Shown one piece after another: positions 1-64,000 of a stretch of DNA of 64,000 nucleotides. Origin of the DNA: a virus; the IMG/VR virus record IMGVR_UViG_3300021379_000425, positions 21,253-85,252 of that record. One strand, 5' to 3'. Within the stretch, counting starts at the first letter, position 1. Every line of letters begins with the position of its first letter. The translations under genes and the position numbers were made by a program. The notes beneath the pieces were generated by a model. It was not told the origin of the DNA, ran no database searches, and saw only the letters and a list, made by a program, of their open reading frames with translations.

Positions 1-702
1 ATCTTTTATTCGCTCGCCCAATCTGTCATGCAACTTAGGCAGGTCAGCCCATGCCCCAGCGTGTGCAATCAGCATATCGGGGTCACACTCTATCAAGTGT
101 GCAACGAAGTTGGATAACATGTACTCTTCGCTTGCGAATGTACGCAATTCATAGCCATCGTATCTGTCTATCCATTCCTTCTTTGTAATGCGATTATCAT
201 ATGAATCTTGACTCCATGCGAATACTACATTCTTCTCAGCATGTGTATCACACACTGCTATGACTGTGATTCTACCTTCACCATCTGTCTCCCACTCCAT
301 ATCGTAATACCACTTACGAGGATGGAATTCGGGAATGCCGTTAGGATAACGCTCAAGCAATACTTGGTCTAGGTAAGGTGTGTCCATCTCACATGTCCAC
401 TTACCTTTAGGGTCAATAGCATCTTTCATGTTCCACGAATCAAACGGATTGTCGTAAGTGACCTTCCATAGTTTACCACCATCAAGGGCAGTAGCCACGA
501 TGTTTGAATGTATTACTGCTTTGAATCTCTTAAGTTTCTTTAGTATGAATGAAGGCGCATTCTGTCTAATCCAAAAGAACGGTTTAACAAATGCACTATC
601 ATCACTGTAAATATAATTCTCTTTGAGTACCCCATCAGGCCCACGAGTGCGCTCGTACAAATACAAACCCTCGTAACGGCTTTGTACAAAATCTACAATC
701 AT
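1..702 (-). CDS. polB: Family B DNA polymerase, N-terminal and 3'-5' exonuclease part (runs off the window)
   Basis: Manual translation from ATG at 702: MIVDFVQSRYEG...KPFFWI...RKWYYDMEWE (ExoI DxE)...FASEEYMLSNF...CDPDMLIAHAGAWADLPKL (ExoII-like). The frame is open to position 1 and lies next to PCNA. Confidence 0.88.
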   Translation of the reverse strand, partial: MIVDFVQSRYEGLYLYERTRGPDGVLKENYIYSDDSAFVKPFFWIRQNAPSFILKKLKRFKAVIHSNIVATALDGGKLWKVTYDNPFDSWNMKDAIDPKGKWTCEMDTPYLDQVLLERYPNGIPEFHPRKWYYDMEWETDGEGRITVIAVCDTHAEKNVVFAWSQDSYDNRITKKEWIDRYDGYELRTFASEEYMLSNFVAHLIECDPDMLIAHAGAWADLPKLHDRLGERIKD

Positions 703-703
703 C

Positions 704-1453
704 TCACTCAGCCTCGTTAGTAATCAATAGCAGTGTGTTGTTCTGTTCAAAGATGACTAGAGAGTTGTCAGCAAAGTGTAGCCTAGCGGAACCTTCATCC
801 AAATATTGTAGGCATGTAGGGAACCAGTCTCCAAAGTTAGTCTGTACAGTAGCGTTAGGTCCATCTGTATCAGTAACAGGAAGGACAGTGAATAGTCTAC
901 CAGTGACCGCTTTACCAGCCACAATGCCTAACTCTTCTTCGCCGCAATGTACACGCAGTTTGAACTGCGAATCCTTCTTGACTAAGTTCTTCATACCCGA
1001 CAGGGAAATCAAATCCTTTGTCTGTACTGTAACATGGGTATCAATTATTTCACCAGCAAAAGACTTCCAGCCGCTATCAGCAGACTTGGCTACAAGTTTT
1101 CCTTGTACTACCGTCTTTGATGCGGAGATAATGTCGTCAGTGCTAGGTAACTGTATCTTGTTACCACCTGCTACAATGTACAGGAACTTACCTGTGCTTT
1201 CTTGTCGCAGTACTACTTTGTCGCTCTTGGCTGACTTCAAGAATGCTACTGCCTTCTCAAGTTCCATGATGTGAATGAATCCTTCATCCACTACATTGAC
1301 ACCCAGCAGTTGCTTGCGTAGATAGTGTGTACTGTATCCAATCTCAACAACCACTCTATTACCAGCGCAGTTCACTCGCAGGTCAGTCACTTGCTTCCCA
1401 AACGAGGAAAGGAAGGTGAGCAATTCTTTTCTGTCAACTTCTATTCTAGTCAT
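704..1453 (-). CDS. Divergent PCNA-like sliding clamp
   Basis: 249 aa (PCNA size), alternating beta/alpha pattern, located between PolB and RFC; SD GAGGTGA upstream. Confidence 0.6.
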   Translation of the reverse strand: MTRIEVDRKELLTFLSSFGKQVTDLRVNCAGNRVVVEIGYSTHYLRKQLLGVNVVDEGFIHIMELEKAVAFLKSAKSDKVVLRQESTGKFLYIVAGGNKIQLPSTDDIISASKTVVQGKLVAKSADSGWKSFAGEIIDTHVTVQTKDLISLSGMKNLVKKDSQFKLRVHCGEEELGIVAGKAVTGRLFTVLPVTDTDGPNATVQTNFGDWFPTCLQYLDEGSARLHFADNSLVIFEQNNTLLLITNEAE

Positions 1454-1465
1454 AGTATCACCTCA

Positions 1466-1566
1466 TGAAAGGGGGGAACAGATAGCGGAAAAGCACAGGG
1501 AGAAAACCAAAGCCCCAAAAACCGCTACGAAGGAGGTGTTCAGCCCGTCTGTTCATTACCCTTCAA
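1466..1566 (-). other. Putative structured RNA element (5' UTR or ncRNA) upstream of the clamp gene
   Basis: Nested complementary segments on the minus strand: GAACAGA/TCTGTTC and TAGCGG/CCGCTA, with a weaker outer GAAGGG/CCCTTTC pairing. Confidence 0.35.
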
Positions 1567-1589
1567 AACCCCTCTCAAATTAATGAGTA

Positions 1590-2561
1590 TCACAAACTCC
1601 CGTCACTCAACTCCGGTAGACCGAACCATTGCGGCTCGCTATCGGGTCTTGTAACAAACAGTGTTCTTTCTTGGTCTTGCAGTGTAGGATTAGTCTTACA
1701 CTTGTGAAATTTAGCCTTGTAGACTGTCTTTACCAATTCACCCTCATCATCATACTCATCCTCAGTGGATGTGTAGATAATGGTAGGAAGGTAGTTGTTA
1801 GTCTTCTTTTCCCATTCGGGTTGCCATACTTGTTCATCATCGTTAGTCTTACCAAAGGAGAAGGATGTTGCTCTCATGTGTGTCTCCCAAAAGACTCTCA
1901 CGCCTGCTCTCACTAGGTTACGAGATAGCGCAGTCAGTTGGTGGAATCTAGTGTTACGAATAGCCCAGTCGGATTGTCTTTCGACTCTCTTCGCTTCCCC
2001 AGCCCCACGATTGTCAGCCGCTTCGATACCATCCTTTGCTAGTCCTAAGTCAATGATACGCATGTTGTTGGTACATACTTCTAACCATGAGTCAAGACCA
2101 CTGACTAGTACACCCCAAATGTTTGCTTCACCGCTTTCGGCTCTTGTAAGAATGAATTTCATGATGTCCATCACACGCTGATGTGTACCCGGATAGTCGT
2201 AAGCAGTTCTATCTGCAACACCCATTTGCCATGGCCTCCATGACTTGATGTTTTCATTAGGGTTGACTGCTGAGTTCAGCATACTAACACCCATGTCAAA
2301 GTCGATAGCGTGTAGTTCCGCATCGGGGTTGTCTTTGACATACTCATCGAATGCGCCTTTGACTATACCCGATTTACATGTTCCGTCAAATCCAGCAATA
2401 CCTACAAACATGTGAGTCAAGTTGACTGGCTTCATTGCTTGTAGTTCTGCTTCTAAGTGAGCAAAAGGACTACCACCAAGCGTAGGTGCTTGTTGTGTAG
2501 GTGCTTTCACTACTTCTTTCTTCTCTTCTTGTTTCTTTACTGTCTGTCCAAATCCTGCCAT
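1590..2561 (-). CDS. RecA/RadA-fold ATPase (AAA_24/Sak4-like recombination protein)
   Basis: Walker A-like GFDGTCKSG, IDFDMG and LVSGLDS strands; replication context. Confidence 0.7.
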   Translation of the reverse strand: MAGFGQTVKKQEEKKEVVKAPTQQAPTLGGSPFAHLEAELQAMKPVNLTHMFVGIAGFDGTCKSGIVKGAFDEYVKDNPDAELHAIDFDMGVSMLNSAVNPNENIKSWRPWQMGVADRTAYDYPGTHQRVMDIMKFILTRAESGEANIWGVLVSGLDSWLEVCTNNMRIIDLGLAKDGIEAADNRGAGEAKRVERQSDWAIRNTRFHQLTALSRNLVRAGVRVFWETHMRATSFSFGKTNDDEQVWQPEWEKKTNNYLPTIIYTSTEDEYDDEGELVKTVYKAKFHKCKTNPTLQDQERTLFVTRPDSEPQWFGLPELSDGSL

Positions 2562-2570
2562 TTAATCACC

Positions 2571-3986
2571 TCACTCGAATTGCTTTACCCCTGTGTCTCC
2601 ACCAGTTGCTCTTTGTCTGCATCTTCTCCAATCCCCAAAGATACCGTGTGCAGTAATCTTGGGTGTGCTTAGTCCGTCAACGGTTCTCATACCAATTCTA
2701 CCGAATACATACACTGTACTCTTCTCACCGTATGGGAATTCCTTTCCTCCACCAGTTGTGAATGGGTCAGTCATCATACCGACTGCACCGCTTATCCAGC
2801 AAGAGATGTCACCAGCAATAGGACTAGTCAATGTCATGACATAGTTGTGTCCTTCTTGGTCGTAATCGGAATCTCTTGGTGATGTGTTCATGTTGACAAT
2901 AGTTGCCTTAGTAATCACGAGTGGTCCACCCACACGCTTTTCACCGTTGATTGTGAATGTCTGCTTTCTTTGCTCGTATGCTTCCTCTAAGGAATCAATG
3001 CTTACGAACATGTCATGGAACTCCGGTGAAGTCCAGTACTTGGCAGGATGCAATAGTGAGCGCATGTCTTCACTAACGAATGTGTTTGTGTACTCTATCT
3101 CAAAGTTAGAGTAAATACCTAGTACATCCTTGAATGCTTCAAGTCCACCTTCTTTCGGTGGAGTTACAGGAATCTTACATGCCTCACCAATCTTGAGGTC
3201 CTTGTATACATGGTCGCCAGTTAGGTCAACTCTCCATAGTTGGATGTCACCGTCATTCACGAACTTGCTCTCTTCATTACCCAAGAAGTATGCATATCTA
3301 CCAAATTTTTCATAGTGTGTTGGCTGTCCGTTGTATGAAGTCAAACACAGTTTCTCTTTGCCAGTGTAAGGTATCACATATGGTGGTTGTTCTGTTACAG
3401 GGTATTCTGTTGTGATTGTGTTGTCCTTAGTTTCAACCTCCCAAAACTCCTTGCCCTTTGAGTATACACCGACTCTACCCGATGATACTGCGTGGTTCGG
3501 GTCTTCTTTGAATAGTTTCAAGTTAGCCCTTACGATGTTCTTCTGTCTGTCAGCCTTCTTGTCAGCGACACCTAAGAAGCACCCTACCCATGTAGATAGG
3601 TTACTGTTGCCACTGCCTGTCTGTCTTCTTGTTTCTACAACGAATCCTTCACACCAATCAAGCACTAAGTCTTCATCGGGTTCAGTCGTAACATCTTCAC
3701 CAAAGTTTTTCTTAACATCTTCTGCAAATGCCTTTATCGCATCGGGCAGTTTCATGTTGGTGCGTTCAGCATACTTAGTCAGCAAATCTATTACTGACTG
3801 TGGTAAACCACCTGTGTCGTTTGTTTTTGCTACACTACCAAACCCATTACCTTTAGATTCTTCTGCCGGCTCTAAGTGGTCGTATTCATCTTCTATATCC
3901 CATTGTTCTGTCATTCTATCTTCTCCATTTCTTTCTTTAGTTTCGCTACCAATACTTCCACGAATGCCTCGGCTGAACCGCCCCAT
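2571..3986 (-). CDS. Putative ssDNA-binding protein (RPA/OB-fold-like); true start probably about 3914 (MTEQW)
   Basis: Acidic, OB-fold-like C-terminus (KSTVYVFGRIG), located between the ATPase and RFC. Confidence 0.5.
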   Translation of the reverse strand: MGRFSRGIRGSIGSETKERNGEDRMTEQWDIEDEYDHLEPAEESKGNGFGSVAKTNDTGGLPQSVIDLLTKYAERTNMKLPDAIKAFAEDVKKNFGEDVTTEPDEDLVLDWCEGFVVETRRQTGSGNSNLSTWVGCFLGVADKKADRQKNIVRANLKLFKEDPNHAVSSGRVGVYSKGKEFWEVETKDNTITTEYPVTEQPPYVIPYTGKEKLCLTSYNGQPTHYEKFGRYAYFLGNEESKFVNDGDIQLWRVDLTGDHVYKDLKIGEACKIPVTPPKEGGLEAFKDVLGIYSNFEIEYTNTFVSEDMRSLLHPAKYWTSPEFHDMFVSIDSLEEAYEQRKQTFTINGEKRVGGPLVITKATIVNMNTSPRDSDYDQEGHNYVMTLTSPIAGDISCWISGAVGMMTDPFTTGGGKEFPYGEKSTVYVFGRIGMRTVDGLSTPKITAHGIFGDWRRCRQRATGGDTGVKQFE

Positions 3987-4861
3987 TCATAGATTCTTCC
4001 CATCATGTCTCCCCATACCACCATGATAGCAAAGGTCGTATCGGGAGAGTTGTCGAAATGCTTTCTAATCGAGCGTTGGAATCTGTTCATGAATTCCTGT
4101 ATACCACTGCAATCGTGAAGCATTGTGAGTAATGTCTTTCTCAATTCATTGTACTTGTGTTCAACCGTGAAATCCCACCAGTCATCATCATCATTTACTT
4201 TAGCCGTAAATTGTTTTATGGCATCGGCATTCTTTGGGATGCGCTCTAGGGAGTTGACCGCCGCCCTCAAATCACCATCATGCCACTCTACAACATCGCC
4301 GTAGAACGGTTGCCAGTCAATAGGCGCACCGCATGATTCTGTTAGTCTGTGAAGGTGTTTTGCACCCTCGGTAGGACTTACACGATTGAATGTATATGTT
4401 GTACACCTGCTCTTGATAGCAGGTCTAATCTTGTCACCGTAATTAGCGGTAAGAATGAAGAGTACCTTGTCAGCATACTCTTCCATGATGCCTCTCAGTG
4501 CATCTTGAGCAGACGGAGTTAGACCGTCAGCCTCATCAAAGAAAATTACTTTGCGCTTCGCACCGTAACCTTTGATACGAGCGAAACGCTTTACTTCATC
4601 ACGAATGAATCCAATGCCTCTATCGTCACTTGCATTGCCCTTCATCATGTTCAATTCATTATATGCTTCGCCAAGCATGGTTTTTCCAACTGCAAGTGCC
4701 GCACTTGTTTTACCTGTACCCGGTCCTCCTAAGAACAGGAGAGCAGACGGGTATACACCAGTTTTTTCCCACTCCCCAGCATCCTCTACGAATTGTTGAT
4801 TACCAACAATCTGTGTAGGGTGGCTGGGTCGTACCATCTCATTCCAAGTCATAATATTCAT
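3911..4861 (-). CDS. rfcS: Replication factor C small subunit (clamp loader)
   Basis: WNEMVRP, GGPGTGKT, NASDDRGIGFIR, FFDEADGLT, AQDALR and SRC motifs. Confidence 0.93.
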   Translation of the reverse strand: MNIMTWNEMVRPSHPTQIVGNQQFVEDAGEWEKTGVYPSALLFLGGPGTGKTSAALAVGKTMLGEAYNELNMMKGNASDDRGIGFIRDEVKRFARIKGYGAKRKVIFFDEADGLTPSAQDALRGIMEEYADKVLFILTANYGDKIRPAIKSRCTTYTFNRVSPTEGAKHLHRLTESCGAPIDWQPFYGDVVEWHDGDLRAAVNSLERIPKNADAIKQFTAKVNDDDDWWDFTVEHKYNELRKTLLTMLHDCSGIQEFMNRFQRSIRKHFDNSPDTTFAIMVVWGDMMGRIYEWGGSAEAFVEVLVAKLKKEMEKIE

Positions 4862-4870
4862 CTCCCTTCT

Positions 4871-4890
4871 CTTTATCAGTTTAAATAGTC
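4871..4890 (-). promoter_or_regulatory. Conserved early promoter motif, copy 1 (GACTATTTAAACTGATAAAG)
   Basis: 20-bp motif with a TATTTAAA box shortly upstream of the RFC start; repeated 9 times. Confidence 0.75.
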
Positions 4891-5301
4891 CGACTCCAAT
4901 TTTTCCTTGTTAGCATCAAAGTCGTCTACCCATTGTCTAAACTTGGGCCAGTTACGAACCTGTGACTTTGGTATTCTTGGGTAGGGGTTGTCTAGTATCC
5001 ACTTCATCTGCCAGTAGTTCACACGGTCTTTCGCTTTCATTAGAAACTCAAACGGCTCAAGTATGTCCATCCACTTGCGTACTAACTCTTCACGCTGAAT
5101 CGTTTTGAATCCGTACACTGTCAAGTCATGTGTGTTAGCCCATACCTCAATGCACTTCTTTTGGTCGTCAGTGACATTCTCCTTTAGGCTGATACATCTG
5201 CGTACCTTGAAGCCATATCCTGTATCAATGCGCTCGAATGATATGTAGAACGACAATGACTTGAGAGCCAGCCCCAGCCCGATGTATTCAGTAGGGTTCA
5301 C
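4876..5301 (-). CDS. Hypothetical protein
   Basis: 141-aa ORF coupled to its neighbours. Confidence 0.6.
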   Translation of the reverse strand: MNPTEYIGLGLALKSLSFYISFERIDTGYGFKVRRCISLKENVTDDQKKCIEVWANTHDLTVYGFKTIQREELVRKWMDILEPFEFLMKAKDRVNYWQMKWILDNPYPRIPKSQVRNWPKFRQWVDDFDANKEKLESDYLN

Positions 5302-5639
5302 TCTTCCTCATCTCCTATGTAATAACAATAACGAGCATACTTGGAAAATAATTTACCGTTAATCTTCACCCATTCTTCACCGTTCTTAATTTTCCACTTT
5401 GATTCTTCGAGTACTGATTTGATTATGTACGGCTTTTGCTTCAAGTCTTTACTGTACCTGCTACTACCTGCGGCGTTACCTCTTGCTTTCTTTCTTTTAG
5501 CATGAATCGCTTTGGTGTAATTCAAAGCAAATTGAGGATACAAGTCGTCTACCCTATGCTTCTCGGATTTATCTAACGAATTGAATATGTCTAGTTGTAT
5601 CTGTTTCATCAATTGGAAGTCTATCTTTGGGCGTGTCAT
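5298..5639 (-). CDS. Hypothetical basic protein
   Basis: 113-aa ORF with ATGA overlaps. Confidence 0.6.
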   Translation of the reverse strand: MTRPKIDFQLMKQIQLDIFNSLDKSEKHRVDDLYPQFALNYTKAIHAKRKKARGNAAGSSRYSKDLKQKPYIIKSVLEESKWKIKNGEEWVKINGKLFSKYARYCYYIGDEEE

Positions 5640-6829
5640 GCTACCACCGTATAGTAATCGTTGATGTCGTCAATGTCATCTATGCCCATGTCATCTTCTA
5701 CACTGTCTAACTTGAGATGCCAGTCATGGGTAGGACTCCAAGTGTAATTTACTTTCACGACTAAACAATCTTCGACCTCGTGGTTCACGAACTTGACTCT
5801 AGGAGAAACACCCCTCCGCTTCAATGCCGACTCCAACTCGAAAGTTAGGTTGTCAAGCACTATCATATCCTCGGCGACTGCTTCATCCCCATCCATGAAG
5901 GCTAAAGACAACTCAAATTTATCATCAGCATTTTTCCGTATCATGGAAAGTTGAGCGTACAAAACGGAACTTCCATTGGAAAGCAAGGTATAATTTCCTT
6001 CATGATAAATCAAAAATCCACCTCTTGCGTATGAGTCTAAAATCACCTGCGACTCATGCCATTCATGAAACATCGGTTCTTGATAGGTTGAGAAAGGCAG
6101 TACTGTGTCCTTACTGTGCCTGCGCCCAGTGCCAGTTGGATTACTCCAACACCAACAATTTACCTCTTCTTCAACTAACGGAGTTAATTCACCGTTAATT
6201 TTTCCACTCCTTTCTTTAACTACCCTATCACCTATATACAATAAAGTTCCACAGTCGGGGATGAACCACCAACTGTCGGGAACATCACCAGTCCACTTCG
6301 ACAGTTTTGTAAACGATGAACTTACCTTGTCTACGCTTAGGCCATCGAAGATGACCGCCATCTGTGTGTCCACGCCATGAGTACTATCGACACCACTAGC
6401 CTTTGAGAACCACGCTCTCATTCTATTTCGTATCGCTTTCCAGTAGTAATCTAATGCCCATCTCCATATTAGTTCAGCCTCTTCTTCGCTGAGTGTGCGG
6501 CAGAAGTCTAGTATCCATACATCATCGTTACGAGCATTGCGTATTACTTCAACGACTTGCTTTAGTGTCAACTCATGTTCAGTTGTTTCGGGTGACTCTA
6601 GCATTAGTATTCTAGCAAGAGCCAGCCCCTCAGTGACCTCTTCTAATCTCTCCATGAATACCCCGCACTCTTTGGCGAGGTTCACCTTGAGCATGTGCTG
6701 AGTGATATTCAGTTTGTTACTGGTAGTCATGAAAGACCACAGTTCAGTAGCCTCTCTCTTGGTGATGTCACTAGGGTTCAACTTGTGTGGCATTCTTGCT
6801 ACTAACTCAGTTGCCCTCGATAACTTCAT
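5636..6829 (-). CDS. Possible degenerate ATP-dependent DNA ligase-like protein
   Basis: N-terminus resembles the ligase DNA-binding domain (LTLKQVVEVI...EEEAELIWRWAL); no KxDG motif seen. Confidence 0.35.
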   Translation of the reverse strand: MKLSRATELVARMPHKLNPSDITKREATELWSFMTTSNKLNITQHMLKVNLAKECGVFMERLEEVTEGLALARILMLESPETTEHELTLKQVVEVIRNARNDDVWILDFCRTLSEEEAELIWRWALDYYWKAIRNRMRAWFSKASGVDSTHGVDTQMAVIFDGLSVDKVSSSFTKLSKWTGDVPDSWWFIPDCGTLLYIGDRVVKERSGKINGELTPLVEEEVNCWCWSNPTGTGRRHSKDTVLPFSTYQEPMFHEWHESQVILDSYARGGFLIYHEGNYTLLSNGSSVLYAQLSMIRKNADDKFELSLAFMDGDEAVAEDMIVLDNLTFELESALKRRGVSPRVKFVNHEVEDCLVVKVNYTWSPTHDWHLKLDSVEDDMGIDDIDDINDYYTVVA

Positions 6830-7557
6830 TCCTCTTCGCCACCGTGATGTACAATCTTAACGGTTGTACCCCACATCCACGGAGGAACTTTTTCACCTTT
6901 GTAGGTCTTACCAAGCAGTGTAATGAATGGTGGTACTGATTCATCAAAACAACCAGCATCAGCCAAATCAACAATGTTGTTTCTCGTAAGAGCCGCCAAA
7001 GTTTCTTCACCGTTATTCCATTTCATGAATGCCTCATCGCCAGCCAACAACAAGAAGTCATCGGGGTCAACTGAAAGGTCATAGCCACATGAGTTACAGG
7101 GCATTATGTATCTCCACAACTCTAAAGGAGCAGTAGTACCGTCATTCAATTCAGCATCAATCGTTTCTACGAATTCCAAGATGTGATTGTCGAAGTCATT
7201 GTTAGCAAGAGGGTATCCACATTCGGGGCATTTCCAGCCCTGTGCTACCTTCTGCTTGTGTTCGTGTTCCATCTGCATTTGCATCTGTGGATTCAATGGT
7301 GGGGTTTGTACCTCAACATCATCGGGTTCAATTACATTGTACCCGCACTCTTTCAATAGTAGACACAACTTCTCGTAATGCTCTCTAGCAGTTGGATGGT
7401 TGTACATGAATACGAGTTGGAAGGTATCTTCCGCCGTCTTCATGAACTGTACACCACTATCTTGTGGTGTCCACATTGCGTCTACACTGAGAGCCTTGAA
7501 ATGCTCGTTGCCCCATTTAATCAAATCTTCATTCGGTTTCCAATCCATTGTCCTCAC
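6826..7557 (-). CDS. Zn-ribbon hypothetical protein
   Basis: CPECG and CNSCG pairs. Confidence 0.65.
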   Translation of the reverse strand: MRTMDWKPNEDLIKWGNEHFKALSVDAMWTPQDSGVQFMKTAEDTFQLVFMYNHPTAREHYEKLCLLLKECGYNVIEPDDVEVQTPPLNPQMQMQMEHEHKQKVAQGWKCPECGYPLANNDFDNHILEFVETIDAELNDGTTAPLELWRYIMPCNSCGYDLSVDPDDFLLLAGDEAFMKWNNGEETLAALTRNNIVDLADAGCFDESVPPFITLLGKTYKGEKVPPWMWGTTVKIVHHGGEEE

Positions 7558-7804
7558 CTGTGTCCTTACCTGTTACCTCGCAGACAGCGAACTCCCCACA
7601 ACACTTTGCTATGTAAAGGTACTCGCCAGTATCCAGTAGAAATCCTCTATTCCCTTCGCATGGTGGAGAAGCGCAAACAGGACAGTCGAAGTTGAGCATT
7701 GACTTCTCAATCTCCATTACTATCCTTACCTCGTTGCCATCCAGTAGAAGTACATCATTGATGAACTGCTCATCAACATCCTCTATGGTAATTGTTTCAT
7801 TCAT
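7529..7804 (-). CDS. Small Cys-rich protein
   Basis: CPVC...KCCG. Confidence 0.6.
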   Translation of the reverse strand: MNETITIEDVDEQFINDVLLLDGNEVRIVMEIEKSMLNFDCPVCASPPCEGNRGFLLDTGEYLYIAKCCGEFAVCEVTGKDTGEDNGLETE

Positions 7805-8130
7805 ACATCTTCCTCTTTGTCTAATCCAATTTCAATTCGTATTTCTTGCCACAAGTCATAGTGGTGTTCCATCATGTAGTTGTCTATGTCTAAGAACCAA
7901 CCATACACCTTGTTGTATTCTCTCCTTACACGAGTAAAATCATTCCAAAGTTTAGGTGCGTCTGCTATCAGTTGTGCATCAGCCTCACTCATTAGTTGCC
8001 CTTTGTTGTTTTCGTCTACACGAAGAATCCAATCATCATCACCAGTAATGACCGCCCACCCAGTAGGAAGTTCCTTTGATGCTAACCACGGTCCGGGCGT
8101 ATGTCCTTCGTATTTGTCTATGTCAATCAT
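7801..8130 (-). CDS. MIDxxKYEG family protein (HTPGPW...ADAQLIADAP)
   Basis: Carries the common phage HTPGPW/LIAAAP motif; paralogous N-terminus. Confidence 0.65.
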   Translation of the reverse strand: MIDIDKYEGHTPGPWLASKELPTGWAVITGDDDWILRVDENNKGQLMSEADAQLIADAPKLWNDFTRVRREYNKVYGWFLDIDNYMMEHHYDLWQEIRIEIGLDKEEDV

Positions 8131-8375
8131 TCTTCTTCACCCCATATTTTCAATTGTTCTTTAGTGTAGCCACCTGTTCTTTTCTTTTCTTCAAAGCACT
8201 TAACGCAAATCTCGTCTTGAAAAGTGATGTGCTTTTGTGCATTCAATGAATTGAAATGTGTCATAGGGAAGAAGCCCAAACAATAATCGCACCTACCCAT
8301 AGGTATGCCTTTTGTTTCCCAAACCTTCAACGCTTCGTCATGTGTGAGTCCTTCGTATTTGCTCGTATCAATCAT
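8127..8375 (-). CDS. MIDTSKYEG family protein with Zn-finger body
   Basis: Shared N-terminus; CDYC...CVKC. Confidence 0.6.
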   Translation of the reverse strand: MIDTSKYEGLTHDEALKVWETKGIPMGRCDYCLGFFPMTHFNSLNAQKHITFQDEICVKCFEEKKRTGGYTKEQLKIWGEEE

Positions 8376-8629
8376 TCAATCAACTCCACTAACTCTTCAT
8401 CTCCATACTCCTGCACAAGTTTCTTCCCTTCGTGTTCTAAACCGAGCCAACAAATAAACTCAAGATAACGATTGTTCTCTTTCTGTAACCGTTTGACTTC
8501 TGCTAGGAGAAGTGGAGCGTCTTCTACCAATGCTTGAGACGCTGGTGAGAGTTTCTTCCATTCTTCATTTGAAATGCTATGGACTAAAGAGCCATGTGGT
8601 CGTCCATCGTACTTACTCGTATCAATCAT
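8372..8629 (-). CDS. MIDTSKYDG family protein
   Basis: ATG at 8629 overlaps the DUF932 stop; LVEDAPLLLAEVKRL. Confidence 0.6.
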   Translation of the reverse strand: MIDTSKYDGRPHGSLVHSISNEEWKKLSPASQALVEDAPLLLAEVKRLQKENNRYLEFICWLGLEHEGKKLVQEYGDEELVELIE

Positions 8630-9633
8630 TGAGCCATCTCCATAAGTTTGTTCCATGCCTTCTGCTTCTTGCGTGAGTATGGTCCGAATAGTGCAGACTC
8701 CATTCTCTTCTTGCTTTCAGTACCATCTTTCAGTTTGGTGAAGTGGTGGTCGATGACACCAGTAATGGTGTTGTAAGCAGACCACGCAGTACCACTCATA
8801 CCGAATACATGGTTGGAGTCATCCTTTGAGTACTCTCTAATCTCATTGAGTATGTTCATTGAACGGGTAGTCAAGTCACCCTCTTTGTTGAATTGTAAGT
8901 CCATGACATCAATGTAGTATTCATCCATCTCATCAGCAGTCATCTTGATGTTGACGAGTTCTTGTGCCTGCTCACCCCATGCGATGAAGTCCTTGTTGAC
9001 AAAGCCTAGAACCTTCTTGGCTTCCTCAACCTTACTGTGCATCTTGCTGGTGTGTCTAATGTTGTATCCACCTTGCCTGCCTTGTAGAGCCATTGTCAAA
9101 GTGTTGGCACATACCACACGGATAGGTGTCAAGAATACCTTGACTGAACCTTTACCATCGTGGTTGTTGACAATCAGTATGTACTGGTCTACTACATCTG
9201 CGCCATTGATAACAATACTGTGTGGTAGTTTGGCTAGAATCCAAACTCTCTCACCGTTACCCAATGCACCTGCTACCTCAATCTTGGCTTCGTGGTTATC
9301 AGTCAACTCATCCAAGAATGCGAATGCATCTACATTCTGCATTGCTTTCCATACCTTACCGACTGCGTTGCTACGAGTCAGTGCAATATAGTCATCATCT
9401 TCTTTTCTAAACACACCAAAGGTATTAGGTACAACTTCGATTGTACCGTCATCCAGTTGGTTGAACAGTGGTCGCTTGACAACTTCCCAGTCAAGGTTGG
9501 CTAGTGCCAACGCTTCTGCTGATGTCATCAGTCCTTCTGCTTGCGTTCCCAGCCTGTGCCACGGTGTATTACCTGCCCATGCCGTCATATATCTTCCGTT
9601 CTTTACTTGTGCTATTCCATGCATTTTTTTCAT
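8626..9633 (-). CDS. DUF932/DUF945 phage-plasmid protein
   Basis: PWHRLG, LDWEV, AGALGNGERVW, NNHDG, TPIRVVCANTL, IRHT and TAWSAYN motifs. Confidence 0.9.
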   Translation of the reverse strand: MKKMHGIAQVKNGRYMTAWAGNTPWHRLGTQAEGLMTSAEALALANLDWEVVKRPLFNQLDDGTIEVVPNTFGVFRKEDDDYIALTRSNAVGKVWKAMQNVDAFAFLDELTDNHEAKIEVAGALGNGERVWILAKLPHSIVINGADVVDQYILIVNNHDGKGSVKVFLTPIRVVCANTLTMALQGRQGGYNIRHTSKMHSKVEEAKKVLGFVNKDFIAWGEQAQELVNIKMTADEMDEYYIDVMDLQFNKEGDLTTRSMNILNEIREYSKDDSNHVFGMSGTAWSAYNTITGVIDHHFTKLKDGTESKKRMESALFGPYSRKKQKAWNKLMEMAQ

Positions 9634-9656
9634 CTCCTTGTTTTCATCTCTCTTTT

Positions 9657-9676
9657 CTTTATCAGTTTAAATAGTC
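9657..9676 (-). promoter_or_regulatory. Early promoter motif, copy 2
   Basis: Exact CTTTATCAGTTTAAATAGTC on the + strand. Confidence 0.75.
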
Positions 9677-10120
9677 ATTATTTAATTCTTGGAGGATTTC
9701 GTTGTAGAACTCCTGCCTCTCGTCTAGTATCGTAAACCACTCTTCTTTCATCGCAGGTCGCATGTAATGTGTCATAAGTAGACATGTTTCTTCATGGCTC
9801 CATGAGGGAAACATTGTTTTGAGTACAACATAGGCAACTCCGCCTGTCCTATCCCTACCGTGTACGCAATGTAGTAGTACATCCTTACCACCTCTCATTA
9901 GGTCTACAACCAATCGAACTGCATGACTCCATATCGCAGGGTCAGTATTATGCGCTCGGAAGTAATAGTGGTGTCGCTCATTGCTATCTGTCGAAGTCCA
10001 CTTAGGTTTGTATCTACACAAGGTAACAACAGTATGTTCCTTCTTGAGTGTATCACGGAAATCATCCACACCGCATAAGGTTAATGAACCCCTTCCTGCT
10101 AATTCCACTCTTCTATTCAT
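9662..10120 (-). CDS. Dual-specificity/tyrosine phosphatase (PTP fold)
   Basis: VLLHCVHGRDRTG = HCxxGxxR active-site loop; start refined to ATG 10120. Confidence 0.85.
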   Translation of the reverse strand: MNRRVELAGRGSLTLCGVDDFRDTLKKEHTVVTLCRYKPKWTSTDSNERHHYYFRAHNTDPAIWSHAVRLVVDLMRGGKDVLLHCVHGRDRTGGVAYVVLKTMFPSWSHEETCLLMTHYMRPAMKEEWFTILDERQEFYNEILQELNNDYLN

Positions 10121-10556
10121 AGAATCTCTCCGAAAATTCAATCTTACAATCCCTGCATGTCCTGTGGTCGTCAGCATCGTAGTCTTCTCCTACGCATGAC
10201 GGGCAACAGCCGCACTGCCTACCATCTTCAAAGAGGTAGAAGCCATCGCATTTGTCACAGAACTCTACAAGTTCACATTCCTTGATGAAAGTAACCAAGT
10301 CGTTTAGGTATGCCCTTGTAGCAACTAATTGTCCTGCTAGGCTCTTACACTTCGCTAGAAGTTTTGGTGCGTCTGCTATCAGTTGTGCATCTGCCTCAGC
10401 GTATTTGTTTTCAACTTCAACTTCCGCTAACACTTCGTTAGTGTGTGTAGTCAAAGGGGATTCAATTACTATTGCGCTTATTTCCTCACCGACTTTGTGA
10501 ACATCAACAGTCCACGGTGCAGGTGTGTGTCCTTCGTATTTCTTTGCATTAATCAC
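10113..10556 (-). CDS. MIxxxKYEGH family protein with Cys-rich C-terminus
   Basis: KYEGHTPAPW...ADAQLIADAPKLL; several CxxC. Confidence 0.65.
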   Translation of the reverse strand: MINAKKYEGHTPAPWTVDVHKVGEEISAIVIESPLTTHTNEVLAEVEVENKYAEADAQLIADAPKLLAKCKSLAGQLVATRAYLNDLVTFIKECELVEFCDKCDGFYLFEDGRQCGCCPSCVGEDYDADDHRTCRDCKIEFSERFYE

Positions 10557-10665
10557 TCTTGTTCAACTCCTTCAATTCTTTCTGTATCTCGTGCAGTGAC
10601 ATAGCAAACCAGCCCACCCATGCACCAAAATATGCTAACAGAAATATTACTGTGTAATCACTCAT
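10549..10665 (-). CDS. Small single-TM protein (38 aa)
   Basis: Manual translation MSDYTVIFLLAYFGAWVGWFAMSLHEIQKELKELNKSD; fills the gap between coupled genes. Confidence 0.5.
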   Translation of the reverse strand: MSDYTVIFLLAYFGAWVGWFAMSLHEIQKELKELNKSD

Positions 10666-10981
10666 TCTTCTTCACCCCCCAGTATTTGTCATGGCATTTC
10701 TGTGAACAGAAATGTGTATCTTCAAAATCCTCGTCTGTAATCCAACCATCTAAACTGTCAGTTGTAGTTTGGCACTGGTCGCAAGTGTACGATACCTCTT
10801 GCTCACCATCTATTACTAAGGTATAGTACTCATTAATATCCCAAGAGTAGTCTGTTCTTCTTTCTTCACCGCATCTGTCACATGTCGCTTCTACCTGTAC
10901 ATGTACAATACCATCGCTATCACTAGGTCTGTACGGTATACTGTAACTCCACATGTGGTCGCATTCTATTTGTTCTTTCAT
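10658..10981 (-). CDS. Zn-finger hypothetical protein
   Basis: CDH, CDRC, CDQC and FCSQKC. Confidence 0.6.
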   Translation of the reverse strand: MKEQIECDHMWSYSIPYRPSDSDGIVHVQVEATCDRCGEERRTDYSWDINEYYTLVIDGEQEVSYTCDQCQTTTDSLDGWITDEDFEDTHFCSQKCHDKYWGVKKNE

Positions 10982-11268
10982 TCTTCTTCCTCTCCATATT
11001 GTTCTTTTACCCATTCTTTTGCCATATCTTGATACTCTTTTGCTATTTCAAAATAATTACCTTCTAAAGTAAGATAACCAAGTTCTACGCAGGGGTATCT
11101 TAATTCCTTGTGCCACGGTGAGCCACGACTACATGCCTCCATCCATGAACCTACAACTGCTTTCTCTAGTCTTCTTAGTCGCTCTAATTCATCTGCAATC
11201 TTCCATGCTAGTTCAATAAGATGTTTGTGACCATCAAACATCTGTGCCATTTCGTCTTTCTCAGTCAT
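10978..11268 (-). CDS. Hypothetical protein
   Basis: Coupled ORF ending EEEE. Confidence 0.55.
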   Translation of the reverse strand: MTEKDEMAQMFDGHKHLIELAWKIADELERLRRLEKAVVGSWMEACSRGSPWHKELRYPCVELGYLTLEGNYFEIAKEYQDMAKEWVKEQYGEEEE

Positions 11269-11561
11269 TCTTCTTCACTTCCTGTATCTCTAAATTCTGT
11301 CCATGAATCGTACACTTGCTCTTCCGCTATGTCGAACTTGACATGCGCTTCCAGCCCGCATACTCTACAAACAAACGGTACACGGAATCCATTCTTGTCA
11401 TATCTAGGTGAATGTATACCCGATGGAATCCACTCGTGGGTGACGGGGCATACTACACTACTGTATCCAGTAGCCTCCCACTCCCCCAGCCTAGCCATTC
11501 TCTCTTGCAGTGCAAGCATTTCATTTCTCAATTGAGTCTTGTAATCGTCTGTCTTTGTCAT
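11265..11561 (-). CDS. Hypothetical protein
   Basis: Coupled ORF; CRVCG. Confidence 0.55.
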   Translation of the reverse strand: MTKTDDYKTQLRNEMLALQERMARLGEWEATGYSSVVCPVTHEWIPSGIHSPRYDKNGFRVPFVCRVCGLEAHVKFDIAEEQVYDSWTEFRDTGSEEE

Positions 11562-11974
11562 TCTTCTTCACCTCTCACAGTAAATTCAATTGGTTCGCTT
11601 GATACCTTAGTTTCGTCATCCCATTTGTATGAGTATGGAATAAATGTGGAAATTGAACCACCATCGGGGGCAGTAAAAACACCATGCTGATTCAAGAATT
11701 GATAATCTAAATCATGCTTGGACATGAAGTTCATGGCACAATGAACAAAGCGATTCAGCCGCTTGACTTCTGCTAGTAAATCGGGTGCGGCGGCTATCAG
11801 TTTAGCGTTCCTTGCTTGTACATCTTTGTATAGAGGGTGATAATCTAAATAGCAAACATGCTCATCTGCGATTTCATTATTACCTTTTACTCTCACTTCA
11901 TCTTTACGGACACTTTCATGGTGTACCACAAACCAACTGCTATCATGTCCTTCGTACTTGCTCGTATCAATCAT
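11558..11974 (-). CDS. MIDTSKYEG family protein
   Basis: ATG at 11974; NAKLIAAAPDLLAEVKRL. Confidence 0.65.
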   Translation of the reverse strand: MIDTSKYEGHDSSWFVVHHESVRKDEVRVKGNNEIADEHVCYLDYHPLYKDVQARNAKLIAAAPDLLAEVKRLNRFVHCAMNFMSKHDLDYQFLNQHGVFTAPDGGSISTFIPYSYKWDDETKVSSEPIEFTVRGEEE

Positions 11975-11979
11975 TCTTC

Positions 11980-12300
11980 TCATTTGTAAACACCTCTTTG
12001 TAGTCCAAACATGACATGCCAAACATCCATGCAAGCATTAGCATATTCAATGTCGCTGATTGTGTTCTTGAAGTTGTCATACTGCATGTCATTGAATCTC
12101 TTCGATACAACCTCAATCACTTTGTCTCTCGGTATCTCAGCCCTGTACAAGTAATCGGCAGTCGGGTCAGTGAACATGACACCCTTGCCAAAGATACGAG
12201 GTATGGTTCTCTCCTGCCTTGCCCTTACCAGTAGCATGTCGGGATTACTACGGTGAGCAACAATGCTCAACCATCCTTCTGTAAACGCCAGCCACATCAC
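11980..12300 (-). CDS. Conserved phage hypothetical protein
   Basis: MW...GWLSIV...LLVRAR...ADYLYRA...YDNFK pattern. Confidence 0.65.
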   Translation of the reverse strand: MMWLAFTEGWLSIVAHRSNPDMLLVRARQERTIPRIFGKGVMFTDPTADYLYRAEIPRDKVIEVVSKRFNDMQYDNFKNTISDIEYANACMDVWHVMFGLQRGVYK

Positions 12301-12464
12301 TCAGCACTCTCCAATTCTTTTAACACACTTTTCAAACAGTCATGAAATCTTTTTGCATCAATAACAAATTTCTTCTTGGTGTATTCTCTTGATTCTACTT
12401 GCCAATATTTTTCGGGGTACATTCTCAGTAGTTCTTTTATCATCTCTATTGCTTTTTCTTCCAT
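12297..12464 (-). CDS. Hypothetical protein (55 aa)
   Basis: Manual translation MEEKAIEMIKELLRMYPEK...; fills the gap and is coupled. Confidence 0.5.
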   Translation of the reverse strand: MEEKAIEMIKELLRMYPEKYWQVESREYTKKKFVIDAKRFHDCLKSVLKELESAE

Positions 12465-12465
12465 C

Positions 12466-12933
12466 TCAATTCCTCCTGTAAATGTAGTAGTCTATGTCAT
12501 CAATCTGCACATGATTTTCTTCATGGTCATAAGACGCAAGGAAATGTCCTCGCCCATCACAACGCACTGCATCTTCAACAAAGTAATCGAAGTCTTTTAT
12601 CATCGCCTTGAGTGGTTCATTAGCACCCTCACATTCTTTTTGGATTATCTCAATTGCGTCAGCGTCAACTCCTGTGTGTGCTTGTAAGAATGATGGTGTG
12701 AATGCCCATACTAATTCTTCAATCTCTTCTCTTACCCATTCGTCTGCTTGCTCATCAGTTAGCACTAAGGTATCTTCCATGTCAATTTCATGTTGTGCAT
12801 CTTCTAACTCACTTGCAGTGAGTTTTCCCCTGTGCAATGCTAAAGCGACTGCCTCAGTAGAAGCATTTGTATCATCCAATGTGTTCCTCCATAGGTCTTC
12901 TTTCAATTTATCATATTCGTATTTCATATTCAT
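12466..12933 (-). CDS. Acidic conserved phage protein
   Basis: VLTDEQAD...DGRGHFLASYDHEE pattern; very acidic. Confidence 0.65.
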   Translation of the reverse strand: MNMKYEYDKLKEDLWRNTLDDTNASTEAVALALHRGKLTASELEDAQHEIDMEDTLVLTDEQADEWVREEIEELVWAFTPSFLQAHTGVDADAIEIIQKECEGANEPLKAMIKDFDYFVEDAVRCDGRGHFLASYDHEENHVQIDDIDYYIYRRN

Positions 12934-13139
12934 TCCTCCTTATCCTTTTTTATCAATCTCATAATTCTCTTGAATTCTTTTTCCTCAAACACCTTTTCGA
13001 TTATGTCTCTCAAGTCACCGTGAAGACTACACATTTCGTCATACTCCAAATCGTAAGCATGACAAAATGCATTTGTCTCATGTTCTAAGTAAGTCCATGT
13101 GGTTAGTATGTAGTCTGCCAAATAGTACATCATGTTCAT
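12930..13139 (-). CDS. Hypothetical protein
   Basis: Coupled ORF. Confidence 0.5.
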   Translation of the reverse strand: MNMMYYLADYILTTWTYLEHETNAFCHAYDLEYDEMCSLHGDLRDIIEKVFEEKEFKRIMRLIKKDKEE

Positions 13140-13381
13140 TCATATTCCTCCTGCTCTACATGTACCCACTCTTCGGTTACATTGACTGGTACATTGATGT
13201 CAAATTGTTGACCGCACTCATTACCTTCTTCGTCTTCTTGTTCGCAGTACATTACAAAATCAAAGACAATTCCATTGTCTCCCATGTCCACCATGTCAGG
13301 ATTGAGATAATCTAAATCCCACACTATGTCTACTATCGTTGTCTTGCCACATTTGTTACATGTTATCTTCATTGCTTTCAC
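13136..13381 (-). CDS. Small acidic Zn-ribbon protein
   Basis: CNKCG...C...ECG; lies just downstream of promoter copy 3. Confidence 0.55.
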   Translation of the reverse strand: MKAMKITCNKCGKTTIVDIVWDLDYLNPDMVDMGDNGIVFDFVMYCEQEDEEGNECGQQFDINVPVNVTEEWVHVEQEEYE

Positions 13382-13420
13382 TCATCCTTTTGGTTTGGTT
13401 GGTATTTCCAACCTTATTCT

Positions 13421-13440
13421 CTTTATCAGTTTAAATAGTC
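13421..13440 (-). promoter_or_regulatory. Early promoter motif, copy 3
   Basis: Exact 20-bp match. Confidence 0.75.
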
Positions 13441-13451
13441 AGTAATTAAAA

Positions 13452-14102
13452 CTAGGCTACTCGCCTCGCCAAATCCTGCACTCGCTGTTGCATTATGTTA
13501 CGAGTTTGATTATCTCGTAAGTGTTGAAGCGCATCTTCCATTGCTGATTGCCCTCCGTGAATATCGTAAGACCTTCCTATGTCTTGTTCTGTTATACCTG
13601 CTAATGCAGGATTCTTTTCTCGTAGTGTATCTAGTTCACCTACGCTTGTAGCAAACGCACCACCTTTCGGTGCGCCCATTGCCCTGTACTTCCCAGCCCC
13701 GCCTACATCAACATAGGAGAGTGTACCATCGGGTCTTCGTATTGCATTGTCGCCCTCCATCCCTAGTACATCCCAGTTCGCTACAAGGGCGTGGGGTACA
13801 AAGTCTGTCGTCAGTTGGCGTATGTCTTGTTGTGTAGGATTGTATCCTACTGGTTGTCCTGCCTCCATTTCTGTGAGCATAGTATCACCTTGTAGTCCTG
13901 CTCGTGGTACTGCCACTCCCAACGCATTGAGATATTGATTCATGTCAAATTCATTTTGTATATGGTCGGGGTGTGCGCCACGCTTCTCTACAAATCTACC
14001 CATTGGTAGGTCGTGTCCTCTTGCGCCAGTCGAGCCACCCATGAACCTACCCTGTGGTTGGTTCTGCCTTAGATAGTCAAAGGCTTCATCGAATGCGCTC
14101 AT
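13452..14102 (-). CDS. PI3/4-kinase/HipA-like kinase-fold protein with N-terminal tag
   Basis: GGSTGA loop, FVEK, NE, ALVANWDV..DN and YVDVGG motifs; starts MSAFDEAFDYLR. Confidence 0.6.
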   Translation of the reverse strand: MSAFDEAFDYLRQNQPQGRFMGGSTGARGHDLPMGRFVEKRGAHPDHIQNEFDMNQYLNALGVAVPRAGLQGDTMLTEMEAGQPVGYNPTQQDIRQLTTDFVPHALVANWDVLGMEGDNAIRRPDGTLSYVDVGGAGKYRAMGAPKGGAFATSVGELDTLREKNPALAGITEQDIGRSYDIHGGQSAMEDALQHLRDNQTRNIMQQRVQDLARRVA

Positions 14103-14127
14103 GACTATCGCAAGGATTCACCATTAA

Positions 14128-14343
14128 TTATTCTTCTTCGCAAGCGGAAGGCATCCTGTATGATGGAACTAACATTCTCTCGTCACGGAATGCCTGCCAG
14201 CCAGTAGGAGTCTTTACCATTAAATCTCCAACATATATCTGTGGCATACTATTTACTTCAATTACCTGTGAAATAAATTTCGATATTTGTTCGCACCTTA
14301 TCCATGCATGTCTTCCTTGCTTTATCTTAAACTTCCTTGTCAT
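14128..14343 (-). CDS. Hypothetical protein
   Basis: Coupled ORF ending EEE. Confidence 0.5.
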   Translation of the reverse strand: MTRKFKIKQGRHAWIRCEQISKFISQVIEVNSMPQIYVGDLMVKTPTGWQAFRDERMLVPSYRMPSACEEE

Positions 14344-15119
14344 TCTTTCACCTCTCTTTTACTTACTATCAAAATCTCATTTGACTCTTTACTACTGTTC
14401 ATTCCGTACTTCCATTCAAGCGGAATAATTTCAAAGTCACTATACCACTTCTCGATTTGTTCATTACCATTGTAGGACATGACTATTTTCCAGCCCAGCG
14501 CATCCAGTCCTTTGACAACTTTGACTAATGCTTTGTGGTCGAAGTCTTTGTGCATGTCACCTTTGTTACCGTACAAATTATTCTCTATCATGTAAGGCGG
14601 GTCAAGGTAAATCACTTTGCCCGATGGTTCTTCTCCCATCAACATTCGTAGGAAAGTGAATGCATCATTGTGACCTACCTGCACATTCGGTGCTTCAAAA
14701 TATCTCAGCCTGTCAATGGATGCTTGATTGAATCTTGGATGGTCGGGTGACATACCTCCCGAATTAGTTGAACCCGAAAAGGATGCCCTGTTTAGAACAT
14801 AGAACATAGAAGCAATGTCAAGAGGCTTCCATGTCTTAGGTAACTTTTCTTGTAAGGATTTGAATTCATCCTTTGACAATGGGTGATACTCTTCCACCTT
14901 GTCTGCTAAACTGATTGGGTCTTTGAGTACCTGTTGCCAAAACATTGCGACTGGTTTGTACAAGTCACAACCGATGACCTTACCTTTCTCGGAGAAAGCA
15001 AACTCGATTGAGCCTCCCCCAAAGAAGGGAGAGTACAATGTGTCTGCGCCCTCAAGGTAAGGTAGGATGTGCTTGACTGCCCTACTCTTACCACCGACAT
15101 ATCTTAGAATACTCTTCAC
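14340..15119 (-). CDS. DNA adenine methyltransferase (Dam/D12 class)
   Basis: LRYVGGKS, SPFFGGGS (motif I) and YLDPPY (motif IV). Confidence 0.92.
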   Translation of the reverse strand: MKSILRYVGGKSRAVKHILPYLEGADTLYSPFFGGGSIEFAFSEKGKVIGCDLYKPVAMFWQQVLKDPISLADKVEEYHPLSKDEFKSLQEKLPKTWKPLDIASMFYVLNRASFSGSTNSGGMSPDHPRFNQASIDRLRYFEAPNVQVGHNDAFTFLRMLMGEEPSGKVIYLDPPYMIENNLYGNKGDMHKDFDHKALVKVVKGLDALGWKIVMSYNGNEQIEKWYSDFEIIPLEWKYGMNSSKESNEILIVSKREVKE

Positions 15120-15409
15120 GCCGTCACCTCCACGCCTTCTTCATCTCCTAACACAGACCAATCAAACTCACCGTCTGCTTTCCATCGAATGACCCAACTT
15201 TTAGGAACATACTTGATATGCTCTTTGTGTAGTTTGACTCTTTGGTGAAGTCGGTTTGAATCACCATGAGCAGGGCATAAGCCCCACTCCATGTCTCCTT
15301 CATGTTTATCCCACTTCGGAGTTCGCTCGATGAAGTATGGCTCTTGTTCATCACCACACTCCATACAATACCAACTCATCTTGAGTGAATGGTACTGTCT
15401 TTTACTCAC
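15116..15409 (-). CDS. Hypothetical Zn-binding protein
   Basis: GTG start within the junction repeat; CMECG...CPAH. Confidence 0.55.
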   Translation of the reverse strand: MSKRQYHSLKMSWYCMECGDEQEPYFIERTPKWDKHEGDMEWGLCPAHGDSNRLHQRVKLHKEHIKYVPKSWVIRWKADGEFDWSVLGDEEGVEVTA

Positions 15410-15579
15410 GCCGTCACCTCCACGCCTTTTTCTTTCAACCATTTGATAATATCATTCACATCTCGTTCAGCCAAATCCCACTGTTCATCGGCTCTATAAT
15501 TATCACGCTCTTGAATGAACCTTTGATAACTGATACCTCTTTCAACAAGTTGCCACAACATAGTTTCTGTAATTTTCAC
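15406..15579 (-). CDS. Hypothetical protein (57 aa)
   Basis: Bounded on both sides by junction repeats. Confidence 0.55.
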   Translation of the reverse strand: MKITETMLWQLVERGISYQRFIQERDNYRADEQWDLAERDVNDIIKWLKEKGVEVTA

Positions 15580-16121
15580 GCCGTCACCTCCACGCCTCGC
15601 CACCAGTCGGGAGCAGGTGTACCCTTCTCCCACTTGGCGAACTGCTTGGAATGGTAGTATCTTCTGTATGCATTGACCGCTACCTGCCCCTCCGCATGAT
15701 ACAAGTCTTGCCAGTTGTTGTCAACTGGTCTGTACTCATCGGGCATTGCTAGAGCAAATGGTGTTTTGTCACCACTGGGTAGCATACTTGTCATGGCAGA
15801 CATTTGGTAGATTGCATTGTGGCATGTGTGTACCTTACCGAACCTGTTGTAGTATTCGTCAAGCAGTGCCTCCCCATGCCATGCAAGCCACTGGAAGTTA
15901 CCTACTGAGTCACCAGCCCATACTGTGCAAGGGTGATGGGCATAGCCACCCTTGTAGGGTGTACCACTCTTGGTAAGTGGCATCTGCTCATCAGTCGCAC
16001 CGTGTCTTCTCAATGCACTAGCCATCATCTGCGCTGTCTCAACAACCATCTTTGGTATGTGCTTGTCGCACATCATGTTTGCCGATGTGAATGCGTTCTC
16101 GTGTAATACAAATATGTTCAT
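15576..16121 (-). CDS. Pyrimidine-dimer DNA glycosylase / T4 endonuclease V-like protein
   Basis: MNIFVL...CDKHIPKMVVETAQM...HHPCTVW...EYYNRFGKVH...AYRRYY. Confidence 0.8.
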   Translation of the reverse strand: MNIFVLHENAFTSANMMCDKHIPKMVVETAQMMASALRRHGATDEQMPLTKSGTPYKGGYAHHPCTVWAGDSVGNFQWLAWHGEALLDEYYNRFGKVHTCHNAIYQMSAMTSMLPSGDKTPFALAMPDEYRPVDNNWQDLYHAEGQVAVNAYRRYYHSKQFAKWEKGTPAPDWWRGVEVTA

Positions 16122-16564
16122 TCTATCAATTCCTTCAATAAACTATTTGAAAGAGAAACCTTCTTTTGATAATCGGAATAAGCCCCTTCGTATTTGCTTT
16201 CCCCGTTAGTAAGAGAAAGCACTTCTTTCATCTTTTTCAATCTCTTTATGTTGCTTTCAATGCTATTTAACGCTCCAATCATGTCAGCAATTAACATGAA
16301 TTCATCTTGTGCGAAATATGTTTTCTCTTCATCAGTTTGAATATGCTCATCCCAATTGTGAATAGGTTTTACTAAAACAACTGTACCTTGTTTTTTTCTC
16401 TCCCACAAATGATGCACTCTATTCATTCTGTGATATACTGTTACTTTTCCTGTATCGGACAAGGAAATCATGTTTCTAAATTCCGCCCATCCTGTCTCAT
16501 CTTTGGCTTTGTCATACAAAGCAACCAATATATTCATCACTTCTTTATCATCGTTTATTCTCAT
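16118..16564 (-). CDS. Hypothetical protein
   Basis: Coupled ORF; start refined. Confidence 0.5.
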   Translation of the reverse strand: MRINDDKEVMNILVALYDKAKDETGWAEFRNMISLSDTGKVTVYHRMNRVHHLWERKKQGTVVLVKPIHNWDEHIQTDEEKTYFAQDEFMLIADMIGALNSIESNIKRLKKMKEVLSLTNGESKYEGAYSDYQKKVSLSNSLLKELIE

Positions 16565-16566
16565 TT

Positions 16567-16812
16567 TTATTCTCTCCCTAGTACTTTGTTTAGGCTGATT
16601 TGTGGGTCGCCTAACACCCATCTAAGTGAGTAGCAGACTCCCTGCAACCCCTTGTAGTCTCTCATGTGTTTCGCTTTCTCCTTCATTGAAGTATTTTTAT
16701 CGTGAATTAATTTTTTGTGCTTCGCCCTTTCAGCCTCAGCGAACTCTAACAACTGGTAGATTTCAGCCCACTCTTTATCGTAAGTGAATCTACTGTCGTC
16801 AATCATTTTCAT
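16567..16812 (-). CDS. Hypothetical protein
   Basis: KGLQGVCYSLRWVLGD. Confidence 0.6.
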   Translation of the reverse strand: MKMIDDSRFTYDKEWAEIYQLLEFAEAERAKHKKLIHDKNTSMKEKAKHMRDYKGLQGVCYSLRWVLGDPQISLNKVLGRE

Positions 16813-17089
16813 TCACCTCTCTTTCATAGCAGTAAAGACATTCGTAGTTACCGTCTTCATCTTTACCTAGTGTCTTACCACGCCAATATTCATAACAACC
16901 GTGACCGTCATCGGGTCTTTGACATACAGGACACCATCCTGCATGGACAACCATGTGTTGATAATACTGCCATTCAAGAAGACCGTAGCCATCAATCAAG
17001 TGTTTAACTATTACATCCTTCCAGTCGGACATGTACCTATGGTAATCTTCTTCTTTGGTGCATTCAGCCCATTCAGGTTTGTCAATCAT
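16799..17089 (-). CDS. Zn-finger hypothetical protein
   Basis: CPVC...CLYC. Confidence 0.55.
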   Translation of the reverse strand: MIDKPEWAECTKEEDYHRYMSDWKDVIVKHLIDGYGLLEWQYYQHMVVHAGWCPVCQRPDDGHGCYEYWRGKTLGKDEDGNYECLYCYEREVNEND

Positions 17090-17433
17090 CTTAATTCCTC
17101 AGCAATTGTTTCGTCTATTCCATCCATGAATACAGGTGCATCAATAGCCTCTAAATATCGGTTCAAGTCATGCTCGAAATGTTCTATGTGGTCATCATAT
17201 ACCTTCTGTGCTAACTCAACACATTCTTTCATTCTCTTTATCGCATAATTGAAATCGTGGTACACCTCTTCATAATCATCCATGTTACAATCACCAGTAT
17301 CTCTCACTGTTTCCCTAACTTGTGAAGAAGACTCCTTCACTTTACTGAATGCTTCGTCAATCAATTGTTGGTATCTCACTAAGCGACTCTCTAAGAATCG
17401 CAATTTGTTAGTCAAGAAATCATTCATGCCCAT
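17086..17433 (-). CDS. Coiled-coil hypothetical protein
   Basis: Coupled ORF. Confidence 0.55.
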   Translation of the reverse strand: MGMNDFLTNKLRFLESRLVRYQQLIDEAFSKVKESSSQVRETVRDTGDCNMDDYEEVYHDFNYAIKRMKECVELAQKVYDDHIEHFEHDLNRYLEAIDAPVFMDGIDETIAEELR

Positions 17434-18002
17434 TCCTCAGCGAAAGCACTATCATCAAACAGGTCAGCCTCATCATGCTTACGCAAGGGCAGTAGTAGCG
17501 AAGGCTTCATGTTCTTGATTTTCTTTACTGCATCCTCAAACCCATCGGGTAACTCGAATAGATATTCCTCGTCTTCGTCAATCAGCCCTGCATCCTTACC
17601 ATCAAGGAAAGCAATGTACGGTAGTATCATTGACTTACCCTCATCATCTACAAAGATGTCTTTGTCAATCTTGTACTCGGACTGTATCTCTACACGGAAG
17701 TTATTGTTAACGCCATCAACAACTGTATGAGGTATCAACATCACCCACGACATAGGTACATCGTGGAAGTTAGCAATGTGTTGTAATGTATGAACTAACT
17801 TGAACTTGACAGTCATGTTATCTTCCAGTGCCTCCAAAACAAATGTTTGTGTGGGATGAAAGGGATGCTTACTCGAATTACTTTTGAGTAGTGCTTTGTT
17901 GTGAAACTTCATTTCATCAAGCAAAGTATTCATCCACTTAGGCATACCATAAGATGAATCCATGTCATCATACAGTTGTTTTATTTTCTCGGTAAAAGTC
18001 AT
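17424..18002 (-). CDS. Hypothetical protein
   Basis: 192-aa coupled ORF. Confidence 0.6.
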   Translation of the reverse strand: MTFTEKIKQLYDDMDSSYGMPKWMNTLLDEMKFHNKALLKSNSSKHPFHPTQTFVLEALEDNMTVKFKLVHTLQHIANFHDVPMSWVMLIPHTVVDGVNNNFRVEIQSEYKIDKDIFVDDEGKSMILPYIAFLDGKDAGLIDEDEEYLFELPDGFEDAVKKIKNMKPSLLLPLRKHDEADLFDDSAFAEEWA

Positions 18003-18451
18003 TCCTCTTCATCCTCCATTACAAATCTGTTCTCATCCAATTCAGTGACGAGTCCTTCCTCAGTAGCGAAGTTAATCAGTGCGTTAGCACCCATATCCTT
18101 CTCATTCAAATCGAATTGCCATGCGTTGTCTTTGTTACCATTGTTGTCTGCAATATCCAAATACAATTGATAGCCGTCATTGTATTTGTACACAATCATG
18201 TGTCCACGCAAGTAGTCTTTCGCATTGGTAGCAAGAGACTCAACAGCGTATTCAAGGTAAGAGTTGTAGTCAATAGTAACACCCTGTGGTAGAGTGAGGT
18301 TGACTGCGAACCCGTACTCTCTATTGTATTCTGTTTCAGCATAACCTTGTATGTGAAGTGCTGATACACCGTTCACCATCTTCAATTGTAGTATTGCTTC
18401 GCCTTTCGTTAGTTCTTTTTGTTTATACCATTCGTCATTCATTTTATTCAC
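17999..18451 (-). CDS. Hypothetical protein
   Basis: 150-aa coupled ORF. Confidence 0.6.
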   Translation of the reverse strand: MNKMNDEWYKQKELTKGEAILQLKMVNGVSALHIQGYAETEYNREYGFAVNLTLPQGVTIDYNSYLEYAVESLATNAKDYLRGHMIVYKYNDGYQLYLDIADNNGNKDNAWQFDLNEKDMGANALINFATEEGLVTELDENRFVMEDEEE

Positions 18452-19575
18452 TCTCCTTGTTGTGTTACTCCTTTAAACCAATTATTAATGCTGATACTGT
18501 CAATTGAATTTTGGTACACTTTGTACTTACCTCTCAATATGTCTTGATGCATTTGTGAAGGTGTAGGTAAGGTTTCAACCTCAGCCTCACCTTTCAACTC
18601 TATTTTATTAGTACGCTCAAGAACTTCACTGTATTCTATTGTACTTGCGAATGAATCTGCATCTGCTTTGTCAATAAATGATTTAACAGTAATGTTCTTA
18701 GTCGAATTATTATGATGAGTGATGTTGTTCTTGGCGTAGTAACTGTATGTAGAGAACTCCATGTAACCTCTTGAAACGCTCATTTGCACATCGTATTGTG
18801 ATATGGTATTCTCATTACCCAGTGGCTTCCAGCCGTGAACAGGTGTTTGTAATCCGTAGTGGGTGTTGTATCTTAGCGGAGTGTACACCCAGCCGTTAAC
18901 TACATCACCCTCTTTTCTCACTTTACCAGTAGCAGAAATATGCTTAGTTCTTATCTCATTGAGCCAGCCCCAAGAGTTCCATTTGAATTTACGACCCCTG
19001 CCTTGAGTAACTTGTGTGACTGAGCCACCTCTTTTCATTCTGTTGAGAGAGTTGTTGATTTTCTTGAGTACATCTTTTTCATCAACTGAGTTGATGAGTG
19101 TACGCATGACTGGTTGAGCAAGGTCAAGGTCTACATCAATATTCATTGAAGTCCAATAGTAACTACCTTTGTAAGCAAGTCTAACTCGGTTGTTAGAATA
19201 ATCATGTGGTGAGATGTGTAACCTACTACTCCATCTTGATGTAGGATGGTTTCTGTGAATCATCTGTCCACCCTTGTCGTATACCCATGTGAGTACACCT
19301 TCAATCTTAGTAGTAGCAATCAGCCCAGCCTCAACCAAGTATGCAATCTTAGTGTGCCTGTTAATTAGTTCACTAGCAGTTGGTTCTGCTTCCATGCCCA
19401 ATGTAATCATGCTGTATCTAACTGCTGAATCCATTGCACAATGGTCGCCATACTTACCAGTCAGCATACCAATAGCAAGAGTATTGATTGCTTCGTCAGT
19501 AGTGAAGCCTACGCTATCACCAATCACTCCAAGTTCTTTCCATGTTTGTCCGTTTTCATATCCACTGTAATACAT
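18448..19575 (-). CDS. Hypothetical protein (375 aa)
   Basis: Long ORF downstream of promoter copy 4. Confidence 0.7.
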   Translation of the reverse strand: MYYSGYENGQTWKELGVIGDSVGFTTDEAINTLAIGMLTGKYGDHCAMDSAVRYSMITLGMEAEPTASELINRHTKIAYLVEAGLIATTKIEGVLTWVYDKGGQMIHRNHPTSRWSSRLHISPHDYSNNRVRLAYKGSYYWTSMNIDVDLDLAQPVMRTLINSVDEKDVLKKINNSLNRMKRGGSVTQVTQGRGRKFKWNSWGWLNEIRTKHISATGKVRKEGDVVNGWVYTPLRYNTHYGLQTPVHGWKPLGNENTISQYDVQMSVSRGYMEFSTYSYYAKNNITHHNNSTKNITVKSFIDKADADSFASTIEYSEVLERTNKIELKGEAEVETLPTPSQMHQDILRGKYKVYQNSIDSISINNWFKGVTQQGE

Positions 19576-19607
19576 TCTTTCACTTCCTTTTGTTTCATCT
19601 CTCTTTT

Positions 19608-19627
19608 CTTTATCAGTTTAAATAGTC
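19608..19627 (-). promoter_or_regulatory. Early promoter motif, copy 4
   Basis: Exact 20-bp match; identity with copy 2 extends over 36 bp. Confidence 0.75.
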
Positions 19628-19638
19628 AGTAATTAATT

Positions 19639-19935
19639 TCATTCAATCATCTCCATTTCGTCAAAGTCAAAGTTATCCCAAAGAGTATGACCTGCCCAGC
19701 ATACTCCCATTTCACTTATCATGTTATTATCGAGAAGTAGTTCTTTGTTCTCACACAATAAGGCATACATCTCTTCAACATTATCCATGATGTTTGAAAA
19801 GAACCCGTAATTATCAAGGTGTTCTATTGCGAATAAGTCCGCAAGTGTCCATGCTTCATCATTGACTTCAATGGGTGCTTCGTCTTCGTCTTTGAAGTTG
19901 CTTCGTAGTATTGATATTAGTTCTTCTTTGTTCAT
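19639..19935 (-). CDS. Acidic hypothetical protein (paralog of 23347-23643)
   Basis: MNKEELI...WTLADLFA...LLCENKELLLDNNMISE...LWDNFDFD. Confidence 0.65.
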   Translation of the reverse strand: MNKEELISILRSNFKDEDEAPIEVNDEAWTLADLFAIEHLDNYGFFSNIMDNVEEMYALLCENKELLLDNNMISEMGVCWAGHTLWDNFDFDEMEMIE

Positions 19936-19939
19936 TCTT

Positions 19940-20335
19940 TCATCTCCTAGTTAGATACCTTTCATCAATCCCTGTGAGGAATGACCTTATCTCCGCCTTA
20001 GTCATTTTTTCGGCTATCGACCATCCACCGACATACGAGCCATCATTAGGAATCCGACTCTTTACTGCATCCCATACGCATTCAGCCCAGTTCATACCGT
20101 AGGGTTCATCACGCCACTTGCCGTATGCGAAACCGTGGGCTACATCATAAGGGTTTAATCTCCATTCTTGGTCTTCCCACAAACTATCCGTCCATCCATT
20201 CACATAATCCCTAATCTCGGAATAAGGAAGATGCCATGTCAAAGTAACAAGGTGTTCTTCTTCCTCGCCTTCTGCTATTATGTGGTCTTTTCCATCTTCA
20301 AATATGAAATACATACTCTCTTTTTTGTTAGTCAT
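19940..20335 (-). CDS. Hypothetical protein
   Basis: 131-aa ORF. Confidence 0.55.
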   Translation of the reverse strand: MTNKKESMYFIFEDGKDHIIAEGEEEEHLVTLTWHLPYSEIRDYVNGWTDSLWEDQEWRLNPYDVAHGFAYGKWRDEPYGMNWAECVWDAVKSRIPNDGSYVGGWSIAEKMTKAEIRSFLTGIDERYLTRR

Positions 20336-20337
20336 TC

Positions 20338-20514
20338 TTAATCCTCCAATGGGATAACTTCTGTAATGTTACCACACATGGGGCAAAAGATACGGTCTGC
20401 TCCGTCACCGTATATGTCATCCCAAATGTATAACAGTTCTTTCAATAGTTCTTTCATTCCACCATTGCTTCCGCAATTGTTACATTTTATTTCATCTACA
20501 TCATCTGTTCTCAT
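20338..20514 (-). CDS. Small Zn-ribbon protein
   Basis: CNNCG...CPMCG. Confidence 0.55.
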   Translation of the reverse strand: MRTDDVDEIKCNNCGSNGGMKELLKELLYIWDDIYGDGADRIFCPMCGNITEVIPLED

Positions 20515-20789
20515 TCTTCTTCCTCCTTTCTTATCCATCCATCTTCTTCTGTGTATGTGTACAATTCTTTGAGAAGTATGTAACCATCCTGTTCAACATA
20601 CTCATCGGGTAATGGTTCGTACAAATCAATCAGCCGATAGTCGTCAAGACACACATTGTAATTTTCAACACCATCCCAAAGAGCATTGCCACTTAGAACC
20701 ATTTCTATCAATTGTTCTTTGCTGTATTTTCGATACTCTTTTTTCCTTTTCTCGATGTATTCTAATTTCTTTCTTGTTTCTTCCTTCAT
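20511..20789 (-). CDS. Hypothetical protein
   Basis: Coupled to the helicase. Confidence 0.55.
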   Translation of the reverse strand: MKEETRKKLEYIEKRKKEYRKYSKEQLIEMVLSGNALWDGVENYNVCLDDYRLIDLYEPLPDEYVEQDGYILLKELYTYTEEDGWIRKEEEE

Positions 20790-23350
20790 GCTTTCACCTT
20801 CTTTATCTTTCCAAAGTCAGCAGGTAAGTCACCTGCATCAATCATTGATTCAATCAATGCTTTGGCAATACCTTCTCTTTGTCCGATGTCGCCTCCATCT
20901 AGTACTGCCTTGACGACCCTTCTTTTCTGCTCTACAACATAGTCAAACTTCTCGTCAATGGTCTTAGCCACTGAGAGATAGACTGCGTGTACTGATTGTG
21001 ATTCTTGACCGATACGGTTGACTCTATCTTCTGCTTGCTCTTCCCATGCAGGAGTCCATTCTCTCTCAACGAAGAGAACTGTATCGGCTGATGTGAGTGT
21101 GATACCTTCCTTAGCGGCTACCGTAGCGCATACGATAACATCTAACTTGTTTGCTTGGAATGCCTCAACCATTTGCTGACGCTTCTCGGCTGATTGCTCC
21201 CCAACGATTACACCAACTCTCAAGTTGGTTTCTTTCAGTTGAAGTGTGATGCCCTTGAGTACATCTCGATGATGTGCAAAGACAACGATGGGCTTACTAG
21301 TGATGTTGTTGTACTCCTTGATGTAGTCAACTGCTGAATCAACTTTGATGAGTCCACATTCATGCCTCAACGCTGTAAGCATGTTCAACACGAATCCCTT
21401 TGGAATGCTACCTTCTCTTGCATACATCTCGTAGTCTTCAAGCCATGCTCGATGAAGGTCATTGTATCTCTTGAGGTTGGTCTTGCTTGGTTGCACTGTA
21501 TTGATTGTCCTTACCTTGTCGGGTAGTTCATCCAGTACCTCTTTCTTGAGCCTACGAATACAGAAGTCTCTTGTTCTATGATGCAACTCTTCTGTGTTGC
21601 TTGCACCGTTGAAATCCCAGCCAAAGCCAGTCTGTTGTCCGTCACAGTATGTGATACCGTAGTTGAAGAATGAAGGGAATTCATTCGGTCTAAGTAAGTT
21701 GAGTGTAGTGAAGAACTCGTTTGGTCTGTTGGTTATCGCAGTACCACTCAAGCAAAGGATGTGTTCCGATGCTTGAGCAATCTCAAGGGTTGCCTGTGTT
21801 CTTTGTGCCTTACTGTTCTTGAGATAGTGCGACTCGTCACAGACTACAATGTTGAATCCATAGTCAAGCAATTGTTCCATTCTACCCTTGATGATGTCGT
21901 AGTTACATACAATGATGTCAGCCTGTGGCATTGCACCTTTACGCCCTTCCAGTACCTCAGCAGTGAGGCTAGGCATCCATGCTTGACACTCCTTCTTCCA
22001 GTTGTACTTGACAGAAGCAGGTGCGACAATGAGGGCAGGTAACTTGTCAGTGTTGAGTGCGATGTGTGCAATGGCTTGGATAGTCTTTCCAACTCCCATG
22101 TCATCACCAATCAAACATCTTCCACCAGCCAATTCAGCAAAGCGAACACCGACATACTGGAACGGGTATAACTGACGGTCATCGGGGAATACCTTCGACA
22201 GTTTGGCATCCATTTGAGCAATCAGTTCTTCATCAGCCAGTGCCGATGCACCACTGATAGCGATTCGCTGACCTCTCTCTTCCATGTATGTACCGATTTG
22301 CGGAATGTCCTCAAGCATCTCGTACAAGTCATAGAGAACAGTGTTAGTGTTGTCGTTAGTGTACGCTTGCTCAAGTCTATCCATGAAAGCACCAGCCTCG
22401 CCAATTGAGATAGACCATGTTTTCTTGTTTGGATTGTATTTCCGCCCTTGCGTATCTTTGATTAGAGCAATAAGTCTCTCGTTGTATGGGAAAGCCATCT
22501 CTAGTGATGTACCCTTGAGTTCAACTGCCATGACAACCTCTTCCTTCTTTGGCTTCGCAGTACCACTTTCAGTAGTTTGTTGCACACTGGCTAGAGTGGT
22601 AGGACATGCCCAGTATTTTGTTCCCGAATAAATCAACTCCACAGCCCTCGCCAGTACACTATCATCATTCTGTAATGTCCACAGTTTGCGTGTGCCATCA
22701 TACTTACACGCAGGGAATCCCAGTCTACTCTTGAGCAAGTTGTTCACCTGCGGGTCATACGGATAGTGTAGTGCAATTCTTTTACTGGTGAATTCTTTTC
22801 CGTACCTGTTAGTCCATACATCATCCACGCATGAGAATCTAATCAGCATACTGCTCGGTGGTTTCCACTCGGCTACCTTCTGTTCCATCAATGCTCTCGC
22901 CTCATCAACCTCGATGTCGAATGCTTCTGCAACTCTAAGCAAGTTCTTCTCATCGTATCTTACTTCCAACTTTTTGTTCAGTCTTCTTTCTGTGGCGTGC
23001 CATAGTACATGTTGTCTTTTCTTCTCAGCCTCTTGCTTGGCGTGAAGGATTGCTTGCTGTTGCTCATACACACGCTTGGCTTCTTCGCCTTCTTTCTTTA
23101 GTCGTGAAATAAATTCAAGGGCATCGTCATCCAGTCCTGCATCCTGCAAGAGTGTAGGCAGTTGTGTGTTACGATACTTGTAGAATCTCTCGCTTGCTTC
23201 AACCATGTCTTTCATATCAAGAGTGTCTTGATGCGCCAGCCTGTTGAAGAAAGGATAGTCAGGTTTGTTTGCACCAGTATCATCCTTGTGGTCGGGCGCA
23301 CCATATCCTACAAAGGTGCGAATCATCTTGTGTAGTTTTAGTTCATTCAT
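20786..23350 (-). CDS. SNF2-family helicase with HARP-like domains (SMARCAL1-like annealing helicase)
   Basis: LYPFQ, GDDMGVGKT, DESH, LSGTA and QAEDRVNRIGQ; two N-terminal (F/Y)PY...KY...K.W repeats. Confidence 0.9.
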   Translation of the reverse strand: MNELKLHKMIRTFVGYGAPDHKDDTGANKPDYPFFNRLAHQDTLDMKDMVEASERFYKYRNTQLPTLLQDAGLDDDALEFISRLKKEGEEAKRVYEQQQAILHAKQEAEKKRQHVLWHATERRLNKKLEVRYDEKNLLRVAEAFDIEVDEARALMEQKVAEWKPPSSMLIRFSCVDDVWTNRYGKEFTSKRIALHYPYDPQVNNLLKSRLGFPACKYDGTRKLWTLQNDDSVLARAVELIYSGTKYWACPTTLASVQQTTESGTAKPKKEEVVMAVELKGTSLEMAFPYNERLIALIKDTQGRKYNPNKKTWSISIGEAGAFMDRLEQAYTNDNTNTVLYDLYEMLEDIPQIGTYMEERGQRIAISGASALADEELIAQMDAKLSKVFPDDRQLYPFQYVGVRFAELAGGRCLIGDDMGVGKTIQAIAHIALNTDKLPALIVAPASVKYNWKKECQAWMPSLTAEVLEGRKGAMPQADIIVCNYDIIKGRMEQLLDYGFNIVVCDESHYLKNSKAQRTQATLEIAQASEHILCLSGTAITNRPNEFFTTLNLLRPNEFPSFFNYGITYCDGQQTGFGWDFNGASNTEELHHRTRDFCIRRLKKEVLDELPDKVRTINTVQPSKTNLKRYNDLHRAWLEDYEMYAREGSIPKGFVLNMLTALRHECGLIKVDSAVDYIKEYNNITSKPIVVFAHHRDVLKGITLQLKETNLRVGVIVGEQSAEKRQQMVEAFQANKLDVIVCATVAAKEGITLTSADTVLFVEREWTPAWEEQAEDRVNRIGQESQSVHAVYLSVAKTIDEKFDYVVEQKRRVVKAVLDGGDIGQREGIAKALIESMIDAGDLPADFGKIKKVKA

Positions 23351-23643
23351 TCAATCAACTCCATTTTGTAGTATAAGTCAAAGTCAAAGTTATCCCAAAG
23401 AGGATAGCCCGAATTGTTTCTTGCCGATTCACTTATCATGTTGTTGTCGAGAAGTAGTTCTTTGTTCTCGCACAACAAAACATACATCGCTTTAACATCT
23501 GTCATGTAAAATCCATCACAGGCATTGTTTAGGTACTGTCGTGCGAACAAGTCAGCGAGTGTCCACTGTTCATCATTCACCTCAATAGGTGCTTCATCAT
23601 CATAGTTGCTTTGTAATGTTTTTATTAGTTCTTCTTTGTTCAT
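23347..23643 (-). CDS. Acidic hypothetical protein (paralog of 19639-19935)
   Basis: High similarity to the copy at 19639. Confidence 0.65.
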   Translation of the reverse strand: MNKEELIKTLQSNYDDEAPIEVNDEQWTLADLFARQYLNNACDGFYMTDVKAMYVLLCENKELLLDNNMISESARNNSGYPLWDNFDFDLYYKMELIE

Positions 23644-23831
23644 TCAATCATCTCCCTGTGTTGTTCATGGAAGTCGGGTACAAGTGAATGCTTGATATTG
23701 CTAAGGCACTCCATCGCTTTCATCACATCTGTATCGTAACCATGTAATCCATCATCAAGCATCCTAGTAGATACACCAAATATCTTCCAAAGGATGTCAT
23801 TGATTTCTATTGCATGTTTCATTTCATTCAT
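23640..23831 (-). CDS. Hypothetical protein
   Basis: Start refined to MNEMKH. Confidence 0.5.
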   Translation of the reverse strand: MNEMKHAIEINDILWKIFGVSTRMLDDGLHGYDTDVMKAMECLSNIKHSLVPDFHEQHREMIE

Positions 23832-24012
23832 ATGTATCACCGTGTTGGAACTCACTCTCCTTCTGTCTGTCTCTAGCATCCACAAGTGTTCTGTTGTAGT
23901 TGCCTATTGAATCCATTATCTCTCTTAGGTTAGTCATGCTCAGGTCATTCCTGTCCAGCCACCTAAGCACATATATTGCTAGTTGTTGTGTATCATCATT
24001 CATTGTTATCAC
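23824..24012 (-). CDS. Hypothetical protein
   Basis: Directly downstream of promoter copy 5. Confidence 0.5.
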   Translation of the reverse strand: MITMNDDTQQLAIYVLRWLDRNDLSMTNLREIMDSIGNYNRTLVDARDRQKESEFQHGDTYE

Positions 24013-24021
24013 TTCTCAATT

Positions 24022-24041
24022 CTTTATCAGTTTAAATAGTC
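24022..24041 (-). promoter_or_regulatory. Early promoter motif, copy 5
   Basis: Exact 20-bp match. Confidence 0.75.
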
Positions 24042-24042
24042 T

Positions 24043-24246
24043 TCATTCTTCTTCATCGTTTTTGGTAGGATTGACATGCCAGTACTCTTCACTGTCTTGT
24101 AAGTCATCTTCATTCACTTCCTCAATGTAATGTGCTTCACGCCATTCTTCATCGTGTGAATCATAGTGTGCCTTTGCTTCTTTGTAGGTAGCAAACGGGC
24201 CATCGGACTCTCCACTCTTGATGTGTGTTACCATGTACTCAATCAC
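24043..24246 (-). CDS. Small acidic hypothetical protein
   Basis: GPFATYKEA motif; coupled. Confidence 0.55.
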   Translation of the reverse strand: MIEYMVTHIKSGESDGPFATYKEAKAHYDSHDEEWREAHYIEEVNEDDLQDSEEYWHVNPTKNDEEE

Positions 24247-25400
24247 TGTTCTTCCTCCTTGATGTTCTTGTCACCGTATGCACACTCACCGCAGATGAAT
24301 TCCTTCTCGGTCTTATCCCACATAGTAATCTCAATGTTGTCTTTCATCTGCTTGCACTCGGAACATTGCACAGTTGTGTAGTCGAACTTGATTTTGTTCT
24401 GTGATGCAACACACTGTATGCAAGTACCCGACTGATAGATACCATCAATGATGTTGATTGTTTCGGGAGTCATGTCATCTCGGTAGTCCTTCTCGTCACC
24501 GCATGTGTCACAGTAGGTTGTACCACTAGGCAACTCGAAGTAGTCACAGGCTGAACAGTGAGTCTTGTCAGCCATAGGAGATTTACAACAAGGGCATTTA
24601 CCATAGTTGTCAAACAGTATGTCCATACCATCATCGTAATACTCTTCTTCAAATTCAAGGTAATCGTCAAAGGTATAAACAAAATCATCTATACCAGTGG
24701 TGGCTTTGGGAAAATTTGTATCACCGCCCCACTTAGAACCGATAGTCATGTCACCGACAGGCAACTGACACACATCAGCAATGTACTGCAACTGTGCTTG
24801 AGTCTCAACTGCATGATGACAATAGACATCACGAACCCAACGCACGATGTCACTGGCTGAGTTGTAGTCGCCACGCTTGTCATCGCATAGAAGGTAGCGA
24901 AGGATAGACAACTGAACACCAGTACGACCATGACCGCCAGCACACTGAGTAGAGATAGTCTTGATACCATGAACACGGATGTCACGAGTAAGTGCATACC
25001 AAAACTCAGCACCACTAGCAGGGATACCAAAGTCGGGGAAGTCAAGGTGTATGAACAGTGGGTCTTTGGGTGGCTGAACAATAGCGTCAGCGCAAGACCA
25101 ACCATCGGGTACAGTAGTCTCGTCAGCGATAGCAGTTTTGGACTTGCCCCATGCAGTCATAGTTTCACTAGCACCAATGGAGAGGTCGGGCAGTGGAGTC
25201 ATAGTCCACCAGCCACCTTGTCTGTTACGACCACCGCCATGTACAGTGATGCCGTCATGTGTAGTGAACACGACTGGCATACCAGTGTGGCATTGTGGTT
25301 TAGGTTCGTATGGTTTCTTCATATTGTTCACCTTAGTTTTCTTGTTAGTCCATTTGTGTAGTTTCGTTTGTTGTTTCTTTATCTTGTTCTTCTTTCCCAT
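24243..25400 (-). CDS. PTP-fold phosphatase with C-terminal Zn ribbons
   Basis: FPDFGIP (WPD-loop-like), QCAGGHGRTG P-loop and AVETQAQ (Q-loop); several CxxC. Confidence 0.85.
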   Translation of the reverse strand: MGKKNKIKKQQTKLHKWTNKKTKVNNMKKPYEPKPQCHTGMPVVFTTHDGITVHGGGRNRQGGWWTMTPLPDLSIGASETMTAWGKSKTAIADETTVPDGWSCADAIVQPPKDPLFIHLDFPDFGIPASGAEFWYALTRDIRVHGIKTISTQCAGGHGRTGVQLSILRYLLCDDKRGDYNSASDIVRWVRDVYCHHAVETQAQLQYIADVCQLPVGDMTIGSKWGGDTNFPKATTGIDDFVYTFDDYLEFEEEYYDDGMDILFDNYGKCPCCKSPMADKTHCSACDYFELPSGTTYCDTCGDEKDYRDDMTPETINIIDGIYQSGTCIQCVASQNKIKFDYTTVQCSECKQMKDNIEITMWDKTEKEFICGECAYGDKNIKEEEQ

Positions 25401-25402
25401 GT

Positions 25403-27700
25403 TTATTCCTCCATCACTGACGAGACTATTTTGCTTTGTATGTACTTAGCGAACTCAGTGAAGAGTTGCCAAAGTGTAAGGCTAGTTTCTTCAATACCAC
25501 TAAGGTATTCTTTAGCGTGTTTTGTTAGTTTGTTGTAGAGTAGTAAATCCTTTTGAGTCATGTTGACAATACCTGTGCTGATGTATGTAGCATTGCTAGT
25601 TGTCAACCACTGCGGGTTGTGCATACAATACTCATTAGCAAAGGCAAGGAAGTATGGATTAGGTTCACCGTATGCTTCCCTAAACTTAACGACCTTCTCT
25701 TCCGACTCAGGCTTAGGTAGAGTGAGACTTGTATCTTCGTGGTACGCAGTAGCCATGTGAGATGGTGATGCTTCAACTTGCTTCTTCTTCTCCGTATGAC
25801 AGATAGGACAGTTCTCGACACCACACATGATGTGCTTCTGCCCTACCGTCTGTGGTGGATGTCGGAAGCCTTGAGTAAGTACATCCCTGTATGTAGCAAG
25901 GAATGGTGTAACCTCACCAGTCTTGGTGAACTTCTTCACGCTGTCAAAGATAGGTTGAATGGAATGGAGAGCAGGCAATGGTTCGTTGCCAATGTGTTGC
26001 TCGTAGACATCCATAGCAACTGCGTATATCTTGAAGAACATGTTAGGCTCTACTTGTATATTGTTCGGGTCAGTACCCCAGTCAATTGCTTTCTTATCCA
26101 TGAACTTGTTGAAGAAGAAACCATTGTTGTGTACTGCATGTTCAAGTGCGTTGGCTTTGTCAATGAGTGTCATGAGATTGTCACGGCTACCATCAGCCCA
26201 GTAGTCCTTGAGTGCATCAATCGCTTCGATGCCCATGCGAACAGTCTTGGAGTATGCCTTACCACCGTAGCCACTAGACCATTGTAAGTTGAACACTTGG
26301 TCTAGCATCTGCATCATGAAGTCCATTGACTCGCAATCAAGTGGCTTGCCCTCGATGTTGAGATAGTATGATTGTCTCTCATGCATAGAGCGAGAGTGTA
26401 TCTCACTCCACTCAGTATCGTAAGCATAACGAGCGAGTGCATATGGTATGAAGTTAGAGCCAGTAGTCCTTGACTTAGCGTGGCGTAACTCACCGAGAGA
26501 TACTGCGTAAGTCGCTTGGATAATCCAGCCAACGAATGCACCACCGAGCAGTGCAATGGTTTGTGGTTCAGCAGTAGGTCCACCTGCATACTGATGGAAT
26601 GGATTGGATAGGTAGCCATGTTGTCTAGCGAATCTTCGATAGCCAATCTGCAAGCCAGCATCGAACTGTTCCTTGAAGTCATAAGGGTCGTAAGGTTGTG
26701 GCTCGTATGTACCATCATTGTCAAGGACAACCCAGCCAGCCGCCGCCTGTGTCCACTGCTGACCGACCTCGACATCAAGTGATGCAATGTATGGAACATT
26801 GTACTTGAGACACTGTGTTGCATGATGGGATAGGTGAGTGCCGTTGTTGTGACACACCACTGAACCATCGGGCATACCATTACGAAGTGCCTCTTCCATC
26901 TTGTCTAGTTGTTCTTCACTTGAGTCCTCGACTAAGTGAATATGTTTGACTGTGATTCTGTCAACACCATGAAATGTACCACTGATTGTCACACCCGCAG
27001 GAGCAGGAACAATAGGTTGTACACCATCACAACCACGCAGTTGCACGAGGTAGGACAGTGGCTCAACGAGTGATGACCTTCTAGTATTCTTGTCGCTTAT
27101 AGAAGCAACGAACTCCAACTGAATGTTTTCGGGTGTGAGATTCATTTGCTCGAAGTCATGGTTGATGTTGGTATCCTTGCCTTGTGCAAGTGGGATAGCA
27201 AACTTGAGTCCATCCTTACCAGCAGTGATACCATTGTTGTCACGCCCCATGTAGATGTAGTTGTTAGGTGCAACTACGGCTGATGCGAATGCATCAATGT
27301 AAGGCATAGCAATGATACAACCATTGGGGTCAGTGAACCCATGCTCGTACTCCTTGACTGCTGACTGGTCTTCGCCTAGCATACACTCGGCAATGTTGAG
27401 GACAGCATCCTTGTACTCCTGTTCATTGTGTACTGCAACAGACTCAAGCACACCCGCACGAGGGTTGAGTGGACAAGCACGAATGAACTGTGGGAAGTTG
27501 ACCCACTCGAAAACCATATCATGTAGTGTGTATGCCAGTGCTGTGTACGCATCTTGACAAGTCTGTTCTGTGACCTCACCCACTACGAGGTCGAACCTCT
27601 TAGTCTCAGGTACATTCCAGTTAGTCCAACTGTTGTAGTCGCTCTTCAATGCGTTGTATGTTTCTAATGCTTTTGCTTTTTGACTCATCATTGTTATCAT
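25403..27700 (-). CDS. PEP-utilizing enzyme-like protein (ATP-grasp-like N-terminus plus phospho-His swivel domain)
   Basis: SQKAKAL...FIRACP...AGVLES, LVQLR and GTHLSHHATQCLKYNVPY (cf. GGxxSHAAIxARExGIP). Confidence 0.6.
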   Translation of the reverse strand: MITMMSQKAKALETYNALKSDYNSWTNWNVPETKRFDLVVGEVTEQTCQDAYTALAYTLHDMVFEWVNFPQFIRACPLNPRAGVLESVAVHNEQEYKDAVLNIAECMLGEDQSAVKEYEHGFTDPNGCIIAMPYIDAFASAVVAPNNYIYMGRDNNGITAGKDGLKFAIPLAQGKDTNINHDFEQMNLTPENIQLEFVASISDKNTRRSSLVEPLSYLVQLRGCDGVQPIVPAPAGVTISGTFHGVDRITVKHIHLVEDSSEEQLDKMEEALRNGMPDGSVVCHNNGTHLSHHATQCLKYNVPYIASLDVEVGQQWTQAAAGWVVLDNDGTYEPQPYDPYDFKEQFDAGLQIGYRRFARQHGYLSNPFHQYAGGPTAEPQTIALLGGAFVGWIIQATYAVSLGELRHAKSRTTGSNFIPYALARYAYDTEWSEIHSRSMHERQSYYLNIEGKPLDCESMDFMMQMLDQVFNLQWSSGYGGKAYSKTVRMGIEAIDALKDYWADGSRDNLMTLIDKANALEHAVHNNGFFFNKFMDKKAIDWGTDPNNIQVEPNMFFKIYAVAMDVYEQHIGNEPLPALHSIQPIFDSVKKFTKTGEVTPFLATYRDVLTQGFRHPPQTVGQKHIMCGVENCPICHTEKKKQVEASPSHMATAYHEDTSLTLPKPESEEKVVKFREAYGEPNPYFLAFANEYCMHNPQWLTTSNATYISTGIVNMTQKDLLLYNKLTKHAKEYLSGIEETSLTLWQLFTEFAKYIQSKIVSSVMEE

Positions 27701-27709
27701 CTCTCAATT

Positions 27710-27729
27710 CTTTAGTAGTTTAAATAGTC
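27710..27729 (-). promoter_or_regulatory. Early promoter motif, copy 6
   Basis: CTTTAGTAGTTTAAATAGTC (2 mismatches). Confidence 0.7.
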
Positions 27730-27730
27730 C

Positions 27731-27913
27731 TCAATTCTCAAAGGCTTTCTCTCTCATGTATGCTTCGTGGTTCTGTGATAGGAAATCCTTGATGGCTTCT
27801 TCCCTGCTGTAACCAATGTAGAACTTGTCTGTATAGAAGCCCTCGATTATATCACTCACTAGGTATGCCCCATGTTTTTCTTTTACCGTTATTCTATCTC
27901 TTGCGTATGTCAT
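27731..27913 (-). CDS. Hypothetical protein
   Basis: GAYLVSDI...FYIGYSREEAIKDF. Confidence 0.55.
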   Translation of the reverse strand: MTYARDRITVKEKHGAYLVSDIIEGFYTDKFYIGYSREEAIKDFLSQNHEAYMREKAFEN

Positions 27914-28080
27914 TCTTCATCATCTCCCCAGTATTGTAGTCTCTTTCTTCCAGCAGGTAGGCTTGTTATTTTCTTCACTAATTCTTCTCTATTTACTTTA
28001 TAGGATTGTAAATACCACATGCAATTAACAATGTAATCTATTTCATCCTGTGATATTATTATCCAATCTGCGTCAGTCAT
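27910..28080 (-). CDS. Hypothetical protein (56 aa)
   Basis: Manual translation MTDADWIIISQ...WGDDEE; ATGA overlaps. Confidence 0.5.
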   Translation of the reverse strand: MTDADWIIISQDEIDYIVNCMWYLQSYKVNREELVKKITSLPAGRKRLQYWGDDEE

Positions 28081-28256
28081 TCTTCATCCCTCCATATCTT
28101 AGGGTATCTGTCGTGTCCTACACAAACACAACATAGTGAAACAGATTTCATATCGTAGTTGTTTAGATAGTCTTCTTTGTCATCGTTACCATTGGGTACA
28201 CAGACCTCGACTTCAATGAGTTCGCCTAGACTTTGCTTACAATAATCGCAGTTCAT
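28077..28256 (-). CDS. Small Cys-rich protein (59 aa)
   Basis: Manual translation MNCDYCKQ...LCCVCVG...WRDEE. Confidence 0.5.
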   Translation of the reverse strand: MNCDYCKQSLGELIEVEVCVPNGNDDKEDYLNNYDMKSVSLCCVCVGHDRYPKIWRDEE

Positions 28257-28262
28257 TCTTCA

Positions 28263-28463
28263 TCACTCCTGCCTGTTCCAGTATTCATCTTTCTTATCCC
28301 ATTTCCAGTACCAGCCACCGACTTCAAGGATGACTGAGTGGTAATGTACTAGGCTGTAAAAAGCACTGTCAATATTTACCGAGTGTCCTTCTTCTTGTAG
28401 GTCTTGAAGCAAGTCAATGCAAGCCTTCAATGCGTTCTCTATTTGTTCTTGTTTGTTATTCAT
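28263..28463 (-). CDS. Hypothetical protein
   Basis: Start refined to MNNKQ. Confidence 0.5.
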   Translation of the reverse strand: MNNKQEQIENALKACIDLLQDLQEEGHSVNIDSAFYSLVHYHSVILEVGGWYWKWDKKDEYWNRQE

Positions 28464-28738
28464 TCTTCTTCCTCCGTGTTCAACCATGCGTCAATCAATT
28501 CATTGAGCAGTCCACTTCCAACACCCCATGTCCTGTCTGCATAATCGAATGCCCAAAGGATAGTCTCTTTGCAGTACACATCGGGTGTCTCTTCTATCAA
28601 AGCAATCAAGTCTCGCATTGCGTCTTGACTGTAAGTACCACCACCACCGTACCCCGTAAGGTGCATCATTGTTTCAGGGTCAAGCATGTATTCCATACCG
28701 TTTCTTATCTCTTCCATTGTCGTAAATCCGTGTCTCAT
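28460..28738 (-). CDS. Hypothetical protein
   Basis: Coupled ORF. Confidence 0.55.
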   Translation of the reverse strand: MRHGFTTMEEIRNGMEYMLDPETMMHLTGYGGGGTYSQDAMRDLIALIEETPDVYCKETILWAFDYADRTWGVGSGLLNELIDAWLNTEEEE

Positions 28739-29028
28739 TCTTCTTCACCTTCCTCTTCGTAAAACTCAATTTTGTAGTGCGTGTCTTTTGGTAAGTCAAC
28801 CACATTGACTTTCCATTTACCTGTTACTATGTTCAGCAACTCACGACCTGTTAGGTAGGGCATCAGTACTGCTTGTTGCCATAAGCGAACAGCCATGTCA
28901 CGAGATTCTTTATTGTAATTAGTTGCCCGCCAGTTCATGTTGTATTCTATTAGGCTAGGTTGTATTATTGAATCCTTATTCCATCGTAGTGTCTTTGTTA
29001 CTTTCATTGTTACTTTCATCTTAATCAT
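28735..29028 (-). CDS. Hypothetical protein
   Basis: Downstream of promoter copy 7. Confidence 0.55.
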   Translation of the reverse strand: MIKMKVTMKVTKTLRWNKDSIIQPSLIEYNMNWRATNYNKESRDMAVRLWQQAVLMPYLTGRELLNIVTGKWKVNVVDLPKDTHYKIEFYEEEGEEE

Positions 29029-29037
29029 CTCTCAATT

Positions 29038-29057
29038 CTTTATCAGTTTAAATAGTC
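29038..29057 (-). promoter_or_regulatory. Early promoter motif, copy 7
   Basis: Exact 20-bp match. Confidence 0.75.
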
Positions 29058-29374
29058 AGCCTTCCATCTTCCTTTGCATGTTGAATGAACCAATCACTTA
29101 GCAACTCATTCTCATACAACCACTGGTACAGACGAGGGGGTAAGTCTGCTACGCCATCGTAGTCACTCAGTTTGTTATCGTCAAACCAAAGCCCACCTTC
29201 CGCATAGAACCTGTTGCCTCCTGTTTCTATGTCGTACCATTCAAGTCCACCTCTTTGTCTCTCAAGGTCAACCCAGCATGTTAGTTTCATCGTAGCAGGT
29301 TGTGGCTTAGTAGCACCCCAACTTCCTTCGTGAAACACTTGTTCTTCTTGTTCGCTATCGTAATCGTATCTCAT
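29048..29374 (-). CDS. Conserved phage hypothetical protein
   Basis: EW...YAEGGLWFDDNKLSDYDGVADLP. Confidence 0.6.
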   Translation of the reverse strand: MRYDYDSEQEEQVFHEGSWGATKPQPATMKLTCWVDLERQRGGLEWYDIETGGNRFYAEGGLWFDDNKLSDYDGVADLPPRLYQWLYENELLSDWFIQHAKEDGRLTI

Positions 29375-29376
29375 GT

Positions 29377-29769
29377 TTATTCCTCCTGTGTGCATAAGTG
29401 GTCGTAGTCCTCGTCAGTTACTCTCATGTCCTTGAGATGAATCATCTCGCAGTCAAGTGTGATGTAATCGAAGTGCATCGGATAATACTTCTCCGTTGTT
29501 TCGGGGTCATCATCATAAGCCCAAAACATCTCATCATCATGTGGTAGTCTTTCTAATGTAGCAATCCAATTCCCATCCAAGTACAGGTTAATGAAGTTGT
29601 ATGAGTAACCGTTATCACCGTAGTCTGTGTATGATAACCTGTCCTTACTCCAATCAACTAGCATACGGAAGTCAAGCGTTTCTTTGTCAACGCATTCCAT
29701 TACATCCCCGTCATATGAAGAGCGACCTCTACCCTCACAGAAGTATATTTGATTCTTTACCATGCTCAT
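29377..29769 (-). CDS. Acidic hypothetical protein
   Basis: Coupled ORF. Confidence 0.55.
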   Translation of the reverse strand: MSMVKNQIYFCEGRGRSSYDGDVMECVDKETLDFRMLVDWSKDRLSYTDYGDNGYSYNFINLYLDGNWIATLERLPHDDEMFWAYDDDPETTEKYYPMHFDYITLDCEMIHLKDMRVTDEDYDHLCTQEE

Positions 29770-29984
29770 GCAATCACCTCTTGTGCGTCAGCGTAGCCAC
29801 CGTTGTTGTCTCGCACATCCTCAATGCACCACGCCTTGAACTCATCATGCGAGCCAAACAATTCCCAGTCACCAGCCATGATGTGATAGGTGTAGCGTAC
29901 GCCATCGTGATTGATGCTCACCGACTTGGTACTGAAACACACCGATGTTTGGAATAGGTTCTCGTATGCTTGTGGTCCTATCAT
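29766..29984 (-). CDS. Hypothetical protein
   Basis: Coupled ORF. Confidence 0.5.
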   Translation of the reverse strand: MIGPQAYENLFQTSVCFSTKSVSINHDGVRYTYHIMAGDWELFGSHDEFKAWCIEDVRDNNGGYADAQEVIA

Positions 29985-30337
29985 GCAATCACCGCCGTAA
30001 GTGTGTCCTCATCATCAGCAAGCACGAACCTATTGACTACGAAGCCATTGGTGTCAGCCCAAATGGTAAGCCTGCCATATGATGCAAGCGAGGTAGTGTC
30101 CTCTTCGATGAGCCTTGCCTTGTCCATGACTGTGTGATGGTCGGCGTAAAGTATGGTAGATACATATGCAAGTGTGGTGTGACCAGTCTCAATAAGATAC
30201 ATGTATCTGTTCCAGCCCATGCCCTGCGTGTACTTCTTAGTGAACCCAGTATCCATACGAGATGCTGATGGTGGTACGAAACCTAATGGGTTGGTACTGT
30301 TGTGGTATGTTGTGTCGATTATCTTGTAGTTCATCAA
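29981..30337 (-). CDS. Hypothetical protein
   Basis: Downstream of promoter copy 8. Confidence 0.55.
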   Translation of the reverse strand: MMNYKIIDTTYHNSTNPLGFVPPSASRMDTGFTKKYTQGMGWNRYMYLIETGHTTLAYVSTILYADHHTVMDKARLIEEDTTSLASYGRLTIWADTNGFVVNRFVLADDEDTLTAVIA

Positions 30338-30346
30338 CCTTGAATT

Positions 30347-30366
30347 CTTTAGCAGTTTAAATAGTC
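30347..30366 (-). promoter_or_regulatory. Early promoter motif, copy 8
   Basis: CTTTAGCAGTTTAAATAGTC (1 mismatch). Confidence 0.72.
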
Positions 30367-30389
30367 AAGGCTTCAGTCCATCGGTTTTT

Positions 30390-30690
30390 GCTTTGCTCAC
30401 TATGTTTAGAATGTTCACAATGTTCATCAGTATGTTCATCAATTTTGAGCATGTTCATTATGTCATTACACCCCTACAATAATATGTGATTCTCCCCCTA
30501 CGAATGTTCATTATTACTATATCCTATACTCATATATATTATAGAGAGTAGGAGTACTATGAAAATGAGCAAAGCCTGTGAGATTTTCCCTATGTAATTG
30601 AAGCAAGGTATTGAGCATGAACAATGTTCATTTTTAGTGAACATGGTGGTGAACAAAGTGAACAAAGTGGGCATCTTGAACATGTGATAT
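30390..30690. repeat. Origin-like element A: TGTTCA iterons, AT-rich core, inverted TGAACA iterons
   Basis: TGTTCA at 30412, 30421, 30433, 30452 and 30505; AT-rich core at about 30510-30545; TGAACA at 30618, 30638, 30650, 30659 and 30677. Confidence 0.7.
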
Positions 30691-30881
30691 TAATTGCTTT
30701 TCAGTAGGTGAATATTAATTGCTTCTCGATAGGCGTTTGATGTGGGGAAATGAAAGCCTCCCCTTCCCATGTGAAGTGAATACCATCAGCCTCATAAGCG
30801 GGGGTACAGGAAATGCGCTTCTCTCGCACTCGAAAAAGGCTGAGAAAAATACAGGCGGGGTTGTAGGAGAGGCATACTCTT

Positions 30882-30897
30882 CCCAACCCATATGGGT
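30882..30897. repeat. 16-bp inverted repeat, left arm, containing palindrome ACCCATATGGGT (partner at 32067-32082)
   Basis: CCCAACCCATATGGGT versus ACCCATATGGGTTGGG. Confidence 0.75.
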
Positions 30898-30988
30898 GCG
30901 ATGCAATTACTCGCAAGGCTGTCAGTTAGACAGGCGCAAGCGAGGCATCGTTACCCCTTGCGAATTGCGCTATGCGAATTTTTGCGAT

Positions 30989-31027
30989 AAAAAAAGCCCC
31001 CCGCACCCCCACAGGGGTACGAGGGGC
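30989..31027 (-). terminator. GC hairpin plus T7 tract terminator
   Basis: Minus strand GCCCCTCGTACCCC-TGTG-GGGGTGCGGGGGGC-TTTTTTT, downstream of the 31074 gene. Confidence 0.7.
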
Positions 31028-31073
31028 GAACTCGGCTAACCGCCGTACTACTTCACTCGGCTACGAGTTATGC

Positions 31074-31952
31074 TCAAGAGAGCATGTCAGGTGTGAGTTT
31101 GCTGATGTTCTCAGTGATGTACTGCAATGCTTTGGCTTTGGTCTTGGACTCAGCCTCGGATGCACCCATGTCTCTAGCGACTCTCTTGATTGTGGAGTGG
31201 TGCTTGCCCTCGATTACTGCAAGTGCATGTTGACCTGCTTCTTGATGACCTTCGTTGCCCAGTGATGTACCTTGCTCGTACACAAACTTGCTTGCTTCCT
31301 CAAGTCTGTCTTGCTTCTTAACAGCCCACCAGTCTTGCCCGTACTTGTTTCTTGCCCACGCTTTCTTAGCCTTAGCCTTAGATGGGTATGGGATTGCTTG
31401 TCCTTGCTTGTCACCTTTTGCGTATACAACACCTTGAGCGAAGAATGCTTCACCAGCCTTGAGTGTGTCTGCAAGTTTGTTCGCTTTACCCAGCCTCTTG
31501 AGTGTCCTGCGGTAGTTGCCTAGAATGTGGAAAGCACCGTTTCTCTCAATGCCTGCATTGTTACCCTTGCTAGGTGTGTAAGGGAGTGAGAAGAGTTTAG
31601 CCATGTGCGCTCTTGTGTTCCAAAATGCAGGTATTTTGTTCCTCATTGCAACAGGTGTGCAAGGGTCTTCTCTCAAGTCCATGAGCATCATGCCCAAGTT
31701 AACCAGTTGTTCAGCAGTGAACTCGTTGTGTGTGTACACAACTGTCTTGTCTGCGCCTTTGCCGACTTGCTTGCTGTCGAACTCAGGTGTGCCTGCTTGT
31801 ACGCTTGCTTGTGTAAGTGGTAGTACGCAAGTCTTGGACTTGCTCGCTAGGAATGCTCCTATGCGTTCACCCACCCCCGTCATTTGGTTAGCGTATGCTA
31901 CGGTTCGGTCTATGTTATCTGTGCTTATGGGTATCATGTATTTGTTTGCCAT
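31074..31952 (-). CDS. Basic Ala/Lys-rich hypothetical protein; first gene of the early arm
   Basis: Start MANKY at 31952 with SD GGAGGT; has its own promoter and terminator. Confidence 0.7.
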   Translation of the reverse strand: MANKYMIPISTDNIDRTVAYANQMTGVGERIGAFLASKSKTCVLPLTQASVQAGTPEFDSKQVGKGADKTVVYTHNEFTAEQLVNLGMMLMDLREDPCTPVAMRNKIPAFWNTRAHMAKLFSLPYTPSKGNNAGIERNGAFHILGNYRRTLKRLGKANKLADTLKAGEAFFAQGVVYAKGDKQGQAIPYPSKAKAKKAWARNKYGQDWWAVKKQDRLEEASKFVYEQGTSLGNEGHQEAGQHALAVIEGKHHSTIKRVARDMGASEAESKTKAKALQYITENISKLTPDMLS

Positions 31953-31976
31953 GTTCTTAACCTCCACCCTTCGATT

Positions 31977-31996
31977 CTTTAGCAGTTTATATACTA
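31977..31996 (-). promoter_or_regulatory. Early promoter motif, copy 9 (variant)
   Basis: CTTTAGCAGTTTATATACTA; the minus strand reads TATATAAA. Confidence 0.6.
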
Positions 31997-32023
31997 AAGA
32001 CGCTTTTTGCACTTGTTAGAGAA

Positions 32024-32290
32024 CCATAGCGCATAGCGTATAGCAGGTCATAAGCATGGGTGTACTACCCATATGGGTTGGGGTTAAGGTGTCGCTATTT
32101 ATGGGGGCTTACGCCCTTACGGGCGCAGGATTAGGGGCGAGGTTGGTGGGAGAGGGCATCTCACCCGCCCGCCCATAGGCAGGTACAGGGGCGCAAGGGG
32201 GTCATAGCACGACCCCATAGCACGGTTTTCCCCACCCCATAGCACGCCCTTAGAAGGAGGCATAGCCATAGCACACCCCATAGCCCTTCT
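32024..32290. repeat. GC-rich non-coding tract with dispersed CATAGC/CCCCATAGC repeats at the strand switch
   Basis: Multiple CATAGC(AC) copies at about 32025-32045 and 32200-32285; G/C runs. Confidence 0.6.
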
Positions 32291-32367
32291 TTTAACCGCA
32301 TACACCTCTCGGAGAAAAAAATTACAAAATGAAAAATTTTTAATAAACACCCCTCATACGAGTATCA

Positions 32368-32721
32368 ATGTCTCCTTTCCAAGACGCATGGAATATTTTG
32401 AAATCAAATGTCTATAATGCCGCTAGGCGTTCCACTTTACCAGCATATCACCCTGCGATTATGGGTATGATGGAAAGAAGATACTTGACAGGTGAAGCAG
32501 GACCATTTGAAGGATTTGAGCCTAGCGATGTCCACCCTAACGAGCAATCACCATTTAGAGTAAACAACATAGCAAATATGAGGGCTGATGAACTAAGAGG
32601 TAGAATACAACGCCAAAGTGTACCTAAAGTGATGCCGTATACAGATTCTCCTAGCGATGAAAACATAGACAGGGAATCTCGTGAGCAACTTCTTAGAGAA
32701 AGTAGACCGCAATTTAGATGA
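32368..32721 (+). CDS. Tagged hypothetical protein (MSPFQDAWNILKS)
   Basis: First plus-strand gene; TTAATAAA box about 25 nt upstream. Confidence 0.65.
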   Translation: MSPFQDAWNILKSNVYNAARRSTLPAYHPAIMGMMERRYLTGEAGPFEGFEPSDVHPNEQSPFRVNNIANMRADELRGRIQRQSVPKVMPYTDSPSDENIDRESREQLLRESRPQFR

Positions 32722-32786
32722 TAATGGTCATTCCAGTGGTCAACCAGTAAGTTTAACTTCTACACCGCTATCGTCTGTAAGATAGC

Positions 32787-33620
32787 ATGGAAGTCACAGT
32801 GTACGAAGTCGGTCCTAGAGATGGTTTGCAGTACCTTGATGACATCGTGCCGACTAGAGAGAAAGTCAAACTAATCGAGATGCTGTACGACAGTGGGCTT
32901 ACCAAAATCGAGGAAGTCAGTTTCGCTCACCCCAAACTGCTACCGCAGATGGCTGACGCTGAGGCTGTTTTCACAGGGAGTGGGTCTGTGCTGGTGATGA
33001 ACCAGCGTGGGTTCGAGCGAGCCAATTCGTGCGGTGTCGTGCTAATCAATGTGGTTATCAGTCCTTGCGAAGTCTTCAATGTCAAGAATACCGGCAAAAC
33101 ACGGTCCGAGTTGATGACGATGTACAAAACAATGCTGGCGAATCACCCTAAGCAGTTCGTGAGGGTGTACATCAGCATGGCGTTTGGTAGTCCGTATAGT
33201 GGGCAGTTTAGTGCAAGAGAGATTCGTAACTGCGTGAGGGATGCAAGGATGCTTGGCGGTACAGTGGTCTTTGCTGATACCGTAGGGGCTGGTACGCCCG
33301 ATGAAGTAAAGATGATGGCTGACATAGCCAAAGATGAAGGTGTGCGCCCGGCTTTGCATCTGCATCATAAGGGCGAAGACGAGAAAGCGATTCGTTTGGT
33401 GCAGGCGGGGCTGATGGCTGGTATAACTGAGTTTGATAGCAGTATAGCCGGGCTTGGTGGGTGTCCGTTTGCTGAGGGTAGTGGTGCTAACCTGTCTACC
33501 TCGACACTGGTGCGTCATTTACATGCATGGGGCTTTGAGACAGGCGTTGACGAGAAAAAGTTAATTGCCGCTGAAAAATTCGTTAATTATTTTAGTCGTG
33601 ACTCCATCCCAGCCCCATGA
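32787..33620 (+). CDS. mvaB: Hydroxymethylglutaryl-CoA lyase (DRE-TIM metallolyase)
   Basis: EVGPRDGLQ, ADTVG, LHLH, FDSSIAGLGGCPFAEGSGANLST. Confidence 0.92.
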   Translation: MEVTVYEVGPRDGLQYLDDIVPTREKVKLIEMLYDSGLTKIEEVSFAHPKLLPQMADAEAVFTGSGSVLVMNQRGFERANSCGVVLINVVISPCEVFNVKNTGKTRSELMTMYKTMLANHPKQFVRVYISMAFGSPYSGQFSAREIRNCVRDARMLGGTVVFADTVGAGTPDEVKMMADIAKDEGVRPALHLHHKGEDEKAIRLVQAGLMAGITEFDSSIAGLGGCPFAEGSGANLSTSTLVRHLHAWGFETGVDEKKLIAAEKFVNYFSRDSIPAP

Positions 33621-33847
33621 GCGCATTTGACAAGGCGTGGAGTTTACTCAAGCAACAGCCAATGATAGGCGACCCGGAAGGACCTTTGGCACAAGCACTG
33701 GCTAGAGCAAGGCAACAACCAAAGCCAAAACCTTTGCAGATAACCAATCTACCGCCTAAAGAGCCTCAAATGGTGCAGACTCAACTGCCAGCCGAACTAA
33801 CTCAAGGCGCACATGAGACACCTTTCAAGATATTCGGTCAGCAGTGA
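33617..33847 (+). CDS. Tagged small protein (MSAFDKAWSLLK)
   Basis: Tag followed by a Pro/Gln-rich body. Confidence 0.6.
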   Translation: MSAFDKAWSLLKQQPMIGDPEGPLAQALARARQQPKPKPLQITNLPPKEPQMVQTQLPAELTQGAHETPFKIFGQQ

Positions 33848-33851
33848 TAGC

Positions 33852-34604
33852 ATGACACCGATGGAGAAGGCTTGGCAATTGCTCAAGGCGACCTATCGCA
33901 TTGAGGCACAGCGACCAATGTATGCACATTCAGGTAGAAGGGAGTATAGGCTCTTAGACCAAGACGACAATGTTTTATCAACACTATCAGGTGATTTGTC
34001 AAGAAATAACAGTCTTAGTGATATTCACGGACATACTCGTGGAAAATACCGTAGACAAGGAAATTATAAAAAATTGATAAATGCTCTATTACAACAAGGT
34101 ATAGGTATAACTAGTAGTGAAAGAAACGATAAATCTCACCCATTTCATGAAAAGTTCATGTCTAATTTACCTAAGAATGTAGATTATGCTGATACATTTA
34201 ATGATTTTCACCACCTTACACCAATACACTATTCAAAAAAGAAAACCGCAAGATTCCCAAATAGCGATTTGAATATTCGTGACTACGGCTCTATTCCTAT
34301 ACATCATCTAGGATATGAAAATCCTACTGAAAATAGTAGATTCCACGGCACAATGGATAATAGAAGATTAACTGAATTTGCTGGTCATTCAATGTTCCCC
34401 GGTAGAGTAGCAAATCCTTTAGATTTCGCTAGAGACTGGGCATGGGAAGATTATGATAAAACTCGAAATGAAAAAGAGAAATTAAATCGTTTACAAGTGG
34501 ATAACCAACCTGAGACTTTCCAAGCCGGACTCGCTAATTATGACAGGAATTTTCTTAAACCGCCTGAATTACAGCAGTTCCTAGATGATATTAACCAAAG
34601 ATAA
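33852..34604 (+). CDS. Tagged GNAT-like protein (MTPMEKAWQLLKA)
   Basis: Acetyl-CoA motif A-like KYRRQGNYKKLINALL; start refined to ATG 33852. Confidence 0.5.
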   Translation: MTPMEKAWQLLKATYRIEAQRPMYAHSGRREYRLLDQDDNVLSTLSGDLSRNNSLSDIHGHTRGKYRRQGNYKKLINALLQQGIGITSSERNDKSHPFHEKFMSNLPKNVDYADTFNDFHHLTPIHYSKKKTARFPNSDLNIRDYGSIPIHHLGYENPTENSRFHGTMDNRRLTEFAGHSMFPGRVANPLDFARDWAWEDYDKTRNEKEKLNRLQVDNQPETFQAGLANYDRNFLKPPELQQFLDDINQR

Positions 34605-34713
34605 TCATGATTAAGTCCTCTATTAGAGGCTTGATAATCTTCTCATACAACCATGCAAACGGCATTAAAATAATCGCTAAACAAACTTTTGCTACTCCTT
34701 TCAACAGTGACAT
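34591..34713 (-). CDS. Small hydrophobic protein (40 aa)
   Basis: Manual translation MSLLKGVAKVCLAIILMPFAWLYEKIIKPLIEDLIMIIFG. Confidence 0.35.
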   Translation of the reverse strand: MSLLKGVAKVCLAIILMPFAWLYEKIIKPLIEDLIMIIFG

Positions 34714-34725
34714 CCCAAATCCCCA

Positions 34726-36234
34726 TCAGTAGTAGAATTGGGGTGGAGTATATGTTGGTTTTGCTATATCATCAACATCTTCCTGCATTCCGGTGAGTAA
34801 TTTGACGACATGTTCCATGTCCGGGTGGATATTTCCTACCATAGTGCCGTCACTTGTCTCTTCAAATGTGTGATTGCGGTCTAGCACTGCAAGGTCACGG
34901 CGCATATCTTCACTGATTTCGTTAGGAAGTTGTAGTTCACCCTTGAGCATACGCCATGCTAAGTCCATTGGTTCACTTTTTAGTACTAATTTTTCATTTC
35001 CATATTCATCAGTTTCTATTACATAAGCCCCCGATGATAGCATCATCTGTACTTGTGGGTCATTGCGGTCAACTTTAGTTGGTTCTGCTTGGACATTCAG
35101 TGGATTGACAGTATCGTTTTTTGCCCTAATGTTAAGCAAGTTTTGTTGTAGCGGGTGCTGTGCTTGAAGATATGTAGACCTCGGTGCGCCAGTTTCGGGG
35201 TCAATATCCATTCTACCGGCAAAGTTTTGCATCATTCTATCAGCACCTTGCCTGTAAATGTTTCTTGGATTGAATATATTAGTTAAATTTGCAGAAGATG
35301 AAACATCATCTCTACTGATTCTACCGCCCTCAGCGACTCTTTCTACTGCTCTTTGGTTTATTTCTTGGGCAGATGGTCCTTTTGATTCCATAAATTTAGG
35401 TGCAGAAACGAATTCATACTCGGAATCTCTTATTGGATGCCATTCTTTTGTCTGTCGATGACCAGTATGATGTTCTGCGCCTACTGTTATTAAACCGATA
35501 CCGCTTCCTCCATCTTCTGCTCTTGATGTTTTATGTCCGATTACATAGTGTGGTCTATCAATGCCCTCTTTAGGTTCATCAGTGGAGAGTCCGGGTACTT
35601 TCAAAACAGGATATTCATTGTATGTTTCATTACCCAGCCTTGTTTCTATTTTAGTGTTAAGATACTCTTTCAGTTCGGGATTTTTCTCTAATAAAATATC
35701 TGCAACTGCAAGTGCTACATCTTCATGAGAATAACCCTCAAGACCTTTTGGCATTTCTTGATTCGGTTCTATTCTCTTATCAGCGTTTTTAGAATAATGA
35801 TTTTTATCTGCTAAACCGACAGTGTGTTTTTTCCCTCTTTTCATTTGTGCTTTAATATTGTCTATTTGACTGTCATTCCACATGGCATCCCATTTCCATG
35901 CTTTCATCAAATTCCAAAGGATGTCCATCGGCTCACCTGTGCGTATTTCGCTACCGGCTTTTGCCGCTTGAGCCATCTGTTGATTTTGATTCATCATGTT
36001 TTGCTGTTGCATTTGTTGGCGGTTTGCCTGTTGCTCACCTACATTTGAAGCGATTTGTCCAGCAGTTAGAGCCTGTCCAGCCTTCGTGTTGCCAGCCTGT
36101 ACTGCGACCTTACCTACTTTCTTGGCGGCCTGTTTAGCACCCTGTACTGCCGCCTGCCTTCCAGCCTGTGTAGCCACTGCACCAGCAACCGCCTTTGCAC
36201 CGGCGATAAGTGCAGGAGGTATGAACGCCGGCAT
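34726..36234 (-). CDS. Multi-module protein with two internal tags (GEPMDILWNLMKA, SEPMDLAWRMLKG)
   Basis: Ala/Gln-rich N-terminus; tags at 35899-35937 and 34939-34977. Confidence 0.7.
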   Translation of the reverse strand: MPAFIPPALIAGAKAVAGAVATQAGRQAAVQGAKQAAKKVGKVAVQAGNTKAGQALTAGQIASNVGEQQANRQQMQQQNMMNQNQQMAQAAKAGSEIRTGEPMDILWNLMKAWKWDAMWNDSQIDNIKAQMKRGKKHTVGLADKNHYSKNADKRIEPNQEMPKGLEGYSHEDVALAVADILLEKNPELKEYLNTKIETRLGNETYNEYPVLKVPGLSTDEPKEGIDRPHYVIGHKTSRAEDGGSGIGLITVGAEHHTGHRQTKEWHPIRDSEYEFVSAPKFMESKGPSAQEINQRAVERVAEGGRISRDDVSSSANLTNIFNPRNIYRQGADRMMQNFAGRMDIDPETGAPRSTYLQAQHPLQQNLLNIRAKNDTVNPLNVQAEPTKVDRNDPQVQMMLSSGAYVIETDEYGNEKLVLKSEPMDLAWRMLKGELQLPNEISEDMRRDLAVLDRNHTFEETSDGTMVGNIHPDMEHVVKLLTGMQEDVDDIAKPTYTPPQFYY

Positions 36235-36286
36235 GGAATTACCATAGAGCGATAATTCTTTAAATTATCCGTAATTAAAACATTTC

Positions 36287-38998
36287 ATGCGTAGGGGCGA
36301 AGACATCGAGAAAGCCCCTTCCAAACCTAAATCTTTCAAAGAATATTTAGAAACAATGCTGTCCGAAACTCCACCGTGGGCTTTGTACGAGGAAGGTGGA
36401 GAAACGGCACTTGATTATTCACCTTACGACCACCCTAAACTGAAAAATGTTGAAGATAAAAAGAAAGAAGATAAATTAAGAGAGTTGCTATTACATGATG
36501 AACCTAGATACCGACCTAGACTTCTTGACCCCGAAAATGCTGTGTTTGTACCTAAATTAGATGATAGATTAGATTCTGTTATAGATGACCCTTTGATAAA
36601 CTATGGTAAAAAATTCGCAAAGCCTTTTGAAAATGTAATAAGACAGGGTAAAAGATTAGTTGACCCTAAATTAATACGACCAAAATCGAGTGTACAAACT
36701 ACATTACCGCAACATTTTCCTAGACTAACAACCGAAAATCCTTACGATGAAGAGGGTAGAATAAAACCCGGTGCTATTGCGCCGATAACTGCTTTTAAAC
36801 AAATGGGTAGAGATGCTTTCAATAATCTTCTTTCTTACGGTTTGATACCCGGATTAACAGTTGATTCCTTAGATTGGGAAGATAGGTCTAATTTACGAGA
36901 TATGACTCCTGTTCCTGTAAAATCGGGGGCATCATTTGTAGCCCCAGTAGGTACTTTAGATGCCATAAGGGGTACAATGAATCAATCGGGAGGTCGAGGA
37001 AAACCGATTTATGTAGGCATTAGAGGATTTGCACAACCGGAAGATAAAGCATTCTTGAGAACAGACAGTAGAGAACCAATAGAGGCGGCGGCTTTGGGTC
37101 GTATTCCACCGGAAAGATTGGTTTTACCTTTCAATGTAGCACAATCGGGAAAGGAATTTGGAAGCCCACTTTCTTTTGAAGAATGGCGAAATGCTTCAAA
37201 AGGACCTACAACATTTGAAGATTATGTGGCACAAATGAAAGGTCCGAGGTATCTTCAACATTTACAAGATGCTGGATATACGGAAGAAATAGATGATTAC
37301 AGGCAACTTTGGAATAGTAGACAAGATATGCAAAGATTAGATTATGAAAAGTATTTACAAACAATGAAAAATTCTAGTATAAGAACAAATTTATTGAATC
37401 AAAGACTGGCTGAATTAGGAGAAGATTTTCCACCCTTAACGGCTGAAAATTACCCAATGGAAGGGGGGCAAAGAAATCCTTACCAAACATTATACTACGA
37501 ACATCTTTACGAAGATAAATTTCCAAAAACTGCCGCTGATACAAAAAATACAAGGGTAAAACAGGCTTTAGGTGCTGTGCCGAAAGAATGGAGTCAAAAC
37601 ACTAAATTTAATTTGATGAACCCTGCTTTAAGCGATGCTGAAAGGGAAGCAATAAGACAAGAATTTCAAGCGAATGCTGACCACGAAATACATATGAATA
37701 GTAGACATGATGGCACTGTTCACCCTGCTCAATTCAATAGAATTACAAGAGGTTTGATGAGCGCAATATATGGTCCACAAGCATCTAATATGATTGATTT
37801 CCGAGACAATGTAGGAGATTCTTATTCCGAAAGAGGTGAAAAAATAGGATTAGAAATGAATAACCCAGCGGCGGCATCGTTAGGATTACCTAATACATGG
37901 AACGCACCTCAATTATTCAATCCTAATTTCAATCCTAATCAATCAGTGATAAAAGCACCAAGAATCACTGCATACAGTCCTAGAGAAATAAGAGACATAG
38001 CACCCGACCTGCAAGGAATTAGGTATATACCGAAAGAATACTTAGAATCCGCTGGTAAGCCAATTAGAGTTCATAGTGGTGGGAAAAGAGGTGTAGGGCA
38101 ATCCTATGATTGGGAGCAGGATTTACAGCGATTAAAATACGATATACCGCAAAGTAGTTTTTATTCATGGATGATAAATAAACCAAAACCGCTTACAGGT
38201 TTGTTTAGTGAAGAATTTAGAATGATACCCGAATACAATATTGCAGGAAGAGAGTTAGAATTATCTCCGGTTGAAAGTGGAAATATTGTCGCTGGACAGT
38301 TTATGCACCCACCAGTAAAAGAAGCATTAAGAGAACCCGATTATACTGCACATCTTCACAGACCGATGGCTCTCACTGGAATATTGGAACAGCCTCAATT
38401 CATGAGAGAAGGAACTGAGGGGTCTAAAGGATTAGGTGAAGGATTCCACTATGGAGAACTAGAGCCGGATTCTGTCGTACAATTAGAACTACCACATAAT
38501 ATACAGCCTATGGAAATGGCTAGTGTTGCTAGGAAAAGAGAGTATGATAGACCTAGAAATCAAAGAGAGAAAGACGCAATGAATTGGTTAAGCCACATAC
38601 CAAGTATGGGTGTGCCTACATCTACTGAATGGTGGAAGCAACAGGGTGCAACGGAAATGACCGCACCTCAACTTGAACAGGCTGGATTATTCCAAGCCGG
38701 TGAACCAATGGACATCGCTATGCAGTTGCTAAAGCGGGAGATGAGTCCGGAAGCGAAACAACATAAACTCGAATATGACAAGAAGTATGAGTCCACGCCG
38801 GAGAGAGTCAAGTATCGTGAAGAGTTGAACCGTGAGCGCAGAAAGCGTGGTATCTACGGTAGCGGCGACCATATGGATGTCAGTCACACCGAGGGTGGTA
38901 AGTTAACTCTCGAAGGTGAACATGAGAATAGAGCGAGACATTTCAAAGAGCGTGGTACGCTTAGACCTAGCAAAATCGCTGTACGCAAAGACAATTGA
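36287..38998 (+). CDS. 903-aa multi-domain protein: possible ART/Tpt1-like domain, tag, C-terminal HNH-like domain
   Basis: LLSYGLIPG...ASFVAP...YVGIRG...EAAALGRIPPERL; AGEPMDIAMQLLKR (38696-38737); DHMDVSHTEGG...ENRARH. Confidence 0.6.
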   Translation: MRRGEDIEKAPSKPKSFKEYLETMLSETPPWALYEEGGETALDYSPYDHPKLKNVEDKKKEDKLRELLLHDEPRYRPRLLDPENAVFVPKLDDRLDSVIDDPLINYGKKFAKPFENVIRQGKRLVDPKLIRPKSSVQTTLPQHFPRLTTENPYDEEGRIKPGAIAPITAFKQMGRDAFNNLLSYGLIPGLTVDSLDWEDRSNLRDMTPVPVKSGASFVAPVGTLDAIRGTMNQSGGRGKPIYVGIRGFAQPEDKAFLRTDSREPIEAAALGRIPPERLVLPFNVAQSGKEFGSPLSFEEWRNASKGPTTFEDYVAQMKGPRYLQHLQDAGYTEEIDDYRQLWNSRQDMQRLDYEKYLQTMKNSSIRTNLLNQRLAELGEDFPPLTAENYPMEGGQRNPYQTLYYEHLYEDKFPKTAADTKNTRVKQALGAVPKEWSQNTKFNLMNPALSDAEREAIRQEFQANADHEIHMNSRHDGTVHPAQFNRITRGLMSAIYGPQASNMIDFRDNVGDSYSERGEKIGLEMNNPAAASLGLPNTWNAPQLFNPNFNPNQSVIKAPRITAYSPREIRDIAPDLQGIRYIPKEYLESAGKPIRVHSGGKRGVGQSYDWEQDLQRLKYDIPQSSFYSWMINKPKPLTGLFSEEFRMIPEYNIAGRELELSPVESGNIVAGQFMHPPVKEALREPDYTAHLHRPMALTGILEQPQFMREGTEGSKGLGEGFHYGELEPDSVVQLELPHNIQPMEMASVARKREYDRPRNQREKDAMNWLSHIPSMGVPTSTEWWKQQGATEMTAPQLEQAGLFQAGEPMDIAMQLLKREMSPEAKQHKLEYDKKYESTPERVKYREELNRERRKRGIYGSGDHMDVSHTEGGKLTLEGEHENRARHFKERGTLRPSKIAVRKDN

Positions 38999-39000
38999 TA

Positions 39001-39210
39001 CTGTTCACTATGTTCACTATGTTCACTTTGCTCATCAAAGTGTTCACTAAAAATGACCATTTCGATTGCCTAATGTTCAATATATCCCTTATTATAATAA
39101 TATAATATTAAGAGTAGTAGTACTATGAAAAAATGAACATTCTCATTCTGCTCATTTTGAATGAACAAAGTGGTGAACATTTTGAACAAAGCGAACATTT
39201 TGAACACAAT
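39001..39210. repeat. Origin-like element B: 9-bp-periodic TGTTCA iterons, AT-rich core, inverted TGAACA iterons
   Basis: TG(T/C)TCA at 39002, 39011, 39020, 39029, 39041 and 39074; core ATTATAATAATATAATATTAA; (T/C)GAACA at 39134, 39162, 39174, 39183, 39192 and 39201. Confidence 0.75.
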
Positions 39211-39239
39211 CTTTATGATGACCTCTCGGTTGACCATAA

Positions 39240-39815
39240 ATGAGGACAATGGATGAAATCAATCACTCGGAAGCAGAAATAAGACTACTGGGGCTGATAC
39301 TTACTCAGTCTGCATTGGTTGGATTAGCAATCGGAGTATTCGACTCGGACATATGGTTGAATAACGATGATGCGTTGGTAAACGGCTTTACATATGCAAT
39401 GGCCGCTTTCTTTATACAAGGAATAGCATATTATTTCTTTAAGATGTTCTTTGAACAGAACATGCAAGAAAGAGTCAAGATGCAGAATATTGAGAGACAA
39501 AGACAAAGCAGATTCAAGAATATGCAAAGCACATTTGATAATCGTAGAGCAGAAATGGAGTTAAGAATGCAAGAAGCACAACTAGAGGCTGAATTGCGCT
39601 GGATGGAGTCCAACCCCGGTAAAATGCCTCCTTCATGGGGTGTACAAGGTGGTTCACCTTCACTGATAAATCAGTATGAAAATAAATTAATTACAAATCC
39701 TCCTACACATCAAGCAGAAATAAAACAGCCAATTAATCTAGGAATAAAAGATGAAGAGGAAGAAGTACCTCTAAAGAAGGATGGAACACCGGATAAGAGA
39801 TACAAAACCGAGTGA
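39240..39815 (+). CDS. Membrane protein with 2 TM segments plus coiled coil
   Basis: LLGLILTQSALVGLAIGVF and GFTYAMAAFFIQGIAYYFF, followed by a charged helical region. Confidence 0.7.
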   Translation: MRTMDEINHSEAEIRLLGLILTQSALVGLAIGVFDSDIWLNNDDALVNGFTYAMAAFFIQGIAYYFFKMFFEQNMQERVKMQNIERQRQSRFKNMQSTFDNRRAEMELRMQEAQLEAELRWMESNPGKMPPSWGVQGGSPSLINQYENKLITNPPTHQAEIKQPINLGIKDEEEEVPLKKDGTPDKRYKTE

Positions 39816-39820
39816 TGTAA

Positions 39821-40081
39821 ATGGGTCGCATATTCAAAACCCCTTCCGATGACTCTACGGAGGCAACGCTTAGGGCTATGCATACCCAAAATACTCTTGA
39901 CACATATTACGAAAAAAGTTTAGGATGGATTAGAACCGTAATAATAGGGTTTATCGCAGTATTGATAACAAGTTTTTATGAATTACAAACAGGAAATTCC
40001 GTATGGGAGGGTACAGTAGAATGGTTTTACGGCAAGGTGGAAAATTTAGCGAATTTCTTATTCGGGTGGTTGTATGGTTGA
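39821..40081 (+). CDS. Small single-TM protein
   Basis: WIRTVIIGFIAVLITSFY. Confidence 0.65.
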   Translation: MGRIFKTPSDDSTEATLRAMHTQNTLDTYYEKSLGWIRTVIIGFIAVLITSFYELQTGNSVWEGTVEWFYGKVENLANFLFGWLYG

Positions 40082-40790
40082 ACCAGCAGGTACGGCACTT
40101 GTTGGTGCGATGGTTTGGGGAAAAGCGGTCTTCAATTCATACAGGCCACGCAAGGTCGGCATTTACGGCGCAGGACTAGTTGGTAAAACTACACTTGACC
40201 GCTTTATGACAACTCCGGGTGAAATGGAAGAGATTGATGAAGAAGATAGAACAACACACCTAAAATTACTGGGTAAATTTCTCTTACCTAAACCGACAAG
40301 AAAAAGAGTAGCATGGAAAGGAGAAAAGAGAGTAGTCTTTTCATCCGATATAGGTGGACAAGAGAGATTTTGGAATCTATGGATAGATGATATGGTATCA
40401 AGACAAGTAGAGGCTGTTGTCTATGTATTTGATGATAGAGCAGTAAAAGGCGGTGATGATGCATTACAACAGATTGCTGGGTTCAAATATCTAGTAGACG
40501 CAATAGTGTACAAGCAGTATCGTTATCGTAGTTTGAAAAGTAAAATTAAAGGAAAAAGATATTCTCCAAAACTGATTATGTTAGTTGCTAACAAAGCGGA
40601 TAGGTTCTTTGACGAGACTGCCGCAATGCTTTGGGGGCAAGACAGAATAGGAGAACACAAGATATTCGACCCGTTTAGAGATGATTTGATTAGGCTACAA
40701 AAGAACGGTATACCTACAAGAAAATCTTTCATGGCTACAAGAATAGGGTGGAATGTTGAAAATACAATGGTAAGTCTTTTGACAACATAG
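40074..40790 (+). CDS. Ras-superfamily (Arf/Rab-like) small GTPase
   Basis: G1 GAGLVGKTT, G3 DIGGQERF..LW, VVYVFD strand, G4 ANKAD; hydrophobic/amphipathic N-terminus. Confidence 0.88.
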   Translation: MVEPAGTALVGAMVWGKAVFNSYRPRKVGIYGAGLVGKTTLDRFMTTPGEMEEIDEEDRTTHLKLLGKFLLPKPTRKRVAWKGEKRVVFSSDIGGQERFWNLWIDDMVSRQVEAVVYVFDDRAVKGGDDALQQIAGFKYLVDAIVYKQYRYRSLKSKIKGKRYSPKLIMLVANKADRFFDETAAMLWGQDRIGEHKIFDPFRDDLIRLQKNGIPTRKSFMATRIGWNVENTMVSLLTT

Positions 40791-40799
40791 GTGAGATAT

Positions 40800-40967
40800 A
40801 TGGATAAAACGAAAATAGTATCAGTTGGTAAGGCAAGCAATAGCGTAAGAACTGTCATACCGATGTGGGTTGCTAAAATGTTAGAGATAGAAGTAGGCGA
40901 TAAGGTAACTTGGCAGATAGTAAAAACTGACAATGGCTATGCGGCAAGAATAGAGGTGGTAGAATGA
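40800..40967 (+). CDS. AbrB/SpoVT/MazE-type DNA-binding protein (55 aa)
   Basis: Manual translation MDKTKIVSVGKASNSVRTVIPMWVAKMLEIEVGDKVTWQIVKTDNGYAARIEVVE. Confidence 0.8.
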   Translation: MDKTKIVSVGKASNSVRTVIPMWVAKMLEIEVGDKVTWQIVKTDNGYAARIEVVE

Positions 40968-41887
40968 ATCAAGGATATAATTTAGCAGAAGTAAACACAG
41001 CGCATTTGTACGCTTTGAGTCAACAGGGTAACAATATGCTTTCTCATCAAGCCCTTAGTGACCAAGCATTAGCGCAAACAGCAATGCAAGAAATAGGTAC
41101 TGAACAGAATTTACAAGTTCCTAAAGTAAATTTCTACCCAAGTAGACATCCCGACCCTCATAAGGCTAGAAGAAAAGACATCAAACAGGCTTACAAACTT
41201 CTTATGCCTTCAAAACGAAACTTTTTCAATCCGGCAAGAATGTTCTTAGGTCGTAAACATAGATACAACAAGCAAACAAATGTTTGTGTTGTTGATGGAT
41301 GCGATTGTGCTACTTTAATCAAATATGATAACTTGTATGATAAAATTAAAGATGAAGAAACTGGAAAATCTCTTTGGGAATTATACTGGCAAAATCCAGT
41401 AACAGGTGAAGATGAAGCGTTTATTGCGAAAGAAAAAGTCACAAATGGTAGAAAAATGAGAGGTACATATTGCCCCGAACATTTACATCTCTATCATTTG
41501 CTATGTAAGTGGGAAGCAGAAGAAGAGAAAATTCGTGAAGCAAACCCAAGAAGATTGCGTGACCATGTGAGAAAAGGAGTTAGTGTTGTTACTGTACCAG
41601 TATCGACTATCAAAAGAAAAGACCCCACTCCTAAATTCTTAGAAAAGTACGAAGGATTCTTTGCTGAACTAGAAAAAGACTCTAAGAGGACAAAAGGTAT
41701 CAACATTCTGCATTATCAAAACCCTCAAAATGGAATGAATGATGTCACTATGATTGTTTTTGACCTTAGAATATTCCAGCAAGAACTAGCAATGATGAAC
41801 CAACCGACCCCTGCATTTCAACAAATGATGAATGGGCAAGTTAATATCCAAGCCCCTGCTGAGGAAGTACCACTGATGGGTGAGTAA
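40964..41887 (+). CDS. Hypothetical protein with Cys/His metal motif
   Basis: CVVDGCDC...YCPEH. Confidence 0.7.
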   Translation: MNQGYNLAEVNTAHLYALSQQGNNMLSHQALSDQALAQTAMQEIGTEQNLQVPKVNFYPSRHPDPHKARRKDIKQAYKLLMPSKRNFFNPARMFLGRKHRYNKQTNVCVVDGCDCATLIKYDNLYDKIKDEETGKSLWELYWQNPVTGEDEAFIAKEKVTNGRKMRGTYCPEHLHLYHLLCKWEAEEEKIREANPRRLRDHVRKGVSVVTVPVSTIKRKDPTPKFLEKYEGFFAELEKDSKRTKGINILHYQNPQNGMNDVTMIVFDLRIFQQELAMMNQPTPAFQQMMNGQVNIQAPAEEVPLMGE

Positions 41888-42476
41888 CATGCTCGGACTC
41901 GGAAATAATAATCAACAACCAATGAATAACGGTATGCTTAATTTAGGTGTACAAACACAAACACAACCTGTACCGGGTCAATTCCCCGGTATGGTGCAAC
42001 AACAACAGTTTGGACAACAAATGTATCAACAACCAGCACCTCCTAGTGAAATGGAAATGCAGATTCTTTTGTTGAGAGGTATAGTTCCTGTTGACAGGTT
42101 TATCGCAAGTAATCAAATGGCTACACTAGTACAACTAATCAACAATGTGGTTAGTCTAAGTGTTCTTGAGGTTATGAAGAACGCAGTATTCATTGAAGAC
42201 GAAGAGGCTGGCGGATTAAAACTAGATATTACTAAACTACCAAGTCATCTTCAAACAATGAGTGCTGAGAACATCAAGGCTGAGTTTGCTACAATGCAAG
42301 GCACTGCACAAGGTAACATTCAACAGGCTGAGATGACACAGCAACAAATAGCGCAAATGGCTCAACAATCTGCAATGAGTGGTGCAATGCAACGCTTGAT
42401 GCAAGATGAAAGTCTAATGGATAAGGCTGGTGAAACCGCTGGCAAGTTCATGGGCAACTTCTTAGGCACGAGATGA
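41880..42476 (+). CDS. Gln/Met-rich hypothetical protein
   Basis: Low-complexity Q-rich ends. Confidence 0.7.
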   Translation: MSNMLGLGNNNQQPMNNGMLNLGVQTQTQPVPGQFPGMVQQQQFGQQMYQQPAPPSEMEMQILLLRGIVPVDRFIASNQMATLVQLINNVVSLSVLEVMKNAVFIEDEEAGGLKLDITKLPSHLQTMSAENIKAEFATMQGTAQGNIQQAEMTQQQIAQMAQQSAMSGAMQRLMQDESLMDKAGETAGKFMGNFLGTR

Positions 42477-42480
42477 TAAT

Positions 42481-42723
42481 ATGGATGAAAGGAGATACAT
42501 GCCAAGTGGAGTGGCGGCTTCAACGCTAGATGTTTTGAACCCTACAAGAAGCGTTACTGTTGATATGATAATGGTACAGTTCTTGTCTGCCATACTTACA
42601 ATTCTTGTAATCATATTATTCAAAGGTCAAACTTTAGGTTCTTCTACTGCATCTTACTTGATGCTCGCTATGATAGCATCAATTATTATGCTCTCAACAG
42701 TATATGCTAGAATAACCAAATAG
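42481..42723 (+). CDS. Small 2-TM membrane protein (holin-like size)
   Basis: Two hydrophobic helices. Confidence 0.65.
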   Translation: MDERRYMPSGVAASTLDVLNPTRSVTVDMIMVQFLSAILTILVIILFKGQTLGSSTASYLMLAMIASIIMLSTVYARITK

Positions 42724-42963
42724 TCACCATTTGTTTAACGGGCAATTAGAGTTGAACAGATTTGTTTTAGCATTAATAAAACATCCACATTCAAGACAAC
42801 GGTTGTTTCTTCTACTTGGGCATGTTTGACAAATTCTGCGTCTTTCATCTTTGAGTATAGCGGGTGCAAATCGACCCTTAGCCGTGTCACTGATAGCCAT
42901 TTTCAAACTATCAATTGATTCTTTTGTGAGAGGCACTTTTGCTATTCTCTTTCCCTTCCACAT
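42724..42963 (-). CDS. Small Cys-rich protein (DUF6171-like)
   Basis: RRRICQTCP...RCLECGCFINAKT...CPLNKW. Confidence 0.65.
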   Translation of the reverse strand: MWKGKRIAKVPLTKESIDSLKMAISDTAKGRFAPAILKDERRRICQTCPSRRNNRCLECGCFINAKTNLFNSNCPLNKW

Positions 42964-43022
42964 GATTTGCCCAGCACCTATTTAACCATAATCGTTTTGA
43001 ATAACCATTGTTTAACCATGCT

Positions 43023-43700
43023 ATGGGCGGAGAGCGTGTTGTAAAACGCTCATGTGCATTTTGCACACATGAAGACCGTGACAAACTTGAGGAACAACTG
43101 CTTCAAGGTTACATTTCTCCAAAGCAACTGGACAAAGATATGGGTTGGAGAACAAACACCACTGACCGTCATTTTCGCAATCACATGGGCGAGTATCACA
43201 TGGCTTCAAACACAAGTTGTGCGCTTTGTACTACACCACTGAGAGCAGATTACGAGAGAATCTATTTTGAGGATGGAAGTAATATAGAAAGGATTGCCAG
43301 TGAATTAGAAATAAGTGAGGATAATGTATATCATCACATGAAGCACCACTTCCAACCGTTAGTGCAAAAGTCTGCGGCAGTGGAAGTAGCATTAGTCGCT
43401 GGGCAAGAAATAAACCTATTGAGGTCAAACGCTGAAAAATTAAACTACAAACTGAGCGAACTGCTTGACGAAGGCACTGTTCATGAAGATGGATTCGTAA
43501 GAGATGCTGTTGCCTTGCACAAGGAAGTTAGAGAAACTGTCAAAGACTTGCTACGCTTCCAAGACCAATGGGGTGCGAAGGCTGAGGGTCAACAAGTCAA
43601 TCAAACCTTCAACATTCTACAAGTTGAACTGGGTAAAGAAAGCCCCGAAACTTGGTCTAGGATAAAGAATCAATTAATGGAAAATATGGGGGTTGAATAA
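43023..43700 (+). CDS. Tandem Zn-HTH protein, terminase small subunit candidate
   Basis: Two CxxC...HxxxH repeats plus a coiled coil; late operon upstream of TerL. Confidence 0.5.
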   Translation: MGGERVVKRSCAFCTHEDRDKLEEQLLQGYISPKQLDKDMGWRTNTTDRHFRNHMGEYHMASNTSCALCTTPLRADYERIYFEDGSNIERIASELEISEDNVYHHMKHHFQPLVQKSAAVEVALVAGQEINLLRSNAEKLNYKLSELLDEGTVHEDGFVRDAVALHKEVRETVKDLLRFQDQWGAKAEGQQVNQTFNILQVELGKESPETWSRIKNQLMENMGVE

Positions 43701-45757
43701 TGCCAATGATGGGAAGAGGTTCGGACACTCGTATGTACTCGCCCCGTAGCGAGTCCGACAAGATGTATTCATCGGCTAATGAAGACGAGAGTAAGTATAA
43801 TCCTGCGTCACCCGAATACAATGAGGAAAAGCGTGAGGAAAAGAAACGCAAAGAAGAAGAGCGCAAGGAAAGCCGTTCCAAAATAAAACATATCAAAATT
43901 CGTGCATCACAAGGTCTTGGTGAAGAAACCAAAGAAGAAGGGCTTGATGATGGCAACAAGCGTGATGATGAGCGTGAAATGGCTCTTCAAGGTGGTCCTG
44001 CCGGAAGTAGAGGTACACTACTTGACCTCGCTACTGGGGCGAAGAGTGGAACTGGAAGTGCAATGAGTCCGGGTCTACCTATTGCTATGAGCGAACCAAT
44101 GACTGACGCTTGGAGTGACTTGTTAAAGTCTAAGAAAATATCTCCGGGTATTGGCGCAGATGAGTCCGATGCTTTAGAAGAGAGAATGAGAAGGGCTGGC
44201 GAAAAAGTTGGAAGAGATTTCTCTCATTTAGGACAAAGGAGAGTAGAAACAGGTAGAAGTAAGCGTGGAGAAGTAAGTAGAAATTTTAAAACATCAACTG
44301 GTGGCACTGGTAAACTATACACAGGTCCAAGAAATAATCGTGCGTATAGAAGAGAACTGGCTGAAAAGCAAAAAGAGTTAGAGGAAGAAAGAAGAAAGAC
44401 AGAAGATTTCATAAATCGAACCAAAATACACCCCGGAGAGGAAAATTTTAGACCGGATAAAATGATTAACACTGATTCTATATCTAATTTACACGAATCG
44501 GGTTTAATTGAACCGCAAGATGTAGCAAGAGATACTGATAGAGGTGGCTATGCAAGAATAGAAATGGATGGCGACAAACCTGTTTCTACTGGTGTTGCAC
44601 CATCGGAATTTAACGACCTTAGAGGTGCGATGTCTATTGAAGAGGCTTTTGATAGAGCCGAAAGAGGTATACCAGTTATTGAAGTAAATCCCGAACACCC
44701 TGATATGGCAGATGTAGGGGATATAGAATCCGATATGACTGGTACATACATACCCGAATCGCCTAAGATGCAATTTGGTTTTCGTGAAAATCCTTACTTG
44801 AGAAATACTAAAACTGGTAATTTTGCTAGAGTAGATGCAACGCCTTCATTCCGTGGTATTCCGTTCAATGAAAATACATATTTCACAGCGAGTGAGCCAA
44901 TGGATAATGCATGGAGTAGTTTGTTAAAGAGAGAAACACCAAAGACAATTGCATCTCGAAGAAGAAGAGAAGCAAGACAACAATTCCGACCAAGCACAGG
45001 ACAATTCAAGACACCTCCGGGCGGTATGACACCGGAGGGTTCCACAATGCGAAGATTCAAAGCCCGTATGCGTGGTATCAAGGGTGGAAAGAAAACAGGT
45101 TTGATGAAACCTCACCTTTCTGTCGAGATGTCACACAGGGGTATTCAAACGAAGCAACCGTTGAGTAAAGACCCACAAAAGTACACACAATACAAAGGAC
45201 AATCCGAGGCAAGAAAGATTCTCGGTGGTGCAAGAACTGTATATTCTCCACATGCAAGATACGGTGCTAGGTCGAACATAGCAGGACCAACTGGTGCTGG
45301 AAGATTAAGCGGTGTCTTACCTTCTCAAAGAGGACAAATGACAAGACCTTCTCTAAGACAAATGGGTATAAGAAGACCAAGAATGCCTAGAGTAATGAGG
45401 CCACCAATGCCTCCACAACCAATGATGCCACAAATGCAATCATCTGTACCAAGTATGCCAGCACCTATCATGGCGAGCGAAGAAAGAGCGCACAGTGAAC
45501 TTCTAAAGGCAAACTTCGCAAGAAGAATGGAGTTGCTTGAATTGATGAGAAGGCTCATTCGTGCAAAAGAAAAGGAAGCAAAAATCAAGAAGAACATCAA
45601 AGGAACTGATGAAGCACTAGTACCCGGACACCCTGTTGGAGTAAGGGCAACTGATGATGAAGACCCCGATGGACCTACTGAAAACACAGAAACAGATGCA
45701 AAGTTGTTCGGTCTTGACCCTGCTCATATTGTATCACGCAGGGGGCATATGGGATGA
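43700..45757 (+). CDS. Low-complexity putative virion protein with repeated tags
   Basis: MSEPMTDAWSDLLKS (44087-44131), ASEPMDNAWSSLLKR (44888-44932) and HSELLKA; basic Arg-rich segments. Confidence 0.7.
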   Translation: MPMMGRGSDTRMYSPRSESDKMYSSANEDESKYNPASPEYNEEKREEKKRKEEERKESRSKIKHIKIRASQGLGEETKEEGLDDGNKRDDEREMALQGGPAGSRGTLLDLATGAKSGTGSAMSPGLPIAMSEPMTDAWSDLLKSKKISPGIGADESDALEERMRRAGEKVGRDFSHLGQRRVETGRSKRGEVSRNFKTSTGGTGKLYTGPRNNRAYRRELAEKQKELEEERRKTEDFINRTKIHPGEENFRPDKMINTDSISNLHESGLIEPQDVARDTDRGGYARIEMDGDKPVSTGVAPSEFNDLRGAMSIEEAFDRAERGIPVIEVNPEHPDMADVGDIESDMTGTYIPESPKMQFGFRENPYLRNTKTGNFARVDATPSFRGIPFNENTYFTASEPMDNAWSSLLKRETPKTIASRRRREARQQFRPSTGQFKTPPGGMTPEGSTMRRFKARMRGIKGGKKTGLMKPHLSVEMSHRGIQTKQPLSKDPQKYTQYKGQSEARKILGGARTVYSPHARYGARSNIAGPTGAGRLSGVLPSQRGQMTRPSLRQMGIRRPRMPRVMRPPMPPQPMMPQMQSSVPSMPAPIMASEERAHSELLKANFARRMELLELMRRLIRAKEKEAKIKKNIKGTDEALVPGHPVGVRATDDEDPDGPTENTETDAKLFGLDPAHIVSRRGHMG

Positions 45758-47781
45758 AGGTAAGAGTCATCAAGGCGGAAGGTGTACTCGCTTACCTACA
45801 AGATGGTCCTGTTTATCTTAGAAATCCACCAGTTAATGCACTAAGAGCAGAAGGACAGCCGGATGTACCACCATTTGCTCACGATGGACAAGGTAATGTC
45901 TTAGACGGTGAATACAAAGTAGGACCTCATGGAGAGCAAGTGTTTGATGCCGGGTTCGCTCATCACAGACACGGTATAGATTCGGTGGCTCACCATCTTG
46001 GAGAATTTTTGAAAAATAGAGGTTCAAGGGTCAATCCAGTTGATGTAATTAATCATGCTATTGAAGAGTTCAATGATAATCACACAGATGGCGATACACA
46101 TGCATTAGATAATTTTGATTCTCCACAGTGGAGAAAAACGAATGCGAATGTTTTGCCGGGCGGTGATTCTGCATATAATAAAGAAACTAACGCATTTACC
46201 CACACAAGACCTACAAGAACAAACGCTGGTAAAAAGATTACTAACTATACAAATAAAAATTATCAAACTAATCAATTCGGTAGATTCGTAGAATCATATG
46301 CTATTCCTTTCCATGCTGAATTATTGAGAGCGTTAGTAGATATGGGATTCTCAAGAAACGAACTAATGCAAAGTAATCTAAACTTCTTGAAATATCCTTA
46401 TCTTCCAGTAGAAAAAACTGTTCACTCCCTTGACCCCGATAACGAGATTGGTAAAGTTATAAGATTACACAAACCTATTGGTGACTCCACAGTAACAGAT
46501 GAGGCTAGAAGACAATCTCCTACTGATTACTTTGGTGATACTACACCAGTATTCACATACAATACTCTTCATCATTTACCCGACATATTCTTCCATCCCG
46601 ATTTGAAAGAGTCACTAGGTAAAAAGGGTAAAGTACACTCTTGGGACCACAAAGGAGGACTGTACGCACAGGCTGAATCAATTATTAATCAAGCATTAGA
46701 AAGAGGTGTAGAACACATACCTAATGTTGAAGTTACAATCAATGAAGGCACAATGGGCAATCCACAAATGATTACTAGACCACTTAGAGAAATACTAACT
46801 ACACCGGATTTGAAGCGAAGTCTTATCCAAGACATGTCGCATGTACCTGCTATGATGTATCTTTTTGGTAGGAGTAATCAAGGTAATTTCAAGAAACTAG
46901 AAAACTACATGACGCAGAAATTTGGTGGTGAAGAAGACGGTTTATCCTACGAACACCATCTAGGTTATTTCAAAGCCGGTGAAAAGGGTGGAAAGGGTAT
47001 GCACTCTTCCGCAAGAAGAATCATGGCATTGGCTAGAAAGTCCGGTGTCGGAGAGGCTGAGGACAGGAGTAAATTTGGTGAACACACAATTACGCCCGAT
47101 GAACTTCGTGCGGCTGATATGTATTCTAATGAAAATCTAATGGGTCAAGTTGATAGATTCCGAAATGTATTGGAAGCACTAGCAGACCACCAATCTAATG
47201 CAAGAGGATTAGAACCTAGAATGGTATTAGGAGATATTCCTACATCGCCTCTAATTGCTCCGAATGTTGGTAATTTTCCGGCAGTTAACCCCGAAACAGG
47301 GCAATTAGAAACAGGACTTGAACCACATATGGAAGAGTTCCTACATCACCCGCATGAATATGCGCCTACATCAGCATACGACCCTAGTATGTCTGCTCCA
47401 CAACAGAATGTCCTAGCAGGTCAGTTGCCTCCAATTGTCGGTTCTCCAACCTCCGGCGAGTCACTTCCTCAACCTCCTGTTAGGACACCTCAACCTCCTA
47501 TGGGTGCTATGCCAACATCGTACCCACACACAGCAAGACAACAGTTCCAGCAACTAAGACCACAGTTTGCTGGTCTTGACCCAAGACAGTTTAGACAAGT
47601 ATTGGATATTGCTGGTTCAAGAAGAGCAGGTGCGCCTATAACTGATGACCCACTCTCTCCTGTTGAGATGAGAGCGCAACAAGCATTGGCTGACCCAGCG
47701 CAAACATTACTTCCATTCTTTAACAAGAGCAATCCAATCGGCGGTGCTTTTGACCTACTGAAAAGGAGGGGCATATTATGA
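45754..47781 (+). CDS. Hypothetical putative virion protein
   Basis: Starts MKVRVIKA and ends NPIGGAFDLLKRRGIL. Confidence 0.7.
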   Translation: MKVRVIKAEGVLAYLQDGPVYLRNPPVNALRAEGQPDVPPFAHDGQGNVLDGEYKVGPHGEQVFDAGFAHHRHGIDSVAHHLGEFLKNRGSRVNPVDVINHAIEEFNDNHTDGDTHALDNFDSPQWRKTNANVLPGGDSAYNKETNAFTHTRPTRTNAGKKITNYTNKNYQTNQFGRFVESYAIPFHAELLRALVDMGFSRNELMQSNLNFLKYPYLPVEKTVHSLDPDNEIGKVIRLHKPIGDSTVTDEARRQSPTDYFGDTTPVFTYNTLHHLPDIFFHPDLKESLGKKGKVHSWDHKGGLYAQAESIINQALERGVEHIPNVEVTINEGTMGNPQMITRPLREILTTPDLKRSLIQDMSHVPAMMYLFGRSNQGNFKKLENYMTQKFGGEEDGLSYEHHLGYFKAGEKGGKGMHSSARRIMALARKSGVGEAEDRSKFGEHTITPDELRAADMYSNENLMGQVDRFRNVLEALADHQSNARGLEPRMVLGDIPTSPLIAPNVGNFPAVNPETGQLETGLEPHMEEFLHHPHEYAPTSAYDPSMSAPQQNVLAGQLPPIVGSPTSGESLPQPPVRTPQPPMGAMPTSYPHTARQQFQQLRPQFAGLDPRQFRQVLDIAGSRRAGAPITDDPLSPVEMRAQQALADPAQTLLPFFNKSNPIGGAFDLLKRRGIL

Positions 47782-48623
47782 GTAAAATTTTAGTCAAGTC
47801 TAATGGCTTTGGTGGAGTATCATACATGATTGACCCCCGACAAAGGGGCGGTCCAACATTTATGGACTTAGGAAGAAGAGTCCTCGATACTAATTTAGGC
47901 GGTGGACAAAGACTGGGTGCTTTGGCTGGTCTTGCAGGTAAGATAGGGGCTGGTGCAGTAGCCGCTAATCAAGCCGCTTATGGATTACAAGCAGGTAACT
48001 TATCTGCACCGTTTGGTGCAATGGACCAATATGCGGCTCTTGACCCTACAAGGGGAATGAAACTAACTGATGCTGAAAACGAGCGTAGAATGCGAGAACA
48101 AGCGGTAGAACAAGTCGCACAGGAAAGAATGCAAGAACAAGCAAGAAGAGATGCTGAGATAGCGGCACAACCACAGGCTCAACCAGCGGAACAAATAGAC
48201 CTACCAGTATACGCTCGTGGAACAGGGCAAATGCGATTACCAACAAGAGGTAATGTCATGACACCTGTACCTACAACTGCTACACAAGCACCAGTGCCGG
48301 ACCCTTCTATGCCTCCTGCGGAAGCAGTTACTCCACAGGTGCAAAATTTAGGTACGACTATGGGCAATACTGTACAACAACCGTTACCAATTAATTCTAC
48401 ACAGAATACTGCTGGTGTAATACAAGAAAGTGTACATCCCGAACATCACGATAATATTATAGAAGAGGCTGACAGAATAAAGCGTTTAGGCCAAGTTACT
48501 GGTGAAGCACAAAAATCGTATGTAGATATGGTATACGATGAGATGGGTGATATTTTCTACAAGCAATCCGCTGAGGATGTAGCGAATGCGATTACATTTA
48601 CATTCCTAAAACATAGAAGGTGA
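47778..48623 (+). CDS. Hypothetical protein with Gly/Ala hydrophobic segment
   Basis: MSKILVKS start; LGALAGLAGKIGAGAVAA. Confidence 0.65.
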   Translation: MSKILVKSNGFGGVSYMIDPRQRGGPTFMDLGRRVLDTNLGGGQRLGALAGLAGKIGAGAVAANQAAYGLQAGNLSAPFGAMDQYAALDPTRGMKLTDAENERRMREQAVEQVAQERMQEQARRDAEIAAQPQAQPAEQIDLPVYARGTGQMRLPTRGNVMTPVPTTATQAPVPDPSMPPAEAVTPQVQNLGTTMGNTVQQPLPINSTQNTAGVIQESVHPEHHDNIIEEADRIKRLGQVTGEAQKSYVDMVYDEMGDIFYKQSAEDVANAITFTFLKHRR

Positions 48624-48627
48624 ACTT

Positions 48628-50115
48628 ATGACAGACATGAATGAGTTCATCATGGACATGGATAGAAAAATGTCCTCGAAGTCATTCAAGTATTTTTTTA
48701 ATGATATTTTAAAATTCGATTATTCTTATCATCACCAGTGCTGGGATGAGGGGCTGGCTGAGAACAGATACTATTGTGTTAAGGCGAGTCGTGACCACGG
48801 CAAGTCTGTATTCTTCATGTCTTATGCTCTTTGGATAGCGGCTTTTCAGCCGGGTACTCACATCATGATTTTCTCTCACTCTCTTGAGCAGACGCTTGAA
48901 CACATGAGATTCATCCGTAACAACATAGAGGGTACACCTTGTTTGAGGTATTTGATACCGGAAGGTAGACCGTGGAGAAAGACATATTTCGAGTTCAGCA
49001 ACGGAAGCCGTATTATGGCAAAGTCCGTTGGTGGTGGTACTCGTGGATTCCACCCGAATGTTGTTCTGTGTGACGATATTTTGTGGGGTACTACTGGTAC
49101 TGAACTACAAAGAGCCGCAGACTGGTTCTACGGTGTATTGCTTCCTGTACTGCACCACACAGGTAGACTGATGATGGTCGGTACACCTTTCAGTTACAAT
49201 GACCTGTACGCTGAATTAGAGCAGACTGAGACATTCACAGTAGAAACTTACCCCGCAATTAACGCAAACGGTGAAGCATTATGGCCGGAGAGATGGAATC
49301 TTGAGGCACTAGATGAAAGGCGTTTGACTATGCCGGCTATACAATTCTCTCGTGAGTATCTATGCGAGCCTATTCACGATGTAGCAAGTATGTTCCCTAA
49401 TGAACTACTAGAGAAAGCGAGAAACACTGACTTGGTTTTACTTGACAAAGCCGAGGTAGAATACAATGCTGATGGTGAAGTAGCCGGTGTATTCGGTCAA
49501 CACTTCATCGGATGGGATACTGCGATAGCCTCCGACAAAAACGCAGACTTTACGGCCATGACTGTGATGAGGATACCTCCGGGTGAAGGTATTAAACAGA
49601 TAGTGGGAATCGTACACGAGAAGGGGATGGGAAGCCTTGCTCAAAAGAAACAGATACTAATGCTGAACAATCGCTTCCAGCCGGATTTGATTGAACTTGA
49701 AGGTAACAACTTCCAGCGTATGTTTGAAGCAGAATTGGTAGAGATGAGAAACGACATACCAATTAAGACCTTCATGACAACTCGTACTCGTAAAGAGAGC
49801 CTGTTTATGTCACTGCTGATGGCATTTGAACAAGGACAAATACAAACTCCATATGGTGACAAGCGAAGCAAAGAGTTCACACACAAGTTAGAAACTGAAC
49901 TGAACAGATTCGGTATGCAGAAAAACGGCAGACTAGAATCCGTAGGTACGCACGATGACTTGGCGATGAGTCTTGCTTTGGCTAATTGGGCTACTAAAGA
50001 ATTCAAGGGTAGCGTAGTTCTGCTAGATGATGTGCTACCCGGCTTTGATGACTGGATGCGTGGAAAACCACACAGGAGCGAAGCAAGCCTAGCAGATGGT
50101 TGGATGATACCATGA
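48628..50115 (+). CDS. terL: Terminase large subunit
   Basis: ASRDHGKS Walker A, VLCDD Walker B, VGTP, IGWDTA and HDDLAMSLALA nuclease motifs. Confidence 0.93.
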   Translation: MTDMNEFIMDMDRKMSSKSFKYFFNDILKFDYSYHHQCWDEGLAENRYYCVKASRDHGKSVFFMSYALWIAAFQPGTHIMIFSHSLEQTLEHMRFIRNNIEGTPCLRYLIPEGRPWRKTYFEFSNGSRIMAKSVGGGTRGFHPNVVLCDDILWGTTGTELQRAADWFYGVLLPVLHHTGRLMMVGTPFSYNDLYAELEQTETFTVETYPAINANGEALWPERWNLEALDERRLTMPAIQFSREYLCEPIHDVASMFPNELLEKARNTDLVLLDKAEVEYNADGEVAGVFGQHFIGWDTAIASDKNADFTAMTVMRIPPGEGIKQIVGIVHEKGMGSLAQKKQILMLNNRFQPDLIELEGNNFQRMFEAELVEMRNDIPIKTFMTTRTRKESLFMSLLMAFEQGQIQTPYGDKRSKEFTHKLETELNRFGMQKNGRLESVGTHDDLAMSLALANWATKEFKGSVVLLDDVLPGFDDWMRGKPHRSEASLADGWMIP

Positions 50116-50143
50116 TTTATCCGTTTGAAGAGTGGGGATTTTA

Positions 50144-50335
50144 ATGATAAAAAGTTGTGAATGCGGTCATTGCATAGGAATGTCGAGCGCATGGGATTCT
50201 TTAGAGAAGAAACTATGCCCGGAAGGAAAAGCGGCGGCAAAGCGTAAATTCAAGGTATATCCATCAGCATATGCTAATGGATGGGCGGTACAATATTGCC
50301 GAGGTAAGTTTAGGAAGAAGGGGAAGAAGAAATGA
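50144..50335 (+). CDS. Small basic protein (DUF5872-like) with tag
   Basis: MSSAWDSLEKK followed by AKRKFKVYPSAYANGW. Confidence 0.6.
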   Translation: MIKSCECGHCIGMSSAWDSLEKKLCPEGKAAAKRKFKVYPSAYANGWAVQYCRGKFRKKGKKK

Positions 50336-50553
50336 TAGATTTTGAATATGTCATGGCTTTTCTAAAAGCAAAGCGTGACGCTCCTAATTATCGTGAGGCT
50401 TCCGAGGAAGAGATGAAACTCAAGAAAAACTGTGGTACATGTAAGGCATGGGATAGTTCTGCAACGGATGACCCTAAGACTGGTTACTGCAAGTGGTACG
50501 ACTTCAATTGTATGGCTGACCATATTTGTGATGCGTGGGTGAGAAAGGAATGA
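50332..50553 (+). CDS. HiPIP-like 4-Cys protein
   Basis: APNY...CGTCKAW...GYC...CDAW. Confidence 0.55.
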   Translation: MIDFEYVMAFLKAKRDAPNYREASEEEMKLKKNCGTCKAWDSSATDDPKTGYCKWYDFNCMADHICDAWVRKE

Positions 50554-50951
50554 CTGAAAGATGCACCTGCCATGACACTCTTGTAATCAAGAACCTAAAC
50601 CGCTGGTTCAAAGAGAAGTGGGTAGATGTATCTCGCAAGGACAAAGACGGTAAACATCCTCCTTGTGGTAGAAGTAAAGCCAAGACTTCCTCGAAGGGTT
50701 ATCCAAAGTGCAGACCAAGTGTAAAAGTAAGTTCCAAAACACCTAAGACTAGTGGCTCTATGAGCGAAGGTCAAAAGCGAGCCGCTACAAAGCGTAAGCG
50801 AGCAAAGAAACAAGGTGTCGGTGGTAAACCAACGGTGGTGAAAAGTATGAAGAATGATAAGAAAGGTAAGAAGGGAATGGTAATGGTTATCGCTGTTACT
50901 GCTAAACCAAAGAAAGACAAGAAAGTGGCTGTAAAAGGGAAGAAAGATTAA
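50550..50951 (+). CDS. Basic protein (DUF5872-like)
   Basis: LNRWFKEKWVD...PCGRSKA...YPKCRP. Confidence 0.65.
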   Translation: MTERCTCHDTLVIKNLNRWFKEKWVDVSRKDKDGKHPPCGRSKAKTSSKGYPKCRPSVKVSSKTPKTSGSMSEGQKRAATKRKRAKKQGVGGKPTVVKSMKNDKKGKKGMVMVIAVTAKPKKDKKVAVKGKKD

Positions 50952-50976
50952 ATCATAGGTCATTTGAGTGGTCATT

Positions 50977-52263
50977 ATGTGGGGTAGTATGTTAATCGGT
51001 GATGATTACGATACTCCGCTTATTTTTGATGACGAATACTCGGATTTTGTGATTAAAAATCTTAGTCAGCATCCAAACTTCGACCATACTAGTGTACCAA
51101 TTCTCAAGACTGATTTTGTTACAGTAGATGAGATTACTAGTCCAGCGAGCCTCAATGGAGATGGCTTGTTTGAAACAAAGTATGGAAAGAACGCAAACAC
51201 AATCATACGCATGTTTCGTAAGATGAGAAGGCACGATAAAATGAACAAAGCAGAATATGATGCAATAATAGAAGACATTAGAAGCATCAAGGCAATGGAA
51301 ATAGATAGTACAATTAAATCTCTATCGTGGTCTAATGGAATAGAACATGTAATTCGTGGAATAGGTATTGACGATAAGGCATTGAAATCACTACGCAAGT
51401 TCGGTGAATCTCGTAGTACTAGTTTACAAAAAGCATGTCAACAGTTTCTCAAGGCAATCACAGTTTTACAAATGCTCAATGAAAAGTCGGATTGGTCTAC
51501 GGATGACCAGTTAGAGTGGGTAGAGGCTAATCAAATGAAGAAAGATGCACAAAAAATGTGGAGAAACACACTTTCGCAGATTGATACTTTGAACAAACAT
51601 CAGCAAGATTCGCTATACTTCATATCCGATTTATTAGAAAAAGAAGGAGAGATGCAATCTCGTGAGATTCTTAGTAGAGGTAGTGGAGTGTTCAATAAAT
51701 TCATGACAACACAAAAAATATCTGCCCTTCTCAAAATGTATGGAGAAGAAGTTGATGTATACAAAACTGGTAATAGATTTGTAAAAATGGGTTCCAGTGG
51801 TTTGATTATTAAAGACCCAATGGCGTATGCCGCTGGTTTCATAGATGCTGACGGTAGTATTTTTATCAGCGAAAGAGGCGACCCTAGAGTTACTATTGTA
51901 GCCAGTGGAGAGAATGGTAAAAGACACTGTGAAGATTTACAAAAGATGCTTGGATGTGGTAGAATAGTTAGCGACCAAAAACTTGCTAAGAATACTGTCA
52001 AGCCAGTTCACAGACTTATTTTCTCATCAAAAGATTCTATTCGAGAGTTACTAAAAGGAGTTACACCGTTCCTTAGATTAAAGTCTCTACAAGCAAAGGC
52101 TATGTTGTCTTATATTGAAGAAAAAGATTCAATGCGTAAGACCGAGTTGTATCAGTTAGTAACATACAACAATTGGAAAGAACATAAAAGTAAAGCCGAC
52201 TCCCTACTTAATAAGTGGGGAGTTAATGCAGACACGATAGGTGGATACGCTGAGGGATTGTGA
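50977..52263 (+). CDS. Protein with C-terminal LAGLIDADG domain
   Basis: MAYAAGFIDADGSIF...LKGVTPFLRLK. Confidence 0.8.
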   Translation: MWGSMLIGDDYDTPLIFDDEYSDFVIKNLSQHPNFDHTSVPILKTDFVTVDEITSPASLNGDGLFETKYGKNANTIIRMFRKMRRHDKMNKAEYDAIIEDIRSIKAMEIDSTIKSLSWSNGIEHVIRGIGIDDKALKSLRKFGESRSTSLQKACQQFLKAITVLQMLNEKSDWSTDDQLEWVEANQMKKDAQKMWRNTLSQIDTLNKHQQDSLYFISDLLEKEGEMQSREILSRGSGVFNKFMTTQKISALLKMYGEEVDVYKTGNRFVKMGSSGLIIKDPMAYAAGFIDADGSIFISERGDPRVTIVASGENGKRHCEDLQKMLGCGRIVSDQKLAKNTVKPVHRLIFSSKDSIRELLKGVTPFLRLKSLQAKAMLSYIEEKDSMRKTELYQLVTYNNWKEHKSKADSLLNKWGVNADTIGGYAEGL

Positions 52264-53996
52264 TGGCAGAAGAAAGTAGAATTAACCGTTTTTTGTCTAC
52301 CTTAAGTAGACCGTTTAGGAGAAAAGATACTCCTACACCAACCATGCCGTTGTGGACTAGTGGTATTCAAGAACCAGTAATGGCTCAAGGTATCACCATC
52401 CCTGCTCTTTTTGCGGTCAGTAATGAGTCTTTGATTTTGAGAACTATTCTTGCTAAACTAAGACAAGAAATGTTTCGTAGAGGATACCACTGGGAAAAGA
52501 AATTCGCAGTAAAGTGTACACAGTGCGATGAAGAATATCAAAGCGAAGTAGACGAATGTAAAGAATGTGGAGGTCCAGTGAGAAAGCCCGACATTGATGA
52601 ACTTACATATCCTAAGTGGTTATTGAAACAAGAAAACAGCATGGAACAGTCTTTCATCAGTGTGCTAAATGAGATTGAATCCGATTTGAATATTGTAGAC
52701 GATGCATTTTTGATTCTAGTAAAAGAGTATTTTATTGACCCCGAAACCAAAGAAGTTGCTTTCTTTAGAGTCAAAGAAATTATGAGAGGCGACCCAATAT
52801 TCATGCGTATCATCGCTGACAAGCGTGGTGTAAGAGGTGGAAGGTATCGTACATGTTTGATACACCGTGACCAAGTGAAGACACACGCAGAAGACAAGAC
52901 TTGTGAAATATGTGGTGCTGAATTACACGATGTACACTATGCTAACATGGCCGGTAGTGGTAAGACACAATATTTCGTAGAGGGTGAAGTCATACATGTC
53001 AGTAAATACAAACCGTCTAAGTTGTACGGTAGAAGCCCAGTCAATACGATGTGGAGACAAGCCATGACTCTAACTGCGATGGATAATTACATTTACACCG
53101 CATATCAAAAGAGAAGAATGCCGAAAGGTATTGTTTCAGTAACTACCGATAACCTAGAATCAATGAAATCATTTTGGAAGGCAGTTGACGAAAAGATGGA
53201 GCGTGACCCTCACTATGTTCCAAAGGTTGGTATTGAATCCAGTACTGGTCGTGGTGGCGTTAATTGGGTCAAGTTCATGGATACGCTTGAAGAAATGCAG
53301 TATATTGCTGTAAGAGATGAAATACGAAACCGTATGGCGGCATTCTATGGTGTATCTAGTATCTTTATGGTAGACAATGGTAAATCCGGCGGATTGAACA
53401 ATGAGGGTCTGCAAATACTTGTTACCAACAGGGCAGTAGAATTCGGTCAAAAAGTCTACACTCAAGTTCTATTCCCAAGACTTCTAAGGCAGATGAATGT
53501 TGAGGATTGGAAATTGACTCTATATCCAAACGAGGAAGAAGATGAAATTACAAGACTAAGGCGTGATGAACAAGAATTGAATGTAGCACAGCGTATGGCA
53601 CAATTAGGATTCCAACCGGAGTTAGTAGAGGACACCGCTGATAGAGACATTAGATTCGTTTACAGGAAGCCCGAACCACAAGCACAACAAGCCGCACCTC
53701 CGGGTGGCGCACCTCCACCGGGTATGCCTCCGGGTATGCCTCCGGGTATGATGCCTCCAATGCAAGGGGCTGGTCCACAGATGCCTCCACAGATGATGCA
53801 ACAAATCATGCCTCCACCACAACCGGGAGGTCAAGGCATGGGAATACGAAATAGAGGTCCTGCCGCACCACAAAGAAGAGCATCACCCGGTAGCGGTGCG
53901 CCTGTGACTAGTGTACAACAAAGAGGTCCACAGCCATCCATTCAAGAAAGAAATTTAGAAAATATTATGCAATCGAGAAATATTAGAGGCGCATAA
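52263..53996 (+). CDS. Portal protein
   Basis: DLNIVDDAF, EVIHVSKY...LYGRSP, MPKGIV and AAFYGVS motifs; Zn-ribbon inserts; Pro-rich tail; located between TerL and protease. Confidence 0.88.
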   Translation: MAEESRINRFLSTLSRPFRRKDTPTPTMPLWTSGIQEPVMAQGITIPALFAVSNESLILRTILAKLRQEMFRRGYHWEKKFAVKCTQCDEEYQSEVDECKECGGPVRKPDIDELTYPKWLLKQENSMEQSFISVLNEIESDLNIVDDAFLILVKEYFIDPETKEVAFFRVKEIMRGDPIFMRIIADKRGVRGGRYRTCLIHRDQVKTHAEDKTCEICGAELHDVHYANMAGSGKTQYFVEGEVIHVSKYKPSKLYGRSPVNTMWRQAMTLTAMDNYIYTAYQKRRMPKGIVSVTTDNLESMKSFWKAVDEKMERDPHYVPKVGIESSTGRGGVNWVKFMDTLEEMQYIAVRDEIRNRMAAFYGVSSIFMVDNGKSGGLNNEGLQILVTNRAVEFGQKVYTQVLFPRLLRQMNVEDWKLTLYPNEEEDEITRLRRDEQELNVAQRMAQLGFQPELVEDTADRDIRFVYRKPEPQAQQAAPPGGAPPPGMPPGMPPGMMPPMQGAGPQMPPQMMQQIMPPPQPGGQGMGIRNRGPAAPQRRASPGSGAPVTSVQQRGPQPSIQERNLENIMQSRNIRGA

Positions 53997-54041
53997 ATGT
54001 TATTAAATGGATACGGTATGAGATAAGCAGTAGGGATAGAT

Positions 54042-54389
54042 ATGGACTTACTAAAAATGCACCCAATGGCAAGAAAAATGGAACTAGCACAGAAGGCTTT
54101 CCTTACTGCACTAGAAGACGGCGATGCACAAATGGCAAAGCAACAATTGACAGAAGTACAGAAACTCAGCGACTTTTTGGCTGGTGACTTGGAAAACGAA
54201 ATCGCAAAGAGCGATGTAGTTACCCCAGTTGGACCAAGAGACATATTCGCTGGTGGTGTACCAGTCATGAAGTTTGAAGAACCTTCCAATGTGCAGATTG
54301 AATCCGGTAACAGACTTGGATTCATGTCTTCTAACAGATTAGCAAAGAACTACAAGAGAAGTGCTGGTTCATACGGTAGAAGAGTTTGA
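54042..54389 (+). CDS. Hypothetical head-region protein
   Basis: MDLLKM...EIAKS. Confidence 0.65.
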   Translation: MDLLKMHPMARKMELAQKAFLTALEDGDAQMAKQQLTEVQKLSDFLAGDLENEIAKSDVVTPVGPRDIFAGGVPVMKFEEPSNVQIESGNRLGFMSSNRLAKNYKRSAGSYGRRV

Positions 54390-54399
54390 GGTGGACTAC

Positions 54400-54750
54400 A
54401 TGAGTGAAGAACCTAATGCGGCAGATTTAGTCGGCGTTCTTATCACAAAAATGGAGTCTATGGATAACACACTTAACATTCTAAAAGCAGAAAATGAAGC
54501 ATTGAAACAAATGATAAACAACCCAAAATCTCTCATTAAGAAAATGGGTCTTGTTCCTGTTTCTACTCCACTCACTGCTGATTTGACAGTAGACCCATTT
54601 AGAGGTGATGTAGGGCTTGATGATACTATCCTAAAGTCAAGAAATGATTTCTCATCTTTATCTAATGAGCAAGTCCACAGTATGTCATGGGAAGATATTC
54701 ATGAAATGGCTATAACAGCCAAAGAACAAGAAACAGGGGTGAAGCAATGA
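54400..54750 (+). CDS. Coiled-coil head-region protein
   Basis: C-terminus MSWEDIHEMA resembles the protease/scaffold C-terminus MGWDEVHALA. Confidence 0.65.
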   Translation: MSEEPNAADLVGVLITKMESMDNTLNILKAENEALKQMINNPKSLIKKMGLVPVSTPLTADLTVDPFRGDVGLDDTILKSRNDFSSLSNEQVHSMSWEDIHEMAITAKEQETGVKQ

Positions 54751-55316
54751 AACCTAGATTTGAAGAAGCAACTTATTTGAAAAAGGCTCGTGAACTAGCA
54801 CTAAGAATAGACGAATTGGAAAAAGCCAAGAAGAACTGCCCCGAATGTGAGGGTAAAGGCGATGATTGTAAGTGTGATGAAAAATGCCCTTCCTGTGGTG
54901 ATAAAATGGACAAGGGCGGCTGTATGAAGATGGGATGCGGAGGCAAAATGGAAAAAGCCGAGCCGGGATACAAGGCTGAGAAAATAACTAATGTTAATCC
55001 TGCTTTCATGGCTGAATCCGGTGGACAAACCAAGACTGGTTATTTTACCACAAATGGAAAGACTATCGAAACAGAAGATGCTAAGAAAACAAAGAAGGGC
55101 AAGGAAAGTGCTAACATGGAGGCTCTTGCATCTGCACAAAACCCACATGAGGGTGGCGGTGTAGAAAGAGAGATTGCGGCTGGTGGAAAAGAGTTGAAGA
55201 AGTTTAGACCACCTACTATTTGTGAATGTGGTGCTACGCCTAGTACCGGATGTATGAGAGCCGAAACTCTTGGCACAAACATCAAGGCTTGCCCCCAGTT
55301 TAGACCGCTTCAATGA
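54747..55316 (+). CDS. Cys/Lys-rich head-region protein
   Basis: CPECEG...CPSCG; ELEKA and KMEKA. Confidence 0.6.
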   Translation: MKPRFEEATYLKKARELALRIDELEKAKKNCPECEGKGDDCKCDEKCPSCGDKMDKGGCMKMGCGGKMEKAEPGYKAEKITNVNPAFMAESGGQTKTGYFTTNGKTIETEDAKKTKKGKESANMEALASAQNPHEGGGVEREIAAGGKELKKFRPPTICECGATPSTGCMRAETLGTNIKACPQFRPLQ

Positions 55317-58300
55317 AGGCGGTGATGTGTCTGTCACAAGAACACTTAATTCATTGCACCAATGAACTACTCAAGTCATTGACAGACGGTTTTGAACTAA
55401 GAACATCAGCGGCAGAATACATTCTCGCATTTGAGAATATGAAAAAATCGCCTACCGATGGATTTTATTTAACGCTAAAAAGACAGGCAGATAGCATCAT
55501 CAAAGAAGAGGATGATGAGACATTCGTTGACATGGATTATGACAAAACTGAGGGTGAAGGCTTACTCCTAGCCACACATCATACTCACGGTGAACCTACT
55601 AACCATGTATGGAAAGATGGTTTAGCATCACCCGATGACCCTAAACATAGGATGTCTACATGGCCTTCTTATTTTCCTAAATCCATGCAACACTCTCACC
55701 AAACACAACATTTTCCCTTCCATGAAGCGAATCACCCATTATTGAGAACACATGCCGTAACTGGTATGCCTCACTTTGTAGAGATGTTACGAAGTCATTC
55801 TCTTGGTGGTAAAATAAAAGAAGAAAAAGAAATGGAGAAGGATTTCTTTTCCCATCTTCCACACGACCATCCTATCAAAGCAGGTTATACCGCTGGTTTC
55901 TTTGATAAAAAGAATATACCATTGATGGGTAATATACACATAAACGGTAGCACAGTGACTCATCAAGATGACATGTACGAGAGAGATTATGCTAGATGGC
56001 TAAAAGAAAATTCTTTCCAAGAAGAAGATTTAGTGAAGGAAGGATACAAACCTGACGACATTGAGAAAATTATGCGTGAAAGGCATTTTGATGATAGAGC
56101 AAAAGACTGGATTTCGGAAGATATAGACCCTTACAGCGGTCTTCCTACTGCTCTTGGACACATGGGGTACATGTTAGGTTTAGAATGGTTAAACCCCGAA
56201 GAAAGAAATGCCGTTTTAGAACATCTTGATGATGTAGGTGTGGATAAATACAAGAGAATTAAATTACCTAATGGTGAATCAATTCCAACGACTAGACTCA
56301 CCTACAATGCATTAATGCGTATGACACCCGAAATGAATTGGGCTATTAGACCAAATACTCACAAGGGTAGAAATGCACACATGTATCAAGAAAATAACGA
56401 AACAGATTACAATCAAGGAGAAGGTATCTTCCTAAGACAATCTTTGGGTACGCTATCACATGTACCGCTTGTACATATGGGCGGTGCGAGCATGTCCGAG
56501 ATTGTTCTTGACAAGTTGCATGAGATGTACGAAGTAGATGGTAGAAAAACACTTACACATATGCCTAAATTGGATTTACATAAGAATAAACCAATGGCAG
56601 AACTAGAGTGGGAAGAACTACAAGATGCTACTGCAAGACATTTCAAAAAGAACACGCCAAGAAGTCAACAGAAAATAAGAATGTCATTTGAAGACTTACT
56701 ACACTTAGGAGGATATGACCCTAACACTAGAGAATTAATGCAAGACCATCCTTTGTACGGTAATTTAGAAGAACCTGTTATTCCATTAGAAGACTTAGAT
56801 ACTATCTACCAAATGGCAAAAGATGGCGGTTCTTTGAAGTCTAAAATAAAAGATGTGAGAAAACATAGAGGATTTTTCACATCTGTATATGGACCACATC
56901 CCGATGAAGAAAAAGCACCCTATTGGAGAGAAGATGAATACGGTGATTTTACTTTTGGACCGGGCGCATTTTGGTCTTCACCTTTCCAAGTCAAGGGAGG
57001 TGCGGGAATTTCACTACCTACATACCTTGAATCAGTACATGCTAATACTCAAGATGAAAATGGTGACTCGTTTTTGTTCGATATTAGAGGTGAAAGTGAA
57101 AATTATATTCAACCTAGAGAGAATATGACATCGTTAATCAATCACTTTATGCCTGAGCGAACTTCACCCATAGGTAAATATGAACTAATATCTACGCCCA
57201 CTAAGGCTGGTATGTCTAAAATAGTAGGAGGTAAGTTCAAATATAACTACAATCAAGATTTGCTACAAAATATGTTATCACCTTTCAATACTTCTAGGGT
57301 TGTTGGTACAAGAGAAGGTATTACTGACAAGAACAATTACACTGAACATAAGTCTAGTCTTTCACCTCAGTATGAATATGCACTTAGAAACATGAATTCT
57401 ATGCAAAGAAAAGAACTGGGTAATCATAGAGAGCCTTCTAAGTTCCCAGTTTCTATTATACCTACTATGGTAGCAAAACCTGAGATGATGTATGGTGCTT
57501 CTACGAGCGATAGTAGATTACTTGAAAATGCACAGTTATCACACTTCATAGAAACTTTAGGAGGGCAAATGAAGCACCCTCACACACCTGCTGAAAAATC
57601 AATAATGTCTTACAAAGATTTGATGAGAGGCGATGAGGCTGTATCGGGCGGTATCACTAGAGATGATTTTACTGATTATATGGGATGGGGAGTTAAACTA
57701 CCCAGTTTCCAAAATCTAAAGAATCAGTTCATGAATGACAAGACATTGAATTCAGCACTTAGGATAATTAATGCAATTGCTAAAATAGAGAATACGAATA
57801 ATCCTAGTAAAATTTTGAATTTCTTAGAAGATGATGACAAGTTGTTAGAATTGAAAAATTCTTTAGGATATTCTGTAAGTGATAAGTTACCTATTGACTC
57901 GGTTTATTCTGCAATTGATGGACTTGCTAACACTATGAAAGAAAGAGGCGATGCGAAAAATCCTACTAGACTTGATTCTATATCACACATGCTAGGATTC
58001 GGTGGGGCTTTACCTATGTTTGAGCAAGAGACTCAACTCAATGATGAGATTGAAAAAATCAATAAACAATTAGCAGGTGCAGAAGACCCAACTACTGTTG
58101 AGATGCTGAGAGAACAATTAGCAGAAAAGTCACAACAACTACAACAAATTCAACAGCAAAGCATGACGAAAGTAATGGGTAAACCTTCAAGTCATTGGGA
58201 AATAAATGCAAAATATCTCAATGATATTGCGTCTAGTCACAGAAAATTAGTAGCCGAGGTTGCTCGTGATAAAATAGTACCAGCAATGTTAGAGGCTGAC

Positions 58301-61009
58301 CCTAATGCTTTCGATACCAGTAATCCTGCTACATTTATTGCCAACAATGCAAGAGCGTTTAGAGATGCTCAAAGATATATCTCGTCTGTACCTCATAGGG
58401 TACACGGTTTAACAGTCAAGAATTATGGTATTGGTACACAGATTAGAGAGAATAAAGGCAAGTCCTCATTCCACACAAATCTTGCACAGCATCTAAACAA
58501 AGATGGTACTGTGATAGATGGTAACATGAGCGTATCTCAAGTTCTTGATACGCTAGGTATCAAACCTTCTACTAAAGCGAATGAACACGCTAGAGAATTA
58601 ATCAATGAAAGTAATAAATTCAATACACCACTGATGGTTTCTACAATTGGTAATCTACTCAAGAACGGTGCATTCAAAGACATAAAAGGTGCAAGTACTG
58701 AACATCTTTTACAAAATGAAGAGTTACAAGTCCGAGAACTTGGAGATTTAAATAACGATGAATTATTTAATAGATTACTTCACGAAGAAGATTATCACAG
58801 TGCGATGGATGCTCTACAACCTAAACTGAGTGAAGGAGATTGGAAGAAGCATTACTCTCATCAGTTACCTAGTAGATTGAATTTATTGTTGAATCAACAA
58901 CAGTTTGGACACGATATGTTAGCCGCTGGTGTAGGTGCGATTAGAAATGATATTCACGGTATGAGAGATTTCAAACAGAAGGGTAAAGGTAAGACATCTG
59001 CACAGACTAAGAATCATTTAGACACGATAGTTCACTTCAATCCAACCGTTTTAGATGATGAAGAAGGTATTTTCACACCCGAAAGAAGTGTTGTGCAAAC
59101 TGCTGGTTTAATAGATAATCTTCCAGTAGGTGCGCCTAACCCTGCTCATGGTTCTTTGATGGACACATTTGACGCTGGTGGGCATCACAAAGCATACGAA
59201 TTGAGTCCTACTGTCGGATGTGAGTTCACTGCTGATGGACAGATTATCGCTGGTACAAATGTAGGCGATGGTCTATATCACAGTGTACCTCATGAGTTAA
59301 CCGATATGGTACACGGACAAGATGTAAGACAACAAGTATGGAGTAATGCACCTCCACCTGCTTATCTGTACAATGCACATCAAAGCATGAACTATGAAAA
59401 TTATTCAATGATGAGCGATAATCCTTCTTCTATCGCTATGAGTGAAATGACAGAATTGATTACATCACTCCTTGACCCCGATATTCTACTAACAAAATCC
59501 GATGAGGCTTCATGGACACCACCTGTAAGACCAATGCACAGAATCTTTGACATGAATGACTTAGAACATTTGAGAGGATTCAGTGGCTCTTGGGTAGTTA
59601 GTAAATGGTATGATGGAAAAAGAATTGTACTTGTAAAGAACGGTGAAGAGATTACTGCTTACGATGAAAACGGTAAAAAGAAAGGCTTGAAGAAAGCAAC
59701 TAAAGAAGCCGTAGAAAAACTAAATGACAAAAACTACACATTAGATGCTATACTTGGTGAAGAAGAATTGAATATTATAGACATCATCAATTATGATGAT
59801 AACAATATATCCGACATGCACATGCATGAAAGAATGAAGATTTTACGCTCACAATTTGATAGTCAAGAGAATGTGATTGTACCGGGTCCACACGATACTA
59901 GAATGACAGACAATGAGGGATTAGAAGATGCCATCAAATCTCTAAAAGAAGACCACGACAACATCCTACTAAGAGATAACAAGTCTACATACATGAAGGG
60001 CGAGCGAAGACATCCTAAGTGGGTGCTACTAAGAGAGGCTAGAGATTTCAACTTCATTGTACTAGATAGGAGAGGGAAAGGACCTTACACATACCAACTA
60101 GGCGCAGGACCATTGTTAGATGACAGTGGATTAGGTAATCGTGTAATCGAAATCAAGGGTAGTCACTACATGGATGTAGGAACTGCACACAACCAACAAA
60201 GAGCATTCAAGATAGGTGACATTGTTAGAGCATCTATTACTGGTGTAACTAAGAAGAACAGAAAGGAAAGACCTGTTTACAATGTACAATTCAAAGAGAT
60301 AGAAGGCGAAGGAGAAGGAGAAGGTGCGGCAAGCACAGAATCTCTTGACTTACTCACTAAGTCCTTTGCACCTGTATTGCTACCACATGACATAGAAGTA
60401 AACGATTCTCATATTCAAATAATCATGAAAGATTTAGATGTAGTCAGTTATGAGTATGAGAAGTTCAATGATTGCTGGATGATACATTCTCCTACAAGTG
60501 CTGTTGGTTCTTTAAAGAAAGCAGACTATCCTGTGATATTGGCTGAGAGCCTTCAACCATACTGGTCGCCGCTTGCGCCATTAATGATAGAGGGATATTT
60601 GCAGAAGGCTGAGATGGATATGCCAAAGAAACCGACAGAAGAGCAAATGGAAGAGGGTAGTGCTGGTATCATAGAAGAAGATGATGAGAATAGGCTACTC
60701 AAACCAAACATGAAGAAGAAAGCATTGGAGTTGATGATTCGCACACTGGATACCATATCCAAAGAAAGAATGACATGGACTGGTCCAAAAGGCTTAGGTA
60801 TAGACATGGTAACACCCGATGAATCGCCTCGTGGACCTACAAAGTTGAGAGATGATGCCACCTTACCGGACTTTGATGGTGAAAGGGAAGAATCGGATGA
60901 TGAAGAAAAAAATAACCGTAAAGAAAGATTAAATCACCTAAAAATAAGTGATAGAGAGGGTGGAGAGGTAAATTTGGACTACGAAAACGACCAACCTATT
61001 TTATCGTGA
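55313..61009 (+). CDS. 1898-aa head-region protein with C-terminal ATP-dependent DNA ligase-like domain (probably inactive)
   Basis: SKWYDGKR, TLDAIL, IIDII, DNILLRDNKSTYMKGERRHPKWVLLR, then an OB-fold. Confidence 0.75.
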   Translation: MKAVMCLSQEHLIHCTNELLKSLTDGFELRTSAAEYILAFENMKKSPTDGFYLTLKRQADSIIKEEDDETFVDMDYDKTEGEGLLLATHHTHGEPTNHVWKDGLASPDDPKHRMSTWPSYFPKSMQHSHQTQHFPFHEANHPLLRTHAVTGMPHFVEMLRSHSLGGKIKEEKEMEKDFFSHLPHDHPIKAGYTAGFFDKKNIPLMGNIHINGSTVTHQDDMYERDYARWLKENSFQEEDLVKEGYKPDDIEKIMRERHFDDRAKDWISEDIDPYSGLPTALGHMGYMLGLEWLNPEERNAVLEHLDDVGVDKYKRIKLPNGESIPTTRLTYNALMRMTPEMNWAIRPNTHKGRNAHMYQENNETDYNQGEGIFLRQSLGTLSHVPLVHMGGASMSEIVLDKLHEMYEVDGRKTLTHMPKLDLHKNKPMAELEWEELQDATARHFKKNTPRSQQKIRMSFEDLLHLGGYDPNTRELMQDHPLYGNLEEPVIPLEDLDTIYQMAKDGGSLKSKIKDVRKHRGFFTSVYGPHPDEEKAPYWREDEYGDFTFGPGAFWSSPFQVKGGAGISLPTYLESVHANTQDENGDSFLFDIRGESENYIQPRENMTSLINHFMPERTSPIGKYELISTPTKAGMSKIVGGKFKYNYNQDLLQNMLSPFNTSRVVGTREGITDKNNYTEHKSSLSPQYEYALRNMNSMQRKELGNHREPSKFPVSIIPTMVAKPEMMYGASTSDSRLLENAQLSHFIETLGGQMKHPHTPAEKSIMSYKDLMRGDEAVSGGITRDDFTDYMGWGVKLPSFQNLKNQFMNDKTLNSALRIINAIAKIENTNNPSKILNFLEDDDKLLELKNSLGYSVSDKLPIDSVYSAIDGLANTMKERGDAKNPTRLDSISHMLGFGGALPMFEQETQLNDEIEKINKQLAGAEDPTTVEMLREQLAEKSQQLQQIQQQSMTKVMGKPSSHWEINAKYLNDIASSHRKLVAEVARDKIVPAMLEADPNAFDTSNPATFIANNARAFRDAQRYISSVPHRVHGLTVKNYGIGTQIRENKGKSSFHTNLAQHLNKDGTVIDGNMSVSQVLDTLGIKPSTKANEHARELINESNKFNTPLMVSTIGNLLKNGAFKDIKGASTEHLLQNEELQVRELGDLNNDELFNRLLHEEDYHSAMDALQPKLSEGDWKKHYSHQLPSRLNLLLNQQQFGHDMLAAGVGAIRNDIHGMRDFKQKGKGKTSAQTKNHLDTIVHFNPTVLDDEEGIFTPERSVVQTAGLIDNLPVGAPNPAHGSLMDTFDAGGHHKAYELSPTVGCEFTADGQIIAGTNVGDGLYHSVPHELTDMVHGQDVRQQVWSNAPPPAYLYNAHQSMNYENYSMMSDNPSSIAMSEMTELITSLLDPDILLTKSDEASWTPPVRPMHRIFDMNDLEHLRGFSGSWVVSKWYDGKRIVLVKNGEEITAYDENGKKKGLKKATKEAVEKLNDKNYTLDAILGEEELNIIDIINYDDNNISDMHMHERMKILRSQFDSQENVIVPGPHDTRMTDNEGLEDAIKSLKEDHDNILLRDNKSTYMKGERRHPKWVLLREARDFNFIVLDRRGKGPYTYQLGAGPLLDDSGLGNRVIEIKGSHYMDVGTAHNQQRAFKIGDIVRASITGVTKKNRKERPVYNVQFKEIEGEGEGEGAASTESLDLLTKSFAPVLLPHDIEVNDSHIQIIMKDLDVVSYEYEKFNDCWMIHSPTSAVGSLKKADYPVILAESLQPYWSPLAPLMIEGYLQKAEMDMPKKPTEEQMEEGSAGIIEEDDENRLLKPNMKKKALELMIRTLDTISKERMTWTGPKGLGIDMVTPDESPRGPTKLRDDATLPDFDGEREESDDEEKNNRKERLNHLKISDREGGEVNLDYENDQPILS

Positions 61010-61054
61010 ATTAACTACCTCTTTAATATACCATGAGTAATCTAGCACAGGTTA

Positions 61055-62431
61055 ATGCTAACACTAAGAAACCCCGAATCCGGTATTGCTCTCGTTAAGA
61101 GCAGTACAGATTTGGTTGTTGCTGGCTATGCGTCAGTAGAGTTAGTAGACAAGCAAGGCGACTTGATTACTCGTGGTGCTTTGAAAGATGCCTTTGATGG
61201 CTTCATGAAGAGCGAGAAGTATAGAAATGTTCAACTTGCACACTCAAACATACAAGTTGGAGAAGTAATTGATAGTTACATAGACTCCAACGGAAGAATG
61301 TGGAAATCCGAATGTGATGACGCAGGTATGTTTGTCGTAGTTAAACTCCGCAACGATATTGAGAAGGCTCGTGAAGTAGCCGCCGAAATCCGTAAGGGCA
61401 ACCTTCGTGGATTCTCTATTGGAGGTCAAGCCTTCAAGAGAGTTCGCAAGTCCGATATGGAAAAAGGCGACTACCAAGAGATTTCAAAAATGGAGTTGCA
61501 TGAGATAACTATATGCGAAAAGGGTATCAACCCGGAAGCACAGTTTACCATCTTAAAGGAGGATAATACCATGACAGAAACAACAGAAATTGGTGATTTG
61601 ATGAACAGGCTAGAAGCCCGACTTGACGCTATGGAGAAAGGCGAACTTCCTCCTGCTCTCCGTGAACATATGGAAGGCAAAAAAGAGTCTAAGGCTGACA
61701 AGACCGAAGAACCTAAAGAAGAAAAAGAAGAAGAAGAGAGTGACGAAAAGATGTACGCAAAAGGTGAAGAATACAGCGATGTCATTTCCTCCGAGTACCT
61801 AAACTGGATGGAAGACACACTAAAATCTGCTGGCGTAGATGTTGCTGGCGTAAGAACACACTTCGACAACTTAGAGAAGGCTCAACTTGGTGGCTTCGAC
61901 AACCCGGATGCGGTTGACGGTGCTGACTACTTTGCTGGACAAGTTAGAGGAAGAGGACAAGACAAAGGTTCTCCTTCCACTGGTGCAATCTCCGCAATCT
62001 CCGCTAGTGGTGGAAAAACACCTGCTGGTGCAATGGGTCCTGCGGAAGTATCCAAAGGATACCTAAACAGTGAAAATGTCAGTGATGCTGACATCGAAGC
62101 GGCTTACGAAGTTTACAAGCAAGCGGCAAAAGAACAACACTTCCGCAATGACTTGGAAAAATCATTTGCTAACAGATTCAACAATGAACTAGAGGTCGCA
62201 AAGGCTGAGGCTGAGAAATCTGCTTTCGATGCTCGTGCGCCACTAGCAGACATCGTAAAGTCAATCGAGGCTTTGTCCGAGAGAATTGACAACATGGGTG
62301 CAGTAAGCGGTACACCAATCGCTAAATCTGCATCTGCTTCAAACATTGAGATTCCTTCTACACAGGATATGGCAAATATGGGCTGGGATGAAGTTCACGC
62401 CCTTGCTAACAGAACATTAAGAGGGGAGTGA
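61055..62431 (+). CDS. Prohead protease (HK97/U35 type) fused to scaffold
   Basis: VAGYASVELVDKQGD, QLAH, GFSIGG, LHEITICEKGINPEA; coiled-coil C-terminus. Confidence 0.9.
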   Translation: MLTLRNPESGIALVKSSTDLVVAGYASVELVDKQGDLITRGALKDAFDGFMKSEKYRNVQLAHSNIQVGEVIDSYIDSNGRMWKSECDDAGMFVVVKLRNDIEKAREVAAEIRKGNLRGFSIGGQAFKRVRKSDMEKGDYQEISKMELHEITICEKGINPEAQFTILKEDNTMTETTEIGDLMNRLEARLDAMEKGELPPALREHMEGKKESKADKTEEPKEEKEEEESDEKMYAKGEEYSDVISSEYLNWMEDTLKSAGVDVAGVRTHFDNLEKAQLGGFDNPDAVDGADYFAGQVRGRGQDKGSPSTGAISAISASGGKTPAGAMGPAEVSKGYLNSENVSDADIEAAYEVYKQAAKEQHFRNDLEKSFANRFNNELEVAKAEAEKSAFDARAPLADIVKSIEALSERIDNMGAVSGTPIAKSASASNIEIPSTQDMANMGWDEVHALANRTLRGE

Positions 62432-62436
62432 ATAAT

Positions 62437-63537
62437 ATGGCAAGAGATTACATAAGAAACATCAAAGACATGGAGAGATACTACTACGGTGCTGGAAACG
62501 CAATGGGCTACTCATACAGTGGTAGCGAATTGCTGAAAGCAGATGCACCTATGCTATCTACAACAGCAGGAACATACCAAGCAATCTACGGTAGAAAAGT
62601 TTGGTCACAACTAAACCAAGAATTCAACGCTTTCTCTATCCTACCTAAGAGGCCATGGGAAAGAAGTGGATGGAGAGTAGTTACAGCAAAGCCTTCCTTC
62701 TCAGTTGGAGGCGGTGTTGCTGAGAACGCTACACTACCTGAGACAACCAAGCCTACCTTCCAACACATTGCGGCAAAGCCTAAGACAGTTGTTCACACAT
62801 TCGACATGTCCGAGACAGCAATGTTCCTATCCGACAAAGATGACGGACTAGGCGACATTAGAGCAGTTCTAAAGGAAGAGATGGGTAAGCACCACGCTGA
62901 ACACATCAACCAAATGCTAACAAAAGACAAAGCAACAGTGGCAGGTAACGATTTCGAGTCACTAGACCGTGTTACCACTGGTGCTTCTGCTGGTACTGAT
63001 GAAGACATTTACTCCATTGATAGAGATGCAAACTCATGGTCATTGGCAGAACACAATGAGAACAGTGGAACTGACAGAAACCTATCACTAGACCAACTTG
63101 ACGACTTGTTCCAAAAGATTTGGACTCGTGGTGGAAATCCAAAGGTTATCCTAACTGGATATGACACACTAATGAGACTACAACAACTTCTACAATCTCA
63201 ACAAAGATTCATGGAAGAAAAGAGAGTTACACCTACCTACAACGGTGTTAAGGGTGTACCCGGTATCGAGGCTGGATTCATCGTAGCAACTTACAACGGT
63301 GTTCCAATCATTCCATCAAAGGATGTAGAATCTGACACAATCAGCAGAATGTACTTCCTAGACACAGACTACCTATACTTCTCCACTGCTATCCCTACTC
63401 AATACTTTGAGAGTGGTATCGAAACTGGCGACCCATTCGCAATCAACAGATTGGGTCAAGAGGGTATGTACCGCACAATGGGTGAACTTTGGACAACTTT
63501 CTTTGGAGGACACGGTTCAGTTCGTGACCTAAAGTGA
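62437..63537 (+). CDS. Major capsid protein (HK97 fold)
   Basis: Directly after the protease; YGRKVWSQLNQEFNAF, GGVAENATLP, VATYNGVPII, YFLDTDYL. Confidence 0.9.
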   Translation: MARDYIRNIKDMERYYYGAGNAMGYSYSGSELLKADAPMLSTTAGTYQAIYGRKVWSQLNQEFNAFSILPKRPWERSGWRVVTAKPSFSVGGGVAENATLPETTKPTFQHIAAKPKTVVHTFDMSETAMFLSDKDDGLGDIRAVLKEEMGKHHAEHINQMLTKDKATVAGNDFESLDRVTTGASAGTDEDIYSIDRDANSWSLAEHNENSGTDRNLSLDQLDDLFQKIWTRGGNPKVILTGYDTLMRLQQLLQSQQRFMEEKRVTPTYNGVKGVPGIEAGFIVATYNGVPIIPSKDVESDTISRMYFLDTDYLYFSTAIPTQYFESGIETGDPFAINRLGQEGMYRTMGELWTTFFGGHGSVRDLK

Positions 63538-63566
63538 GGACATCAAAAATAATGAGGTGAAAAATT

Positions 63567-63962
63567 ATGGCTAAAGAATTAACATTAAGCGGAACAGCAA
63601 CAGCAACTCTTGTAGGTGCATGGGAACTTAGAGCAGGGTCACAAAGTACTACTGAGTGGCTAGACGGTGCGGCAGATGTAACCTATCCGGGCGGTGGTCC
63701 GGGTACTTTCAACGCATCCAACAGCGATGGTGCAAACGGCTACGATGCCGCACCAAAGATGGCTCTTATCAATGTAACAGGTGGTGCAGACGGTGAAACA
63801 ATCATCCTAGCGGGTGGCATTACTTCTATACTTGGTGCATTTACCACTGACACTGGTACTGCGGCAGTATCAGTAGGTGCAAGCGTGTCAAGTCTAACCA
63901 TTACTCTACAATACCTAAGTGGCTCGGCTAACACTACGAGCGTTCTAGTGATGTACAACTGA
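63567..63962 (+). CDS. Beta-rich structural protein (capsid decoration candidate)
   Basis: Thr/Gly/Ala-rich, immediately after the MCP; SD GAGGTGA. Confidence 0.65.
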   Translation: MAKELTLSGTATATLVGAWELRAGSQSTTEWLDGAADVTYPGGGPGTFNASNSDGANGYDAAPKMALINVTGGADGETIILAGGITSILGAFTTDTGTAAVSVGASVSSLTITLQYLSGSANTTSVLVMYN

Positions 63963-63972
63963 GGTTGATTAG

Positions 63973-64000
63973 ATGCCTACGGTAACATTTCTAGGACCTT
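63973..64000 (+). CDS. Start of next structural-region gene (partial)
   Basis: SD GAGGT followed by ATG CCT ACG GTA ACA TTT CTA GGA CCT. Confidence 0.45.

Follow-up and report, generated by a model that had tools for sequence, protein, structure and literature searches.

A single 13-residue peptide, hereafter the tag, is repeated across otherwise unrelated proteins of this virus, mostly in the late, head-gene part of its genome, and stands exactly at the joints between shuffled modules. We analyzed a window of 64,000 nucleotides, the whole stretch of DNA presented above, within an 85-kb genome that holds ten clear copies of the tag, nine of them in the window and the tenth at genome position 6742. 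All nine strong copies that a first-pass annotation had placed in the window, N-terminal and internal, are present (Table 1), and the observation is far stronger than that annotation could see. In our estimate the chances are about even that this peptide serves a magrovirus-like family of tailed viruses as an address-and-cut label specific to the lineage.

The internal form of the tag reads [G/S]-E-P-M-[D/E]-x-A-[W/F/M]-x-x-L-L-K and the N-terminal form M-x-[P/A]-F-[D/E]-x-A-W-x-L-L-K. When the 11-mers of 117 ORFs were compared all against all, no multi-protein cluster was larger than that of the tag, with 7 sites in 5 proteins, a size not reached in any of 25 shuffled proteomes (largest cluster 5 sites in one, 4 in five, at most 3 in 19). 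A profile built from other genomes' copies only gave the ten copies scores from 22.8 down to 8.6 bits, while the next real match reached 5.7 bits and the best reversed-sequence match 5.2 bits. The motif is likewise enriched in related viruses: in 161 related loci and this genome (2.79 Mb), 509 matches scored 10 bits or more, compared with 1 when the ORFs were reversed. Searching IMG/VR for the strict internal form as a DNA pattern returned 78 stretches, 77 of them alongside other genes of this virus family; the same search of 596 Gb of prokaryote genomes returned 1, about the chance number estimated from the information content of the pattern. The corresponding pattern for the N-terminal form matched 53 stretches, in which as many as 4 tagged small genes follow one another in a row. 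Every synonymous codon is in use at the conserved tag positions, which argues that selection targets the tag peptide and not the DNA.

The tag is internal in 369 of the 509 matches and lies at the extreme C-terminus in 24, which therefore cannot be leaders. In early tag copies the ATG falls at tag position 0 in 90 of 129 and one codon upstream in 24. Sequence conservation stops directly after the tag Lys, where P1' is E, R, S or A in 82% of copies and P2' is E or D in 46%. Untagged versions of a first module begin at this K boundary (MRQTELGEF as against LLKR-QTELGEF), and the same cassette can be found stand-alone with an M-x-P-F-D tag or in a polyprotein behind a G/S-E-P-M-D tag. The 552 unique segments fell into 226 clusters, 157 of them singletons, and 44 of the 69 multi-member clusters had at least two neighbor contexts. 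Cassettes move among three polyprotein frames and stand-alone genes; the polyprotein adjacent to the large terminase (TerL) has 16 architectures across 110 ORFs, and the 120 best-matching independent database proteins that share tail c0 have a median length of 423, 578 and 685 aa with 1, 2 and 3 tags, respectively. Taken together, these comparisons indicate that the tag marks module boundaries and that the inter-tag cassettes are hypervariable. They bear out the earlier proposal of a constant tag on many unrelated, swappable modules, some of them in polyproteins.

Table 1. Tagged proteins, tag copies and landmark genes in the window.
Feature	Position	Strand	Details
216-aa protein, early region	13452..14102	-	N-terminal tag-like MSAFDEAFDYLRQ at 14102-14064; 8.6 bits vs control maximum 5.2
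N-terminal tag MSPFQDAWNILKS	32368..32406	+	117-aa protein, gene 32368-32721; 17.1 bits, profile without this genome
N-terminal tag MSAFDKAWSLLKQ	33617..33655	+	76-aa protein, gene 33617-33847; 22.6 bits
N-terminal tag MTPMEKAWQLLKA	33852..33890	+	250-aa protein, gene 33852-34604; 22.8 bits
502-aa polyprotein	34726..36234	-	Ala/Gln-rich head, tag, 307-aa cassette, tag, conserved 69-aa tail (cluster c3)
First tag of 502-aa polyprotein, GEPMDILWNLMKA	35937-35899	-	8.9 bits
Second tag of 502-aa polyprotein, SEPMDLAWRMLKG	34977-34939	-	21.2 bits
903-aa protein	36287..38998	+	805-aa front part, tag, small basic tail
Tag of 903-aa protein, GEPMDIAMQLLKR	38699-38737	+	19.9 bits
685-aa polyprotein	43700..45757	+	Conserved acidic head (c1), tag, variable 253-aa cassette, tag, tail c0
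Tags of 685-aa polyprotein	44090-44131 and 44891-44932	+	Internal copies
C-terminal end of 675-aa protein, …GGAFDLLKRRGIL	47728..47781	+	0.6 bits, not significant alone
Large terminase (TerL)	48628..50115	+	Late-module landmark
Two small genes between TerL and portal	50132..50553	+	Degenerate tags GMSSAWDSLEKK (50171) and MIDFEYVMAFLKA (50332)
Portal protein	52260..53996	+	–
Weak tag-like MESMDNTLNILKA	54451..54489	+	129-aa protein between portal and 1898-aa protein; 6.1 and 5.7 bits
S78 prohead protease	61055..62431	+	Pfam PF04586, 39 bits vs cut-off 21; domain residues about 15-170
HK97-fold major capsid protein (MCP)	62428..63537	+	phrog_24667, E 3e-60; Pfam SU10_MCP

The statement that the tag usually precedes a new domain holds as far as conservation ends right after K; the domain names then proposed lack support. 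A Pfam search of this genome's tagged proteins found no family, and comparison with Pfam gave none for 17 of 20 cassette representatives, leaving the description of the cargo as effectors with named folds mostly unsupported. Nothing was found in favor of the kinase-like and HiPIP-like labels, and the tail called HNH-like is phrog_6437, a family with no function assigned. This basic tail of the 903-aa protein (cluster c2) is present in 46 loci; Syn5 gp50 and S-CBS2 gp045 have the tail domain in common with it but lack the tag. One label survives as a lead, since residues 13-90 of the 33852 protein may be GNAT-like: GNAT folds were the best Foldseek matches (E about 1e-3) of a low-confidence AF2 model (mean pLDDT 55.7, core 70-86), ESM look-alikes scored 0.91-0.93, and homologues numbered only 5 in 5.8e9 proteins. 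The tag helix itself had a pLDDT below 50 in AF2. In the 685-aa polyprotein, two genes upstream of TerL, the conserved and very basic tail c0 contains a semi-conserved SELLK(A/G) at 45491-45508.

The end of the tag resembles candidate cleavage sites in the head genes (arrows mark the presumed cut). Its likeness to the MCP N-terminal SELLKA, noticed in the first reading, was confirmed, and the protease provided a second match. The MCP has a candidate maturation site, SELLK↓AD, at 62524-62544, and its N-terminus is conserved in 42 of 42 variants listed from 80 loci. In the 61055 protease the S78 domain is fused to a long C-terminal extension that is helical and acidic; a candidate self-cutting site, ILK↓ED, lies at 61550-61564, the end of the protease domain. 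ILKED is invariant in 13 of 13 aligned homologues and the residues beyond it vary; another conserved site, (L/I)LK↓S, is situated close to the N-terminus. The AF2 model of the protease (mean pLDDT 52.0) is too poor for placing the ILK↓ED site. SELLK↓AD aligns with (M/V)SK↓AD of HVTV-1, HCTV-1 and HCTV-5, and the haloarchaeal relatives carry (M/V)SK↓AD and VVSK↓A(D/K) at the aligned MCP and protease sites. The apparent covariation at P2 between tag viruses and haloviruses is weak because the halovirus protease N-terminus has PVFK↓S, not SK, and the comparison comprises two lineages only. The pattern [ILMV][LM]K[EASR][DE], which was set after the data had been seen, occurred 7 times in the genome against a shuffle mean of 1.6, with at least 1 of 200 shuffles also giving 7; every one of the 7 falls in a tagged protein, the weak-tag gene, the protease or the MCP. 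What the candidate sites in the MCP and protease have in common with the tag is L-L-K only, and the tag profile gives them no score.

The virus belongs to an abundant marine family of tailed viruses, probably infects Poseidoniales, and is magrovirus-like: its capsid protein matches archaeal tailed viruses only. The late half of the haloarchaeal relative HVTV-1 contained no tag (best match 2.5 bits). In three long genomes, the strand of the head genes carries 31 of 33 tags. Tags cluster ahead of the GTPase operon, ahead of TerL, in the TerL-portal interval, behind the MCP and behind the 2205-aa protein. Of the ten tagged genes of this genome, two run on the opposite strand, including one in the early region; together with the C-terminal tags (24 of 509), these two are awkward for the simplest model of an address-and-cut label.

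From these data we infer how such a label could achieve docking, cleavage, packaging and delivery of tagged proteins. The amphipathic helix P-M/F-D-x-A-W-x-x-L-L would dock its carrier protein onto a component of the assembling prohead, candidate partners being the inner surface of the capsid or the protease protein's scaffold-like part. The hydrophobic-L-K end would serve as P3-P1 for the virus's own S78 prohead protease, which would also trim the MCP after SELLK and release itself after ILK. Tags at N-termini would come off in the manner of T4 capsid-targeting sequences, and a cut behind every tag would divide polyproteins into separate modules retained in the head; the freed modules would enter the cell together with the DNA. 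The model put forward at first reading, capsid targeting with a cut after Lys, is partly supported: L-L-K recurs in the MCP and protease, tagged genes lie on the late strand among head genes, and untagged cassettes start at the K boundary.

Other readings must be weighed against a prohead label. It is unlikely, in our view, that the tag acts as a short linear docking motif whose target is a hub unrelated to the capsid that gathers viral proteins at one place in the infected cell, be it a viral factor (e.g. the GTPase/membrane-protein operon), a host chaperone or a degradation machine, with the L-L-K likeness to the capsid and protease sites a coincidence. Such a hub would suit a tag that is long and helical far beyond what a protease requires, that is found at N-terminal, internal and C-terminal positions, and whose EPMDxAW part is missing from the MCP and protease sites. 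Tagged genes also flank the conserved GTPase/membrane-protein operon on both sides, and tags occur in 80 of 80 GTPase-anchored loci. However, tags also occupy the TerL-portal interval and the stretch right behind the MCP, and the exact stop of conservation at K, with untagged cassettes beginning there, is left unexplained. The strict motif is also absent, beyond the single chance-level match, from prokaryote genomes, and therefore mimics no host motif in that form.

That the tag is a processing signal only, by which polyproteins and short pro-proteins are matured by a cytoplasmic protease and their products left unpackaged, appears quite improbable. Its position at module joints and the L-L-K end common to the tag and the likely protease sites fit this reading, but 13 conserved residues exceed the needs of a cut site alone, and on a protein of 76 aa an N-terminal propeptide of 13 residues would serve no evident end without a targeting role. 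Moreover, the only protease found is the S78 prohead protease, and S78-type proteases of HK97-type proheads work inside the prohead; a second protease could have been missed because the Pfam scan covered about 45 of roughly 117 ORFs. We give very little credence to a motif functionless in itself, a linker or helix cap retained as a recombination joint for module swapping. Cassette exchange does fall exactly at the tags, but the lack of conservation at synonymous sites leaves little DNA homology for recombination to use, and the tag is kept on single-domain N-termini that need no joint (114 of 129 early copies begin within one codon of it). Furthermore, the tag subtype switches with context on one and the same cassette, which argues for selection on the peptide.

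Encapsulin cargo-loading peptides, short end peptides that send unrelated cargo inside an HK97-fold shell, offer an analogy only; encapsulins are not known to have a portal, a terminase, DNA or a maturation protease, and their loading peptide stays uncut. Like the tag, the T4 capsid-targeting sequences of IPI-III and Alt are short conserved N-terminal peptides on unrelated proteins of a tailed virus and end at a motif fitting the virus's own prohead protease; according to PMC5694885, they are propeptides of 10-20 residues that direct prohead incorporation and are removed by that protease. They differ from the tag in that the T4 protease is gp21 rather than of HK97/S78 type and the P1 residue is Glu, whereas here it is presumed to be Lys. 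The tag also occurs internally and C-terminally, punctuating polyproteins with swappable cassettes, and its virus is probably archaeal. In the giant phages SPN3US and phiKZ, many propeptides of inner-head and ejection proteins are cut at one motif (A/S-x-E), according to PMC5694885, which also describes an SPN3US protease cleaving its own C-terminus; conserved N-termini on diverged paralogues are a further likeness (same source, with PMC7411985 and PMC10052503). Their propeptides mostly exceed 100 residues and are not one common 13-mer, and their core cargo genes are stable, unlike the hypervariable cassettes here.

Phage P1 packs anti-defense Dar proteins (DarA/Hdf/DarB) in its capsid, as we predict for the cargo here, and the account in PMC12810830 has the P1 prohead protease cutting the N-termini of both DarA and the MCP; in P1, incorporation is hierarchical, via DarA/Hdf on the inner capsid surface, with no common short tag. 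The polyvalent proteins of phages and conjugative elements (Iyer et al. 2017, PMC5512222) resemble the tagged polyproteins in being multi-module, in their predicted host entry with the DNA, in architectures that vary between relatives and, by a section heading of that paper, in having GNAT domains among their modules. Their definition rests on enzymatic domains of known type, and zincin-like metallopeptidases are taken to process them, whereas 17 of 20 cassettes here belong to no known family and a constant tag stands at every joint; no zincin-like metallopeptidase was seen among the scanned proteins of this genome.

Several further copies are degenerate. The early-region MSAFDEAFDYLRQ is the weakest among the ten. 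The weaker copies listed in the first-pass annotation are not significant alone in this genome (3.0 bits at 50171, 0.6 bits at the end of the 675-aa protein and no profile match at 50332), but in related genomes the 50132 and 50332 homologues are clearly tagged. This two-gene region was assigned to cluster c18, and the 50132 gene has a sub-threshold match to the N-terminal part of DUF5872. The 675-aa protein's homologues have at their C-terminal end either a degenerate tag resembling MDDVMQIVK or a hydrophobic-hydrophobic-K followed by 4-6 residues. The 129-aa protein downstream of the portal contains ILK↓AE, and one homologue of it reached the 9-bit listing threshold.

The 13-residue tag reads [G/S]-E-P-M-[D/E]-x-A-[W/F/M]-x-x-L-L-K within proteins and M-x-[P/A]-F-[D/E]-x-A-W-x-L-L-K at their N-termini. 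All nine strong copies that the first-pass annotation had placed in the window were found at those positions, and a tenth is located before the window, which covers bases 21,253-85,252 of an 85,252-bp virus contig. When the 11-residue windows of 117 ORFs were compared all against all with no prior pattern, the tag came out as the largest multi-protein cluster (7 sites in 5 proteins). The motif thus exceeds shuffled proteomes, since the largest cluster in 25 shuffles usually held 3 sites and never more than 5, a size reached once. Our first profile was seeded from the ten copies of this genome, two of which, 14 residues long, were misaligned by one column. With a profile made only from copies in other genomes, the ten scored between 22.8 and 8.6 bits; the next real match scored 5.7 and the best match in reversed sequence 5.2. 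The lowest two scores belong to the 502-aa protein, for its first tag, and to the early-region 216-aa protein, whose tag is the least certain member. Three weaker copies that had also been proposed do not stand out in this genome alone (3.0 bits, 0.6 bits and no score), but in relatives the counterparts of the genes at 50132-50553 are clearly tagged. For the 675-aa protein, the C-terminus of homologues is either a degenerate tag or a pair of hydrophobic residues followed by K and 4-6 further residues.

Marine IMG/VR contigs were retrieved through the large terminase (TerL; 233 relatives), the GTPase gene (156) and the major capsid protein (MCP; at least 597), and 80 loci were kept for each. 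The enrichment set consisted of the 80 TerL-anchored loci, the 80 GTPase-anchored loci, one locus from a query with the 903-aa protein, and this genome, 2.79 Mb in all with 46,032 ORFs taken from stop to stop, their gene starts being guessed. The 161 loci and this genome together gave 509 profile matches of at least 10 bits, compared to 1 in the reversed ORFs; because some contigs are shared by overlapping TerL-, GTPase- and pattern-anchored loci, this raw count includes duplicates, and 356 unique 15-mers are represented. The 903-aa query had found one relative only, whose contig is almost the same as this genome. At least one tag was present in 80 of 80 GTPase-anchored loci. Among the TerL-anchored loci 25 had none, and all of these except one (L059) contain little sequence upstream of the terminase. 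The 80 MCP-anchored loci yielded 14 matches of at least 8 bits, and those reaching 9 bits were all in small flanking ORFs, never in the genes for the protease, the MCP or the 1898-aa protein or in tail genes. Halovirus HVTV-1 was likewise without a match in its late half (best 2.5 bits).

A strict DNA pattern for E-P-M-(D/E)-x-A-W-x-x-L-L-K occurred once in 596 Gb of prokaryote genomes, which is about the chance expectation estimated from the information content of the pattern. This single occurrence rules out mimicry of a host motif by the strict form. The same pattern was found in 78 IMG/VR stretches, 77 of which have other genes in common with this genome. A pattern for the N-terminal form gave 53 stretches; 45 of the 52 newly fetched loci have genes in common with this genome, and 6 of the other 7 are short fragments of contigs that the family lists already contained. 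Judged from this distribution, with one prokaryote occurrence and IMG/VR matches in related contigs, the tag is a private feature of this virus lineage and not a host motif.

Synonymous codons are mixed at the conserved positions of the tag, with every codon in use and only moderate skew, which points to selection on the peptide and rules out a DNA-level element. The composition of the first four positions depends on the place of the tag in the protein. For one and the same cassette family, the F-form was found on the stand-alone gene and the M-form when the cassette was internal, so the form follows context and not descent. One idea is that Phe in the N-terminal form avoids an additional start codon three positions downstream of the true one. 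We also considered internal translation start at the Met of internal tags, as suggested by the frequency of M (94%) versus that of F (77%). Residue -3 from internal tags is hydrophobic in 61%. Conservation stops at K, the next residue being E, R, S or A in 82% and the following one E or D in 46%. There are 369 internal and 116 N-terminal copies, and 24 lie within 8 residues of the C-terminus, with 1-4 tags per ORF. The 116 N-terminal copies precede unrelated sequences in one virus lineage, a feature of T4-type capsid-targeting systems that is present here.

Composition of the first four tag positions in unique contexts (early tags lie at most 40 residues from an upstream in-frame stop)
Position	Internal tags (246)	Early tags (129)
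0	G 50% / S 43%	ATG in 90; start one codon upstream in 24
1	E 85%	S/N/T
2	P 93%	P 58% / A 36%
3	M 94%	F 77%

Tabulating what lies between and behind the tags across related genomes gave variable cargo behind a constant tag, as the first-pass annotation had proposed: 552 unique inter-tag segments of at least 30 aa formed 226 clusters, 157 of them singletons. Three recurrent frames were seen, each with variable cassettes in its middle. One, encoded by a gene two genes upstream of the terminase, has an acidic head (segment cluster c1) and a very basic tail (c0); another combines various heads with a small basic tail (c2, which is phrog_6437); and the third joins an Ala-rich head to a 70-residue tail (c3). 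The c1...c0 gene alone displays 16 architectures among 110 ORFs. The c0 tail is shared by 364 independent database proteins; in the best 120 of these, median length rises from 423 to 578 and 685 residues with 1, 2 and 3 tags, respectively. Of the 69 clusters having at least two members, 44 occur in at least two neighbour contexts, and several are found both stand-alone, as a tagged gene, and as an internal cassette. Untagged versions of first modules start at the K boundary or one residue off. Some relatives have up to four successive small genes with only the tag in common.

For the tagged proteins of this genome, Pfam and PHROG searches matched nothing but the tail of the 903-aa protein (phrog_6437). 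This small, basic domain is also present, without a tag, in Syn5 gp50, S-CBS2 gp045 and Flavobacterium phages. Twenty cassette representatives, the longest members of the larger clusters, were taken from 49 candidates; 17 had no Pfam family, and the other three matched Phage_zn_bind_8 (a phage zinc-finger), DUF6321 and, below cut-off, DUF3293. The ESM Atlas gave no usable match for the cassette in the middle of the 502-aa protein. For the stand-alone 250-aa protein, only 5 homologues were found in 5.8 billion proteins, and ESM look-alikes at 0.91-0.93 had fewer than 170 shared features. Its AF2 model has a mean pLDDT of 55.7, with a core at 70-86, and is moderate only in residues 13-90; Foldseek placed GNAT folds as its best matches (E about 1e-3, TM 0.25-0.45). 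Among the domain labels suggested earlier, GNAT-like therefore survives as a lead for this predicted cargo, while no support was found for kinase-like or HiPIP-like domains. In the same variable island, an untagged HMGL-like (pyruvate carboxyltransferase/HMG-CoA-lyase type) gene lies between two tagged genes, its 3' end overlapping the start of the next gene, and the edges of the island are occupied by short ORFs with the common peptide blocks FTTMFTKNE/FTTLFIQNE and FIVLLL.

Features of the window and their coordinates
Feature	Coordinates	Remark
Four small MIDTSKYEG proteins	7801-8656 and 11558-12034 (-)	early strand
216-aa protein	13452-14102 (-)	tagged
Two 98-aa paralogues	19639-19935 and 23347-23643 (-)
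SNF2 helicase	20786-23350
Short ORFs at island edges	30498-30683 and 39070-39249 (-)
HMGL-like gene	32787-33620	Pfam E 3e-22
76-aa protein	starts 33617	tagged
250-aa protein	starts 33852	tagged
502-aa protein	34726-36234 (-)	tagged
903-aa protein	starts 36287	tagged
GTPase	40074-40790
685-aa protein	starts 43700	tagged
675-aa protein	ends ~47781
Large terminase (TerL)	48628-50115	head module, right half of window
First DUF5872-matching gene	50132-50335	profile positions 4-44, sub-threshold
Second DUF5872-matching gene	50535-50951	profile positions 55-114, 43 bits
LAGLIDADG-type endonuclease, 431 aa	50968-52263	between terminase and portal; phrog_5046 E 5.5e-9; Pfam LAGLIDADG_3 below cut-off
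Portal	52260-53996	head module
1898-aa protein	55313-61009	head module
S78 prohead protease with long C-terminal extension	61055-62431	Pfam PF04586 39.0 bits (cut-off 21), PF14550 33.3 bits (cut-off 24)
N-terminal L-L-K-type site of protease	61085-61102
HK97-type major capsid protein (MCP)	62428-63537	head module; start overlapped by protease gene end by 4 nt

HK97-type systems typically cut at the N-terminus of the MCP and at the end of the protease domain, and HK97 gp5 is cut after Lys. The likeness that had been noticed between the end of the tag and the MCP N-terminus extends to relatives: YSGSELLK↓AD(A/S)PM, in which the arrow marks the candidate cleavage position, was present in all 42 variants listed from 80 loci. 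The protease domain ends in AQF(R/S/T/K)ILK↓ED; all 13 aligned homologues keep ILKED unchanged, and the residues after it vary. The L-L-K end of the tag matches both of these candidate cleavage sites. Haloviruses have, at the aligned positions, (M/V)SK↓AD after an N-terminal MCP extension of ~107 residues and VVSK↓A(D/K) in the protease. The basic tail c0 contains a semi-conserved SELLK(A/G), and the protease N-terminus carries another L-L-K-type sequence, G-(I/L)-x-(L/I)-(L/I/V)-K↓S-(G/S)-x-D, conserved in related loci L163-L237. The AF2 model of the protease is poor (mean pLDDT 52; residues 115-179 below 50), so that exposure of ILK↓ED is not readable from it; in the same model the N-terminal K↓S site falls within the first beta strand. 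The pattern [ILMV][LM]K[EASR][DE] occurs 7 times in the genome (shuffle mean 1.6, maximum 7 in 200 shuffles), in tagged proteins (3), the weak-tag 129-aa gene, the protease and the MCP (2), an enrichment that is suggestive only because the pattern was defined after the sites were known.

Of the 33 tags in this genome and two long relatives (101.7 kb, and 107.1 kb with a CheckV rating of complete), 31 share the strand of the head genes. They are found in an island before the GTPase operon, in the gene before the terminase, in the interval from terminase to portal, directly behind the MCP and behind a 2205-aa protein.

The first-pass annotation took the tag for a prohead-targeting and protease-release signal. 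In our refinement the tag would be bipartite, a docking helix followed by residues P3-P1 for the S78 protease that the virus itself encodes; N-terminal copies would act as removable leaders and internal ones as joints of cargo polyproteins, the proposed steps being docking, cleavage, packaging and delivery. Judging from sequence, this reading has the best support, and we give it an even chance. The facts that fit docking and cutting worst are the C-terminal tags, the two genes on the opposite strand, and the MCP and protease sites, which have no EPMDxAW. Docking of tagged proteins at a hub other than the capsid appears unlikely to us; processing of the polyproteins without packaging, in which the tag would still be cut, is somewhat less likely again, and a purely passive joint between modules is improbable. 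The docking-and-cutting reading leads to a broader and more tentative proposal, possible in our view yet short of even, that in an abundant group of oceanic archaeal viruses any protein bearing the 13-residue peptide would be loaded into the capsid, cut after Lys by an HK97-type protease and delivered with the DNA, the swapped cassettes making up a take-over and counter-defence set.

From sequence, the arrangement appears alike in its working to the T4 capsid-targeting sequence and to the processed ejection proteins of giant phages, as these are described in PMC5694885. The T4 system employs a gp21-type protease cutting after Glu in L/I-x-E, whereas the protease here matches Peptidase_S78 and S78_2 and the candidate P1 residue is Lys; because protease family and cut residue differ, the tag system is not a member of the T4 system. 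Multi-module polypeptides are also a property of polyvalent proteins (Iyer et al. 2017, PMC5512222), which have known domains and an embedded zincin-like metallopeptidase; here a constant tag is present at every joint and known domains are mostly lacking. Among the window proteins and 20 cassettes scanned, which cover part of the ORFs, no peptidase family other than S78 was found. Encapsulin cargo loading involves an HK97-fold shell without portal, terminase or genome packaging, whereas terminase, portal and protease are all present here. New here appear to be the archaeal HK97/S78 lineage, the Lys-type site, the two context-dependent forms of the tag and the scale of cassette turnover. The main text of the magrovirus and halovirus papers searched, as distinct from supplementary tables that may carry annotation, has no mention of the tag and no use of 'polyprotein'; likewise, the main text of PMC11706807, outside its supplementary tables, has 0 occurrences of 'polyprotein' or 'cargo'.

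The MCP matched 9 of 50,697 phage records, namely 8 haloarchaeal siphoviruses (34-36% identity), HVTV-1, HVTV-2, HCTV-1, HCTV-5 and HCTV-16 among these relatives, and one Methanofastidiosa virus (29%). Magroviruses, viruses of marine group II archaea, have the same MCP similarity, and those of group A an SNF2 helicase, according to PMC5434244. Since this genome combines both properties, we take it to be probably a magrovirus-like, archaeal virus. It also has putative polymerase and clamp genes; 0 of 3 neighbours of the polymerase had a Pfam match. In a PDB sequence search the MCP had only a marginal match (cyanophage Mic1, E 0.045), and the matches of the protease were at chance level.

[quoted passage not shown] The literature examined describes no isolated tailed virus of this order, and its viruses are known from metagenomes. 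To our knowledge, nothing has been reported on how they take over their hosts. If the proposal holds, a label for capsid-travelling proteins would make it possible to list candidate early effectors from metagenomes, and the hundreds of unclassifiable cassettes would form an untapped catalogue, readable in sequence through the tag, of proteins for counter-defence and first-minute take-over directed at Poseidoniales. The T4 capsid-targeting principle would then also apply to an archaeal virus with an HK97-type protease, and the tag could act as a handle for putting foreign proteins into HK97-type capsids.

Several further observations concern untagged or weakly tagged genes. A 73-aa gene with a degenerate tag sits between the two genes over which the DUF5872 profile is split. 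The places in HVTV-1 that correspond to the LAGLIDADG gene hold HNH endonucleases. Residues 1478-1570 of the 1898-aa protein give a sub-threshold match to an ATP-dependent DNA ligase adenylation domain (22.9 bits, cut-off 26.2), and its position is that of the large HVTV-1 proteins gp113-gp115, one of which is annotated 'zeta toxin'. The two 98-aa paralogues, on either side of the SNF2 helicase gene, have several long conserved blocks in common. Finally, MIDTSKYEG recurs at the N-terminus, or close to it, of four small early-strand proteins, which probably form a paralogue family; two of the four contain AP(L/D)LLAEVKRL further along.

Follow-up and report, generated by a model that had tools for sequence, protein, structure and literature searches.

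What would a tailed virus of prokaryotes do with an Arf-like small GTPase encoded among small membrane proteins? The question arises from a 64,000-nucleotide stretch of viral DNA, here called the window, in which the initial annotation placed a GTPase gene inside a membrane-protein module; the gene does lie in a conserved block with membrane proteins. The exit of tailed viruses from archaeal cells is given as unresolved in a review (PMC10791045). A strictly conserved late-region block that brings an Arf-like switch together with three membrane proteins and with two orphan proteins of no known fold is a concrete, clonable candidate for such an egress function.

The structural genes of the window include TerL, portal, S78 protease and SU10-type capsid, and the non-structural genes include an SNF2/HARP helicase, an RFC-like AAA ATPase, ERCC4, PD-(D/E)XK, a PolB exonuclease domain, an HMGL-like protein and a chaperonin (Cpn60_TCP1, E 4.7e-127). 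When compared with the magrovirus gene content given in PMC5434244 and in section 3.5 of PMC11706807, the genome fits magrovirus group A (Apasviridae-like). Translation of the window confirmed seven plus-strand ORFs between 39240 and 42723 (Table 1), with junctions of +5, -8, 0, -4, -8 and +4 nt in order. From this tight spacing we infer that the seven genes are co-transcribed. The block, referred to below as the cassette, shares its strand with the terminase, portal, protease and capsid genes and adjoins them. It had been described as standing ahead of the packaging genes, and the large terminase was found downstream at 48628-50115.

Table 1. Genes of the cassette and of its downstream flank, in window coordinates
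Feature	Coordinates	Strand	Basis
191-aa membrane protein	39240..39815	+	ORF and hydropathy
86-aa single-pass membrane protein	39821..40081	+	ORF and hydropathy
238-aa Arf-like small GTPase	40074..40790	+	motifs, profile, predicted fold
58-aa AbrB/MazE-like protein (SpoVT-AbrB fold), accessory member	40791..40967	+	GTG start; sub-threshold Pfam match
307-aa Cys/His orphan protein, probable zinc-binding	40964..41887	+	conserved Cys/His
198-aa Gln-rich orphan protein	41880..42476	+	ORF, GTG start
80-aa two-pass membrane protein, final gene of the plus-strand block	42481..42723	+	hydropathy
79-aa DUF6171 Cys-rich protein, variable insert terminating the block	42724..42963	-	Pfam, PHROG
230-aa protein, weak HTH match and CxxC motifs	43008..43700	+	sub-threshold Pfam GerE match

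The identification of a small GTPase with G1, G3 and G4 motifs was upheld by the translation, which reads GAGLVGKTT at residues 32-40, DIGGQERF at 92-99 and NKAD at 173-176, and by a confident AF2 model (pLDDT 88.2, pTM 0.85) with a small-GTPase fold. Against the TRAFAC patterns, the P-loop GxxxxGK[ST] of G1 is present as GAGLVGKT (residues 32-39), and G3 DxxG and G4 [NT]KxD are present as well; at the SA position of G5, the window GTPase reads M-A-T and more distant members read S-A or D-A in the alignment. In a family alignment of 20 diverse members (25-84% identity), G32, G37, K38, D92, G95, D120, R122, N173 and K174 were invariant and D176 was kept in at least 90%. Judged from these positions, the residues predicted to bind phosphate, magnesium and guanine are intact, and the viral protein is very probably a real GTP-binding switch. 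DxGGQ, which the initial annotation called typical of Arf/Rab GTPases, is not constant in this family: the Gln was retained in only 12 of the 20 members and was E, D, H, A or F in the others. With another residue in place of the catalytic Gln in 8 of 20, rapid intrinsic hydrolysis, or the classical GAP-assisted kind, may not be shared by the whole family.

Comparison of the GTPase model with the PDB by Foldseek gave at least 500 small-GTPase matches at E <= 0.001 (best 6.8e-9), and in structural alignment (VIA-align) ranks 1-15 all belonged to the Arf family. The family profile searched against the PDB had 8oun_A as its top match (E 8.4e-8), with Arl8 next at 5.9e-5; the 8oun_A alignment is ungapped over the stretch that holds the N-terminal helix, the P-loop and DxGGQ......W. 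The entry 8OUN is given as GerdArfR1-GDP, an Asgard Arf, in its report (bioRxiv 10.1101/2024.02.28.582541). In the protein atlas, the nearest named clusters beyond the viral ones partly carry Pfam Arf, which we take as a lead. The relatives compared were GerdArfR1 (8OUN/8OUM), HodArfR1 (8OUK) and eukaryotic Arl8, Arf1, Arf6, Arl1 and Arl3. With the Arf family the viral protein shares a small-GTPase fold that is nearest to GTP-bound Arf proteins, NKxD guanine specificity, DxGG at G3, a predicted N-terminal helix (residues 4-23) directly before strand 1, an interswitch beta2-beta3 hairpin (75-81 / 84-90 in the model) and a switch II Trp at the spacing seen in Arl8 and GerdArfR1 (ungapped alignments).

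The differences from the Arf family are also considerable. Leu-Asp in G1 and Gly at the third position of G3 are among the Arf criteria listed in PMC11914678; the Gly was found in 18 of 20 members (exceptions P0160 and P0195), whereas Leu-Asp at G1 positions 2-3 was found in none of the 20, the window GTPase having Ala-Gly there. Unlike canonical Arf proteins, the viral protein carries about 60 extra residues in three inserts, one within switch I (about 47-74) and two farther on (about 127-161 and about 175-188), its Gln after DxGG is inconstant, it comes from a prokaryotic tailed virus with orphan partners, and no known Arf GAP or GEF fold lies near it. The hydrophobic N-terminus expected from the initial annotation was recovered as a hydrophobic helix (Eisenberg H 0.48; maximum KD19 1.09, below transmembrane grade), but this helix is Gly/Ala-rich and weakly amphipathic (moment 0.19), unlike textbook Arf helices. 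No match of the window GTPase to Pfam Arf (PF00025) was obtained at E <= 0.1, and sub-threshold PF00025 matches were seen in 4 of 20 relatives (best E 0.0048). Thus, of the label Arf/Rab-like, nearness to Arf rather than to Rab or Ras was retained, and without the G1 Leu-Asp and a Pfam Arf match the protein is, by its sequence, very divergent Arf-like and not a canonical Arf.

These same features bear on the idea that the GTPase is a cytosolic regulator, that is, a soluble switch of signalling or translation type whose N-terminus packs on protein and whose neighbouring membrane genes are unrelated to it. The low hydrophobic moment of the helix suits this idea, and so does the Pfam result, in which no family reached its cut-off for any of the 20 members and the matches below cut-off were scattered over Roc (11), MMR_HSR1 (6), GTP_EFTU (4), Arf (4) and RagA (3). 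However, the structural neighbours are membrane-acting Arf proteins, and the 8-nt overlap between the stop of the 86-aa gene and the start of the GTPase gene, together with a gene order fixed down to 36% identity, argues for a shared function of the GTPase and membrane genes. We regard a cytosolic regulator as improbable.

The automatic JGI name of the protein, 'GTPase SAR1 family protein', points to a cellular family, in favour of the view that the virus recently took up an MglA- or Ras-type gene of its host that has no specialised viral role. Against this, only 76 proteins in 1.84 billion representatives reached E <= 0.001; among them, 11 inspected matches of full-length type were family members and one was an FN3-like repeat protein matched spuriously. 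Among 185,579 species genomes there were four GTPase loci, every one with cassette genes, and the family is found almost only on viral contigs. Isolated recent capture had been named as an outcome that would overturn the initial reading; it is not supported, because the 151 genomes of the host's order hold no other relative, their two profile matches being the viral contig itself and a 29-residue P-loop match. Furthermore, among viruses the members of the family have drifted to 25-36% identity and still retain their neighbours. A recent host capture is accordingly very hard to credit.

Marine Group II (Poseidoniales) are abundant archaea of the ocean, and the cassette is a core feature of their magrovirus-type tailed viruses. 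We collected 80 loci anchored on the GTPase and 32 anchored on the terminase whose upstream DNA spans 9 kb or more. Gene order was unchanged in 79-80 of the 80, and the cassette was present in all 32. The genes were thus syntenic in relatives, as the annotation had asked to be checked, down to 36% GTPase identity. The GTPase, Gln-rich and 80-aa genes had orthologs in 80/80 loci, the 86-aa gene in 79/80 (and 32/32 terminase-anchored loci) and the 191-aa gene in 79/80, the exception (L048) beginning 96 nt before the GTPase and lacking the ortholog because the locus has no upstream DNA. The AbrB gene was present in 57/80 loci and 27/32 terminase-anchored loci and was not detected in distant clades. 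Two distant loci, L169 and L170, keep the full block at 36-38% GTPase identity, AbrB being missing from both and from L171. The second of them, at 36%, is a contig of 106 kb from the genome of a single Poseidoniales cell, a co-occurrence which links the virus to the cell and does not prove infection; there the 191-aa (E 4.8e-7), 86-aa (1.1e-4), Gln-rich (1.4e-19) and 80-aa (2.6e-10) proteins were all matched, and the 191-aa HMM also matched all four loci of the P0126 clade.

The GTPase is always accompanied by the Cys/His and Gln-rich proteins, and down to 36% identity also by homologous small integral membrane proteins. A clade at 32% identity keeps this trio, and the P0150 clade has a counterpart of the Gln-rich protein (hhalign 78.3%, E 1.8e-5). 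In the most distant clade the upstream membrane proteins correspond by position and topology only (hhalign probability <1%). Median dN/dS was 0.07-0.19 for six cassette genes (GTPase 0.067, 191-aa 0.125, 86-aa 0.148, 80-aa 0.185) and 0.48 for AbrB, and these values are rough because only 3-8 of the 10 pairs tried for each gene were valid and dS was saturated (1.4-2.4).

Transmembrane segments were called from Kyte-Doolittle windows of 19 residues at a threshold of 1.6. The 86-aa protein has one segment (34-52) and the 80-aa protein has two (29-47 and 60-78), as had been predicted for both; the 80-aa protein has no charged C-terminal tail. Of the two segments proposed for the 191-aa protein, one is strong (16-34, score 2.13) and the second is an aromatic hydrophobic stretch that stays under 1.6, followed by an R/Q/E/M-rich region and an acidic tail. 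The 191-aa and Gln-rich proteins matched no Pfam, PHROG or NCBIfam family. Small membrane proteins near packaging and structural genes recall the holin lysis cassettes of tailed phages, and the position beside the terminase region resembles that in lambda. The membrane proteins of the block, however, had no holin-family match and no PHROG match, and the block as a whole contains no holin or lysin family (Pfam, PHROGs). The annotated absence of an endolysin was likewise confirmed among the 50 window proteins scanned with Pfam, a set without the smaller ORFs. To our knowledge no described lysis cassette includes a Ras-superfamily GTPase, and none was found in a literature search for one.

Besides the GTPase and the membrane proteins, the block encodes possible regulators. 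The 58-aa protein, named earlier as an AbrB regulator, does resemble the SpoVT-AbrB fold just below cut-off (Pfam MazE_antitoxin, E 1.1e-4, scoring 22.5 bits where the cut-off is 24.7; NCBIfam doc_partner, E 0.007), and its patchy occurrence makes it an accessory member. The Cys/His protein is the most constant neighbour of the GTPase, and its earlier description is confirmed by 81 close-clade sequences in which C108, C170, H173, H175 and H178 are invariant and C113 is kept in 98%; it resembles no known GAP, GEF or effector fold. Prediction of complexes with neighbours had been recommended, and with GTP and Mg included the GTPase and the Cys/His protein gave an ipSAE of 0.36 (three runs, 0.35-0.37) against 0.01 for the best of three controls, with partner pLDDT of at least 62 and at least 39% of contacts shared between runs. 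In the calibration of the tool, 58 of 80 solved complexes passed the mark and so did 2 of 110 mismatched pairs; the passes at ipSAE <=0.60 comprised only 7 of the 80 solved complexes but both of the passing mismatches, so that a pass in this range is more often wrong than right unless the pair is likely beforehand. The model thus weakly suggests that the Cys/His protein partners the GTPase.

A GTPase beside a candidate zinc protein brings to mind the ArvABC (OapABC) system of Euryarchaeota. According to PMC10927574, vesicles are formed there by the small GTPase ArvA, which bears an amphipathic helix at its N-terminus, acting with ArvB and with ArvC, a Zn-ribbon protein proposed to be the GAP. 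The viral block could accordingly be an ArvA-like switch for a takeover of the host membrane other than lysis (vesicles, compartments for replication or assembly, altered division or superinfection exclusion). In the viral block, too, a GTPase with such a terminal helix stands beside a Cys/His protein in an operon-like arrangement with proposed membrane deformation, and ArvA-type GTPases taken from beside OapB genes aligned to the viral family by hhalign (95.3%, E 2e-8), with the IGIYGP..GKTTL context and the switch I insert motif in common. But this match spans 62 columns around the P-loop, a region common to any two GTPases, and the ArvA type has DTPG at G3 where the viral protein has DIGGQ and is nearest to EngA/Era in the PDB. 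The viral block also differs from ArvABC in adding three integral membrane proteins, and its nine proteins had no match to OapB (PF09846) or OapC (DUF2072) at E <= 0.1 in Pfam. In the host's order none of 61 genomes carried OapB, against 95 of 201 in its phylum, which suggests that the host may lack an ArvABC-type system. In the PADLOC defence set there was no cassette match except a marginal 4TM effector (E 0.0069). We consider a takeover of this kind rather unlikely.

The explanation that we favour as a whole, tentatively and with a little less than even confidence, is a GTPase-switched membrane cassette that acts late and serves release. The cassette genes would be made together with the structural and packaging genes from one tightly packed plus-strand block. 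The GTPase would cycle between GDP and GTP, and in one state its N-terminal helix would dock it at the cytoplasmic membrane of the host, next to the small membrane proteins. Regulator, effector or both could be found in the Cys/His and Gln-rich proteins, and the switch would set the timing or place of membrane-protein action, most likely altering the host membrane late so that virions are released. Three integral membrane proteins and the hydrophobic helix of the GTPase link the cassette to a membrane, and an action at the host membrane is, on balance, probable. Release is proposed as the likeliest output for two reasons, the lack of a recognisable holin or endolysin and the unknown exit route of archaeal tailed viruses; a role specifically in egress or lysis timing is possible, at distinctly lower confidence. 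Bolder still, and doubtful, is the picture of a self-contained, virus-encoded GTPase membrane machine in which the Arf-like switch, under regulation by the zinc protein, recruits or gates the small membrane proteins so as to open or bud the membrane of a wall-less marine archaeon, one whose lineage seems to have no ArvB-type vesiculation.

Gene position also admits morphogenesis, in which the GTPase and its partners would build the virion, as a membrane assembly site or by chaperoning the head or neck, and not release it. In the window the cassette sits between large late proteins and the terminase, in the P0150 clade it lies immediately behind the protease, capsid and small head genes, with more large late genes beyond it, and it is as strict a core component (32/32) as the structural genes. 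The block of the most distant clade lies among head genes, which also suits an assembly role. On the other side, three integral membrane proteins are unexpected for a membrane-less tailed virion, no match to a PHROG head, tail or packaging family was obtained, and we know of no tailed-virus assembly step that uses a Ras-type GTPase. Morphogenesis is in our estimate unlikely.

We found no publication that describes this cassette in the literature, supplements aside. The present findings extend Arf-like, helix-bearing GTPases to prokaryotic viruses and bear on how widely GTP-switched membrane binding occurs outside eukaryotes and Asgard archaea. The parts of the cassette have the size and solubility that standard tests require. 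If the bolder reading of a self-contained membrane machine is true, the cassette would be a novel way for archaeal tailed viruses to leave the cell, and no earlier membrane-acting small-GTPase system would be known from a virus of prokaryotes.

The genes that follow the cassette differ in their constancy. The DUF6171 protein (Pfam E 3.8e-6, with 27.6 bits just over the cut-off of 27; phrog_13558, E 5.9e-13) is encoded in 49 of 80 loci. The 230-aa protein, whose GerE match (E 0.0089) lies under the Pfam cut-off, is a constant downstream neighbour and a possible member of the cassette, being present in 80/80 loci including the distant L169 (E 1e-43) and L170 (E 2.4e-52).

The initial annotation had placed a 238-aa small GTPase inside a module of membrane-protein genes, and its synteny in related viruses is borne out by a constant gene order in 80 close loci and by a distant contig that keeps the whole block except AbrB. 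The close loci were fetched through the GTPase (63-100% identity) and the remaining genes were sought by tblastn. The GTPase, the Cys/His protein, the Gln-rich protein, the 80-aa membrane protein, the downstream HTH-like protein and the 685-aa protein were each found in 80/80 loci, and the 191-aa and 86-aa membrane proteins in 79/80, the exception (L048) having no upstream DNA. AbrB was present in 57 and the DUF6171 gene in 49 of the 80. In addition, 80 loci were fetched through the terminase, a selection independent of the GTPase although the two sets overlap in some contigs. The GTPase was found in all 32 of these that had at least 9 kb of upstream DNA, at a median of 8,777 nt upstream of the terminase. 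With pairs of undefined dS left out and dS saturated, dN/dS was 0.067 for the GTPase, 0.092 for the Cys/His protein, 0.125-0.185 for the membrane and Gln-rich proteins and 0.48 for AbrB.

Positions of the cassette, its flanks and other features of the window
Feature	Position	Strand	Remarks
HMGL-like (pyruvate carboxyltransferase / HMG-CoA lyase type) enzyme	32787-33620		Pfam E 3e-22
502-aa protein	34726-36234		large late protein beside the cassette
903-aa protein	36287-38998		large late protein beside the cassette
Non-coding element	~39001-39207		directly upstream of the cassette; TGTTCA(C) repeats left, TGAACA repeats right
AT-rich core of the element	about 39085-39115		between the two repeat sets
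Cassette: seven ORFs (191-aa and 86-aa membrane proteins, 238-aa GTPase, AbrB, 307-aa Cys/His, 198-aa Gln-rich, 80-aa membrane protein)	39240-42723	+	junctions +5, -8, 0, -4, -8, +4 nt
DUF6171 gene, 79 aa	42724-42963	-	opposite strand; ends the cassette block
HTH-like gene, 230 aa	43008-43700	+	after the DUF6171 gene
685-aa protein	43700-45757		large late protein beside the cassette
431-aa ORF	50968-52263		between terminase and portal; weak LAGLIDADG_3 match, E 0.005
1,898-aa protein	55313-61009		structural module; sole match a sub-threshold ATP-dependent DNA ligase stretch, E 7.5e-5

At 36-38% GTPase identity, the Poseidoniales single-cell contig (L170) keeps the six non-AbrB cassette genes and the HTH-like gene, all in order, and a second locus (L169) keeps the same genes minus the 191-aa membrane protein, which was undetected there. 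The GTPase was recovered by HMM in 84/84 distant loci. In the clade named after the relative P0150 (32% identity) it was the sole gene found by HMM, but the ORF map shows the same layout: genes for two membrane proteins (a 2-TM one with a charged tail, then a small TM one) precede the GTPase, and genes for a Cys/His and a Gln-rich protein follow it, the whole block lying directly after the protease, capsid and head genes. By hhalign, the two downstream genes matched those of the window's clade at 79.9% (E 1.4e-5) and 78.3% (E 1.8e-5). The upstream membrane proteins of the two clades gave no significant match by HMMs or hhalign and agree in position and topology only.

The motifs first read from the sequence are present in the GTPase as GAGLVGKTT (residues 32-40), DIGGQERF (92-99) and NKAD (173-176). 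Searched alone, the protein matched Roc in Pfam (E 0.0064, below the cut-off), small_GTP in NCBIfam (E 0.023) and, by phmmer against PDB, only Arl8A and Arl10C (E about 1). We used an alignment of 20 family members (25-84% identity), in which G32, G37, K38, L41, D92, G95, D120, R122, N173 and K174 are invariant. The best PDB match of this profile was GerdArfR1-GDP (8oun_A, E 8.4e-8; identity of 8OUN/8OUM according to bioRxiv 10.1101/2024.02.28.582541), in an alignment spanning the N-terminal helix, the P-loop and DxGGQ......W, followed by Arl8 proteins (E 5.9e-5 to 4.2e-4). RecA concatemers also appeared and were rejected as P-loop-only matches. In the AlphaFold2 model from the same alignment (pLDDT 88.2, pTM 0.85), residues 4-23 form a helix and residues 26-32 strand 1; a beta hairpin follows at 75-81 / 84-90, and extra helices lie at 127-146, 154-161 and 175-188. 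Foldseek with this model returned generic Rab, Ras and Arf matches at about 1e-8.

The marks described as specific to Arf proteins are Leu-Asp in positions 2-3 of G1, Gly in the third position of G3, an amphipathic helix at the N-terminus and an interswitch hairpin (PMC11914678). The claimed Arf/Rab likeness holds for the DxGG at G3, found in 18/20 members, and for the best PDB match, but it fails for Leu-Asp in G1 (0/20) and only partly covers the Gln of DxGGQ, present in 12/20 and otherwise replaced by E (3), D (1), H (2), A (1) or F (1). The N-terminal helix is hydrophobic (H 0.48), weakly amphipathic (moment 0.19) and below TM grade, and Pfam matches among the 20 members spread over several families, none reaching its cut-off (Roc 11, MMR_HSR1 6, GTP_EFTU 4, Arf 4, RagA 3). 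For these reasons we class the GTPase as Arf-like, in a separate viral family outside the Arf family proper.

A word-indexed search gave 481 proteins at E <= 0.001 to the GTPase. Among the 120 matches listed, identity was 74-100%, the sources were marine data (Tara, JGI, ENA, Logan) with contigs of up to 150 kb, and some carried the automatic name 'GTPase SAR1 family protein'. An exhaustive search of 1.84 billion representatives gave only 76 matches at E <= 0.001. The 11 inspected were family members, one was a spurious repeat protein and the rest were fragment-like. The repeat protein (2,180 aa, ~23 near-identical FN3-like repeats) was rejected as a relative, its E of 1.4e-34 being the sum of weak repeat matches. 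In IMG/VR, contigs with a relative numbered 156 of the close type, 4 of the P0126 type (a second distant clade) and 140 of the P0150 type. By tblastn the GTPase had no match in 50,697 phage records, where the terminase had relatives at 28% identity or less only. Only four loci matched among 185,579 species genomes, and since cassette genes occur on every one of the four contigs, these look viral. The labels Maricaulis, Parvibaculum and Flavobacteriales belong to three MAG contigs, which we infer to be mis-binned; the fourth contig (106,262 bp) comes from 'uncultured Candidatus Poseidoniales archaeon isolate AG-422-I20'. In 151 genomes of the host order (that of the single cell), the GTPase profile matched nothing beyond this viral contig and a P-loop stretch of 29 residues (E 0.007). 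Recent isolated capture of a host gene, named beforehand as one of the outcomes that would overturn the idea, is thus unsupported, given the four cassette-bearing loci and the lack of any other true relative in the host-order genomes.

Downstream of the cassette, on the same strand, lie the large terminase, portal, S78 prohead protease and SU10/HK97-type capsid protein. Elsewhere in the record, the other arm included, are genes for an SNF2/HARP helicase, an RFC-like AAA ATPase and DUF932, and the virus further encodes a Cpn60/TCP-1 chaperonin (E 4.7e-127), ERCC4 and PD-(D/E)XK nucleases, a PolB exonuclease domain, a Dam-type methylase and a pyrimidine-dimer glycosylase. Magroviruses are described as having an archaeal replication set in all groups, SNF2 helicase in group A and thermosome in groups A and D (Philosof et al., PMC5434244). 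For group A (Apasviridae), thermosomes, a roughly 6-kb jelly-roll protein, HTH-LuxR, PD-(D/E)XK and LAGLIDADG nucleases and pyruvate carboxyltransferase are described (PMC11706807). Since the gene set corresponds to these descriptions, the genome was filed, by gene content, as magrovirus group A-like. The HMGL-like enzyme fits the auxiliary gene reported for Apasviridae (PMC11706807), the 431-aa ORF within the packaging genes is a possible homing endonuclease, and the 1,898-aa protein may be the counterpart of the jelly-roll protein.

Among the partners, the Cys/His protein keeps C108, C113 (98%), C170, H173, H175 and H178 in the close clade and C108, G112, G162, T168, Y169, C170, L80, P82 and P212 across three clades, and the conserved Cys and His residues suggest a zinc site. 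Its model (pLDDT 75.5, pTM 0.58) matched no solved fold, and a protein atlas search gave no usable match. The predicted complex of the GTPase (with GTP and Mg) and the Cys/His protein reached an ipSAE of 0.36 (0.35-0.37), the best of three controls being 0.01, with partner pLDDT of at least 62 and contact agreement of at least 39%. In calibration the mark was reached by 58/80 solved complexes and 2/110 mismatched pairs, and passes at ipSAE 0.60 or under comprised 7 of the 80 solved complexes and both passing mismatches, so that the model gives only a hint of binding. For the seven block proteins PHROGs had no family, NCBIfam gave sub-threshold matches only, and PADLOC returned nothing beyond a marginal 4TM effector match (E 0.0069) for the 191-aa protein.

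The cassette thus joins a conserved, nucleotide-competent-looking Arf-like GTPase with a hydrophobic N-helix to a constant set of neighbours, of which three are integral membrane proteins in the window's clade, and it lies among the late structural and packaging genes. The 50 window proteins scanned with Pfam included no holin or endolysin; the initial annotation likewise recognised no endolysin. From these points we infer that a GTP-switched complex would form on the host membrane and act late, most plausibly in release. The position beside head genes in the P0150 clade, and between large late proteins and the terminase in the window, would also suit a role in virion assembly, which the three membrane neighbours make improbable in our judgement. 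A purely cytosolic GTPase would agree with the low hydrophobic moment of the N-helix and the scattered Pfam matches, and we regard it as the least probable of these roles beside the same membrane neighbours.

Another rather unlikely reading is an ArvA-like takeover of the host membrane, or exclusion of superinfecting viruses. Haloferax ArvA is described as a small GTPase that has an amphipathic helix at its N-terminus and is required for vesicle formation; its operon also encodes ArvB (DUF2073) and ArvC, a Zn-ribbon protein proposed to be a GAP (PMC10927574; review PMC10791045). In sampled, incomplete genomes, OapB (PF09846; ArvB) was found in 0/61 of the host order versus 95/201 of the host phylum, and the control search found it in Haloferax volcanii and Methanosarcina acetivorans, so an ArvA-type vesiculation system may be missing from Poseidoniales. 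A GTPase gene lies directly upstream of OapB in 5/6 fetched loci. These GTPases match the viral family at 95.3% probability (E 2e-8) over only 62 columns, from P-loop to G3, and differ in having DTPG at G3 and EngA/Era types as nearest PDB relatives. On this ground ArvA would be a functional analogue of the viral GTPase, probably from a different family and perhaps a distant cousin. Full-text searches of main texts found nothing on a magrovirus GTPase or a Ras-like GTPase in Marine Group II viruses, and a full-text search on Arf-like GTPases encoded by bacteriophage or archaeal viral genomes found none. Poseidoniales virus with small GTPase gave only reviews, unrelated by title and abstract. 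The word 'GTPase' is absent from the main texts of PMC5434244, PMC10160649, PMC11706807 and PMC8651126; supplementary tables of the first three (e.g. Table S13) may list one.

The source record is linear, 85,252 bp, and estimated 79% complete (IMG/VR), and the window covers its bases 21253-85252. The cassette junctions are too tight for internal signals, and the ORF spacing points to co-transcription of the seven genes. The non-coding element upstream could be an operator/promoter region or an origin. Bacterial-type scans of 38800-43800, a wrong model for an archaeal virus, gave 20 promoter-like sites versus 14.3 +/- 4.0 in shuffles and 4 terminator-like sites versus 3.1 +/- 1.6, and are uninformative. 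Two of six listed runs were RNA libraries, in which 0.26 and 0.05 of the sampled words were present. When contigs of run X1 were aligned to 36000-46000, short ones covered parts of the block, one of them (40764-41099) crossing the GTPase, AbrB and Cys/His junctions; the libraries are labelled 'viral metagenome' and may include DNA, so that transcription is not implied.

In the Poseidoniales contig, a 94-aa Cys-rich + strand ORF (6095-6379) occupies the slot of the window's DUF6171 gene, a position that small zinc-ribbon-like inserts appear to favour. The 903-, 502- and 685-aa flanking proteins have no Pfam family. Their translations carry repeated short 'EPMD.AW..LK'-type motifs, which could be protease sites or targeting tags.
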